A stretch of DNA of 32,602 nucleotides from Longimicrobiaceae bacterium (GTDB taxonomy: Bacteria > Gemmatimonadota > Gemmatimonadetes > Longimicrobiales > Longimicrobiaceae). This document shows, piece by piece, positions 1-32,602 of the stretch. The position numbers and the translations under genes were made by a program. The notes beneath the pieces were generated by a model, which worked only from the letters and a program-made list of their open reading frames with translations, was not told the DNA's origin and ran no database searches. The stretch's first letter is position 1, and the number at the start of each line of letters is the position of its first letter. The stretch lies in NCBI GenBank assembly GCA_036259415.1, contig DATABU010000225.1, forward strand, positions 1 through 32,602, in the 5' to 3' direction.

Positions 1-27
1 CCGCCATCCCGCGATGCGGGGCGGCGG
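1..27 (-). terminator. Candidate stem-loop 3' of the LysM-Wzi gene, truncated by the window edge
   Basis: CCGCC-at-CCCGC-gat-GCGGG-gc-GGCGG gives 5 bp + 5 bp stems around a small internal loop and a 3-nt loop. It lies about 25 nt downstream of the minus-strand stop at 52-54. Any trailing U-tract would be outside the window. Confidence 0.2.
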
Positions 28-51
28 GCTCGCTCGTGCCGGCGGACCGTC

Positions 52-2067
52 CTAGCGGGGAGCGGGGATGACCAGCTCCTGGCCGGCGCGGACGGCGTCG
101 CCGGCCAGGCGGTTGGCTGCCCGGAGCTCCTCCACGCGGACGCCGTACCGGCGCGCGATCCCGTAGAGGGTCTCCCCGGGCTGCACCCGGTGCGTGCGCG
201 GAGGGGCGGCCGTCACGGGCGGCACGGGCGGGGTCGACGGGCGGAGCGTGTCGGCCGGGAGCGGCGGCACCGCGACGACGCTGTCGGGACGCGCCGCCCG
301 GAACGGGACCGGCGCCACGGCGGAGTCCGCCGGCATCGGCACGGCCCGACCGGTGTACGGAGGCGGAGGCGGCGCCTCGGGGACCACCACCGGGCGCCGG
401 CGCGGCACCGCGGGCGTGACGGTCAGGCGGAGCGTATGGTTGCGGACGTCGACTCCGTCTTCCGCGGTCTCCCAGCTGTGCCCGGCGTTCTGGTACAGGT
501 AGTTGTAGCGCTTGGTGGTGGCCAGCTCCGCGTCCACCTGGAAGGCAGGGAGTCGCAGCCCCGCGCGCACTCCGCCGGAGAGCGAGACGTCGTGGGCCAG
601 CCACGCCCAGGGGTAGATGGTCGCCCTGGGCGTGGTGAGAAAGGCGTCGTTGTCCCACCGGACCCGGCCCACGAACACGCCCAGCCGCCCCCCGGCGCGG
701 AGCCAGTCGGCCGCGGCCCACTGGCTGGACGCGCCGGGGCCGATGGCGGCTCCGATCACCTGCCCCCGGTGCGTGTACCCCTGCGGCACGACGGTGCTGG
801 TGTAGAACGAGCCGACCGGGCGGACGCGGAACGAGGCGCTCTGCTCCAGCGAGGTCACCTCGGTCTGCAGCCGGAGCAGGTCGTCCGGGCCCACGCCGAC
901 ACGCGTCGCCCACTGCAGGCCGAGCGTGTAGCCCTGCGAGTGGTTGGGATAGTCGAGAAAGTCGCCGAAGCTCTCGGGCATCTCGTGCCGGGCCCACTCG
1001 GCGTAGACCTCCAGCCCCTCGCGGGGGAAGATCCACCGGCCGAAGAGCGAGAGGAGCTGGGTGGCGCGCGCGTCCGACGAGTCGGGCGAGGCGGACGGCC
1101 AACGCAGGAGCACGTCCGCGCCGCGCGGGAACACGGAGCCGACGCCGTCCACCGCCGACTGCACCGTGCGCGAGATCCCGAGCGTGAGGTCCGGCTCGGC
1201 CGCCGGGCTGAACGTGGCGACGAGCCCGCTCAGCGAGCGGACCCCGTCCGCAGAGCCGTCCCGGAACTGCTCCGACTCGCCCAGCGCACCCAGGATCAGC
1301 TTCGCCTCCACGGCCCCCGCGCGGGTCCGCCAGGGGGAGGCGGTCCGCAGGAACAGGTGGGGAAAGCCGGGGGCGTTGCTGCTCATCACGATGGCGTTCC
1401 GGATCCCCGGCCCCCACCACTGGTTCTCCGTGGAGACGCCGGCGTCCACGCGGCCCAGGTGGACCCCGAGCGTGCTCTGGCCCGGGTGGACCGCCCAGAT
1501 CGGCTCGTCGCCGAAGCGGAGCGGGAGGTCGGCCGGCGACGGATTTGGGTACCAGTCGGGTGCCCTGTACCACGGCGGGGTGAAGCTGTCCTGCTCCATC
1601 TGCACGGGCAGGAGCGGTCCGAAGTTCCGGTTCTGCGCCATTCCCACCTGCGGCGCGGCGACCGCGAAGACGCGCCCGTACTCCACGCGCACTCCCGCGA
1701 GCGCCCAGACGCTGACGCCCTTCCCGGCCCACGCCGGCCCGTCGTTCTGCGACCAGGGGAGGGCCGAGTTCCATGACAGGGAGAGCTCGGGCGCGACCAG
1801 CGCCCACCGCAGGGGGCCGCGGCCGCCCCGGAGCGGGGCGGCCGTGGAGGAGGGGGAGCGGAGCAGCCAGCCGTCCGCGGGGGCCCGCCCCAGGAGCTGG
1901 TCCACGCGCGCGCGGTCGTCCGCGTCGCTGCCGAGGGTGGACAGCCGGGTGAGGCCGCCCGGCTGCACGTCGAGTGTGTCCTGTGCCTGCCCGGAGCCGG
2001 GCGCCGCGGCCACGGCCAGGGCGACGGCGAGTGCCGCGCGCCGGACGAACGATTGCAGAGCGAGCAT
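52..2067 (-). CDS. Wzi-family capsule-assembly outer-membrane protein with a Pro-rich linker and a C-terminal LysM domain
   Basis: ATG start. N-terminal signal peptide (MLALQSFVRRAALAVALAVAAAPGSGQAQ). Long blocks are shared with the neighbouring Wzi-like ORF (NDGPAWAGKG, GQSTLG...STENQWWGPG...NAPGFPH, SGLVATFSP, GSFY...GYTHRGQVIG). Pro-rich segment (EAPPPPPY...PPVPPVTAAPP), then LysM-like HRVQPGETLYGIARRYGVRVEELRAANRL...GQELVIP. Confidence 0.8.
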   Translation of the reverse strand: MLALQSFVRRAALAVALAVAAAPGSGQAQDTLDVQPGGLTRLSTLGSDADDRARVDQLLGRAPADGWLLRSPSSTAAPLRGGRGPLRWALVAPELSLSWNSALPWSQNDGPAWAGKGVSVWALAGVRVEYGRVFAVAAPQVGMAQNRNFGPLLPVQMEQDSFTPPWYRAPDWYPNPSPADLPLRFGDEPIWAVHPGQSTLGVHLGRVDAGVSTENQWWGPGIRNAIVMSSNAPGFPHLFLRTASPWRTRAGAVEAKLILGALGESEQFRDGSADGVRSLSGLVATFSPAAEPDLTLGISRTVQSAVDGVGSVFPRGADVLLRWPSASPDSSDARATQLLSLFGRWIFPREGLEVYAEWARHEMPESFGDFLDYPNHSQGYTLGLQWATRVGVGPDDLLRLQTEVTSLEQSASFRVRPVGSFYTSTVVPQGYTHRGQVIGAAIGPGASSQWAAADWLRAGGRLGVFVGRVRWDNDAFLTTPRATIYPWAWLAHDVSLSGGVRAGLRLPAFQVDAELATTKRYNYLYQNAGHSWETAEDGVDVRNHTLRLTVTPAVPRRRPVVVPEAPPPPPYTGRAVPMPADSAVAPVPFRAARPDSVVAVPPLPADTLRPSTPPVPPVTAAPPRTHRVQPGETLYGIARRYGVRVEELRAANRLAGDAVRAGQELVIPAPR

Positions 2068-2210
2068 CGGGATGGAGAGTGGATCGGTTCCGCGGCGCGG
2101 TTCGTGGACTAGACAGAGGCGAGGCAGAATAACATATTTGCACGCTTCAGTCTACACGCCGCCGCCGCCGGCGGCGGCCGTCTTGCCCCGGCCTCAGCAC
2201 GGCGATCACG
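2068..2210. promoter_or_regulatory. Divergent intergenic region with an AT-rich island; probable bidirectional promoter area
   Basis: 143 bp lie between divergently oriented start codons. 2126-2156 (agaataacatatttgcacgcttcagtctaca) is far more AT-rich than anything around it. cATATTTG at 2133-2140 matches 7 of 8 positions of the TAnnTTTG -7 element used by Bacteroidota-type sigma factors. Confidence 0.35.
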
Positions 2211-3851
2211 TTGAGCCTTTCGTCCCGCCGCACACGTCTGCTCACCTGCGTCGTGGGGGCGCTCGCCCTGGCGCCGGGCGCTTCGCTCGGCGCGCAGGTC
2301 CGGCCCACCGATCCCAGGAACGAGACGTTCGTCGGGAGCGAACTGGAGGACTACCTCCGCCTGCTCCAGGTCACCGGCGACGCGGGCCTGTATCCCTGGT
2401 CCGTCCGGTCGTTCTCGCCCGGAGAGGTGGAACGGCTCCTCGCCCCGGAGTCCGTGCACCCGTGGGGCGGGCGCTTCGCGGTCCCGTCCGGGCCGGGGTC
2501 GGGCCTGCGGGCGGGGCTGGTGCGCCCCCGGGTCGGGGTCGAGTACAACACGGCCTTCCCCTACGGCGCCAACGACGGGGCGGTCTGGTCGGGGCGCGGC
2601 GCCACGGTGTCGCTGCAGGCCGGCTTCTCCGCGGTCCTGGGCCCCCTGTCGGTCACCGTCGCCCCGGTCGCCTTCTGGGCGGAGAACCGGGAGTTCGACC
2701 TGCAGGCCAACGGCTACGAGGGCCGGCTCGCGTTCGCCGACGCCCGGTGGCCGGACCTGGTGGACTCGCCGCAGCGGTTCGGCGACGGCACCTACGCCCG
2801 CATCGACCCCGGCCAGAGCACGGTCCGCGCGGACCTCGGCCCGGTCGCGCTGGGCGTCTCCTCCGCGAACCAGCAGTGGGGCCCGGCGCGGTACAACCCC
2901 GTGATCCTGGGCGGCAACGCACCCGGGTTCGTCCACGCCTTCGCCGGCACCTCGCGGCCGGTGGACCTGTGGGTCGGGAAGGTGCACGGGCGGCTGGTCT
3001 GGGGGCGGCTGGAGCAGTCCGAGTACTCCGGGATGCCGAGCGATTCCAGCCGCCGCCTGATGTCCGGCCTGGTGGCGACGTTCACCCCGCGCGGCCTCCC
3101 GGGGCTGGAGGTGGGCCTGACGCGCTTCTTCCATGCTCCCTGGACGGCGGACGGCGTGGACCGCGCCGACCTGCTCCTTCCGCTGCAGGGCTTCCTCAAG
3201 GTGGGGCTCGACGACCGGGACGACAACGAGGACGCGGAGGTCCGCAACCAGCTCGCCTCGCTCTTCTTCCGCGCGGTTCTCCCGGGGAGCGGCTTCGAAG
3301 TGTACGGCGAGTACGGCAGGGACGACCACAACTGGGACTTCCGCGACTTCGTGCTCGAGCCCGACCACCAGAGCGCCTACACCCTCGGCCTGAGCAAGGT
3401 CTGGGAGCGGTCCGGGACCGAGCGGGTGGCGGTCCACGGCGAGGTCACGAACTCGCAGGTGACCCATCTCTCGCGGGTTCGCCCCGAGGGGAGCTTCTAC
3501 TACCACACCGGTCTCCGGCAGGGACACACCCACCGCGGGCAGTTCCTGGGCTCGCCGGCGATCTACGGGGGCGCCGGATCGACGCTCGCGGCCGAGTACT
3601 ATCAGCCGGGCGGCCGCTGGAGCATCTCCTGGGACCGGGCCCTCCGCCAGGACGACGCTCCGATCATGTGGGGGTACGGCTCCAGCTCCCAGGGGGTCGA
3701 CTCGTACCACACCCTGAGGGCGGAAGTGCTCCGCTTCGTCGGGCGGTGGGAGCTTGCGGGGGAACTCGCAGGTGTATACAATCGGAGACGTTACTTCGAT
3801 TCAAATGTTTTCAACCTCAACGCCGGGCTGTCGGTCAGCAGCTCGTTCTAG
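2211..3851 (+). CDS. Wzi-family capsule-assembly outer-membrane protein (paralogue of 52-2067, no LysM)
   Basis: TTG start followed by a signal peptide (RRTRLLTCVVGALALAPGASLGAQ). Motifs shared with the minus-strand ORF: NDGAVWSGRG, GQSTV...SSANQQWGPA...NAPGFVH, SGLVATFTP, GSFYYH...GHTHRGQFLG. High GC3 coding frame. Confidence 0.85.
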   Translation: MSLSSRRTRLLTCVVGALALAPGASLGAQVRPTDPRNETFVGSELEDYLRLLQVTGDAGLYPWSVRSFSPGEVERLLAPESVHPWGGRFAVPSGPGSGLRAGLVRPRVGVEYNTAFPYGANDGAVWSGRGATVSLQAGFSAVLGPLSVTVAPVAFWAENREFDLQANGYEGRLAFADARWPDLVDSPQRFGDGTYARIDPGQSTVRADLGPVALGVSSANQQWGPARYNPVILGGNAPGFVHAFAGTSRPVDLWVGKVHGRLVWGRLEQSEYSGMPSDSSRRLMSGLVATFTPRGLPGLEVGLTRFFHAPWTADGVDRADLLLPLQGFLKVGLDDRDDNEDAEVRNQLASLFFRAVLPGSGFEVYGEYGRDDHNWDFRDFVLEPDHQSAYTLGLSKVWERSGTERVAVHGEVTNSQVTHLSRVRPEGSFYYHTGLRQGHTHRGQFLGSPAIYGGAGSTLAAEYYQPGGRWSISWDRALRQDDAPIMWGYGSSSQGVDSYHTLRAEVLRFVGRWELAGELAGVYNRRRYFDSNVFNLNAGLSVSSSF

Positions 3852-3916
3852 GCGGGACGGTGCGGCCTTTCCCCGCCCGGCCGGCGCGAACCCTGGTCAC
3901 GAAAGAAGTGCCGAAT

Positions 3917-5569
3917 ATGCGGTTTCCCGGTGAGCTGCGCGGGGCGTTCACGTCCGGCGTGGCGGCTTTCTCGTTTCTGTGCACCATGGCGGTCGGAGCG
4001 GCGGGGGCGCAGGGAGGCGGCGTGGCCGGCGTCGACACCACGTCCGCGGAGTGGCGGCGCGCGTTCCCGAACGGCCAGGGGGAGAATCGGGCGCAGTACG
4101 CCGACACCCCCGTGATGCCGTCGATCCTGGACGCGCCGGTGAGCCGCACGGAGTACCAGCTGGGGCCCGGGGACGTCCTCGGCATCTCCGTGGTGGGGGC
4201 GGTGAGCCGCATGATGACGGTGCCGGTCACCCCGGAGGGGACCCTGGTGGTGCCTGGGTTCGGGGTGACCCGGGTCCTGGGCCGGAACCTGAACCAGGCC
4301 GAGTCGCAGGTCCGCGAGCTGGTGTCGCGGCTCTACCGCGACGTCAGCGTCAGCGTGACGCTGGCGCAGGTTCGCACCTTCAAGGTGTTCGTGGTGGGGG
4401 ACGTGCCCCAGCCGGGGGTGCGGGTCGCCACCTCGGCGACGCGCGTGAGCGAGGTGCTCCCCGAGGAGGGCGGACACCGCGTGCCCCGACGCAACGTGCT
4501 GCTCCGGCGCTCCTCGGGCGACACCGTCATGGTCGACCTGCTGCGCTTCCGCCAGCTGGGCGAGCTCGCGTCGAACCCCACGCTCCGCGAAGGTGACGCG
4601 CTGGTGGTGCCGACCGTCGACCAGACGGTGGAGGTCCGCGGCCGGGTGTCCTTCCCGGGGACGTACGAGTACCGTCCGGGCGAATCGCTCGCGGAGCTGG
4701 TGCGCATCGCCAACGGCGGCGGGGACTTCCCCGCCAGCTCGGCCGACACGGTCCGGGTCACCCGCTTCGTGGACGCCCAGCGGCGGGAGTTCCACACCTT
4801 CTCGCGCGCGGAGGTGGTGGGGGAGCCGGGCCGGCGCTTCATCCTGCGTCCCTTCGACGCCGTGTACGTGGCCTGGCAGGCGAACTACAAGGAGCAGAAG
4901 ACCGCCACCGTCCTCGGGCAGGTGGACCGGCCGGGGGTGTACCCGGTCGTCCCGGGGGAGACCACGGTGCGCGAGCTGGTGGACATGGCGGGCGGGTTCA
5001 CCCCGGACGCCTCGCTGCTGGAAGCGACGCTGCGCAGGTCGCGCTCGCAGAACGCCGCCCGGATCGACCTGGCGAGGGTGCCCTCCGAGCTGCTGAACCG
5101 GACCGAGCAGCAGATCATGCAGATCCGCACGCAGGGCGACGAGAGCCGCGTGGTGATCGACTTCCCGCGGCTGTTCGTGGAAGGCGCCGACGCGTACAAC
5201 CAGACGCTCCAGGACGGGGACACGCTCTCGGTGCCGCGCCGCCGCAGCGAGGTGGTGGTGCTAGGGGCGGTGCTGCAGCCGGGGGTGGTGCAGCACGCCT
5301 CCGCGAAGGACGCGGACTACTACATCCGCCTGGCGGGCGGGTACGGCCGCCGGGCGGACCGCGACGACATCCTCGTGCTGCGGGGGAGCTGGGGCACCCG
5401 CCTCACCGCCCGGGAGGCGCGTACGATCCACCCCGGCGACATGGTCATCGTGCCCTTCCGGGAGCGGCGCAACTACCTGGCGACGCTGCAGACGGCCAGC
5501 GCCGCAATCACCACGGTGGTGGGGCTGGTGTTCACCTTCCGGGCGCTCTTCCCCGACGACAACCCGTAG
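3917..5569 (+). CDS. Polysaccharide export protein (Wza/Poly_export N-domain plus repeated SLBB-like domains)
   Basis: True start taken as ATG 3917 (MRFPGELRG...hydrophobic leader) inside the artefactual 1061-5569 ORF. Poly_export-like YQLGPGDVLGISVVG...VTPEGTLVVPGFG. Repeated SLBB-like (L/I)xxGDx(L/V)xVP motifs (REGDALVVP, LQDGDTLSVP, IHPGDMVIVP). Hydrophobic C-terminal helix (AAITTVVGLVFTF). Confidence 0.85.
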   Translation: MRFPGELRGAFTSGVAAFSFLCTMAVGAAGAQGGGVAGVDTTSAEWRRAFPNGQGENRAQYADTPVMPSILDAPVSRTEYQLGPGDVLGISVVGAVSRMMTVPVTPEGTLVVPGFGVTRVLGRNLNQAESQVRELVSRLYRDVSVSVTLAQVRTFKVFVVGDVPQPGVRVATSATRVSEVLPEEGGHRVPRRNVLLRRSSGDTVMVDLLRFRQLGELASNPTLREGDALVVPTVDQTVEVRGRVSFPGTYEYRPGESLAELVRIANGGGDFPASSADTVRVTRFVDAQRREFHTFSRAEVVGEPGRRFILRPFDAVYVAWQANYKEQKTATVLGQVDRPGVYPVVPGETTVRELVDMAGGFTPDASLLEATLRRSRSQNAARIDLARVPSELLNRTEQQIMQIRTQGDESRVVIDFPRLFVEGADAYNQTLQDGDTLSVPRRRSEVVVLGAVLQPGVVQHASAKDADYYIRLAGGYGRRADRDDILVLRGSWGTRLTAREARTIHPGDMVIVPFRERRNYLATLQTASAAITTVVGLVFTFRALFPDDNP

Positions 5570-5602
5570 CCGCGGTGCGCCGCCAGCTTCAGAAGGAACA
5601 GA

Positions 5603-6856
5603 GTGATCGCCATGCGTGAGCGAGAAGCGGGGTCCGAGCCCCTGGAGGGCATCCACATCCTGGGCCTGGTCGCCGTGCTGCTGCGACAGTGGCGGACGGT
5701 GGCCGCGACGGTCCTGGTGGTGGTGGCGGCGGCGCTGGCGGTCTTCCTGCTGCAGCCGAAGCGCTATGCGGCGAAGACCGTGCTCTTCCTCGCCCAGGAC
5801 CGCACCCAGGGGGGCGGCGCCGGAGCGATGGTCGCCAAGCAGCTCGGCATCACCCTCCCGTCGCTGGCGCTGGGGGGCAGCCCCAACCAGAAGCTGATCG
5901 AGACGATCCTGCACAAGGGGCGCTCGGTGAACGACCTGATCGCCGAGCGGGTGAAGGCGCAGGCGGGCGGCGGGGCAGAGGGCGAGGCCACGGTCCGGGA
6001 GATCCTGGACAAGGGCACCGACGTGGAGAGCGCGCCGGACGGCTCCATCATCGTGCAGGTCACGGCCCGGGACCCCGCACTGGCGGCGAGGATCGCGAAC
6101 GAGTTCCCTGTCGCCATCAACGCCACCGCCGCCCGCGTCGCCGCCGAGTCGTCCGTGGAGAAGCAGCGCTTCCTGGAGCGGCAGCTCGGCGAGGCGCGTA
6201 CGCGGCTGGAGGCGTCGGAGGAGCGGCTGCTGCAGTTCCAGCGCAGCGAGAACGCCCCGGCGATCAAGGAGCAGGCCGAGAAGACGGTGGAGGCCGCGGC
6301 CGCCCTCCAGCAGGAGATCTACCGGCAGGAGGTTAAGGTCGGGGAGCTGCGGCGAATCGCCACGCCGGACCACCCGGAGCTGGTCGCGGCCAGCGCAGTC
6401 CTCGCCGACATGCGCCGGCTGCTCCGCCGCCTGACCTCCTCCGGCCAGAACCAGGGCGAGGTGTTCGTCCCCCTGGGCGGCACCGCGGAGCTGAGGCGCG
6501 ACGTGACCCGGCTCATGCGCGAGTACACCAAGGACGAGCAGGTGTACGTGTCGCTCATGGCCGCCTTCTCCGAGGCGCAGATCGACGCGAACAACAACCT
6601 GCCGGTGGTGACGGTGATCGACCGCGCGCTGGTGCCCAGGTCGCCCGCCGGCGCCGGACTGCCCTTCCGCCTGGTGTTCGCCGCGGTGCTGGGGCTCGCG
6701 CTGGGGGCGGTGGCCGCCTACCTCCGCGACTACCTGCGCAGCTCCCGCGACCACCCGCAGAACGCCGCGTTCTTCGCCGCCTGGGACGAGATCCGGGGCG
6801 GCTTCTCCCGGCGGCGGAACGGCGGCCCCCGCGTGCCCACCGCGGCGGGGCGATGA
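5603..6856 (+). CDS. Wzz/GumC-type polysaccharide co-polymerase (chain-length determinant), no tyrosine-kinase domain
   Basis: GTG 5603 (alternative ATG 5612). N-terminal TM ([32 protein letters not shown]) followed by the Wzz-like [12 protein letters not shown]. Long Glu/Arg/Ala-rich, coiled-coil-like middle. C-terminal TM ([20 protein letters not shown]). No Walker A or Tyr-rich tail. Confidence 0.75.
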
Positions 6857-7962
6857 GCGCGGTGCCGCGGAGCGGGAGCGTGGCCGGCCCGCCGGGCGGG
6901 GAGGTCCGCCGCGTCGAGCGCGTCCGGGAGGAGCTGCGGGCCCGGCCCCGCACCTGGCTCGTCACCGGCGCGGCGGGCTTCATCGGCTCGGCGCTGGTGG
7001 AGGCCCTCCTGGAGCTGGGCCAGTCGGTGGTGGGGATGGACAACTTCGCCACCGGCCACCGCCGCAACCTGGAGGAAGTGCGCGCGGGGGCGGGAGAGTC
7101 CGCCGGGCGGCTCCGCTTCGTCGAGGGCGACATCCGCGACCCCCGCGCCTGCCGGGATGCGTGCGCCGGGGTGGACGTGGTCCTCCACCAGGCCGCCCTC
7201 GGCTCGGTGCCGCGGTCGCTCGCCGACCCCGTGGCCACCAACCAGGTGAACGTGGACGGCTTCCTGAACGTGATCCTCGCCGCGCGCGAGGCCGGGGTGG
7301 GGCGCTTCGTCTACGCCGCGTCCAGCTCCACCTACGGAGACCACCCGGGCCTCCCCAAGACCGAGGGCGTCATCGGGCGGCCGCTCTCGCCGTACGCGGT
7401 CAGCAAGTACGTGAACGAGCTGTACGCCGGCGTCTTCCAGCGCGCATACGGGCTGGAGACCATCGGGCTGCGCTACTTCAACGTCTTCGGCCGGCGGCAG
7501 GACCCGGACGGCGCCTACGCCGCGGTCATCCCCCGCTGGGTGGGGAGCCTGCTGACGGGGCGGGAGTGCCGCATCAACGGCGACGGGGAGACGAGCCGCG
7601 ACTTCTGCTACGTGGACAACGTCGTGCAGGCGAACCTGCTGGCGGCGACCACGGACGACCCGGACGCCACCGACCAGGTCTACAACGTGGCGTGCGGGGA
7701 GCGGACCACGCTGAACGAGCTGTTCGCCGCCATCCGGGACGAGCTGGCGGTCGAGCGGCCGGAGCTGGCCTGCGCCGAGCCCGTCCACGGCGACTTCAGG
7801 GCCGCGGACATCCGGCACTCGCACGCCGACATCTCCAAGATCCGGTCGCGGCTCGGCTACCGCCCCACCCACCGGGTGCGGGAGGGGCTGCGCGAGGCGC
7901 TCGACTGGTACGTGGACTTCTTCTCCCGCGCGGAGCGGGAGGACCTGGCCCGGACGCCGTGA
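6853..7962 (+). CDS. wbpP: UDP-N-acetylglucosamine 4-epimerase (WbpP/TviC-type extended SDR)
   Basis: [12 protein letters not shown] Rossmann motif, [61 protein letters not shown] (YxxxK), [34 protein letters not shown]. These follow my recollection of WbpP along the whole length. The start overlaps the upstream stop (ATGA 6853-6856); GTG 6862 and 6880 are alternative starts. Confidence 0.8.
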
Positions 7963-8052
7963 GCCGGGCGTCCCGCAGGTATTCTGGACCTCATCCTGTC
8001 GCCGACCGGACCCGGGAGGGTGGCCGGTTCCCGACGCGTGCCTGGGAGTGAA

Positions 8053-9060
8053 ATGCTAGACAACAAGGTCGTTCTCGTCACCGGCGGAACCGGCTCGTTC
8101 GGGCAGCGGTTCATCGAGACGGTGCTGCAGCGGTACGAGCCCAAGAAGCTGATCGTCTTCAGCCGCGACGAGCTGAAGCAGTTCGAGATGCGGCAGCGGT
8201 TCCCCGAGCGGGTCTACGACAACATCCGCTACTTCATCGGGGACGTGCGCGACCGCGACCGCCTGTACCGCGCCTTCGACGGGGTGGACGTGGTCATCCA
8301 CGCCGCGGCGCTGAAGCAGGTGCCGGCTTGCGAGTACAACCCGCTGGAGGCGGTCAAGACCAACGTCCTGGGCGCCGCGAACATCATCGACGCGGCCATC
8401 GACCGGGACGTGAAGCAGGTGATCGCCCTCAGCACCGACAAGGCGTGCAACCCGGTGAACCTGTACGGGGCCACCAAGCTGTGCTCCGACAAGCTGTTCA
8501 CCGCGGCCAACAACTATTCCGGCCCGCACCGCACGCGGTTCAGCGTGGTGCGCTACGGGAACGTGGTGGGGAGCCGGGGGAGCGTGGTCCCCTTCTTCCT
8601 GAAGATGCGCGAGACGGGGGTGCTCCCCGTTACCGACGAGCGCATGACCCGCTTCTGGATCACGCTGGAGCAGGGGGTGGAGTTCGTGCTGCGCAGCCTG
8701 GAGCGGATGCAGGGCGGCGAGATCTTCGTCCCCAAGATTCCCAGCATGAGCATCATGGACCTGGCCCGGGCGGTCGCCCCCGAGTGCGAGACCCGCGTAG
8801 TGGGGATCCGGCCCGGCGAGAAGCTGCACGAGGTGATGGTGGCCGAGGACGACGCCCGCCACACGCTGGAGTACGAGGACTACTTCGCCATCCTCCCCTC
8901 CTTCGACGAGTGGGACCCGGTGGCGTACGGACGGCGCAACGGCGGGACGCACTGCCCGGAGGGGTTCCGCTACAGCAGCGAGACGAACACGCAGTGGCTC
9001 TCCGAGGCGCAGCTCCGGGAGATGATCGGGCTCGACGAGGCGCTCGTCGGTGTCGAGTAG
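8053..9060 (+). CDS. pseB: UDP-N-acetylglucosamine 4,6-dehydratase (inverting), PseB
   Basis: MLDNKVVLVTGGTGSFGQRF..., STDKACNPVNLYGATKLCSDKLF (YxxxK), RYGNVVGSRGSVVPFF, GEIFVPKIPS, PGEKLHE. Typical PseB/FlaA1/CapD short form. ATG 8053 is preceded by GGGAG; the track's GTG 8020 is a possible but less likely start. Confidence 0.88.
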   Translation: MLDNKVVLVTGGTGSFGQRFIETVLQRYEPKKLIVFSRDELKQFEMRQRFPERVYDNIRYFIGDVRDRDRLYRAFDGVDVVIHAAALKQVPACEYNPLEAVKTNVLGAANIIDAAIDRDVKQVIALSTDKACNPVNLYGATKLCSDKLFTAANNYSGPHRTRFSVVRYGNVVGSRGSVVPFFLKMRETGVLPVTDERMTRFWITLEQGVEFVLRSLERMQGGEIFVPKIPSMSIMDLARAVAPECETRVVGIRPGEKLHEVMVAEDDARHTLEYEDYFAILPSFDEWDPVAYGRRNGGTHCPEGFRYSSETNTQWLSEAQLREMIGLDEALVGVE

Positions 9061-10243
9061 CCTCGCGCTGGAGGGCGGGACGCCGGTCCGCTCGGAGGTG
9101 CTGCCGTACGGCCGGCAGTGGCTGGACGACGACGACGTGGAAGCGGTGGTCCGCGCGCTCCGCTCGGACTGGCTGACCACCGGCCCGCTGGTCCCGGAGT
9201 TCGAGCGGGCCTTCGCGGAGTCGGCGGGAGCGGCGGAGGCGGTGGCGGTGAGCAACGGCACCGCGGCGCTGCACGCGGCGATGCACGCGCTGGGCATCGG
9301 GCCGGGCGACGAGGTGATCGTCCCCGCCATGACCTTTGCGGCGAGCTCCAACTGCGTGGTCTACCAGGGCGGGACCCCGGTATTCGCGGACGTGGACCCG
9401 GGCACCCTGCTGGTCGACCCGGCGTCCGTGGAGGCGCGGATCACCCCCCGCACGCGGGCGGTGGTGGCGGTGGACTACGCCGGGCAGCCCTGCGATTACA
9501 AGGCGCTGCGCGCGCTCGCGGAGCGGCACGGGCTGGCGCTGGTGGACGACGCCTCGCACTCGGTGGGGGGGAGCGACCGGGGGCGCCCCGTCGGCTCGCT
9601 GGCCGACCTGAGCACCTTCTCCTTCCACCCGGTCAAGCACCTGACCACCGGCGAAGGGGGGATGGTCGCGACCGACGACGCCGAGCTCGCGCGGCGGATG
9701 CGGGTGTTCCGCAACCACGGGATCACCTCGGACCACCGGCAGCGGGCGGAGCAGGGCGGCTTCTTCTACGAGATGGTGGAGCTGGGGTACAACTACCGGA
9801 TCACCGACTTCCAGTGCGCCCTGGGGCTCAGCCAGCTCCGCAAGCTCCCGGCGTTCGTGCGCCGGCGGCAGGAGATCGCGGCCCGCTACGACGCCGCCCT
9901 CGCCGCCGTCCCCGCCGTGCGCCCGCTGGCGGTCCGGCCGGGCGTGTCGCACGCCTACCACCTGTACACGGTGCTGCTGGACACCGGCCGGCTCTCCGCC
10001 GACCGGGCCGCGGTGTTCGCCGCGCTTCGCGCCGAGGGGATCGGGGTGAACGTGCACTACATCCCCGTGCACCTGCACCCGTTCTACCGGGAGCGGTTCG
10101 GCACGGGACCGGGGACGTGCCCGGTGGCGGAGGACGCCTACGAGCGGCTCGTCACCCTCCCCATGTTCCCGCAGATGACGGACGGCGACGCGGACGACGT
10201 GGTCGCCGCCGTCGTCAAGGTGGCGGAGCGCTTCGCGGCCTGA
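9050..10243 (+). CDS. pseC: UDP-4-amino-4,6-dideoxy-N-acetyl-beta-L-altrosamine transaminase, PseC (DegT family)
   Basis: LPYGRQWLDDDDVEAVVRALRSDWLTTGP N-terminus typical of PseC. PLP-lysine context FSFHPVKHLTTGEGG. NYRITDFQCALG. Sits immediately after pseB with an 11-nt overlap. Confidence 0.85.
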   Translation: MSSSLALEGGTPVRSEVLPYGRQWLDDDDVEAVVRALRSDWLTTGPLVPEFERAFAESAGAAEAVAVSNGTAALHAAMHALGIGPGDEVIVPAMTFAASSNCVVYQGGTPVFADVDPGTLLVDPASVEARITPRTRAVVAVDYAGQPCDYKALRALAERHGLALVDDASHSVGGSDRGRPVGSLADLSTFSFHPVKHLTTGEGGMVATDDAELARRMRVFRNHGITSDHRQRAEQGGFFYEMVELGYNYRITDFQCALGLSQLRKLPAFVRRRQEIAARYDAALAAVPAVRPLAVRPGVSHAYHLYTVLLDTGRLSADRAAVFAALRAEGIGVNVHYIPVHLHPFYRERFGTGPGTCPVAEDAYERLVTLPMFPQMTDGDADDVVAAVVKVAERFAA

Positions 10244-10248
10244 CGCGC

Positions 10249-11166
10249 GTGGGCCCGCCGCTTCACCTCCTGGCCGACGCCACGCCCGAGTGCGGCGCGG
10301 GGCACGCGATGCGCCTGGCGAGCCTCGCCGAGGAATGGGCCGCCGGGGCGGGCGGCGTGGTGCGCCTCGCCGGCGAGGTGTCCATCCCCTTCGTGCGGGA
10401 ACGGCTCGCCGCGGCCGGCGTACGGGTGGAGGCGTCGGGTGCCGGGCCGCTCCCGGGCGCGGTGCTGGTGGCCGACAGCTACGACGCCGGGCGCCGTCGG
10501 CAGGGAGCCGGGGCGCCCGGCGCCGCGCTCCGCGTGCTGGTGGACGACCTGGGCGGGGAGGTCCCGGCGGGGTACGACGCCGTCTGGAACCCGAGCGCCT
10601 GCGCCACCCCCGCGCTCTACCCCGGCTTCGCGGGCGAGGTGCTGGCGGGGGCTGCCTTCGTCCCGGTGCGGACCGGCCTCCCCCCGTGGCGGCCGTGCGG
10701 CCCCGGCACCACCGCGGTGATGCTGGGCGGCGGGGACGTCCCGCCCCACCTCCGCGACGCGCTCGGGAGGCTGGCGGCTGAGCTCGGGGAGGCGCGCTTC
10801 CGGGGCGTGGGGGGCTGGACTCCCCCGGGCTGGGGCGGCATCCCGGCGTCGGACCCGTGGCGGGAGGTCTCCGGCTGCGGGGTGCTGGTGACGGCGTCCG
10901 GATCGTCTGTGTGGGAGGCGGCCGCTGTCGGGATCCCCATGGTGGTGGTGAAGACCGCCGCGAACCAGGAGCGGGTGTTCCGCTGGGCCGTGGAGTCCGG
11001 CGCCCCGGGGGTGGACGCGACTTCGCTGCGCGACCCGGCCGCGCTCGCCCGCGCCCTGGGGGAGGCGCACGGCCGGGCGGCCCCGCTCCCGCGGATCCGG
11101 CCGGGCGGGGCGCACGTCGCCCGGACCCTGCGGGCGCTGGCGGCGCGCCGGGGAGCGGGGGCGTGA
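10249..11166 (+). CDS. pseG: UDP-2,4-diacetamido-2,4,6-trideoxy-beta-L-altropyranose hydrolase, PseG-like (GT28-like fold)
   Basis: This is the C-terminal 305 codons of the artefactual 9118-11166 ORF. GTG 10249 gives VGPPLHLLADATPECGAGHAMRLASLAEEW, matching the PseG N-terminal G-x-GH-x-x-R pattern. C-terminal VLVTASGSSVWEAAAVGIPMVVV nucleotide-sugar-binding strand. Position between pseC and pseH. The exact start is uncertain. Confidence 0.7.
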   Translation: MGPPLHLLADATPECGAGHAMRLASLAEEWAAGAGGVVRLAGEVSIPFVRERLAAAGVRVEASGAGPLPGAVLVADSYDAGRRRQGAGAPGAALRVLVDDLGGEVPAGYDAVWNPSACATPALYPGFAGEVLAGAAFVPVRTGLPPWRPCGPGTTAVMLGGGDVPPHLRDALGRLAAELGEARFRGVGGWTPPGWGGIPASDPWREVSGCGVLVTASGSSVWEAAAVGIPMVVVKTAANQERVFRWAVESGAPGVDATSLRDPAALARALGEAHGRAAPLPRIRPGGAHVARTLRALAARRGAGA

Positions 11167-11639
11167 CGGCTCCGCTCCGGGTCGTCCCCGCCGCGGCCGG
11201 CGACGCCTACGCGCTCTGGCTCTGGGCGAACGACGCGGGGACCCGCGCGGCCTCGTTCGGGCGCGATCCCATCGCCTGGGCCGATCACGTCGCCTGGCTG
11301 GAGCGCGCGCTCGCCGACGCCGCGCACGCGGTGCTGGTCGCGCGGAGCGCGGACGGGCGCCCGGTGGGGTCGATCCGCTTCGACACCGGGGACGGCTGGC
11401 GCACCGCCCGGCTCAGCTACGTGGTCGCGCCGGAGGCGAGGGGCGAAGGGCGCTCCGGGCCGATGGTGCGCGCGGGCGTGGCGTGGGTCCGCGGCGCCCA
11501 CCCCGGCGTGGCGGTGCGGGCCCGGGTGATGGAGGCCAACGAGCGGTCGCTGCGGGTGTTCCGGAGGCTCGGGTGGAGGGAGGAGCGGGCGGAGGAGGGG
11601 GTGAGGGAGTTCTGGTCCCGGGAGACGGGCGTGGAGTGA
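11163..11639 (+). CDS. pseH: GNAT N-acetyltransferase, PseH-like (assigned mainly by position)
   Basis: GTG 11163 overlaps the pseG stop (GTGA). About 158 aa. GNAT core (VAPEARGEGRSGPMV, ANERSLRVFRRLGW). Located between pseG and pseI, as in many pse operons. Confidence 0.6.
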   Translation: MTAPLRVVPAAAGDAYALWLWANDAGTRAASFGRDPIAWADHVAWLERALADAAHAVLVARSADGRPVGSIRFDTGDGWRTARLSYVVAPEARGEGRSGPMVRAGVAWVRGAHPGVAVRARVMEANERSLRVFRRLGWREERAEEGVREFWSRETGVE

Positions 11640-11641
11640 GG

Positions 11642-12694
11642 ATGGAGATCCAGATCAACGGCCGGAGCGTCGGCCCCGGGTACCCGGCGTACCTGGTGGC
11701 CGAGCTCTCCGGGAACCACAACGGCGACCTGCAGCGCGCGCTCGACACCGTCCACGCCGCGGCGGAGGCCGGGGCGGACGCGATCAAGCTGCAGACGTAC
11801 ACCGCCGACACGCTGACCATCGACTGCGGCAGCGGGCTCTTCGTCGTGCCCGGCGACGGCCCCTGGGGCGGACGGACGCTGTACCAGCTCTACCGGGAGG
11901 CGCACACCCCGTGGGACTGGCACGCGCGGCTCTTCGATGAGGCCCGCTCGTGCGGGATCGACGTGTTCTCCACGCCCTTCGACGCCACGGCCGTGGAGCT
12001 GCTGGAGGAGCTGGGCGCGCCGGTGCACAAGGTCGCCTCGTTCGAGCTGGTGGACGACGACCTGCTGCGGGCGGTCGGGCGCACGGGGAAGCCCGTGGTG
12101 CTCTCCACCGGCATGGCCAGCCTGGAGGAGATCGCCCACGCGGTGGACGTGCTGCGGGGCGCCGGCTGCGAGCAGGTGCTGCTGCTGCGCTGCACCAGCA
12201 GCTACCCGGCCCCGGACGCGTCCATGAAGCTGGCGACCCTCCCGGTGCTGGCGCAGGCGACCGGGTGCCCGGTGGGCCTCTCGGACCACAGCCTGGGCAC
12301 CACCGCCCCGGTGGTCGCCGTGACCCTCGGCGCCTGCTTCGTGGAGAAGCACTTCACGCTCGACCGGGCCGACGGCGGGGTGGACAGCCACTTCTCGCTG
12401 GAGCCGGCGGAGTTCCGCGCCCTGGTGGACGACGTGCGGCGCGCCGAGGCCATGATCGGCACGGCGGGCTTCGGGCCGGGCGTCGCCGAGGAGGGGAGCA
12501 CCGTGTTCCGCCGCTCCCTGTTCGTGGTGCGGGACCTGGCGCCGGGCGAAGAGCTCACCCGCGAGAGCGTGCGGTCCATCCGCCCCGGCTACGGGATGTC
12601 GCCCCGGTTCCTGGACGTGGTGCTCGGCAAGCGAGCGGCCCGGGCGATCCCCCGCGGGACGCCGCTCACCTGGGACCTGGTGGGCGGTGGCTGA
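11642..12694 (+). CDS. pseI: Pseudaminic acid synthase, PseI (NeuB family with C-terminal SAF domain)
   Basis: ATG 11642, 2 nt after the pseH stop. MEIQINGRSVGPGYPAYLVAELSGNHNGDLQRALDTVHAAAEAGADAIKLQTYTADTLT, STPFD, VHKVASFEL, GLSDHSLG, VEKHFTLDR. SAF-like tail FRRSLFVVRDLAPGEELT...IRPGYGM. Confidence 0.88.
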   Translation: MEIQINGRSVGPGYPAYLVAELSGNHNGDLQRALDTVHAAAEAGADAIKLQTYTADTLTIDCGSGLFVVPGDGPWGGRTLYQLYREAHTPWDWHARLFDEARSCGIDVFSTPFDATAVELLEELGAPVHKVASFELVDDDLLRAVGRTGKPVVLSTGMASLEEIAHAVDVLRGAGCEQVLLLRCTSSYPAPDASMKLATLPVLAQATGCPVGLSDHSLGTTAPVVAVTLGACFVEKHFTLDRADGGVDSHFSLEPAEFRALVDDVRRAEAMIGTAGFGPGVAEEGSTVFRRSLFVVRDLAPGEELTRESVRSIRPGYGMSPRFLDVVLGKRAARAIPRGTPLTWDLVGGG

Positions 12695-12713
12695 GCCCGG
12701 CGCCGCGCGCGGG

Positions 12714-13562
12714 ATGGAGCGGGTCGTCCTGGGGACGGTGCAGCTCGGCCTCCCCTACGGGGCGCGGGCGGGCGCGGGGACGATGCCGGAGCACGCCGCG
12801 CGGGCCGTGCTGGACGCGGCCTGGGCGCTGGGGATCCGCGCCTTCGACACCGCCGAGGCGTACGGGGAGTCCGCCGCGCGGCTGGAGCGCTGGCTGCGCG
12901 GGCGCGGGGTCGCCGGCGAGGCGCACGTGGTCACCAAGGTGAAGCCCGGCGAGGGGCCCGGGATCGGCGGCCGGGTGGAGCGGGCGCTGGCGCGCTTCCC
13001 CGACGCGGCGAGCCGGACGCTCCTCACGCACGGCGGGGCCGGAGGGCGGGAGTGGGAGGAGGCCGCGGCGGCCGCGCGGGCCTGTGACGCGGCGGCCGGG
13101 CAGAGCGTCTACGGCCGCGACGGGGTGGAAGCCGCGGTCGCCTGCGCGGGGGTGGAGCGGGTGCAGGCCCCCGGCAACCTGTTCGACCTGGGGGCGCTGG
13201 CCGGGCGTGCCGGCGCCCCCGTGGCGCTGGACCTCCGCTCGGTGTACCTCCAGGGGCTGCTCGCCTCGCCGCCCGCCGCCGCCGAAGCCAGGGTCCCCGG
13301 GGCGGGAGCGTTGGCGGGTGCGGTCGCCGCGGCGGCGGCCGGGGTGGGGGAGGAGCCCGCCGCGCTGCTCTGCGCCGTGGTGCTGGGGGCGTGCCGCCGC
13401 GGCGACCGGCTGGTGGTCGGGGTGGACGCCCCGGAGCAGCTCGCGCCCGTGGCGCGGGCGGTCTCGCTCGACCCGCCCACTGTCCAGGCGTTCGCGCGCG
13501 CGGCGCGGGAGGCCGTGGCGGGTCCGGTGGACCCCCGCGTCCTCGATCCGCGACGCTGGTGA
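12714..13562 (+). CDS. Aldo/keto reductase family oxidoreductase
   Basis: MERVVLGTVQLGLPYG...AVLDAAWALGIRAFDTAEAYGESAARLERWL shows the AKR D-x-A-x-x-Y-G signature region. ATG 12714 chosen; GTG 12687, overlapping the pseI end, is the alternative. The C-terminal half is Ala-rich and less diagnostic. Confidence 0.65.
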   Translation: MERVVLGTVQLGLPYGARAGAGTMPEHAARAVLDAAWALGIRAFDTAEAYGESAARLERWLRGRGVAGEAHVVTKVKPGEGPGIGGRVERALARFPDAASRTLLTHGGAGGREWEEAAAAARACDAAAGQSVYGRDGVEAAVACAGVERVQAPGNLFDLGALAGRAGAPVALDLRSVYLQGLLASPPAAAEARVPGAGALAGAVAAAAAGVGEEPAALLCAVVLGACRRGDRLVVGVDAPEQLAPVARAVSLDPPTVQAFARAAREAVAGPVDPRVLDPRRW

Positions 13563-13602
13563 CGCGGGTCGCGGCGCGCCGTACTCAAGACGAGCGGAAT
13601 CG

Positions 13603-15669
13603 ATGCCGATGTCCAGGACCGTAGCGGTGATCCAGGCGCGGACCTCGTCCACGCGACTCCCCCGGAAGGTGCTCGCGCCCGTCGGGCCGGTCACCCTGGT
13701 CGAGCGGCTGGTCCGGCAGCTCGGCGGCGCCCGGGAGCTGGACGCGGTCGTGGTGGCCACCTCCGCCGACCCCAGCGACGACGAGCTGGCCGCGCACCTG
13801 GAGGCGGCGGGGGTCCCCGTCTACCGCGGCGAGCTGGACGACGTGCTGGCGCGCTTCGCCGGCGCCGCCCTGTCGCACGGGGCGGAGGTGGTGGTCCGGC
13901 TCACCGGCGACTGCCCGCTGCACACGCCGGACACCGTGGACGAGGTGGTGGCCGCCTTCCGCGCGTCGGGCGCGGACTACGCGTCGAACGTGGACCCGTA
14001 CACGCGGCCCGACGGGCTGGACGTGGAGGTGTTCCACCGCGGCGCGCTGGAGCGGGCGCTGCGCGAGGCGCAGCCGGGGCCCGACCGCGAGCACGTCACC
14101 CCCTGGCTCCGCCGCTCGGAGGCCGTGCGCAGACACGCGCACCTGCACCGTGACGGGCTGGGCGGCGAGGGGCTCCGCTGGACGGTGGACGAGCCCGCGG
14201 ACCTGGAGTACGTCCGCCGCGTCTGGGCGAGACTGGACGAGATCGGGGCGCAGCCCCACAGCTACGAGACCATCATGAAGGCAGCCCTGGAAGTCGGAGC
14301 GCGCGACGGCGCCGACATCTCCAACCGGGGATACTACAGGTCCCTGTTCGAAGCCGCCGCCGGCGAAGCGGCCCCGCCGCTCCGGCTGGAGCGCAGCGAG
14401 GAGCTGCTGCGGCGCAGCGCCGCGGTGGTGCCCGGCGGCGCCCAGACCTACTCCAAGAGCTGGCGCCAGCACATCCGCGGGGTGTCGCCGGTGTTCCTGG
14501 AGCGCGGCGAGGGGGCCCGCGTCTGGGACGTGGACGGCAACGAGTACGTGGACCTCGTCCAGGGGCTCCTCCCCAACGTGCTGGGGTACGCCCACCCGGA
14601 AGTGGACCGCGCCGCCTACGAGCGGGCCCGGCGGGGGCACTCGTTCTCGCTGGCGCACCCGCTGGAGGTGGAGCTGGCCGAGCGCCTGGTCCGGCTGATC
14701 CCCTGCGCCGAGATGGTGCGCTTCGGGAAGAACGGCTCCGACGCCACCGCGGGGGCGGTGCGCGTCGCGCGGGCCTTCACCCGGCGGGACCGGGTGGCGA
14801 CCTGCGGCTACCACGGCTGGCAGGACTGGTTCATCGGCACCACCTCGCGCACGGCGGGGGTCCCGGAGGCGGTCCGCGAGCTGGCGCACCCCTTCCCGTA
14901 CGACGATCTTGAGGCGCTGGACCGGCTCCTCTCGGCGCACCCGGGCGAGTTCGCCGCGGTGATCATGGAGCCGTTCAACTTCTTCCCGCCGGCGGAGGGC
15001 TACCTCCAGGGGGTCAGGGAGCTGGCGCACCGGCACGGGGCGCTGCTCATCTTCGACGAGATCTGCACCGGCTTCCACATGGGGCTGGGCGGGGCGCAGA
15101 AGATGTTCGGGGTCCTCCCCGACCTCGCCACCTTCGGCAAGGCGATGGGGAACGGCTACCCCATATCCTGCATCGTCGGCAGGCGGGACGTGATGCAGAC
15201 GTTCGACGACGTGTTCGTCTCCTTCACCTTCGCCGGCGACGTGGCCGCGATGGCGGCGGCGATGGCGGTGCTGGACGTGCTGGAGCACACCGACGCGCTG
15301 CCGCGCATGCACGCGGCCGGGCGCAAGCTGGCCGACGGCGCCCACGCGCTGGCCGCCGAGGCGGGGCTCGGCGACCGCTTCCGCACGCACGGGCACCCCG
15401 CCTGGACGCTGCTGCGCTTCCTGGACGCCGGGGGCGCGGACGACCCCGTCCTCAAGACGCTCTGGTCGCAGGAGGTCGTGCGGCGCGGCGTGCTGGTGCT
15501 CGCCACCCACAACGTGTGCGCGGCGCTGGACTACGCGGCCGTGGAGCACGTGCTGCGGGCCTACGCCGAGGCGTTCCGGTTCGTGGGGCGGCTCGCGGCC
15601 GAGGGGGCCGACCTCGCCGCGTACCTGGACGGTCCGGTGCCCTCGCCCGCCTTCCGCGCCCGGGGCTGA
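13603..15669 (+). CDS. Fusion protein: N-terminal SpsF/COG1861-type cytidylyltransferase domain plus C-terminal class-III (GSA-aminomutase-like) PLP aminotransferase domain
   Basis: ATG 13603 inside the artefactual 13084-15669 ORF. N-domain VAVIQARTSSTRLPRKVLAPVG...VVVATSADPSDDELA...VYRGELDDVLARF...RLTGDCPL...YASN. After about 250 aa comes VVPGGAQTYSKS...FLERGEGARVWDVDGNEYVDL...GKNGSDATAGAVRVARAFT...IFDEICTGFHMG...DLATFGKAMGNGYP (PLP lysine). One uninterrupted frame. Confidence 0.8.
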   Translation: MPMSRTVAVIQARTSSTRLPRKVLAPVGPVTLVERLVRQLGGARELDAVVVATSADPSDDELAAHLEAAGVPVYRGELDDVLARFAGAALSHGAEVVVRLTGDCPLHTPDTVDEVVAAFRASGADYASNVDPYTRPDGLDVEVFHRGALERALREAQPGPDREHVTPWLRRSEAVRRHAHLHRDGLGGEGLRWTVDEPADLEYVRRVWARLDEIGAQPHSYETIMKAALEVGARDGADISNRGYYRSLFEAAAGEAAPPLRLERSEELLRRSAAVVPGGAQTYSKSWRQHIRGVSPVFLERGEGARVWDVDGNEYVDLVQGLLPNVLGYAHPEVDRAAYERARRGHSFSLAHPLEVELAERLVRLIPCAEMVRFGKNGSDATAGAVRVARAFTRRDRVATCGYHGWQDWFIGTTSRTAGVPEAVRELAHPFPYDDLEALDRLLSAHPGEFAAVIMEPFNFFPPAEGYLQGVRELAHRHGALLIFDEICTGFHMGLGGAQKMFGVLPDLATFGKAMGNGYPISCIVGRRDVMQTFDDVFVSFTFAGDVAAMAAAMAVLDVLEHTDALPRMHAAGRKLADGAHALAAEAGLGDRFRTHGHPAWTLLRFLDAGGADDPVLKTLWSQEVVRRGVLVLATHNVCAALDYAAVEHVLRAYAEAFRFVGRLAAEGADLAAYLDGPVPSPAFRARG

Positions 15670-15694
15670 CCCGGCGCGGGGAGGCGCATCCATC

Positions 15695-16951
15695 GTGTTC
15701 GCAGGAGTGACCGAAGTGTACCACGGCAGCCAGGCGGCGGAGAACGGCGGGAGCGGCGCGGCGGGAACGGCGGGGCGCGGGATCCCGCTCCCGGTGCTCC
15801 GGCTCACCCGCTGCACCCGGTGCGGCCTCCCCGAGACGTACGAGACCATCGAGTTCGACTCGGCCGGCGTGTGCAACATCTGCCGGCAGAAGGAATACCG
15901 GGACAGCGCGATCGACTGGGACGAGCGCAGGCGCCGGCTCGACGCGCTGATCGCCGAGTACCGCGGCAAGCACGAGTACGACTGCATCGTCCCCTTCTCG
16001 GGGGGAAAGGACTCCACCTACACCCTGTACTACCTGGTGAAGGAGTACGGGATCAAGCCGCTGGTGGTGCAGTTCAACCACGGCTTCATGCGCCCGAAGC
16101 TGCGCGAGAACAACGAGCGCACCTTCCGCGAGCTGGGGGTGGACGTGATCTCCTTCACCCCCAACTGGAAGGTGGTGAAGCGGCTCATGCTGGAGGCGCT
16201 CGTCCGCAAGGGCGACTTCTGCTGGCACTGCCACACGGGGATCTTCTCCTATCCCATGCACGTGGCGCTCAAGTACAACACGCCGCTCATCTTCTGGGGC
16301 GAGCCGTCGTCGGAGTACACCGCGTACTACGACTACAAGGACGACCAGATCGAGGAGGTGGACGAGACCCGCTTCAACCGCTTCGTCAACCTGGGGATCA
16401 CCGCCGAGGACATGGCCGGGATGATCTCCGGCGACTTCCCGCTGGACCCGCGCGACCTGGCGCCGTTCACCTACCCGTCCGTGCGCGACCTGCGGCGTCT
16501 CCGCTACCGCTCCGTCTGCCTGGGCTCATTCGTCCCCTGGGACGTGAAGCGCAACGTGGAGCTGATCCGGCGCGAGCTGGGCTGGGAGGGCGACCGGGTG
16601 GAGAACATGCCGTTCGACCGCTACCCGTACGAGAAGATCGAGTGCTGGGTGCAGGGGGTGCGCGACTACATCAAGTACCTCAAGCGGGGCTACAGCCGGG
16701 TGACGCAGATGACGGCGCTCGACCTCCGCAACGGCCGCATCGGCAAGGAGGAGGCGGAGCGGCTCATCGCCGAGCACGAGGGGAAGCGGCCGCCGTCGCT
16801 CGACCTGTTCCTGGGCTACGTGGGGCTCACCGAGGACGAGTTCAACCGCATCGTCCTGAAGACGGTGGTCCCGCCCTTCGAGCCGGACTTCTCCGCCATC
16901 GAACCGGGCGAGAAGCTCCCCGACTTCGGCGCCTGGTACCGGGAGCGATGA
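15695..16951 (+). CDS. N-acetyl sugar amidotransferase (PP-loop ATP-pyrophosphatase; WbuX/WbpG/PseA family)
   Basis: Zinc-ribbon CTRCGLPETYETIEFDSAGVCNICRQ, PP-loop CIVPFSGGKDSTY, FCWHCH. Followed directly by HisH-like and HisF-like genes. GTG 15695 is provisional; downstream GTGs are possible starts. Confidence 0.82.
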   Translation: MFAGVTEVYHGSQAAENGGSGAAGTAGRGIPLPVLRLTRCTRCGLPETYETIEFDSAGVCNICRQKEYRDSAIDWDERRRRLDALIAEYRGKHEYDCIVPFSGGKDSTYTLYYLVKEYGIKPLVVQFNHGFMRPKLRENNERTFRELGVDVISFTPNWKVVKRLMLEALVRKGDFCWHCHTGIFSYPMHVALKYNTPLIFWGEPSSEYTAYYDYKDDQIEEVDETRFNRFVNLGITAEDMAGMISGDFPLDPRDLAPFTYPSVRDLRRLRYRSVCLGSFVPWDVKRNVELIRRELGWEGDRVENMPFDRYPYEKIECWVQGVRDYIKYLKRGYSRVTQMTALDLRNGRIGKEEAERLIAEHEGKRPPSLDLFLGYVGLTEDEFNRIVLKTVVPPFEPDFSAIEPGEKLPDFGAWYRER

Positions 16952-17577
16952 CCGCGCCGCGGGTCGGGATCCTCAACCTGGAGATGGGGAACCTGCGCTC
17001 CGTCTCCAACGCGGTGTACAGCCTGGGGTGGGACCCCGAGCTGGTGGACGCGCCGGGAGCCCTGGACGACCTCACCCACCTGATCATTCCGGGGGTGGGC
17101 GCCTTCCACACCGCCATGCGGCGGATCGAGGAGAAGGGGCTGCGCGAGCCGGTGCGCGCCTACGCGTCCACGGGGCGCCCGCTGCTCGGGCTCTGCCTGG
17201 GGATGCAGCTGCTCGCCACCACCGGCGAGGAGGGCGACCCCACCCCGGGGCTGGGGCTGGTCCCCGGCCACGTGGAGCGGCTGCGCGCGGACCTCGTCCC
17301 CGCCATCCCCCACGTGGGGTGGAACTCCATGGAGCTGCGGCGCGACCACCCCGTCCTGCGCGGCGTGCGCAGCGGGGTTGACTTCTACTTCGTGCACTCG
17401 TACCGCTTCGCGCCCGACTCGCCGGACGACGTGGTGGGGAGCACCGAGTACGGGCAGGTCTTCGCCTCCGGCGTGGGCCGCGGCAACGTCGTGGGCTTCC
17501 AGTTCCACCCGGAGAAGAGCCAGGCCAACGGGCTGCGGCTGATCGACAACTTCTGCGCCTGGGACGGGCGGTGCTGA
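16948..17577 (+). CDS. hisH: Glutamine amidotransferase subunit, HisH paralogue (WbuY-type)
   Basis: ATG 16948 overlaps the upstream stop (ATGA). VGILNLEMGNLRSVSNAV, IIPGVGAF, LLGLCLGMQLL (nucleophile Cys), HVGWN, YFVHSY, GFQFHPEKS. Its context argues for a sugar-amidation paralogue rather than histidine biosynthesis. Confidence 0.85.
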   Translation: MTAPRVGILNLEMGNLRSVSNAVYSLGWDPELVDAPGALDDLTHLIIPGVGAFHTAMRRIEEKGLREPVRAYASTGRPLLGLCLGMQLLATTGEEGDPTPGLGLVPGHVERLRADLVPAIPHVGWNSMELRRDHPVLRGVRSGVDFYFVHSYRFAPDSPDDVVGSTEYGQVFASGVGRGNVVGFQFHPEKSQANGLRLIDNFCAWDGRC

Positions 17578-18335
17578 AGCGGCGCATCATCCCCGTCCAG
17601 CTCCTGGTGGGCGGGCGCCTGGTGAAGACGGTGCGGTTCGGCGCCTACCGCGACGTGGGGGACCCCGTCGCCTCGTCCAAGGTCTACAACGCGCAGAACG
17701 CGGACGAGCTGGTCTTCCTGAACATCGACCGGGAGGACCGCTCCGTCGAGCCCATGCTCCGCCTGCTGGAGCGGGTGTCGGAGGAGGTGTTCATGCCGCT
17801 CGCGCTGGGCGGGGGGATCGGCTCCGTGGACGACGCGTCGCGGCTGATCCGCGCCGGCGCCGACAAGGTGGTGGTCAACTCCGCCGCCTACCGCGACCCG
17901 GGCCTGCTGCGGGCGATCGCCGACCGCTTCGGCGCGCAGGCGGTGGTGGTGGGGATCGACGTGCGCCGCGAGGGCGCGGACGGCGGGTGCGTCCTGTACT
18001 CGGACTGCGGCCGCAGGCGGGAGGCGGTGGGGCTGGACGAGCACGTTGAGCGGGTGGTGGAGCACGGGGCGGGGGAGATCCTGGTCAACTCCATCGACCG
18101 CGACGGGACGATGGAGGGGTACGACCTGGAGCTCGTCCGCCGGGTGGTGGAGCGCTCTCCGGCGCCGGTGATCGGGTGCGGCGGGGCGGGGCACTACAAC
18201 CACCTGAAGGCGGGGTTCCTGGAGGCCGGGGCGAGCGCCCTCGCCTGCGGGAGCCTCTTCAACTTCGGGGACAACAACCCGATCCGCGCCAAGGCGTTCC
18301 TGACCAACTACGGGATCCCCTTCAAGGTGGTCTAG
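17571..18335 (+). CDS. hisF: Cyclase-like subunit, HisF paralogue (WbuZ/HisF2 acetamidino-modification type)
   Basis: GTG 17571 with a 7-nt overlap on hisH. LKRRIIPVQLLVGGRLVKTVRF...GDPV...ADELVFLNI...PLALGGGI...GADKVVVNSAA...SIDRDGTMEGYDL...GGAG. Confidence 0.85.
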   Translation: MLKRRIIPVQLLVGGRLVKTVRFGAYRDVGDPVASSKVYNAQNADELVFLNIDREDRSVEPMLRLLERVSEEVFMPLALGGGIGSVDDASRLIRAGADKVVVNSAAYRDPGLLRAIADRFGAQAVVVGIDVRREGADGGCVLYSDCGRRREAVGLDEHVERVVEHGAGEILVNSIDRDGTMEGYDLELVRRVVERSPAPVIGCGGAGHYNHLKAGFLEAGASALACGSLFNFGDNNPIRAKAFLTNYGIPFKVV

Positions 18336-18340
18336 GCCGA

Positions 18341-18874
18341 ATGAAGAGCCGCTTCATCGCCGGAGAGCGGGTCCACCTGCGCGAGGTGCGCCCCAGCGAC
18401 GTGGGCGAGGCGTACTACGCCTGGATGAACGACCCCGAGGTGACGCGCTACCTGGAGAGCCGCTTCTACCCGCAGTCGCTGGAGGGGCTGCGGGAGTTCG
18501 TGGCGGGGAAGCTGGGCGACCGCGCGAGCGTGTTCCTGGCGATCGTCCTGCACGACGGCGACCGGCACATCGGCAACATCAAGCTGGGGCCGATCGACTG
18601 GATCCACCGGACCGGCGACGTCGGCCTGCTGATCGGCGAGAAGGACTGCTGGGGGAAGGGATACGCCTCCGAGGCGATCTCGCTGGTGGCCGGCTACGCC
18701 TTCGGCACGCTGAACCTGCGCAAGCTGACCGCCTCCTGCTACGGCGGCAACGAGGGCTCGGTGCGCGCGTTCCAGCGGGCGGGGTTCGAGGTGGAGGGGG
18801 TCCGTCGCGGGCAGTTCTACTCCGACGGCGAATACGTGGACCAGATACTCCTCGGGCGCCTGCGCCCGGAGTGA
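18341..18874 (+). CDS. GNAT family N-acetyltransferase (RimJ/RimL-like)
   Basis: ATG 18341. MKSRFIAGERVHLREVRPSDVGEAYYAWMNDPEVTRYL, IGNIKLGPIDWIHRTGDVGLLIGE..WGKGYASEA, GNEGSVRAFQRAGFEVEG. Confidence 0.8.
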   Translation: MKSRFIAGERVHLREVRPSDVGEAYYAWMNDPEVTRYLESRFYPQSLEGLREFVAGKLGDRASVFLAIVLHDGDRHIGNIKLGPIDWIHRTGDVGLLIGEKDCWGKGYASEAISLVAGYAFGTLNLRKLTASCYGGNEGSVRAFQRAGFEVEGVRRGQFYSDGEYVDQILLGRLRPE

Positions 18875-18888
18875 GAGCGGAGCTGAAG

Positions 18889-20169
18889 ATGGCGGAGCTG
18901 GCGATCCTGGGCGGCGAGCCCGTCCTCCCGAACCCCCTGCGTCCCTACCGCACCATGGGGGCGGCGGAAGCCGAGGCGGTGAAGCGCGTGGTGGAGTCCG
19001 ACTGCCTCTCGGGCTTCTACGGGAGCGCGGGAGACCAGTTCCTGGGCGGCCCCCGGGTGAAGGAGTTCGAGGCGGCCTGGAGCGCGCGCTTCCGGGTGCG
19101 GCACACCGTCTCGGTGAACTCCGCCACCTCGGGGCTGTACGCGGCCATGGGCGCCATCGGCATCCGGCCCGGCGACGAGGTGATCGTGCCGCCGCTCACC
19201 ATGTCGGCCACCGCCATGGCGCCGCTGGTGTACGGCGGCGTCCCCGTCTTCGCGGACGTGGAGCCGGAGACCTTCTGCCTGGACGTGGACGCCGTGCGCC
19301 GGGCGATCACCCCGCGCACCCGCGCCATCCTAGCCGTGAACCTCTTCGGCCACCCCGCGCCGCTGGTCCGCCTGCGCGCCCTGGCCGACGAGCACGGGAT
19401 CAAGCTGGTGGAGGACAACGCGCAGGGGCCGCTCGCGAGCGAGGACGGCCGCCACGCCGGCACCATCGGGCACGTCGGGGTGTTCAGCCTGAACTATCAC
19501 AAGCACATCCACACCGGCGAGGGCGGGATGTGCGTGACCGACGACGACGACCTCGCGCTGCGCATGCAGATGATCCGCAACCACGCGGAGAACGTGGTGG
19601 AGGCGTACGACGTGCAGGACCTCACCAACCTGGTGGGCTTCAACTACCGTCTCACCGAGCTGAGCGCCGCGGTGGGGCTGGAGCAGCTCCGCCGCATCGA
19701 CGAGCACGTCGGCCCGCGGGTGCGTCTGGCGGAGACGCTCACGGCCATGACGGAGGACCTGGAGGGGATCACCCCGCCGCGCGTGCGCCCGGGGTGCACC
19801 CACGCGTACTACGTGTGGGCCTTCCGCCTGGACGAGGAGGCGGCCGGGGTGAGCCGGGAGGCGTTCAGCCGCGCCCTGGCGGCCGAGGGCTTCCCCCACG
19901 GCGCCGGCTACGTGCGCCCGCTCTACCTGCTCCCCCTCTTCCAGCGCCGCCCGGAGGAGTCGGGGGTGTTCGGGAGCGCGCTGGCGGCCGGCCGGTACCC
20001 GGCGGGGCTGTGCCCCGTGGCGGAGCGGCTGCACCGGAGCGAGCTGCTCCTGTTCGAGACCTGCGCCTACGACGTGGACGCCCGCACGGCCGGGCTGCTG
20101 GGCGAGGCGGTCCGCAAGGTCCACGCGAACCGCGGGGCGCTGGCGGAGCTCGCCCCGGCGGGGGTCTGA
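18889..20169 (+). CDS. DegT/DnrJ/EryC1/StrS family sugar aminotransferase (second copy in the locus)
   Basis: MAELAILGGEPV..., VNSATSGLYAAMGAIGIRPGDEVIVPPLT, PLP-lysine context FSLNYHKHIHTGEGG, NYRLTELSAAVG. ATG 18889 chosen; GTG 18871 (GTGA overlap with the GNAT stop) is the alternative. Confidence 0.82.
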   Translation: MAELAILGGEPVLPNPLRPYRTMGAAEAEAVKRVVESDCLSGFYGSAGDQFLGGPRVKEFEAAWSARFRVRHTVSVNSATSGLYAAMGAIGIRPGDEVIVPPLTMSATAMAPLVYGGVPVFADVEPETFCLDVDAVRRAITPRTRAILAVNLFGHPAPLVRLRALADEHGIKLVEDNAQGPLASEDGRHAGTIGHVGVFSLNYHKHIHTGEGGMCVTDDDDLALRMQMIRNHAENVVEAYDVQDLTNLVGFNYRLTELSAAVGLEQLRRIDEHVGPRVRLAETLTAMTEDLEGITPPRVRPGCTHAYYVWAFRLDEEAAGVSREAFSRALAAEGFPHGAGYVRPLYLLPLFQRRPEESGVFGSALAAGRYPAGLCPVAERLHRSELLLFETCAYDVDARTAGLLGEAVRKVHANRGALAELAPAGV

Positions 20170-20172
20170 GCG

Positions 20173-20913
20173 GTGCCCCGCGTCGTCGCCTCCATCGAAG
20201 CGCGGATGGGCTCGTCCCGGCTCCCGGGGAAGGTGCTGATGGACGTGGGCGGGGTGCCTGCGCTGACGCGGCTGGTGCGGCGGCTGCGCCGGTGCGAGAC
20301 GCTGGACGGCATCGTCCTGGCCACCTCCACCTCTCCCGCTGACGACGCGCTGGAGGCGTGGGCCGGGGCCGAGGGGGTGCCGGTCCACCGCGGCAGCGAG
20401 GACGACGTGCTGCTCCGGGTGGTGGAGGCGCAGCGGAAGATGGACTCCGACGTGGTGGTGGAGGTCACCGGCGACTGCACGCTGCTGGACCCCGAGCTGG
20501 TGGACGTGGGGGTGCGCACCTTCCTGGAGAACGACTGCGACGTGGTCCACAACGTCCGCGACCTGTCGTTCCCCATGGGGATGGACGTGCAGGTCTTCCG
20601 CCTCCGCGACCTGGAGGAGGTGGAGCGCACGGTGGACGACCCGGCCGTGCGGGAGCACGTCTCCCTGCACTTCTACGAGCACCCGGAGCGCTACCGCGCC
20701 TTCCAGCTCTTCGCGCCGCGCCGCTGGCGCGCGCCGGACTACCGCTTGCAGCTCGACTACCCGGAGGACCTGCGCTTCATCCGCGAGGTGTACGCGCGGC
20801 TGGAGCCGGAGCACGGCGACGCCTTCGGGATCGAGGAGATCATGGCGCTGCTGCGCGCCGAGCCCGCGCTGGCGGAGATCAACCGCCACTGCGAGGAGAA
20901 GGCGGCCCGGTGA
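20173..20913 (+). CDS. SpsF/COG1861-type cytidylyltransferase-like protein (stand-alone paralogue of the N-domain of 13603-15669)
   Basis: GTG 20173. VVASIEARMGSSRLPGKVLMDVGG...IVLATSTSPADDALE...VHRGSEDDVLLRV...EVTGDCTL aligns block for block with the N-domain of the fusion ORF. Confidence 0.8.
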   Translation: MPRVVASIEARMGSSRLPGKVLMDVGGVPALTRLVRRLRRCETLDGIVLATSTSPADDALEAWAGAEGVPVHRGSEDDVLLRVVEAQRKMDSDVVVEVTGDCTLLDPELVDVGVRTFLENDCDVVHNVRDLSFPMGMDVQVFRLRDLEEVERTVDDPAVREHVSLHFYEHPERYRAFQLFAPRRWRAPDYRLQLDYPEDLRFIREVYARLEPEHGDAFGIEEIMALLRAEPALAEINRHCEEKAAR

Positions 20914-20919
20914 GCGGCA

Positions 20920-20959
20920 GGTTCGGCGCGAGGACGGTCCGGTCCGGTCGGTTCGGCGC
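20920..20959. repeat. Short direct repeat GGTTCGGCGC (x2, 30 bp apart) flanking an imperfect GGTCC pentamer run
   Basis: GGTTCGGCGC occurs at 20920-20929 and 20950-20959. GGTCC GGTCC GGTCG GTTCG runs at 20936-20955. It lies in the 115-bp gap before 21029, one of the larger intergenic gaps inside the locus. Confidence 0.3.
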
Positions 20960-21028
20960 TCTCGGGCGGGCGCGGCAAGCACCCGTCGGCCCGCGGGCGC
21001 AGGCGATCCACCTCCACCCCTCAGGACG

Positions 21029-21985
21029 ATGAACGCATCCCCCACCCAGCAGCGTGCCCCGGGACGGTTCTCGCCGGCACGGATCCGCAGAGGGGTCTCC
21101 AGCCGCCTCACCACCTACGTGGGGGGCGTGCAGGCGATCCTCCCGAAGCTCATCTACGGGAACTCCGCCGGGTTCCGGAACAACCGCGAGCCGGTGCGGC
21201 AGCTTCGCGAGTTCCAGGAGGAGTTCGCGCGGCGCGGCAACGCGGTTCCGGGGGAGCCGTACGCCTCGGCCGCCCGCTCCCTGCGGGAGAACGGCTACCT
21301 CGTGATGGAGCGGCGGTACGCCGGCCCGGAGTTCGAGGCCATGCGGGCACGCTACGCCGAGCTGATGGAGGACCCGGACCGGTCCGTCGCCACGCCGAAC
21401 GGGGCCACCCGCTTCATCGTGGAGCCCGTGGCCGGGATCCCCGAGCTCCGGCACCTGCTGACCGAGGAGCTGGAGCGGACGCTCGTGGCGTACTACGGCA
21501 CGTACTTCCGGATCGAGGGCGTGCGCGCCTGGCGGAACCACCACGTCCCCAGCGTGTCGATGACGGACGACGTGTTCTCCAACACGTTCCACTGCGACGC
21601 CTTCCCGGTGACGGGGCTCCGGCTCTTCGTGTACTTCAACGACGGCGTGAACCGCGAGACCGGGGCGTTCCGCTTCCACGACAAGCGGAACACCAAGCGG
21701 ATCATCCGCTCCCCCGGGTACTTCCGGCGCAACCTCCTGAGCCGCTCCGTCAAGCAGCGGCTCCTGGACCCGCAGCAGCTGCACTTCCTCGAAGGCGACG
21801 CGGGGGCGAGCATGCTGTGCAACGTGCAGGAGTGCCTGCACGCGGCCGGAGTCCCGCGCGAGGGGTCCCACCGCGATATCTTGCAGCTCCTGATCGCGCC
21901 CTCGAACGAGCCGTACCGCGAGCGTGGAGAGCTGTTCGACCGGATCCCGGCGGACCGGGAGGTCCTGGCCATGCGCGGCGCATAG
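21029..21985 (+). CDS. Hypothetical protein, probable Fe(II)/2-oxoglutarate oxygenase (PhyH-like cupin)
   Basis: ATG 21029. HxD facial-triad candidate FHCD, followed by LRLFVYFNDGVNRETGAFRF (like the PhyH xxLDDxxxENGxL strand). Distal His and Arg candidates in NVQECLHAAGVPREGSHRD. No other family is recognised. Pattern-based call only. Confidence 0.5.
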   Translation: MNASPTQQRAPGRFSPARIRRGVSSRLTTYVGGVQAILPKLIYGNSAGFRNNREPVRQLREFQEEFARRGNAVPGEPYASAARSLRENGYLVMERRYAGPEFEAMRARYAELMEDPDRSVATPNGATRFIVEPVAGIPELRHLLTEELERTLVAYYGTYFRIEGVRAWRNHHVPSVSMTDDVFSNTFHCDAFPVTGLRLFVYFNDGVNRETGAFRFHDKRNTKRIIRSPGYFRRNLLSRSVKQRLLDPQQLHFLEGDAGASMLCNVQECLHAAGVPREGSHRDILQLLIAPSNEPYRERGELFDRIPADREVLAMRGA

Positions 21986-22047
21986 GTGCCGCAGCTCCCG
22001 CGCCGGCCACTCCGCACCGGTCCTCCTCACCCGGGCTCCCTCGTACC

Positions 22048-22422
22048 ATGCTGAGAGTCGCACGACGGTTCGGGAGCTACAAGCTCAGGGAGCCCTCGCT
22101 GGCCGCCCTGTCCGCGGACGGCGTCCCGCGCGAGGTGCTGACCCGTCTCGCGGACCTGGTGGAGGTGGAGCTCGGCTCCCGGCGGGAGCTCGAGTCGGGC
22201 CGGAGCTTCCGGCGAGGAGAGGAGCAGCGCCAACCGGTGCGGGTCGGGTCCACCTTCGCGACGCACAGCGCGCTCATCCCCCGGGGCCCGGAGCAGAGCG
22301 GGGGCCTGCGGGAGCTCCTCGGATTGTTCGACGGGCACGCGGACCACGTCTGCTGGCAGGAGGAGGCCCCCTCCGGCCCGGGCGAGATGTACACCGCCAC
22401 CATCTTCCGCGTCGCCAAGTGA
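22048..22422 (+). CDS. Small hypothetical protein (124 aa), no recognisable family
   Basis: ATG 22048. Strong G/C third-position bias like the neighbouring genes. Its TGA overlaps the GTG of the next gene (GTGA 22419-22422), suggesting translational coupling. No motifs recognised. Confidence 0.45.
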   Translation: MLRVARRFGSYKLREPSLAALSADGVPREVLTRLADLVEVELGSRRELESGRSFRRGEEQRQPVRVGSTFATHSALIPRGPEQSGGLRELLGLFDGHADHVCWQEEAPSGPGEMYTATIFRVAK

Positions 22423-23444
22423 GGCCCGGCGAGCCGCTCCGGACGGTCGTGGTCGGTCTGGGGAAGATCGGGCTGGGCTACGCGGACGACCCGGTGATGG
22501 CCCGGCACTACCCCTACGCCACGCACGCGCAGGTCCTCGCCGCCCACCCGGCCTTCGAGTGGGGCGCCGCCGTGGACCTGTCCGGCGAGGCGCGGCGCGC
22601 GGCGCGCGAGCGGTGGGGCGTGCCCCGCGTCGCGTCGCGCGTGGAGGACGTGGCCGCGGAGTACGCGCCGGAGGTGGCCGTGCTCGCCACCCCGCCGGAG
22701 TCCCGGCTGGAGGTCCTGGAACGGCTCCCCGGCGTCCGCGCGGTGCTGGTGGAGAAGCCGCTGGGCCGCACCGTGGCCGAGGGCGAGGCGTTCCTCGCCT
22801 GGTGCCGCGAGCGCGGGGTCGCCGTCCAGGTGGCGCTCTGGCGGCGCGCCGACGCCGCGTTCCGCGACCTCGCCGCGACGCTGCCGGAGCGGATCGGCCG
22901 CGTCCAGGCGGCGTTCGCGGTGTACGGAAACGGCCTGCTCAACAACGGCACCCACGTGGTGGACTTCGTCCGCATGCTGCTGGGCGAGGTGGCGGAGGTG
23001 CAGGCGGCGGCCGGGGTCGCGCCCTACCGCGAGGGCCCCATCCGCGACGACGTCAACCTCCCCTTCCACCTCGCCCTCGCGTCGGGCGCGGGAGTCTCGG
23101 TGCAGCCGCTGCGCTTCGCGCACTACCGGGAGAACGGGGTGGATATCTGGGGAGAATCGGGTAGATTCTCCATCCTCCAGGAGGGCTTGAGGATCCGCGG
23201 GTACCCCCGGCGCCCGAACCGGGGGATGCAGGGGGAGTGGGAGGTCGACTCGGACGCCGGTGTGGAGCTCCCCTCCACGGTGGGCCGCGCCTTCTACGCG
23301 CTGTACGACGACCTGGCGGACGCGCTCCGCCGGGGGACGGCGCCGTGCAGCCCCGGCGGGTCGGCGCTGCAGACCGCGCGTGTGGTGCAGGCGGTGCTCG
23401 ATTCCGCGGCCCTCGGGTGCGCTCCGGTGCGGGTCGACCGGTGA
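22419..23444 (+). CDS. Gfo/Idh/MocA family NAD(P)-dependent oxidoreductase
   Basis: GTG 22419 inside the artefactual 21924-23444 ORF. LRTVVVGLGKIGLGY Rossmann start, VAVLATPPESRLEVLERL, VLVEKPLGRTVAEGEAFL (EKP motif), NGTHVVDFVRMLLG. Confidence 0.75.
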   Translation: MRPGEPLRTVVVGLGKIGLGYADDPVMARHYPYATHAQVLAAHPAFEWGAAVDLSGEARRAARERWGVPRVASRVEDVAAEYAPEVAVLATPPESRLEVLERLPGVRAVLVEKPLGRTVAEGEAFLAWCRERGVAVQVALWRRADAAFRDLAATLPERIGRVQAAFAVYGNGLLNNGTHVVDFVRMLLGEVAEVQAAAGVAPYREGPIRDDVNLPFHLALASGAGVSVQPLRFAHYRENGVDIWGESGRFSILQEGLRIRGYPRRPNRGMQGEWEVDSDAGVELPSTVGRAFYALYDDLADALRRGTAPCSPGGSALQTARVVQAVLDSAALGCAPVRVDR

Positions 23445-24577
23445 CGGCGGATCGCGGGGCGCCCGCGGGCGTGGACGTGCTGGTGTACGTGGAGGACCCC
23501 GGCGCGGCGAGCTACGCGGCCGACCTCCCGGCCGCGCTGGCGGCCGGCGGGGTCGGCGCCCTGCTGCTGGCGGGGGGGAGCGCCGCCGGCTACCTGCGCG
23601 AGCGGGGCCGCCCCGCGGAGGCGGTCCCGGAGGGCGAGTCGGCGGAGGGGCTGCTCGACGCGCTCCGGCCGCGGCTGGTGGTGGTGGGCACCTCCGAGGA
23701 CCCCGACACGCCGGGCCTGGCGCTGGTGGACGCCGCCCGCTCCCGGGGGATCGGGACGGTGGGGCTGGTGGACGCGTTCCCGAACGCCGCCCACCGCTTC
23801 CGCGGCCGCGGGGACGACCCGCTCGGGCACGCGCCCGACTGGCTGGCGGTCCCCGACGAGTGGACGCGGCAGGCGTTCGTGGAGCTGGGCGCCCCGCCCG
23901 CGCGGGTCGTTGTCTGCGGCCACCCCCAGTACGACCGGGTGCGCGCCCTGGCGGAGGAGCTCGGGCGCGAGGGGCGGGCCGCGGTGCGGGCCCGCGTCCT
24001 CCCGAACGCGGGCGACCGCCCGGTGATCGTCTTCGTGGCGGAGGTCTCCACGGGGCTCGACCCCGCGCAGTACCGGAAGTCGGCGGAGTACACCCTGCAG
24101 GGCCGCGGCTGGAGCACCGGGAGGACCGAGGTGGTGCTGGAGGAGCTGCTCGACGCGGCGGCCGGGCTGGACCCCAGGCCCTGCTTCGTGCTGCGGCTCC
24201 ACCCCAAGAACACCGCGGAGGAGCTCGCATCCTACGCGGAGGAGGTCGACATGGTGAGTGCCGGTGGATCTGCGCTGGAGCTGGCGTACGCCGCCGACCT
24301 GGTGGCGGGGATGACCAGCATGCTCCTGCTGGAGGCGGACCTCCTGGGGACGCCGACCCTCGCCGTCGTACCGCGGCCGGTGGAGCGGGACTGGCTTCCG
24401 AGCATCCGCCACGGCCGGACCCCGTGCGTGACCACCCGGGAGCGGCTGCGCGACGCGCTGCCGCGGCTGCTCGCCGGGGAGCGGACGCCCGGGGCGTACG
24501 GGGGCGATCCGTCCGGCGGCTCCATGGACCGGGTGCGGCGGCTGGTGGCGGACCGGCTGCGGGCGGCGGGCGCATGA
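23441..24577 (+). CDS. Hypothetical protein, guessed two-Rossmann-domain (GT-B-like) architecture; candidate sugar or nonulosonate transferase
   Basis: GTG 23441 (GTGA overlap). An N-terminal half (VDVLVYVEDPG..., LVVVGTSEDPD, GTVGLVDAF) is followed by CGHPQYD, then a second half VIVFVAE...CFVLRLHPKN...ADLVAGMTSMLLLEADLLGTPTL. This layout resembles TagF, KpsS, sialyltransferase or 2-epimerase-type GT-B proteins, and I read it as alternating strand-like and helix-like stretches. Family not identified. Confidence 0.45.
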   Translation: MTADRGAPAGVDVLVYVEDPGAASYAADLPAALAAGGVGALLLAGGSAAGYLRERGRPAEAVPEGESAEGLLDALRPRLVVVGTSEDPDTPGLALVDAARSRGIGTVGLVDAFPNAAHRFRGRGDDPLGHAPDWLAVPDEWTRQAFVELGAPPARVVVCGHPQYDRVRALAEELGREGRAAVRARVLPNAGDRPVIVFVAEVSTGLDPAQYRKSAEYTLQGRGWSTGRTEVVLEELLDAAAGLDPRPCFVLRLHPKNTAEELASYAEEVDMVSAGGSALELAYAADLVAGMTSMLLLEADLLGTPTLAVVPRPVERDWLPSIRHGRTPCVTTRERLRDALPRLLAGERTPGAYGGDPSGGSMDRVRRLVADRLRAAGA

Positions 24578-25233
24578 CCGGGGAGCACGCGGCGGACGCA
24601 GGGGTGCCGATGGAGAGCCCGTTCCTGACGGGTCCCACCGTCTACCTCCGCCCGCACGTCGCCGCGGACGTGGAGGGCGACTGGTTCCAGTGGTTCAACG
24701 ACCCCGAGGTGAACCGGTTCCTCCACCACGGGGTCTTCCCGAACACCCGGGAGCGGCAGGCCGCGTTCCTGGAAGAGCTGCACGGGCGCCACGAGGCCCG
24801 CACGCACCTGCAGCTGGCGATCGTGGAGCGCGCGACCGGAGACTTCGTGGGGGTGGTCAGCCTGGGGAGCATCGACTGGGTGCACCGCAACGCCGAGCTG
24901 GCGATGGTGATGAGGAGCGGTTCGCAGAGCCGCGGCATCGGCCGCGAGGTGGCGGCGCTGGTGCTGAACCACGGCTTCATGAAGATGAACCTCCACCGGA
25001 TCTGGGCCTGCCAGCACGTGGGCCTCTCCTGGGCGAGCGACGGCCTGAAGCGCTACTTCGGGTTCCGGGAGGAGGGCACCCTGCGGGAGGCGATGCGCCG
25101 GGACGGGGAGTACCACGACCTCCTCGTGGTGGGGCTGCTCGCGCGCGAGTGGCGGGAGCTGCTGGACGGCGCCGGCGAGACGCTGGCGGACGTCCTCCCC
25201 GCGGCCGCGCGGCCGATCGGGGGACGCCGATGA
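24574..25233 (+). CDS. GNAT family N-acetyltransferase (RimL-like), first of a tandem pair
   Basis: ATG 24574 (ATGA overlap). Alternative ATG 24610 gives MESPFLTGPTVYLRP, which aligns with MKSRFIAGERVHLRE of the 18341 GNAT. WFNDPEVNRFL, VGVVSLGSIDWVHRNAELAMVM, RGIGREVA. Confidence 0.78.
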   Translation: MTGEHAADAGVPMESPFLTGPTVYLRPHVAADVEGDWFQWFNDPEVNRFLHHGVFPNTRERQAAFLEELHGRHEARTHLQLAIVERATGDFVGVVSLGSIDWVHRNAELAMVMRSGSQSRGIGREVAALVLNHGFMKMNLHRIWACQHVGLSWASDGLKRYFGFREEGTLREAMRRDGEYHDLLVVGLLAREWRELLDGAGETLADVLPAAARPIGGRR

Positions 25234-25772
25234 TCGAGACCCCCCGCCTCCGCGTCGTGCCCTTCGGCGAGGAACACCTCACCGGGCGGTACGTGGGGTG
25301 GCTCAACGACCCGGTGGTGGTCCGCTACAGCGACCAGCGCTTCCGGGCGCACACCCTGGAATCGTGCCGGGCGTACATGGAGTCGTTCGCCGGGACCCCG
25401 CACCACTTCTGGGCGATCATGGCCCGGGACCCCGCGCTCGGCCACATCGGCAACCTCAACGCGTACGTGAGCACGCTCCACCGGGTGGCCGACGTGGGGA
25501 TCGTGGTGGGGGAGCGGCAGGCGTGGGGAAAGGGGTACGGGAGCGAGGCGTGGATCGCCGTCTGCGACTACCTGCTGCGTCCCGGGGGGATGCGTAAGGT
25601 CACCGCCGGCACCCTGGAGGTGAACCGTCCCATGCTGGCGATCATGGAGAGAGCCGGAATGGTCCCCGACGGGCGGCAGGTGCGGCAGAACCTCTTCGAG
25701 GGACGGGAGGTGGACGTGGTCCGCGCCGCGCTTTTCGCGGACGACTGGAACCCGGCGGCACACGGGCGCTGA
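25230..25772 (+). CDS. GNAT family N-acetyltransferase (RimL-like), second of a tandem pair
   Basis: ATG 25230 (ATGA overlap). MIETPRLRVVPFGEEHL..WLNDPVVVRY, IGNLNAYVSTLHRVADVGIVVGE..WGKGYGSEA, VNRPMLAIMERAGM. Confidence 0.8.
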   Translation: MIETPRLRVVPFGEEHLTGRYVGWLNDPVVVRYSDQRFRAHTLESCRAYMESFAGTPHHFWAIMARDPALGHIGNLNAYVSTLHRVADVGIVVGERQAWGKGYGSEAWIAVCDYLLRPGGMRKVTAGTLEVNRPMLAIMERAGMVPDGRQVRQNLFEGREVDVVRAALFADDWNPAAHGR

Positions 25773-25812
25773 CCCGCCGCCGGAGCATCTGGCAAACCTG
25801 ACGCGGTACACG

Positions 25813-27264
25813 TTGTCGAAGAGCCCCAGCACAGCAGCACCTCCCGCGAGGAAGCGGAGCCTGGTCGTGGTCTCGGTGCCGTTCACCCGCACGGCCCGGG
25901 TCCTCCTCTCCTCCGAGATCTTCGAGCGCCTCCGCCTGGAGCACGACGTCCTGGTCGTGAGCCCCTCCGCGGAGGACGAGGCGTTCCAGCGGGAGTTCGG
26001 CGGGCCGAACACCCGCTTCTACCGCTTCCGCGGCGAGGGAGTGTACCGCCGGCGGATCCCGGCGGTCCTGTACGGCGTCTCCGAGCTGCTCCGCTTCCAG
26101 GGCTACTACTTCCGCTACCGGCGCGCCGGGCTCGAGTACTACTGGCGGGGGCGGGACGTGGTGCACGGGAGGGGCGGGGAGGACCGCCGGCGCGGTCCCG
26201 GAGCCAGGGCGGCGATGACGCTCCTGGGGTACCTGGGATACGCTCCCGCCGCGTGGAGGCTGGCGGACCGCGTGGCCGCGCCCCTGGTGCACGACGTCGC
26301 GGAGATCGGCCGCATCGCCGACGGGTACGACTCCGTGGCGGTCGTGCAGGTGGCCTCCTTCGGCGAGCAGGAGCGCTTCCTCTCGTACTGCGCGCGGAAG
26401 TTCGGCTTCCGGACGCTGCTGCTCCCGTACACCACCGACCAGCTGACCATCAACGGGCACCTGCTCTCCCGGTTCGACCGGGTCCTGGCGCAGGGCCCGT
26501 GGGAGGCGCGGTGCGCGACCGAGATGCACGGTGTCCCGGCCGAGCGGGTCCACACGCTGGGATCGCTCTGGTTCCGGAACATGGACCGGATCCGGCGCAT
26601 GCTGGAGGAGCGCGGCGAGAGCGCGCCCCGGGAGCCGGGCGCTCCCCGGGTCGTGATGTACGCGGGGCACAGCTCGATGTACTTCCCCCGGGAGAGCGAG
26701 TACGCCGCCGTGGACGCGGTGCTGGCCGCGATGCGCGCCGGCGTGTTCGGGCCCGCGCGGCTGGTCTACCGGCCCATCACCGAGGGTGACGACGAGCTGG
26801 ACGACCTGGTCGCGCGCTATGGCGGCGACCCGCTGGTGGAGATCCAGTTCCCGCAGGCGTCGTGCATCGGCATCACCGGGCACACGCGCGGGGAGGTGGC
26901 CGCCGAGCTGGCCGAGTACGTGAAGCAGCTCCTGGAGGTGGACGTGCTGGTGATGTCCTACCTCACCTCCATGTGCCTGGACGCGTACTACCTGGGCCGC
27001 GGCGTGGTCTCCAACTGCGCCGACGCCACCGGGACGCTGGAGCGCCGCGGCGCGGAAGTCTTCCTGGCCGCCGACGTAAACCGGGTCGTGCGCTCCGGCA
27101 TGCCCATGGCCCGGTCGCTGCCGGAGCTGGTCGAGGCCGTGCGCGACGCGCTCGACCGGCCGGAGCAGGGACGGGAGGCGGGGCGCCGCCTGGTGGCGGA
27201 GTGGGACCATCCCCGCGAGGACTACGTCGGCGAGTTCATGCGCGTGCTGAACGCATGCCTCTGA
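25813..27264 (+). CDS. Large hypothetical protein (about 483 aa), possibly GT-B-like; family not recognised
   Basis: The coding frame has high GC3. TTG 25813 is only the most upstream possible start. The C-terminal half has the same strand order as 23441-24577 (VVMYAGHSS... / LVYRPITEG... / VDVLVMSYLTSMCLDAYYLGRGVV). No classical GT-A DxD or GT4 EX7E motif recognised. Confidence 0.5.
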   Translation: MSKSPSTAAPPARKRSLVVVSVPFTRTARVLLSSEIFERLRLEHDVLVVSPSAEDEAFQREFGGPNTRFYRFRGEGVYRRRIPAVLYGVSELLRFQGYYFRYRRAGLEYYWRGRDVVHGRGGEDRRRGPGARAAMTLLGYLGYAPAAWRLADRVAAPLVHDVAEIGRIADGYDSVAVVQVASFGEQERFLSYCARKFGFRTLLLPYTTDQLTINGHLLSRFDRVLAQGPWEARCATEMHGVPAERVHTLGSLWFRNMDRIRRMLEERGESAPREPGAPRVVMYAGHSSMYFPRESEYAAVDAVLAAMRAGVFGPARLVYRPITEGDDELDDLVARYGGDPLVEIQFPQASCIGITGHTRGEVAAELAEYVKQLLEVDVLVMSYLTSMCLDAYYLGRGVVSNCADATGTLERRGAEVFLAADVNRVVRSGMPMARSLPELVEAVRDALDRPEQGREAGRRLVAEWDHPREDYVGEFMRVLNACL

Positions 27265-27319
27265 CGGGACGCGGTCCGGCGGGCTCGCGGACTTCGACGA
27301 CTCGAGACGGACGTTACGG

Positions 27320-28051
27320 ATGAAGCAGTTCCTCCGGGACTTCGTGGTCCCCCCCGGGATCCTCCATCTCGTCTCCCGCTTCCAAGATGCCCGGGAGGCG
27401 GCGCGCTACTCCGGCTCGGGCGACGACTACGACGCCGCCCGCTACTGGAAGTCGCACTACCGGTCCTCCGGCCCGGAGCGCATCTTCAGTTCCGCCAACC
27501 AGGGGCTGGACGACGAGGAGAACCGCCGGCAGTACGAGAGCGCGCGGCGAATCTTCTGGAGCATGGTCGCCGACTTCGGGCTGGGGCCGGATCCCCGGGT
27601 CCTGGAGATCGGGTTCGGGACCGGCTTCTACACCGGGATCGTCCACCGGATGGGGTTCCGCGACTACCTGGGGGTGGACATCACCGACGCGACCATCGCG
27701 GGGATCCTGGCGCGGCTGGACGGCTTCCGGGGCGAGCTGGTCCGGCGCGACGCCGGGCAGGAGCGGATCGAGCGCCCGGGGTGCGACCTGGCGTACATGG
27801 TCGACGTCTCGCAGCACATCGTGAACGACGACAAGCTGGCCTTCTGCCTCCGGGAGAACGTGGTTCCCAACCTGAAGCCCGGCGGCTACTTCATCGTCAC
27901 GGACGAGCTCTCCGCGCGCTCCAAGCTCTTCTACGAGAAGACGCGCACCCTGGACTTCTACCGCGACTGCATGGCGGGGTGCGAGATCTTCCACCAGCCC
28001 ATCTCGTTCCGGGACAAGTACGTGTTCTCCTTCCGCAGGGTGGGCGCATGA
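27320..28051 (+). CDS. Class I SAM-dependent methyltransferase
   Basis: ATG 27320. Motif I VLEIGFGTGFYTG, acidic post-I residue in GVDIT, motif LKPGGYFIVTDE. Confidence 0.75.
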   Translation: MKQFLRDFVVPPGILHLVSRFQDAREAARYSGSGDDYDAARYWKSHYRSSGPERIFSSANQGLDDEENRRQYESARRIFWSMVADFGLGPDPRVLEIGFGTGFYTGIVHRMGFRDYLGVDITDATIAGILARLDGFRGELVRRDAGQERIERPGCDLAYMVDVSQHIVNDDKLAFCLRENVVPNLKPGGYFIVTDELSARSKLFYEKTRTLDFYRDCMAGCEIFHQPISFRDKYVFSFRRVGA

Positions 28052-28070
28052 GCCGGGGCCGCCGCCGGGG

Positions 28071-29450
28071 ATGAGCCTCGCGAAGAAGTCCTTCGCCCTG
28101 CTCCGGCAGGACGTCTTCCTCTTCGTCGCCAACCTGGCGACGGGCGTGGTCGTGGCGCGGCATCTGGGTCCCACCAGCTACGGCCTCTGGGCGATACTGC
28201 AGCTGATCCCGACCTACGCCGAGGCGTTCGTGCGCCTCAAGGTGGACTCGGCGGGCGTGTACCTGATCGGCACGGGGCGCTACGGGGCGGGGCGGGTGAG
28301 ATCGCTGCTGGACCGGGTGGCGCTGGGCTCCGGCCTGGCCGTGGTCGCGCTCATCGCATGGGGGATGGAGCCGCTGGCGGAGCGGCTCTTCGGAGCAGCC
28401 GCGGCGGACGTGCGCCCCGCGATGCTGGCGGTGGCGCTCCAGGTGCCCTTCCAGTTCCTGCTGCTGAACTACACGAAGCTCCTCCTCCTGCGGGAGGACG
28501 TGCGGGCGTACAACCAGTCCGTGCTCCTCCGGACGCTCTCGTTCGCCCTGCTCAGCGTGACGCTCCTCTTCGGCGCGGGGCTGGGGCTGCTCGGCGTGGT
28601 GGCGGCTGGGACCGCGTCCACCGCGCTGGCCTGCGCCTTCGCCTGGCGGGCGCTCGGGCCCCGCCCGGCGGATGGCGCCGGCTCCGCGCCCGGGCTGGGC
28701 AGGGCGCTGGTGGAGCAGGCGCTCCCGCTGTACGGGGCGGGGATCGTGGGGCACCTGCACGCGTACTCCTCCAGCACCGTGGTGGCGCTCTACCTGTCGC
28801 CGGCCAACGTCGGTTTCCTGGGGATGGCGCAGAACCTCGGCCGCCTGCTGGAGCGGATCACGGAAGCGCTGAACATGCTGCTCTTCCCGCGCATCGCGCG
28901 CATGGAGCGGGGCGCCGGTCCGGCACAGCTCGCGGCGCGCGCCTACCGGGTGATGCTGCTGGCCATGCTCGCCACCGCCGCCGGGATGGCGCTGGCGGTG
29001 CGACCGCTGGTGGAGGTGGTGTACGGCCGCGAGTTCCTCCCCGCGGTCCTCCCGTTCTGGATCCTCCTCCCGGGGGTGGTGGCGTTCGCCGCCTCCACCG
29101 TCTTCACGCAGTACCTGGTGGGGGTAGGCAGGGCCGGTCTCGCGCTGCGGATCTCCATCGCCCCGCTGCTGGTGCAGGTCTCCCTGGCGTTCCTCCTCGT
29201 CCCGAGGTTCGGCCTGGCCGGCGCGGCGTGCGCGCTGTCGGTGGCGTCCATCCTGGTCGCCATGCTGCAGGTGGGCGTTTTCGTCCACGTGGCCCGCCCG
29301 CACGTGCGCGCCGCCGACCTGGTGGTGGGCGGCGAGGACCTGCGCACCCTCCTGCACTTCGTCTCCGGACAGCTCGCCGGGCTCCGCGCCCGGCTGCAGC
29401 CCCGCCGGGCCCCGGCGGGCCCGCCGCTTCCGCCGGACCTGGACTCGTAG
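28071..29450 (+). CDS. wzx: Wzx-type oligosaccharide flippase (MOP/PST family polysaccharide biosynthesis protein)
   Basis: ATG 28071. Polytopic hydrophobic protein (about 12 predicted helices by eye). Typical N-terminus KKSFALLRQDVFLFVANLATGVVVARHLGPTSYGLWA and mid-protein LPLYGAGIVGHL. Confidence 0.8.
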   Translation: MSLAKKSFALLRQDVFLFVANLATGVVVARHLGPTSYGLWAILQLIPTYAEAFVRLKVDSAGVYLIGTGRYGAGRVRSLLDRVALGSGLAVVALIAWGMEPLAERLFGAAAADVRPAMLAVALQVPFQFLLLNYTKLLLLREDVRAYNQSVLLRTLSFALLSVTLLFGAGLGLLGVVAAGTASTALACAFAWRALGPRPADGAGSAPGLGRALVEQALPLYGAGIVGHLHAYSSSTVVALYLSPANVGFLGMAQNLGRLLERITEALNMLLFPRIARMERGAGPAQLAARAYRVMLLAMLATAAGMALAVRPLVEVVYGREFLPAVLPFWILLPGVVAFAASTVFTQYLVGVGRAGLALRISIAPLLVQVSLAFLLVPRFGLAGAACALSVASILVAMLQVGVFVHVARPHVRAADLVVGGEDLRTLLHFVSGQLAGLRARLQPRRAPAGPPLPPDLDS

Positions 29451-29529
29451 CCGCCGCACACCCCACGAGGCAGGACCCCGGCCGCCGCCGGGATCGTCCC
29501 CGCCGCCGCATCCACGCACTGCCCAGAAC

Positions 29530-30549
29530 ATGGCGTCCACCGCCGAGGTCAAGGTCCCGGCCAACGTCCCCTGCTGCGTCTGCGGCGGCACGGAGAGCGG
29601 GCTGGTGTTCGAGAAGGGATACCCGCTGTACGGCTACCCGGGGCCGTTCGCCCTCCGGCGCTGCGCCGGCTGCGGGCTGCTCTTCAACTCGCCCCGCCTC
29701 ACGGAGGAGGGGACCGCACGGCTCTACGGGGCCAACTACTACTTCTTCCGCCGGCGCCCCTCGGAGGAGTTCCGGCGCATCCAGGAGATGTGGGAGCGGA
29801 CCATCGCGCTCGTGGGGGAGATGGTCCCGAGGCGCGAGGTCCTGGAGATCGGGAGCGCGAAGGGGTTCCTCCTCGCCGTGATGCAGGGGGCCGGCTGGAA
29901 GGTACAGGGCGTCGAGCTCTCGCCCTTCGCCGCCGGCTTCGCCCGGGAGCGGCTGCGCGTCCCCACCTTCACCGGGCGGGTGGAGAACTTCGTGGAGGAG
30001 GGGGGAGGCAGTCACCCGCTCGTGCTGGCGATCGACGTCGTGGAGCACGTGCTCGACCCGCCGCTCTTCGTCGGGTCGCTGGCGCGGCTGGTCGAGCCCG
30101 GCGGCCTGCTGCTGATCGACACCCCCAACGGCGCGGCGGCCAACATCGAGCTGCTGGGCGAGGCGTGGAAGGGCTTCAACCCGTTCCACGTCTACCTGTT
30201 CTCGGTGGAGAACCTGTCCCGGCTGCTGGCGGAGCACGGCTTCGTGGTGGAGGCGAGCTTCTCCTACGGCAACGCGCCCGCCTGCCCCGGGGAGGCCGCG
30301 GCTTCCGCCCCCCGTGCCCGGCAGCTGGCGAGGGCGGCGCTGGAGACCGCCGGGGTCATCGAGCCGCTCCGGCGGGGCAGGGACGCCGCCCTGGAGGCGC
30401 TCGATCGCGCGCAGCTGGAGCGGCTGGTGCGGGAGAGCACGGCCGCGGTCCGGCGGTCGCGCGCCTACTCGGCTTCGGAGGACGCCCGCCTCCCCCTCGC
30501 CGAGGGGTGCCGCGGCGACAACATCGTGGTCGTCGCGCGGAAGCTGTAG
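29530..30549 (+). CDS. Class I SAM-dependent methyltransferase with an N-terminal Cys4 zinc-ribbon and a C-terminal extension of about 100 aa
   Basis: ATG 29530. CCVCGG...RRCAGCGLLFNSP (CxxC...CxxC), motif I VLEIGSAKGFLL, GVELSP, LVEPGGLLLIDTPN. The Ala/Arg-rich tail has no recognised domain. Confidence 0.75.
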   Translation: MASTAEVKVPANVPCCVCGGTESGLVFEKGYPLYGYPGPFALRRCAGCGLLFNSPRLTEEGTARLYGANYYFFRRRPSEEFRRIQEMWERTIALVGEMVPRREVLEIGSAKGFLLAVMQGAGWKVQGVELSPFAAGFARERLRVPTFTGRVENFVEEGGGSHPLVLAIDVVEHVLDPPLFVGSLARLVEPGGLLLIDTPNGAAANIELLGEAWKGFNPFHVYLFSVENLSRLLAEHGFVVEASFSYGNAPACPGEAAASAPRARQLARAALETAGVIEPLRRGRDAALEALDRAQLERLVRESTAAVRRSRAYSASEDARLPLAEGCRGDNIVVVARKL

Positions 30550-30636
30550 GCTGGCTGCGGCGGGGCCGCGGGCGGGACGGTGCGAGGCGCTCCGCTCCGC
30601 TCCGCCCGTCTCCCGTTGTGACCGGGTGAGCCCCGG

Positions 30637-31797
30637 ATGCGTCCATGCATGCAGCAGCTCGACATGCACCATTGCGGGTGCCCGCCGCCGTACCCACCGG
30701 GCAACTCGATCCATTACACGCACAGCTGTGATACGATGATGGAGAGGGCACGCCACCGGTGGGCGTCGTCACCGGGTACACCCCCGCTCGTGCACCCCCG
30801 CGGCCGTTCCGCGTCCGGCGACGGCGGACGGTCGCCCGCGCGGACCCTCCGCTGGTGGTCCGTCCGACGCCGCTTCGGGGTGCTCGGGGCGGCGTTCGCG
30901 GCCGTGATCGGCGTCTACTTCGCCGGCTCGCCGGTGGCGGTGGAGGACCCGCGGCCGGTGTTCGCGGCCAAGGTGGTCGCCAAGCGGGCACTGGCGGAGG
31001 CGATCGTCGCCGCGTACGCACTGCGCCGGGACGGGGTCCCCATGCCGACTCCGGACGCCCCGGTCCCCCCGCTCCCCCTGTCGGAGTTGGCCCCGGTACC
31101 GGCGCTCGGCGGGTTCCTGGCCAGCGCTCCCCGGGGCGACCTGGCGCGGGCGCGCGTTCTGGCCGACTGGCTGGCCCGGAGCGCCTCGTTCGGTCCCCCC
31201 CGCGCCGACTACCTCCACCGCCCGACGGCGGAGGTCCTCCAGGCCGCGCTGGACGGCGAGCCCTTCCTGTGCGACGACCTGGCGCGGCTGTACGCGCGGC
31301 TGGCTCCGCGCGTGGGGCTGGACGTCCGCCTGGTGTACCTCTGGGCGGCCTCGGAGGCCAACCACGTGGTCGCGGAGGTGTACTCGCGGGAGCTGGGCAG
31401 GTGGGTCATGGTGGACGTCCTCGAGAACCTGGTGCTGCTCGGCCCCGGCGGCACGCCGCTCAGCGCCCTGGAGGCGCACCTGCTGGTCGTGGGCGGACAG
31501 GCATCCGCGGTTTCCGTCGCGTCCAACGCCGGAGGCGCGGACCCCGCGCGCCGGTTCGAACTCGCCGCCTACCTGCGGAAGTACGAGAGCGTCGCTTACT
31601 TCCTCCGCTCGGACCTGAAGCGGCTCCACGCGCTCCCGCGCCATCACCCGGCCAACCTGCTCTCGCAGAACATGGCGCTCTACCGGGGAAGCCGGGGGTG
31701 GCTTCCGCGGCTGTACTACCGCCAGCGCATCGGCGCGGAGCAGCTCGCCGCGCCGCCGCGCCGGCCCCGGTCCCCCGCGGCGGGACCGCGGTCCTGA
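30637..31797 (+). CDS. Membrane protein with a transglutaminase-like (Cys-His-Asp) core
   Basis: Most upstream start is ATG 30637 (alternatives ATG 30736 and 30739). TM helix FGVLGAAFAAVIGVYFAGSPV. Transglutaminase-like spacing FLCDDLARLYARLAPRVGLDVRLVY...ANHVVAEVYSRELGRWVMVDV (candidate Cys, His, Asp). Confidence 0.6.
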   Translation: MRPCMQQLDMHHCGCPPPYPPGNSIHYTHSCDTMMERARHRWASSPGTPPLVHPRGRSASGDGGRSPARTLRWWSVRRRFGVLGAAFAAVIGVYFAGSPVAVEDPRPVFAAKVVAKRALAEAIVAAYALRRDGVPMPTPDAPVPPLPLSELAPVPALGGFLASAPRGDLARARVLADWLARSASFGPPRADYLHRPTAEVLQAALDGEPFLCDDLARLYARLAPRVGLDVRLVYLWAASEANHVVAEVYSRELGRWVMVDVLENLVLLGPGGTPLSALEAHLLVVGGQASAVSVASNAGGADPARRFELAAYLRKYESVAYFLRSDLKRLHALPRHHPANLLSQNMALYRGSRGWLPRLYYRQRIGAEQLAAPPRRPRSPAAGPRS

Positions 31798-32096
31798 CGC
31801 GGCGCGCGCCGGGGGGAGGGTTGTTCGGCCTCGCGCGGCGGTGCTATCATTCCCGGTTTGGAGTTCCCCGCGCGGGTGCCGCGGCGCGACCCGCGGCGAC
31901 GCCTTCACGACCGAGCAGGACGCCGGCCGAGTACAGGGCAGGAGTGGCAAGCCAGACCTCACATGCACGGACGACGGACGCGGACCCGCCTCCCCGGGAG
32001 CAGAGATGCCCGGCGCTGGAGCTCGGGGCCGCGCCTCCGCGCGCGCCCGGTTCCCGTGGGGCGGCGGCGCGGGGCAGCCGCGCGGCCGTAGATGCG

Positions 32097-32602
32097 GTGC
32101 TCCGCTGGTACCTCCCCGCGGGCGAGCCCGAGATCCCCGCGGAGCCCCGGGGGGTGGTGGTCGTCACCGGGGGCAACCTCGGCGGCGCCATCATCTCCGT
32201 CCCCCTGGTGCGGGCGGTGCGCGCGCGCTTCCCCCGCAGCCACCTGGCCGTGGTGAGCAACACCCGGTCGGGGCGGGAGCTGATGGAGCTGGCCGGCGTG
32301 GGCGACAGCTTCCACACCCTCCCCGAGGGGGCGCTGCGCTCCCGCGGCGGCCTGCGCGGCTACGCGGCCACGCTGCGCCGCCTCCGCGCCGCGCGCCCGG
32401 AGGTGATGGTCTCCAACTTCGACTCGCAGGTAGACCACCTCCTCGCCCCCCTGCGCATCCCCGTGCGCGTCGGCCACGCCGGCCGGCGCGCCACCGGGGG
32501 CGACCTGCTCTGGCAGCACACCCTGAACGTCCCTGTGCCGGTGGACACGGGGACGAACTGGCTGGAGAGCTACCGCAGGCTCGCCGAGCGCATCGGCGCG
32601 CC
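32097..32602 (+). CDS. Glycosyltransferase family 9 (heptosyltransferase-like), 5' partial, continues past the window end
   Basis: Frame open to the window end, so not listed in the ORF track. GVVVVTGGNLGGAIISVPLVRAVRARFPRSHLAVVSN...ELMELAGVGDSF...RLRAARPEVMVSN matches the GT9 N-domain pattern (ILVIRxxxLGDxxxxxPxxxALRxxxP). GTG 32097 is a guess. The frame is open much further upstream, for example to GTG 31944. Confidence 0.55.
   Translation, partial: MLRWYLPAGEPEIPAEPRGVVVVTGGNLGGAIISVPLVRAVRARFPRSHLAVVSNTRSGRELMELAGVGDSFHTLPEGALRSRGGLRGYAATLRRLRAARPEVMVSNFDSQVDHLLAPLRIPVRVGHAGRRATGGDLLWQHTLNVPVPVDTGTNWLESYRRLAERIGA

Follow-up and report, generated by a model that had tools for sequence, protein, structure and literature searches.

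We found that the DNA analysed here, a stretch of 32,602 nucleotides from an uncultured, soil-type Longimicrobiaceae bacterium (Gemmatimonadota; contig DATABU010000225.1; hereafter the window), carries an operon-like surface-glycan locus that probably makes a CMP-activated, multiply modified nonulosonate of the pseudaminic acid (Pse) type (probability about 0.6). The gene content exceeded what Pse5Ac7Ac or Pse5Ac7Am requires, as an earlier note on this DNA had held, and comparison of the neighbourhood with about 100 related loci (labelled L006, L082 and so on) resolved the excess into three recurring modules, M1, M2 and M3. None of the extra genes matched a known, fully characterised pathway; for M1, a partly characterised analogue was available.

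Organisation of the locus and the core Pse pathway

Genes were called from third-position GC in the window, which has a GC content of about 73%. The block, which runs from the pseB start (8053) to the stop codon of the second methyltransferase gene (30549), comprised 23 collinear + strand genes, which overlapped by 4–11 bases or were separated by gaps of at most 115 bp (Table 1). The Pse block had been described as lying among capsule export and flippase genes and not flagellar ones, and this was borne out: Wzi, Wza, Wzz and Wzx were found, and neither flagellar nor Maf genes were present in the window. The TviC/WbpP-like SDR points to an additional hexosamine or hexosaminuronate in the glycan. 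Scans of the window with Pfam and NCBIfam models and for hydrophobic segments returned no Wzy polymerase, initiating phosphoglycosyltransferase or tyrosine kinase (BY-kinase).

The contiguous pseB-pseC-pseG-pseH-pseI set proposed earlier was secured for PseB, PseC and PseI, which scored above their NCBIfam cut-offs, whereas PseG and PseH fell below theirs and were assigned only by position and synteny. The PseG-position protein had no sequence match in the PDB and shared 45–47% identity and synteny with proteins of other Gemmatimonadota Pse operons; two other GNATs of the locus outscored the PseH-position GNAT on the PseH model. Together, these five proteins should convert UDP-GlcNAc to the Pse5Ac7Ac skeleton. 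No NCBIfam match to canonical PseF was obtained in the locus, which would leave CMP activation to the SpsF/COG1861-type cytidylyltransferases. All steps past PseI are ones that we infer.

Table 1. Predicted genes of the locus and its flanking export genes, with the matches used for assignment (bit scores are given against the family cut-off where noted)
Feature	Position	Strand	Evidence
Wzi-like capsule assembly protein, C-terminal LysM domain	52..2067	-	Pfam Caps_assemb_Wzi 48 bits, LysM 57 bits; context, divergent strand
Wza-type outer-membrane polysaccharide export protein	3908..5569	+	Poly_export and SLBB domains above cut-off; context
Wzz/GNVR polysaccharide co-polymerase without kinase domain	5603..6856	+	Wzz 26 bits, GNVR 37 bits; two hydrophobic segments; context
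TviC/WbpP-like nucleotide-sugar 4-epimerase-type SDR	6853..7962	+	NF011728 467 bits, below cut-off 760
PseB, inverting UDP-GlcNAc 4,6-dehydratase	8053..9060	+	TIGR03589 549.5 bits vs 407.75
PseC aminotransferase	9050..10243	+	TIGR03588 471.6 bits vs 423.5; SFHPVK lysine motif
PseG-position protein, putative UDP-sugar hydrolase	10249..11166	+	TIGR03590, C-terminal match only, 35 bits vs 154
PseH-position GNAT N-acetyltransferase	11163..11639	+	Acetyltransf_3 47 bits; TIGR03585 27 bits vs 93; conserved position
PseI, pseudaminic acid synthase	11636..12694	+	TIGR03586 456 bits vs 340
M1 aldo-keto reductase (AKR)	12687..13562	+	PF00248 37 bits at N-terminus (weak); D53/Y58/K84/H114 tetrad
M1 fusion: COG1861/SpsF-type cytidylyltransferase (residues ~1-180) and class-III, glutamate-semialdehyde-aminomutase-like aminotransferase (residues ~260-686)	13609..15669	+	CTP_transf_3 79 bits, Aminotran_3 180 bits, PRK06209 392 bits
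M2 WbuX/PseA-type N-acetyl-sugar amidotransferase	15695..16951	+	TIGR03573 337.6 bits vs 203
M2 HisH-like glutaminase subunit	16948..17577	+	TIGR01855 209 bits vs 105
M2 HisF/WbuZ-like cyclase-fold subunit	17571..18335	+	TIGR03572 266 bits vs 300 (just below); NF038364 242 bits vs 310
M2 GNAT, companion of the amidotransferase triad	18341..18874	+	Acetyltransf_3 98 bits
M3 second DegT-family aminotransferase, 432 aa	18871..20169	+	PF01041 279 bits; SLNYHK lysine motif
M3 second COG1861-type cytidylyltransferase	20173..20913	+	CTP_transf_3 91.5 bits; PDB 6oew E 1e-30
M3 predicted Fe(II)/2-oxoglutarate oxygenase, Pfam-less PhyH-related family	21029..21985	+	AlphaFold pLDDT 88; Foldseek
M3 remnant of a 328-aa Methyltransf_11 protein, SAM-binding core deleted	22048..22422	+	Aligned to L084
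M3 Gfo/Idh/MocA NAD(P)-dependent sugar oxidoreductase	22419..23444	+	PF01408, PF22725, PF02894; weak PDB matches including WlbA
M3 GT-B-like protein, sialyltransferase-type motifs	23441..24577	+	NF046086 24.5 bits (weak)
GNAT acyltransferase	24574..25233	+	Acetyltransf_3 66 bits
M3 GNAT acyltransferase	25230..25772	+	Acetyltransf_3 69 bits; homologues in L088, L091, L093
M3 GT-B-fold enzyme, no Pfam match	25813..27264	+	AlphaFold pLDDT 92; Foldseek
SAM-dependent methyltransferase	27320..28051	+	Methyltransf_25, _12, _11
M3 Wzx-type flippase	28071..29450	+	Polysacc_synt_3 41 bits; at least 8 hydrophobic segments
SAM-dependent methyltransferase, N-terminal Cys-rich motif	29530..30549	+	Methyltransf_23, PF13489 75 bits

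M1 is a widespread partner of Pse genes

M1 consists of the AKR and the cytidylyltransferase/aminotransferase fusion. The class-III aminotransferase listed in the earlier note is thus present, but as the C-terminal domain of this fusion and not as a separate gene; both COG1861-type cytidylyltransferases match CTP_transf_3, one of them in this fused form. The PLP lysine and aspartate of the aminotransferase domain were invariant. The AKR lies directly upstream of the fusion gene in Gemmatimonadota and is joined to it in AKR-cytidylyltransferase-aminotransferase triple fusions (P0005, P0048).

Fusion loci (n = 80) ranged over Gemmatimonadota, Acidobacteriota, Verrucomicrobiota, Gammaproteobacteria and Cytophagales, with PseB (71/80), PseC (64/80) and PseI (75/80) encoded within 10 kb, and a complete pseB-pseC-pseG-pseH-pseI-AKR-fusion operon was found in five Gemmatimonadota genomes. 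Since 78 of the 80 loci encoded no other COG1861-type cytidylyltransferase within 10 kb, the fusion most likely replaces PseF. M1 would then stand in for PseF and also subject the nonulosonate to a redox or transamination reaction. In a comparable case, Acinetobacter EpaA, a cytidylyltransferase fused to an AKR (CTP_transf_3 + Aldo_ket_red), acts with EpaB at C8 of Pse, converting Pse5Ac7Ac to its 8-epimer (PMC12053666), and an SpsF-like domain has been proposed as a NeuA substitute in a Moritella Pse cluster (PMC7371886). These results mark M1 as a widely distributed, standard companion of PseB, PseC and PseI that almost always adjoins PseB and PseI; this share of the "excess" does not reflect tailoring peculiar to the locus.

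M2 matches the known acetamidino route

M2 is the known WbuX/HisH/HisF acetamidino route plus a GNAT. This GNAT directly follows HisF in L006, L008, L041 and L084, and the amidotransferase triad adjoins PseI or PseB in seven loci (L006, L008, L041, L094, L098, L100, L101). M2 would convert one N-acetyl group to an acetamidino group, the type of conversion that PseA carries out. The acetamidino triad of the earlier note was recovered here, as were its second DegT aminotransferase, AKR, Gfo/Idh/MocA oxidoreductase and three further GNATs (at 18341, 24574 and 25230, besides the PseH-position GNAT).

M3 combines predicted sugar-modifying and GT-B enzymes

M3 comprises the second DegT, a cytidylyltransferase, a 2OG oxygenase, the Gfo/Idh/MocA oxidoreductase, two GT-B proteins, GNATs, methyltransferases and Wzx. 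The second DegT was 38% identical to PseC of the same locus and scored under all NCBIfam equivalog cut-offs; its top PDB match was 8gyh, followed by perosamine synthetases. The cytidylyltransferase and the N-terminal part of the fusion in M1 share 40% identity, indicating paralogy.

The PhyH-like oxygenase of the earlier note had no direct Pfam match, even at E ≤ 5, and was upheld by other evidence. Its AlphaFold model matched SnoK, SnoN, GriE, EctD and HygX in Foldseek (E ~1e-9), H188-x-D190, H271 and R282 were invariant, the family numbered 205 clusters at E ≤ 1e-30, and 3 of 10 remote family members matched PhyH (PF05721) at 20–22 bits (cut-off 22). Predicted fold and facial triad therefore support a PhyH-type 2OG oxygenase. 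Two SAM methyltransferases were confirmed by Pfam, and a further gene (22048-22422) proved to be a deleted remnant: its N- and C-terminal thirds aligned with L084 8615-8791 and 9413-9595, with about 620 bp missing. Because this M3 methyltransferase is deleted, M3 may be partly decayed here. Compared with the contigs most closely related to this one, the GNAT at 24574 was inserted, and it had no counterpart in L084 or L085.

The two likely GT-B enzymes, both Pfam-less, had been absent from the earlier list. The first weakly matches the family of a Tannerella Pse/Leg transferase (NF046086; PMC5420450), has EDPG, GTSE and LHPK motifs that were invariant in six members of its own family, and is a candidate transferase for the CMP-activated sugar. 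For the second, a GT-B fold was supported by Foldseek matches of its model to UDP-GlcNAc 2-epimerases, GT4 enzymes and TagF (E ~1e-7); a word-indexed search, which under-counts, gave at least 23 matches.

In other genomes, M3 genes kept almost the same order in L082, L088 and L091 and were arranged differently in L096, at 35–70% identity, and Wzx accompanied them in all four. Of about 12 independent loci exceeding 6 kb, 8 (the window lineage, L086, L087, L094, L096, L098, L100 and L101) had an oxygenase homologue no more than 10 kb from NeuB/PseI or PseB; in L086 and L087 the genes ran NeuB, cytidylyltransferase, Gfo-type oxidoreductase, DegT. M3 is thus a recurrent, uncharacterised module, rarer than M1 and mostly linked to nonulosonate genes.

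Alternative readings of the product and its destination

It is possible, though doubtful, that the same sugars enter a non-capsule glycan, the Wzx-flipped unit being joined as an O-antigen to lipid A-core or attached to proteins by general O-glycosylation, resembling the Tannerella system, while the adjoining Wza, Wzz and Wzi serve another polysaccharide. Because Wzy and an initiating transferase are missing from the window, as is a BY-kinase, an O-antigen or protein-linked oligosaccharide could be made; the nearest family lead for the transferase also points to a protein-O-glycan enzyme (PMC5420450), a 90-bp gap separates the export genes from the Pse block, and export genes were not beside M1 and M3 in other lineages. 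Against this, genes run on a single strand from 2211 to 30549 with no gap exceeding 115 bp, and Wzy_C genes downstream of M3 in L082, L088 and L090 fit polymerised units. An exported polysaccharide is a plausible reading.

We consider it unlikely that M3, possibly with M2, makes a second, separate activated amino sugar and that Pse itself is little decorated. Here Gfo/Idh/MocA, DegT and GNAT would take the parts of WbpB, WbpE and WbpD (or GnnA/GnnB, NtdC/NtdA), an oxidoreductase/aminotransferase/acyltransferase logic common to both systems, and yield a 3-amino or 2,3-diamino sugar, for example a di-N-acyl hexosaminuronic acid, which WbuX might amidinate in the manner of WbpG; this sugar could be the Pse acceptor, like ManNAcA in Tannerella. 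WbuX-family enzymes, among them WbpG and LfnA, also use hexosamines. The Gfo protein weakly matched WlbA (3q2k, E 1e-7), the second DegT matched WbpE (125 bits) and NtdA (132 bits), and the TviC-like epimerase would suit such a sugar. Neither Pse nor NeuB genes accompanied M3 in the available DNA of L082/L083, L088, L091 and L093 (the last short, 6 kb). A UDP-sugar 6-dehydrogenase lay directly upstream of M3 in L082/L083 and L096, an arrangement that would also suit a UDP-2,3-diamino-uronic acid route. However, every full M3 copy holds between DegT and Gfo a cytidylyltransferase for which a UDP-sugar route has no use, no UDP-GlcNAc 6-dehydrogenase was found in the window, and the second DegT missed the WbpE-type cut-off too. 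A NeuB-type synthase immediately precedes the Gfo-DegT pair in L086, L087 and L089, the amidotransferase triad lies beside PseI in three loci without M3 Gfo and DegT (L098, L100, L101), and the sialyltransferase-type motifs of the M3 GT-B protein also argue against a separate sugar.

It is very improbable that M3 acts on an eight-carbon ulosonic acid of housekeeping LPS metabolism, modifying and activating it to a Kdo derivative, for example aminated, N-acylated Kdo after the logic of Shewanella Kdo8N: M3 could then occur without a nonulosonate synthase, as in copies with no NeuB nearby, its cytidylyltransferase has KdsB families as top named NCBIfam matches (64 bits, below cut-off) and KdsB structures among its PDB matches, the second DegT matches the Kdo8N transaminase 5k8b (E 2e-38), and KpsC/KpsS-like Capsule_synth proteins occur in L086, L087 and L096, but these KdsB and Kdo8N likenesses are generic for CTP_transf_3 and DegT families, the paralogous M1 domain is itself tied to Pse loci, most long loci carry Pse or Leg genes, and the window has no Capsule_synth protein.

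Proposed pathway

A multiply modified nonulosonate is favoured over a second activated amino sugar, although sequence cannot separate the two and the presence of two cytidylyltransferases in one locus is a counterpoint. For this nonulosonate, M3 would supply a second round of oxidation, transamination and N-acylation, and may also add hydroxylation or epimerisation, and methylation. The two M3 GT-B proteins would attach the product to a lipid-linked unit, which Wzx would carry across the membrane; Wza, the co-polymerase and Wzi upstream suggest export of a capsule-like polymer. M2 follows a known route, and the other two of the three add-on modules are biochemically uncharacterised.

Gene organization and export genes

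The GC content of the window was about 73%, which filled the ORF lists with spurious frames, and genes were therefore called by third-position GC. One minus-strand gene was followed by 29 collinear plus-strand genes, and between 6853 and 30549 neighboring genes overlapped by 4-11 bases or were separated by gaps of at most 115 bp. The block 8053-30549, which the earlier note had read as a pathway for a heavily tailored pseudaminic acid (Pse)-type nonulosonate in an exported polysaccharide, ran exactly from the pseB start to the stop of the last methyltransferase gene. Its gene inventory was confirmed with Pfam and NCBIfam, except that the class-III aminotransferase listed as a separate enzyme proved to be joined with one cytidylyltransferase in a single protein. 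A scan of 12603-32602 revealed no promoter- or terminator-like sites above chance.

Features of the locus and their coordinates
Coordinates	Feature	Remarks
52-2067	Wzi-like capsule assembly protein	minus strand; C-terminal LysM (peptidoglycan-binding) domain
2211-3851	546-aa protein	between wzi and wza; signal-peptide-like N-terminus
	Wza	upstream of the Pse block
5603-6856	Wzz/GNVR co-polymerase	without tyrosine-kinase domain; no separate BY-kinase gene in the window
	TviC/WbpP-like epimerase-type SDR	upstream of the Pse block
10249-11166	PseG-position protein	
11163-11639	PseH-position GNAT	
12687-13562	AKR	M1
13609-15669	Cytidylyltransferase/class-III aminotransferase fusion	M1; start as in the database
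15695-18874	WbuX, HisH, HisF and GNAT	M2
18341-18874	GNAT	M2
from 18871	DegT aminotransferase	M3
from 20173	Second cytidylyltransferase	M3
21029-21985	Oxygenase	M3
22048-22422	Methyltransferase remnant	M3; 124 aa
	Gfo/Idh/MocA oxidoreductase	M3
23441-24577	GT-B-like protein with sialyltransferase-type motifs	M3
24574-25233	GNAT	M3
from 25230	GNAT	M3
25813-27264	Second GT-B protein	M3; 483 aa
	Methyltransferase	downstream in the block
	Wzx-type flippase	M3
	Second methyltransferase	downstream in the block
30637-31797	Transglutaminase-core protein	downstream of the block
31944-32600	Protein N-terminus	runs off the window; start resembles Kdo-transferase/heptosyltransferase-type GT-B (very weak Glycos_transf_N match)

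Wzx, Wza, the co-polymerase and Wzi all scored above their Pfam gathering scores, and Wzx was the only multi-span membrane protein in the window. We know of no description of a Wzi-like protein combined with a LysM domain. The 546-aa protein matched nothing in Pfam or NCBIfam; a relative with 31% identity lies near a PseB-like SDR gene in another compared locus (L094).

Core Pse genes

PseB, PseC and PseI were assigned to their families by curated cut-offs. PseB, the inverting UDP-GlcNAc 4,6-dehydratase (TIGR03589), scored 549.5 bits against 407.75, the aminotransferase PseC (TIGR03588) 471.6 bits against 423.5, and the synthase PseI (TIGR03586) 456 bits against 340, with the NeuB model lower at 279.5 bits. 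The protein at the PseG position, which is conserved, reached 35 bits on TIGR03590 against a cut-off of 154, over a C-terminal stretch only, and had no sequence match in the PDB. The GNAT at the PseH position scored 27 bits on TIGR03585 against 93, and the GNATs at 18341-18874 and 24574-25233 scored higher on this model (37-39 bits), so that all three are candidates for acetylating the PseC product. No match to canonical PseF (TIGR03584) was found, the best score being 17 bits against 206; the cytidylyltransferases present are of the COG1861 type. With a single NeuB-family synthase, the window was judged not to hold a second nonulosonate pathway, and flagellin glycosylation was ruled out by the absence of flagellar, Maf or FlmG genes from the window.

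A cytidylyltransferase-aminotransferase fusion linked to Pse genes (M1)

The first tailoring module, M1, consists of the AKR, which gave a weak Pfam match and carries the D/Y/K/H tetrad, and a 686-aa fusion protein. The latter joins a CTP_transf_3 (COG1861/SpsF-type) cytidylyltransferase to a class-III, glutamate-semialdehyde-aminomutase-like aminotransferase in which the PLP lysine and aspartate are invariant. The fusion matched at least about 8000 database proteins at E<1e-20, a figure that includes non-fused class-III aminotransferase relatives, and the best 120 relatives, listed at ≥60% identity, were all fusions (120/120). Its hosts include Gemmatimonadota, Acidobacteriota, Verrucomicrobiota, Gammaproteobacteria, Cytophagales and SAR86, with the cultured Thiohalophilus thiocyanatoxydans among them.

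In the fusion loci of 80 representative genomes, PseB (71/80), PseC (64/80) and PseI (75/80) were encoded within 10 kb of the fusion, and a second COG1861 cytidylyltransferase was absent from 78. Five Gemmatimonadota genomes carried the operon pseB-pseC-pseG-pseH-pseI-AKR-fusion and nothing else, and triple fusions of AKR, cytidylyltransferase and aminotransferase occurred among the relatives (the AKR is fused in P0005 and P0048). Taken together, the linkage counts, the recurrent operon and the triple fusions indicate that M1 is a normal part of a widespread variant of the Pse operon. M1 is likely the substitute for PseF, and its chemistry could run from alcohol through ketone to amine, or in reverse. 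An earlier study of a Moritella Pse cluster had already suggested replacement by SpsF, in the case of an SpsF-AKR protein (PMC7371886). No described function of the fusion was found in the literature, and no functional data on glutamate-semialdehyde aminotransferases in nonulosonate work.

In six loci of Gammaproteobacteria and Cytophagales (L011-L015 and L024), the fusion lies beside genes for a NeuB-like synthase and a PseB-like dehydratase that fall short of the curated cut-offs, as at 7074-12052 of L015 from T. thiocyanatoxydans DSM 16326. PseC, PseG and PseH were not found in these loci, which may encode a minimal, non-canonical nonulosonate pathway with the class-III domain as its aminotransferase.

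The predicted acetamidino module (M2)

In the second module, M2, WbuX belongs to the PP-loop N-acetyl-sugar amidotransferases (TIGR03573; 337.6 bits against 203.2). HisH scored 209 bits against 105, and the HisF-like subunit 266 bits against 299.7 on the WbuZ model and 242 against 310 on the AglZ/HisF2 model. As expected, the HisH and HisF genes adjoin the amidotransferase gene with overlapping stops. Of the 80 M1 loci, only 4-5 contain the four-gene block WbuX-HisH-HisF-GNAT. The WbuX-HisH-HisF triad, whether or not the GNAT accompanies it, adjoins PseI or PseB in L006, L008, L041, L094, L098, L100 and L101, the last three of which lack the M3 oxidoreductase and aminotransferase. This adjacency, also where those M3 genes are missing, favors a nonulosonate as the predicted substrate of M2. 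PseA of Campylobacter is established to act on a nonulosonate.

The oxygenase, GT-B proteins and methyltransferase remnant of M3

The third module, M3, is made up of the second DegT aminotransferase, the second cytidylyltransferase, the oxygenase, the methyltransferase remnant, the Gfo/Idh/MocA oxidoreductase, the two GT-B proteins, GNATs and Wzx. Searches of Pfam (E≤5), NCBIfam and PDB sequences returned nothing usable for 21029-21985, 23441-24577 and 25813-27264, or for the PseG-position protein, so fold prediction was needed for proteins without a Pfam family. The oxygenase gave no Pfam match, PF05721 included, even at E≤5. In an alignment with 24 relatives from a word-indexed search, H188-x-D190, H271 and R282 were invariant, and the AlphaFold model built on the relatives' alignment had a pLDDT of 88. 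Foldseek matched this model to the PhyH-type Fe(II)/2OG oxygenases SnoK, SnoN, GriE, EctD and HygX (E about 1e-9, probability 1.0, target-normalised TM 0.54-0.63), several of which act on sugars. Model and alignment thus display the jelly-roll fold, the HxD...H iron triad and the 2OG-binding arginine. Among remote family members, 3 of 10 scored 20-22 bits on PF05721, whose cut-off is 22. The fold match, the triad and these scores show that the label "PhyH-like oxygenase" in the earlier note was right, although Pfam cannot yield it. The view that the family is extremely rare (24 proteins) was overturned by an exhaustive profile search, which recovered 205 clusters at E≤1e-30 and 1290 at E≤1e-3.

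The protein encoded at 25813-27264 has 23 relatives by word-indexed search, an under-count subject to the same caveat as the oxygenase's 24. Its model (pLDDT 92) has a GT-B fold, and Foldseek matched it to UDP-GlcNAc 2-epimerases, GT4 enzymes and TagF. The protein at 23441-24577 scored 24.5 bits on NF046086 (the BFO_1060 family) against a cut-off of 200 and is not a member, the likeness being confined to HP-type and acidic N-terminal motifs. EDPG, GTSE and LHPK motifs are invariant in six members of its own family and are reminiscent of two motifs quoted for bacterial sialyltransferases, D/E-D/E-G and HP (PMC5420450). When the NF046086-family enzymes of Tannerella forsythia are deleted, the O-glycan loses its terminal Pse or Leg derivative (PMC5420450). 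We regard the link of 23441-24577 to nonulosonate transferases as a lead and not as membership.

The reading frame at 22048-22422 joins the two termini of a Methyltransf_11 protein of 328 aa; an in-frame deletion of about 620 bp has taken the SAM-binding core, and the frame is not an independent gene. Two related contigs, L084 and L085, encode the intact protein. L084, which comes from the Longimicrobiaceae MAG holding the best named relative of the fusion protein (86% identical), is collinear with the window from 13429 on at 81-87% DNA identity. The GNAT at 24574-25233 (window 24563-25218) has no counterpart in the otherwise collinear L084 and L085. The intact methyltransferase and the absent GNAT indicate that close strains differ by gain or loss of tailoring genes. 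Paralogy was also detected within the window, with identities of 40% between the cytidylyltransferase domains, 38% between the DegT proteins, and 31-36% between the GNAT at 18341 and those at 24574 and 25230.

M3 in other loci

M3 recurs in nearly the same order, at 35-70% identity, in the TARA Oceans contig L082/L083 and in L088 and L091. L096 has the same M3 genes in a different order and represents an independent lineage with M3, Wzx, PseB, PseC, M1 and PseI. Between its fusion and PseI genes (17447-19994), L096 encodes a PIG-L-type de-N-acetylase, two formyltransferase-like proteins and a DUF218 protein, a gene content that suggests N-formyl Pse derivatives in this lineage. The genes of L086 and L087 run from NeuB through the cytidylyltransferase, Gfo-type oxidoreductase and DegT (about 427 aa) to the oxygenase; in L089, NeuB and a GT2-annotated gene precede a Gfo-DegT pair, and no oxygenase homologue was detected. 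NeuB/PseI or PseB was found within 10 kb in 8 of about 12 independent oxygenase-homologue loci longer than 6 kb; the exceptions, without any of the three, were L082/L083, L091, L088 (which starts at a contig end) and the short L093 (6 kb). In marine contigs, the M3-type block or its GT-B homologue is succeeded by heparinase II/III-like and Wzy_C genes (L082 12325-14361, L090 10550-12643).

A UDP-sugar 6-dehydrogenase gene precedes M3 in L082 and L096. Together with the M3 copies lacking Pse genes and with weak similarity to WlbA and WbpE, this dehydrogenase supports a rival reading in which M3 builds a separate 3-amino or 2,3-diamino sugar by the logic of WbpB, WbpE and WbpD. The Pseudomonas aeruginosa O5 system (WbpA/WbpB/WbpE/WbpD/WbpI with WbpG; UDP-ManNAc3NAcA, amidino form) shares with the window a Gfo/Idh/MocA oxidoreductase, a DegT aminotransferase, an N-acyltransferase and a WbuX-family amidotransferase. 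The window has a GNAT instead of a left-handed-helix acetyltransferase, and the sequence matches are weak. Against a separate sugar speak the lack of a UDP-GlcNAc 6-dehydrogenase in the window, the cytidylyltransferase embedded in the module and the adjacency of NeuB in other loci.

Comparison with known nonulosonate systems

Pse in capsules and O-antigens is already known, as is acetamidino-Pse. Acinetobacter K2/K6-type capsules and Sinorhizobium fredii KPS contain Pse derivatives in exported polysaccharides, not on flagellin; unlike the window, their loci have a canonical PseF/PsaC and few tailoring genes. With the Helicobacter/Campylobacter CMP-Pse pathway (PseB, PseC, PseH, PseG, PseI and PseF, plus PseA for the acetamidino form), the window shares PseB, PseC and PseI by curated cut-offs, PseG-like and PseH-like proteins in the expected order, and a WbuX/PseA-type amidotransferase with HisH and HisF. 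It differs in lacking PseF, in having two COG1861/SpsF-type cytidylyltransferases, one fused to a class-III aminotransferase, in its Wzx/Wza rather than flagellar setting, and in its many further enzymes.

Post-synthetic epimerisation of CMP-nonulosonates is known for Aci, 8eAci and 8ePse (PMC5595891, PMC12053666). EpaA of Acinetobacter baumannii prophages, a CTP_transf_3-Aldo_ket_red fusion, converts Pse5Ac7Ac to 8-epi-Pse5Ac7Ac with the SDR EpaB, as determined by NMR (PMC12053666). By domain content, M1 likewise places CTP_transf_3 and an AKR near Pse genes, adjacent in the window and fused in some relatives. Unlike EpaA/EpaB, M1 lies inside the Pse operon, where it is apparently the sole activating enzyme; no EpaB-type SDR partner (adh_short_C2 protein) was found in the locus, and a class-III PLP aminotransferase domain takes that place. 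When a phage collection was searched in protein mode with the AKR and the cytidylyltransferase domain, no useful EpaA-like match emerged.

The T. forsythia Pse5Am7Gra/Leg locus yields a doubly N-modified Pse (amidino plus another acyl group) that is complete at the CMP-sugar stage, as predicted for the window, and encodes beside the pathway a soluble GT-B transferase with HP-type motifs (Tanf_01245/TFUB4_00887; PMC5420450, PMC5378307). In contrast to the window, Tannerella has no PseA/WbuX homologues, and its glycan is protein-linked. The Legionella pneumophila serogroup 6/12 O-antigen cluster matches M1 and M2 item by item, by annotation only: GNAT, PseG-like protein, glutamate-semialdehyde-aminomutase-like aminotransferase, acylneuraminate cytidylyltransferase, acetyltransferase, HisF, HisH, WbuX-like protein and aryl-alcohol dehydrogenase (PMC3694923). 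Its genes differ from those of the window in being unfused, with no functions assigned, and M3 is absent (PMC3694923). Leptospira has nonulosonate clusters with several aminotransferases and synthetases (PMC3438082).

No described function was found in the literature for M3 with its oxygenase and GT-B families, and no literature on the PDB structures 8GYH and 6OEW. Nor did a full-text search find a nonulosonate bearing additional amino groups, such as a tri- or tetra-amino nonulosonic acid. The earlier note had allowed that the extra genes might belong to a fully characterized pathway; none was found, and its positive claim has the standing of a hypothesis.

Proposed pathway and its significance

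The family membership of PseB, PseC, PseI and WbuX is established, as are domain contents, folds, conserved catalytic residues and the linkage of the genes. In the reading we prefer, UDP-GlcNAc would be converted to the Pse skeleton and CMP activation would be carried out by the SpsF-type cytidylyltransferases. M1 would introduce an EpaA-like change by redox chemistry or transamination, M2 would form an acetamidino group, and M3 would contribute a second oxidation, transamination and N-acylation, probably with 2OG-dependent hydroxylation or epimerisation and with methylation. The sugar would be transferred by the GT-B proteins, the unit flipped by Wzx, and the polymer exported through Wza, the co-polymerase and Wzi. 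We give this general picture a probability of roughly 0.6, and any specific position or group far less.

The last steps are where a second rival applies. No Wzy polymerase, initiating phosphoglycosyltransferase or BY-kinase was found in the 32.6-kb window, which is consistent with the glycan being an O-antigen or a protein-linked oligosaccharide and not a capsule; these genes may also lie beyond the window edges. Action of M3 on Kdo is suggested by generic similarities only.

Within the preferred reading, the locus contains four GNATs and two parallel triads, each of a COG1861 cytidylyltransferase, an oxidoreductase and an aminotransferase: the AKR with the class-III aminotransferase fusion, and the Gfo/Idh/MocA protein with DegT and the second cytidylyltransferase. 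Each triad might turn a free Pse hydroxyl (C8 and/or C4) via a keto intermediate into an N-acylated amino group, giving a tri- or tetra-amino nonulosonic acid that is also amidinated and is hydroxylated or epimerised by the new PhyH-related 2OG oxygenase. We consider this specific proposal unlikely.

The finding is a well-founded hypothesis on an uncultured organism, not a demonstrated new sugar. Nonulosonic acids shape how phages, predators and immune systems see bacterial surfaces. The enzymes that diversify them are mostly unknown, according to the Tannerella studies (PMC5420450, PMC5378307). The locus and its relatives define three portable, separately testable modules. M1, found in thousands of environmental genomes of Acidobacteriota, Verrucomicrobiota, Gemmatimonadota and Gammaproteobacteria, is probably a replacement for PseF with added chemistry, and M3 links nonulosonate genes with three new families, one of 2OG oxygenases and two of GT-B proteins. 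Solving these modules would allow better structure predictions from the sequences of a large fraction of soil and marine bacteria, and could yield new sugar-modifying enzymes and sialyltransferase-like catalysts.

Follow-up and report, generated by a model that had tools for sequence, protein, structure and literature searches.

The 32,602-nucleotide stretch of Longimicrobiaceae DNA that was analysed (contig DATABU010000225.1; hereafter the window) contains a single gene in which an SpsF-type cytidylyltransferase (CT) is fused to a class-III aminotransferase (AT), set in a pseB-pseC-pseG-pseH-pseI cluster without a canonical PseF (Table 1). We propose, with a probability of roughly 0.45, that its product has two functions in the pseudaminic-acid (Pse) pathway, tailoring and activation, the CT half replacing PseF and the AT half, together with an oxidoreductase, adding an amine. 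The fusion is neither rare nor new: public databases already name it 'GSA aminomutase/SpsF', and the gene itself belongs to a family already widespread in them. New here is the oxidoreductase partner of the CT-AT pair, which is an aldo-keto reductase (AKR), a Gfo/Idh/MocA enzyme (GFO) or an SDR. Nonulosonic acids are surface sugars of flagella, capsules and O-antigens, and it is their substituents that determine whether phages, lectins and antibodies recognise them.

Table 1. Features of the window, with positions, strand and supporting matches.
Feature	Position	Strand	Evidence
pseB	8020-9060	+	TIGR03589, 549.3 bits, above cut-off
pseC	9050-10243	+	TIGR03588, 471.6 bits, above cut-off
Divergent pseG-like	10243-11166	+	TIGR03590, 34.8 bits, below cut-off, C-terminal part only
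pseH-like GNAT	about 11100-11639	+	TIGR03585, 26.4 bits, below cut-off; GNAT Pfam matches
pseI (longest ORF; family match from residue 69)	11483-12694	+	TIGR03586, 455.6 bits, cut-off 340.25; NeuB and SAF domains
AKR, KidO-like subgroup	12687-13562	+	PF00248, 37.3 bits
CT half (residues 1-248)	13603-14346	+	PF02348 match; split-CT alignments
Linker (residues 249-260), Ala/Pro/Glu-rich	14347-14382	+	gap between split-CT and split-AT alignment ends
AT half (residues 261-688 and stop)	14383-15669	+	PF00202 match; split-AT alignments
WbuX/HisH/WbuZ(HisF)-type amidotransferase set	15695-16951, 16951-17577, 17571-18335	+	TIGR03573, 337.6 bits; TIGR01855, 209.2 bits; TIGR03572, 266.2 bits, below cut-off 299.7
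Second module, GNAT	18176-18874	+	profile matches
Second module, DegT aminotransferase	18871-20169	+	profile matches
Second module, SpsF-like CT (CT2)	20173-20913	+	6oew match, 1e-30
Second module, unknown, 318 aa	21029-21985	+	
Second module, Gfo/Idh/MocA oxidoreductase	21924-23444	+	profile matches

Frame, junction and distribution of the fusion

Translation of 13603-15669 on the + strand gave a single stop-free frame of 688 codons, and both halves matched Pfam models of the superfamilies that the sequence-only reading had proposed for a one-frame fusion: CTP_transf_3 (PF02348) at residues 7-177 (79.1 bits, cut-off 22.6) and Aminotran_3 (PF00202) at residues 296-587 (179.5 bits, cut-off 30.5). 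The motifs quoted in that reading (IQARTSSTRLPRKVL, TGDCPL and FGKAMGNGYP) were found in the protein and contain R13, R18, K22, D103 and K513. The public gene call (P0002) starts two codons downstream, at 13609, and is 686 aa long. Split loci encode the CT and the AT as separate proteins, which aligned to residues 3-248 and 261-687 of the fusion, respectively; the two enzymes are joined end to end via a linker of about 12 residues. Residues 241-270, which span the linker, had a pLDDT of 91-94 in 10-residue blocks of the predicted model.

PF02348 plus PF00202 were present in 120/120 best database relatives. One-frame fusions were present in 15 of the 80 fetched genome loci (several phyla) and in the window itself, and the fusion arises at no fewer than three places on the AT tree. 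Residues R13, R18, K22, D103 and K513 were invariant in 30/30 aligned fused homologues, down to 37% identity. Both families, with an AKR and a NeuB-type synthase, also co-occur as separate genes in other loci, as the sequence-only reading had stated. Extra fusions hinted at by a tblastn map were rejected after frame and stop checks, which gave separate adjacent genes in L018-L030 and in the Ignavibacteriaceae loci. Weak PF00535 labels were seen on two homologues (P0076 and P0121).

An assembly or sequencing artefact, in which an indel joined two adjacent genes, would find some footing in the split locus L020, where the AT start is overlapped by the CT stop and a single indel would be enough to join the two, and in the fragmentation of the source genome (887 contigs, 75% complete). 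The junction was checked on assembled contigs. A contig probably derived from the source sample (X1) covered 13603-14549 with 1 difference and 0 gaps. A 2096-base contig from another soil study (X2) covered 13609-15407 with 160 differences (~91% identical) and crossed the junction in frame; its only indels were a compensating +1/-1 pair at 13804/13809, and the junction was free of them. Runs X3 and X5 yielded short, patchy pieces only and were left out of the junction evidence. Set against the artefact, besides the X2 contig, were the linker and both termini, conserved across the 30 aligned fused proteins, and the same fusion in the 120 relatives and 15 loci counted above. The chance of an artefact is negligible, and that explanation is already refuted for practical purposes.

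Oxidoreductase partners

The PF00248 match of the AKR was weak and confined to residues 13-88. The AKR tetrad Asp-Tyr-Lys-His was located at D54, Y59, K84 and H115 and was invariant in 6/6 aligned partners; the AKR partners in L020, L027 and L002 matched NF011432 (KidO-like) below cut-off. Across the 81 loci, an oxidoreductase was found no more than 3 kb from the AT in 69 (SDR in 36, GFO in 17, AKR in 16), and two kinds within that distance in 0/81. The 12 loci with no oxidoreductase inside 3 kb were mostly on short or cut contigs, and the AKR lay 3.9 and 8.2 kb from the AT in L027 (the cultured Paenibacillus thalictri N2SHLJ1) and L029, respectively. Enzymes of three oxidoreductase families (AKR, GFO and SDR) are interchangeable in the partner role. 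A compact AKR-CT-AT module right after pseI, as described by the sequence-only reading, was confirmed for the neighbours in the window, but the module does not always include the AKR, whose place is taken by an SDR or GFO elsewhere.

In several loci the partner is itself part of the fusion. GFO::CT::AT triple fusions were found in L001, L006 and L010, AKR::CT::AT triple fusions with the AKR domain N-terminal in P0006 and P0049, and CT-GFO-AT runs in L079 and the archaeal locus L016. For the GFO domain in these triple fusions, the best solved neighbour was 3ezy. The fusion does point to a functional link, given its recurrence on the AT tree and both types of triple fusion; channelling between amination and nucleotide activation may be what the link provides. 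The three interchangeable oxidoreductase folds and two triple-fusion kinds argue clearly that a single redox step is coupled to a single transamination. Having one oxidoreductase within 3 kb, the AT would suit a scheme in which oxidation comes first and transamination second, and the two enzymes would carry out oxidise-then-aminate tailoring. AKRs usually act as reductases; an oxidation role is assumed for this one because it interchanges with GFO enzymes.

A NeuB-family gene was present in 68/81 loci within the DNA examined. In a second AT clade, which has carriers in Hymenobacter, 39 loci had an SDR, 28 of them also a transketolase, and the AT lay upstream of the NeuB-like gene, among apparent precursor builders. 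This arrangement would suit a reading in which the oxidoreductase and AT act on the six-carbon precursor, or on its acyl group, before PseI-PEP condensation and the CT activates the final product only. Such a reading is quite improbable: the covalent link is to the CT, the last pathway enzyme, rather than to PseG, PseH or PseI, and on chemical reasoning the precursor needs its hydroxyls to close the ring or to condense. The triad of the window lies directly after pseI, a position that is uninformative on the order of steps.

The cytidylyltransferase half and its Pse cluster

The best solved structure for the N-half was 6oew ('Cytidylyltransferase', 4.8e-23), with CMP-Kdo synthetases coming next, and JGI gives the name SpsF to stand-alone relatives that are 45-59% identical. 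In addition to the four CT residues listed above, D196 and D200 were invariant in 30/30 fused homologues. The Pfam score, an N-terminal Arg/Lys loop, GD-x-P and D-x-x-x-D place the N-half in the CMP-ulosonate CT family (KdsB/NeuA/SpsF); these motifs presumably have the functional roles generally ascribed to them.

The PseF model (TIGR03584, curated cut-off 205.7 bits) did not match the N-half at E <= 1e-5, its only match in the source genome was of 46.2 bits on another contig, and it scored above cut-off in 0/6 genomes. In 2/5 comparison genomes (G001 and G003) a NeuA-like gene was found elsewhere, its PseF score of 166-175 bits falling short of the cut-off. Clear PF02348 matches in G002, G005 and the complete chromosome G004 were limited to the SpsF-like CT and one match of 175-189 bits (248-301-aa frame) that is taken to be KdsB. 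The canonical CMP-Pse pathway of Campylobacter and Helicobacter comprises PseB, PseC, PseH, PseG, PseI and PseF. The window likewise has PseB, PseC and PseI above cut-offs, the last borne out as had been predicted upstream of the fusion, together with PseG- and PseH-like genes; it differs in that the cluster and the genome have no TIGR03584 PseF, and the SpsF-type CT-AT fusion and an AKR instead. The gene order of compact relatives (L020 and L002: PseB-PseC-AKR-CT-AT-PseG-PseI, without PseF) matches the canonical one, with the triad inserted between pseC and pseG.

In a different assignment, the AKR, AT and fused CT would make a CMP- or CDP-activated amino compound that is added to a glycan (such as an amino-alcohol phosphate of the kind found in phosphonate or serinol decorations), and Pse would be activated by the second SpsF-like CT. 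Nucleotidyltransferase-aminotransferase fusions are known in phosphonate pathways, the window does hold two CTs, and the N-half also matched NTP_transf_3 (PF12804, 39.4 bits). Its PF02348 score is nonetheless twice that of PF12804, and its nearest solved relatives after 6oew are the CMP-Kdo synthetases. The frequency of the NeuB-family gene also counts against a small molecule, as do the compact operons, in which the fusion-type CT is the sole CT, and the three comparison genomes (G002, G004 and G005), in which no other candidate CMP-Pse synthetase was found. We consider this assignment unlikely. The N-half is probably a CMP-pseudaminate synthetase, as judged from context and from the genetics of homologues.

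According to the available text of the two papers concerned, Caulobacter crescentus FlmC, a cytidylyltransferase not homologous to PseF, completes a six-gene Pse pathway working in E. coli (PMC7591256), and a Bacillus subtilis spsF mutant makes legionaminic acid but fails to transfer it to the spore (PMC7439481). Both results fit a CMP-activating role for these proteins, and their likeness to the N-half is drawn via JGI names and these descriptions. Both are single-domain proteins for which the same text mentions no class-III aminotransferase partner (PMC7439481, PMC7591256), whereas the CT of the window is fused to one.

The second cytidylyltransferase module (18176-23444) lies in the same window and had been left unconnected to the fusion by the earlier reading. 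Its SpsF-like CT (20173-20913) could be the true CMP-Pse synthetase here.

The aminotransferase half and the proposed route

By profile score and key residues the C-half is a class-III fold type I PLP aminotransferase. K513, D485, G378, D380 and T382 were invariant in 30/30 fused homologues and aligned with the corresponding residues of glutamate-1-semialdehyde aminomutase (GSAM); we take these to be the lysine of the Schiff base, the aspartate opposite the pyridine nitrogen and the G-S/T-x-A-T stretch that binds phosphate. HemL was the best sequence and fold match and shares the PLP lysine and aspartate. The general similarity in sequence and fold upholds the label 'GSA-aminomutase-like' that had been given to the C-half, but the AT fell below every curated GSAM cut-off: PRK06209, the best NCBIfam model, at 392.2 bits (cut-off 486), hemL TIGR00713 at 240.7 (527.3), PRK00062 at 265.2 (398) and PRK12389 at 234.1 (637). 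When 11 family members were aligned to the genome's own HemL, all 11 had a 9-residue (5 + 4) deletion at HemL's FLVKAGSGVATLGLP and a 4-residue deletion removing its FEAG; the AT also differs from HemL by a C-terminal extension. We take the FLVKAGSGVATLGLP stretch to be the active-site lid loop and the Glu of FEA to exclude oxo-acids, the two stretches together presumably making GSAM a mutase. The true HemL is encoded on another contig of the source genome (C564, 609.1 bits). GSAM was rejected as the identity of the AT on the cut-offs, the two deletions and this separate HemL.

The solved relatives nearest to the AT were aminomutases (~1e-64), and the same search returned a '6'-epimerase, C-6' aminotransferase' (9au3), an isoleucine 2-epimerase and amino-acid racemases. 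Foldseek searches with the whole model returned single-domain aminotransferases only, with no two-domain analogue seen among them; the top matches were GSAMs covering the AT half only (TMq ~0.53). Class-III mutases, epimerases and racemases of this kind would suit a stereochemical role, in which the AT, acting before acylation, would move or invert an amino group that is already there and later becomes N7 or N5, and the oxidoreductase would reset a neighbouring centre, to give a Pse stereoisomer and no triamino sugar. The family-wide deletions at FLVKAGSGVATLGLP and FEAG speak against this role. The ElaA-ElaB-ElaC system of Acinetobacter baumannii KL49, which yields 8-epi-legionaminic acid, bears on it in both directions. 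As described in the available text of PMC13656337, where the reactions are proposed from structures and docking, ElaB is the CT, ElaA is a Gfo/Idh/MocA enzyme with a proposed C8 oxidation of CMP-legionaminic acid, and a third enzyme, an SDR, reverses the oxidation by reducing the ketone, which gives the epimer. This system is a case of a CT and redox enzymes serving epimerisation, but it uses two redox enzymes and no PLP enzyme, while the AT here has a single oxidoreductase within 3 kb. A purely stereochemical role is improbable.

The partnership of a CT with a Gfo/Idh/MocA enzyme in that description recurs in the GFO versions of the triad, and 3ezy, the best solved neighbour of the triple-fusion GFO domain, is named there for ElaA (PMC13656337). 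The structures of ElaA and ElaB were absent from the solved-structure matches of the GFO domain and the CTs. The triad is not an ElaABC-type set of CT, GFO oxidase and SDR ketoreductase; it has a CT, one oxidoreductase and, as third enzyme, a PLP aminotransferase instead.

In the proposed route, the N-half would act in place of the missing PseF (Pse + CTP to CMP-Pse), as suggested by context and by the genetics of homologues. The AKR would act on the nine-carbon sugar and oxidise one of its free hydroxyls to a ketone, a step that a Gfo/Idh/MocA or SDR enzyme would fill in other lineages, and the AT half would transaminate the ketone to a 5,7,8-triamino-type (or 4-amino) nonulosonate. The site of oxidation would most likely be C8, by analogy with the proposed action of ElaA on CMP-legionaminic acid, with C4 as the alternative. 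The fusion and the triple fusions would hold the three activities together, and oxidation and amination may come either after CMP activation, in the ElaABC-like order, or before it, in the order of the Kdo8N pathway.

In the Kdo8N pathway of Shewanella, an oxidase and an aminotransferase act on Kdo, and CMP activation follows. Like the proposed route, it oxidises and then transaminates an ulosonic acid before cytidylylation; it differs in acting on an eight-carbon sugar, in an unrelated gene context and without a fusion. The available text of PMC3210612 confirms Kdo8N as the product and places an 8-amino nonulosonate in the O-antigen of Flexibacter maritimus. For the 8-amino producer Tenacibaculum maritimum, the available text of the O-antigen paper lists aminotransferase, oxidoreductase and acetyltransferase genes and names neither a class-III enzyme nor a cytidylyltransferase, which gives no link either way (PMC9796276). 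In the literature searched, with subscription journals thinly covered, no biochemical study of the oxidoreductase-CT-AT triad was found.

If the tailoring and activation reading is true, genes would be assigned to the 8-amino nonulosonates, a known but genetically orphan sugar type, and the absence of pseF from many Pse clusters would be explained. It would also give an annotation rule, by which a 'GSA aminomutase' is no haem enzyme when it stands beside a NeuB-type synthase and an SpsF-type CT. A more specific and rather doubtful extension is that the triad is the as yet unassigned route to 8-amino (5,7,8-triamino) nonulosonic acids, working as one channelling complex on the CMP-sugar, that its soil, freshwater and archaeal carriers display barely sampled amino-rich sialic-acid-like sugars, and that the second CT-GFO-DegT-GNAT module of the window would add and acetylate another nitrogen. 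The same CT-GFO-DegT-GNAT set was found downstream of PseI in L030.

Integrity and spread of the fusion gene

The frame joining an SpsF-type cytidylyltransferase (CT) to a class-III PLP aminotransferase (AT) was open throughout, as the sequence-only reading had claimed; the public gene call, P0002, starts two codons downstream, at 13609 (686 aa). In the Pfam search, CTP_transf_3 covered residues 7-177 (79.1 bits) and Aminotran_3 covered residues 296-587 (179.5 bits). Stand-alone CTs from split loci aligned to residues 3-248 and stand-alone ATs to residues 261-687, so the fusion consists of two complete enzymes and a short linker. Window G+C was ~73%, and the fusion frame had the same codon-position G+C pattern as the neighbouring genes.

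Features of the window, in order along the forward strand
Feature	Coordinates	Strand	Remarks
Wzi-like capsule-assembly protein with C-terminal LysM	52-2067	-	671 aa; edge of polysaccharide cluster
Wzz-like gene, TviC-like epimerase			
PseB, PseC			both over cut-off
PseG-like and PseH-like genes	10243-11639		highly divergent; 34.8 and 26.4 bits, both far under cut-off
PseI			over cut-off
AKR			followed by the fusion
CT-AT fusion	13603-15669	+	single open frame, 688 codons
Linker	14347-14382	+	~12 residues; gap between split-CT and split-AT alignments
WbuX/HisH/WbuZ-type amidotransferase set	15695-18335		directly after the fusion
Second module	18176-23444		GNAT, DegT aminotransferase, SpsF-like CT, unknown, Gfo/Idh/MocA
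Methyltransferases, flippase			

For the frameshift check advised at the junction, assembled contigs of two public sequencing runs, rather than raw reads, were aligned to the gene. Contigs of X1 (probable source sample) spanned 13603-14549 with a single difference and without gaps. A 2096-base contig of X2 (soil metagenome, different study; ~91% identical) spanned 13609-15407 (~1.8 kb) and was likewise fused, with one compensating pair of indels at 13804/13809 and no others. At contig level both runs crossed the junction without an indel there. The pairing of CTP_transf_3 with Aminotran_3, for which a domain-architecture query had been proposed, was found in all 120 top-ranked relatives from the protein collection (60-86% identity, ~685 aa), many carrying the JGI name 'glutamate-1-semialdehyde 2,1-aminomutase/spore coat polysaccharide biosynthesis protein SpsF'. 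A genome scan returned 596 relative-encoding stretches; CT and AT shared one stop-free frame at 15 of the best 80 loci (Acidobacteriota, Verrucomicrobiota, Chloroflexota, Ignavibacteriota and Pseudomonadota). Across an alignment of 30 fused proteins, some as low as 37% identical, no variation was seen at the catalytic residues R13, R18, K22, D103, D196 and D200 of the CT and K513, D485, G378, D380 and T382 of the AT. An AlphaFold model built on the 30-protein alignment was confident overall (mean pLDDT 88.4, pTM 0.87) and likewise had high confidence either side of the linker. The fusion is real and is no assembly artefact; its architecture is already common in databases, and the gene is a further member of an uncharacterised family.

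Identity of the two halves

The N-half matched PF02348 and the C-half Aminotran_3, which places both in the superfamilies originally proposed. The nearest solved structure to the N-half was 6oew, an uncharacterised 'Cytidylyltransferase', followed by CMP-Kdo synthetases; no PseF match was found for the N-half. JGI gives the name SpsF to its stand-alone relatives (~255 aa, 45-59% identity). Caulobacter FlmC, described as lacking PseF homology, completes a six-gene pathway for pseudaminic acid (Pse) in E. coli, with glycosylated flagellin as the outcome (PMC7591256), and an spsF mutant of B. subtilis builds up legionaminic acid and places none on the spore (PMC7439481). A Vibrio SpsF::AKR fusion has been proposed to replace NeuA (PMC7371886), and the LPS cluster of Legionella pneumophila serogroup 6/12 is reported to hold the same set, each member as a gene of its own (PMC3694923). 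These genetic data from the literature are consistent with a role in CMP activation for CTs of the SpsF/FlmC kind, to which the N-half is likened through the JGI names.

The C-half had been called GSA-aminomutase-like. The likeness stood in sequence and fold, GSA aminomutases (GSAMs) being the closest solved structures (~1e-64; Foldseek likewise), but assignment as a GSAM was rejected because the C-half scored under every curated GSAM cut-off. A true HemL (609 bits) was located on another contig of the same genome. Compared with this HemL, the C-half and ten relatives from both clades of the AT tree all show deletions opposite FLVKAGSGVATLGLP (9 residues) and FEAG (4 residues) of HemL, together with a C-terminal extension. 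The FLVKAGSGVATLGLP stretch is presumably the GSAM lid, and the FEAG site, we assume, the glutamate that excludes oxo-acids. Judged from sequence, the C-half thus resembles GSAMs most yet is no GSAM. Further solved relatives were transaminases whose substrates are sugar and polyketide aldehydes or ketones, among them C-6' aminotransferases of aminoglycoside pathways, FumI and PctV.

Coupling to an oxidoreductase and distribution

Loci were mapped from stop-to-stop frames with phmmer seeds (80 loci and the window, 81 in total). An oxidoreductase lay within 3 kb of the AT at 69/81 loci (SDR 36, Gfo/Idh/MocA 17, AKR 16), and at none of the 81 did two kinds lie within that distance; the remaining 12 were mostly short or cut contigs, but at two of them the AKR stands further off, at 3.9 kb (L027) and 8.2 kb (L029) from the AT. 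A CT was present at 65/81 loci (63 by phmmer, 2 by Pfam) and a NeuB-family gene at 68/81, within the available locus DNA. Triple fusions, confirmed by Pfam, joined Gfo/Idh/MocA, CT and AT (1029-1057 aa; Terriglobales loci L001, L006 and L010) or AKR, CT and AT (979 aa; P0006 and P0049), and CT-Gfo/Idh/MocA-AT runs were found in L079 (Hyphomicrobiales) and L016 (archaeal). All six AKR partners inspected retained the Asp-Tyr-Lys-His tetrad. CT, AT and a single oxidoreductase, which may have any of the three folds, form an evolutionarily tightly coupled triad in loci with NeuB-type synthases.

A rapid FastTree phylogeny, whose support values are local ones only, was built from 78 AT domains, leaving out L005, L014 and L031 (partial or frameshifted). 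It separated a clade of Pse type (36 rows, of which 15 are fused) from a second one of 42 rows, all unfused (L039-L080, mostly Bacteroidota and Ignavibacteriota). At 39 second-clade loci the AT is immediately followed by an SDR, with a NeuB-like gene further on; in 28 of these 39 a transketolase, N/C-split in most, stands between CT and AT. Genes for an SpsF-like CT, transketolase, AT, SDR and NeuB-like synthase follow one another in this conserved order (e.g., L070, 6948-13166). In L070, the sole second-clade locus scanned with Pfam, the synthase is without a SAF domain and is followed by a fatty-acid-hydroxylase-family gene. The second clade seems to belong to a pathway that makes a different amino-ulosonic acid. 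The fused state requires at least three changes on the tree, and the window AT falls within an 11-row, all-fused clade covering four phyla, which suggests that the locus has moved horizontally. A full-length fused match occurred in 4/151 genomes sampled from the window's phylum, where the fusion is thus an accessory gene.

Pathway context and proposed chemistry

Canonical PseF was absent from the cluster and from the 75%-complete genome, and was over cut-off in 0/6 genomes tested. In three of the six, including one complete chromosome, clear PF02348 members were limited to the SpsF-like CT and one match of 175-189 bits, which we take to be KdsB. Compact operons run PseB-PseC-AKR-CT-AT-PseG-PseI, with CT and AT fused in L002 (Verrucomicrobiales) and separate in L020 (Alcaligenaceae), where the CT stop overlaps the AT start; the triad thereby sits between pseC and pseG, the position of pseF in many canonical operons. 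PseG in relatives occupies a ~500-aa frame, its C-terminal part matching PseH in L019; L015 has two PseG matches.

Viewed as a pathway, the system is a variant form of Pse biosynthesis that includes a tailoring module whose chemical logic is known. The CT would make a CMP-sugar, the oxidoreductase would convert a hydroxyl to a ketone, and the AT would convert the ketone to an amine, at C8 or C4 and on either side of CMP activation. The nearest precedent comes from A. baumannii KL49 and its ElaABC enzymes, for which structures and docking led to the proposals that ElaB (CT) and ElaA (Gfo/Idh/MocA) form CMP-8-keto-legionaminic acid and that an SDR reduces the 8-keto intermediate to the 8-epimer (PMC13656337). 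The third enzyme is a reductase there, whereas in the triad it is an aminotransferase; by analogy, this replacement would give an 8-amino sugar. An 8-amino nonulosonate is known in the Flexibacter maritimus O-antigen and Kdo8N from Shewanella (PMC3210612). No assay of the triad was found in the literature searched, outside which most subscription journals fall.

The second module looks like a second oxidise-aminate-acetylate unit. Its SpsF-like CT matches 6oew at 1e-30, its unknown protein has 318 aa, and L030 (Coriobacteriia) carries the same CT-Gfo/Idh/MocA-DegT-GNAT set after PseI. The window thus holds two CTs for one PseI, and either may be the activator of either sugar. The amidotransferase set, for which NCBIfam names are N-acetyl sugar amidotransferase and glycosyl amidation, is read as acetamidino-forming; in L027, L029, L032, L034 and L079 it accompanies the same GNAT as at 18176-18874 of the window.

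In the compact operon of L020, a FemAB-family protein (14655-15743; TIGR04421, over cut-off) directly follows PseI. The usual role of this family is aminoacyl transfer, and the protein could place an amino acid onto a free amine. In L024 (Magnetococcales, 6132-11278) the triad is interleaved with xylose-isomerase-like TIM-barrel and radical SAM/SPASM proteins, with an ATP-grasp ligase downstream.
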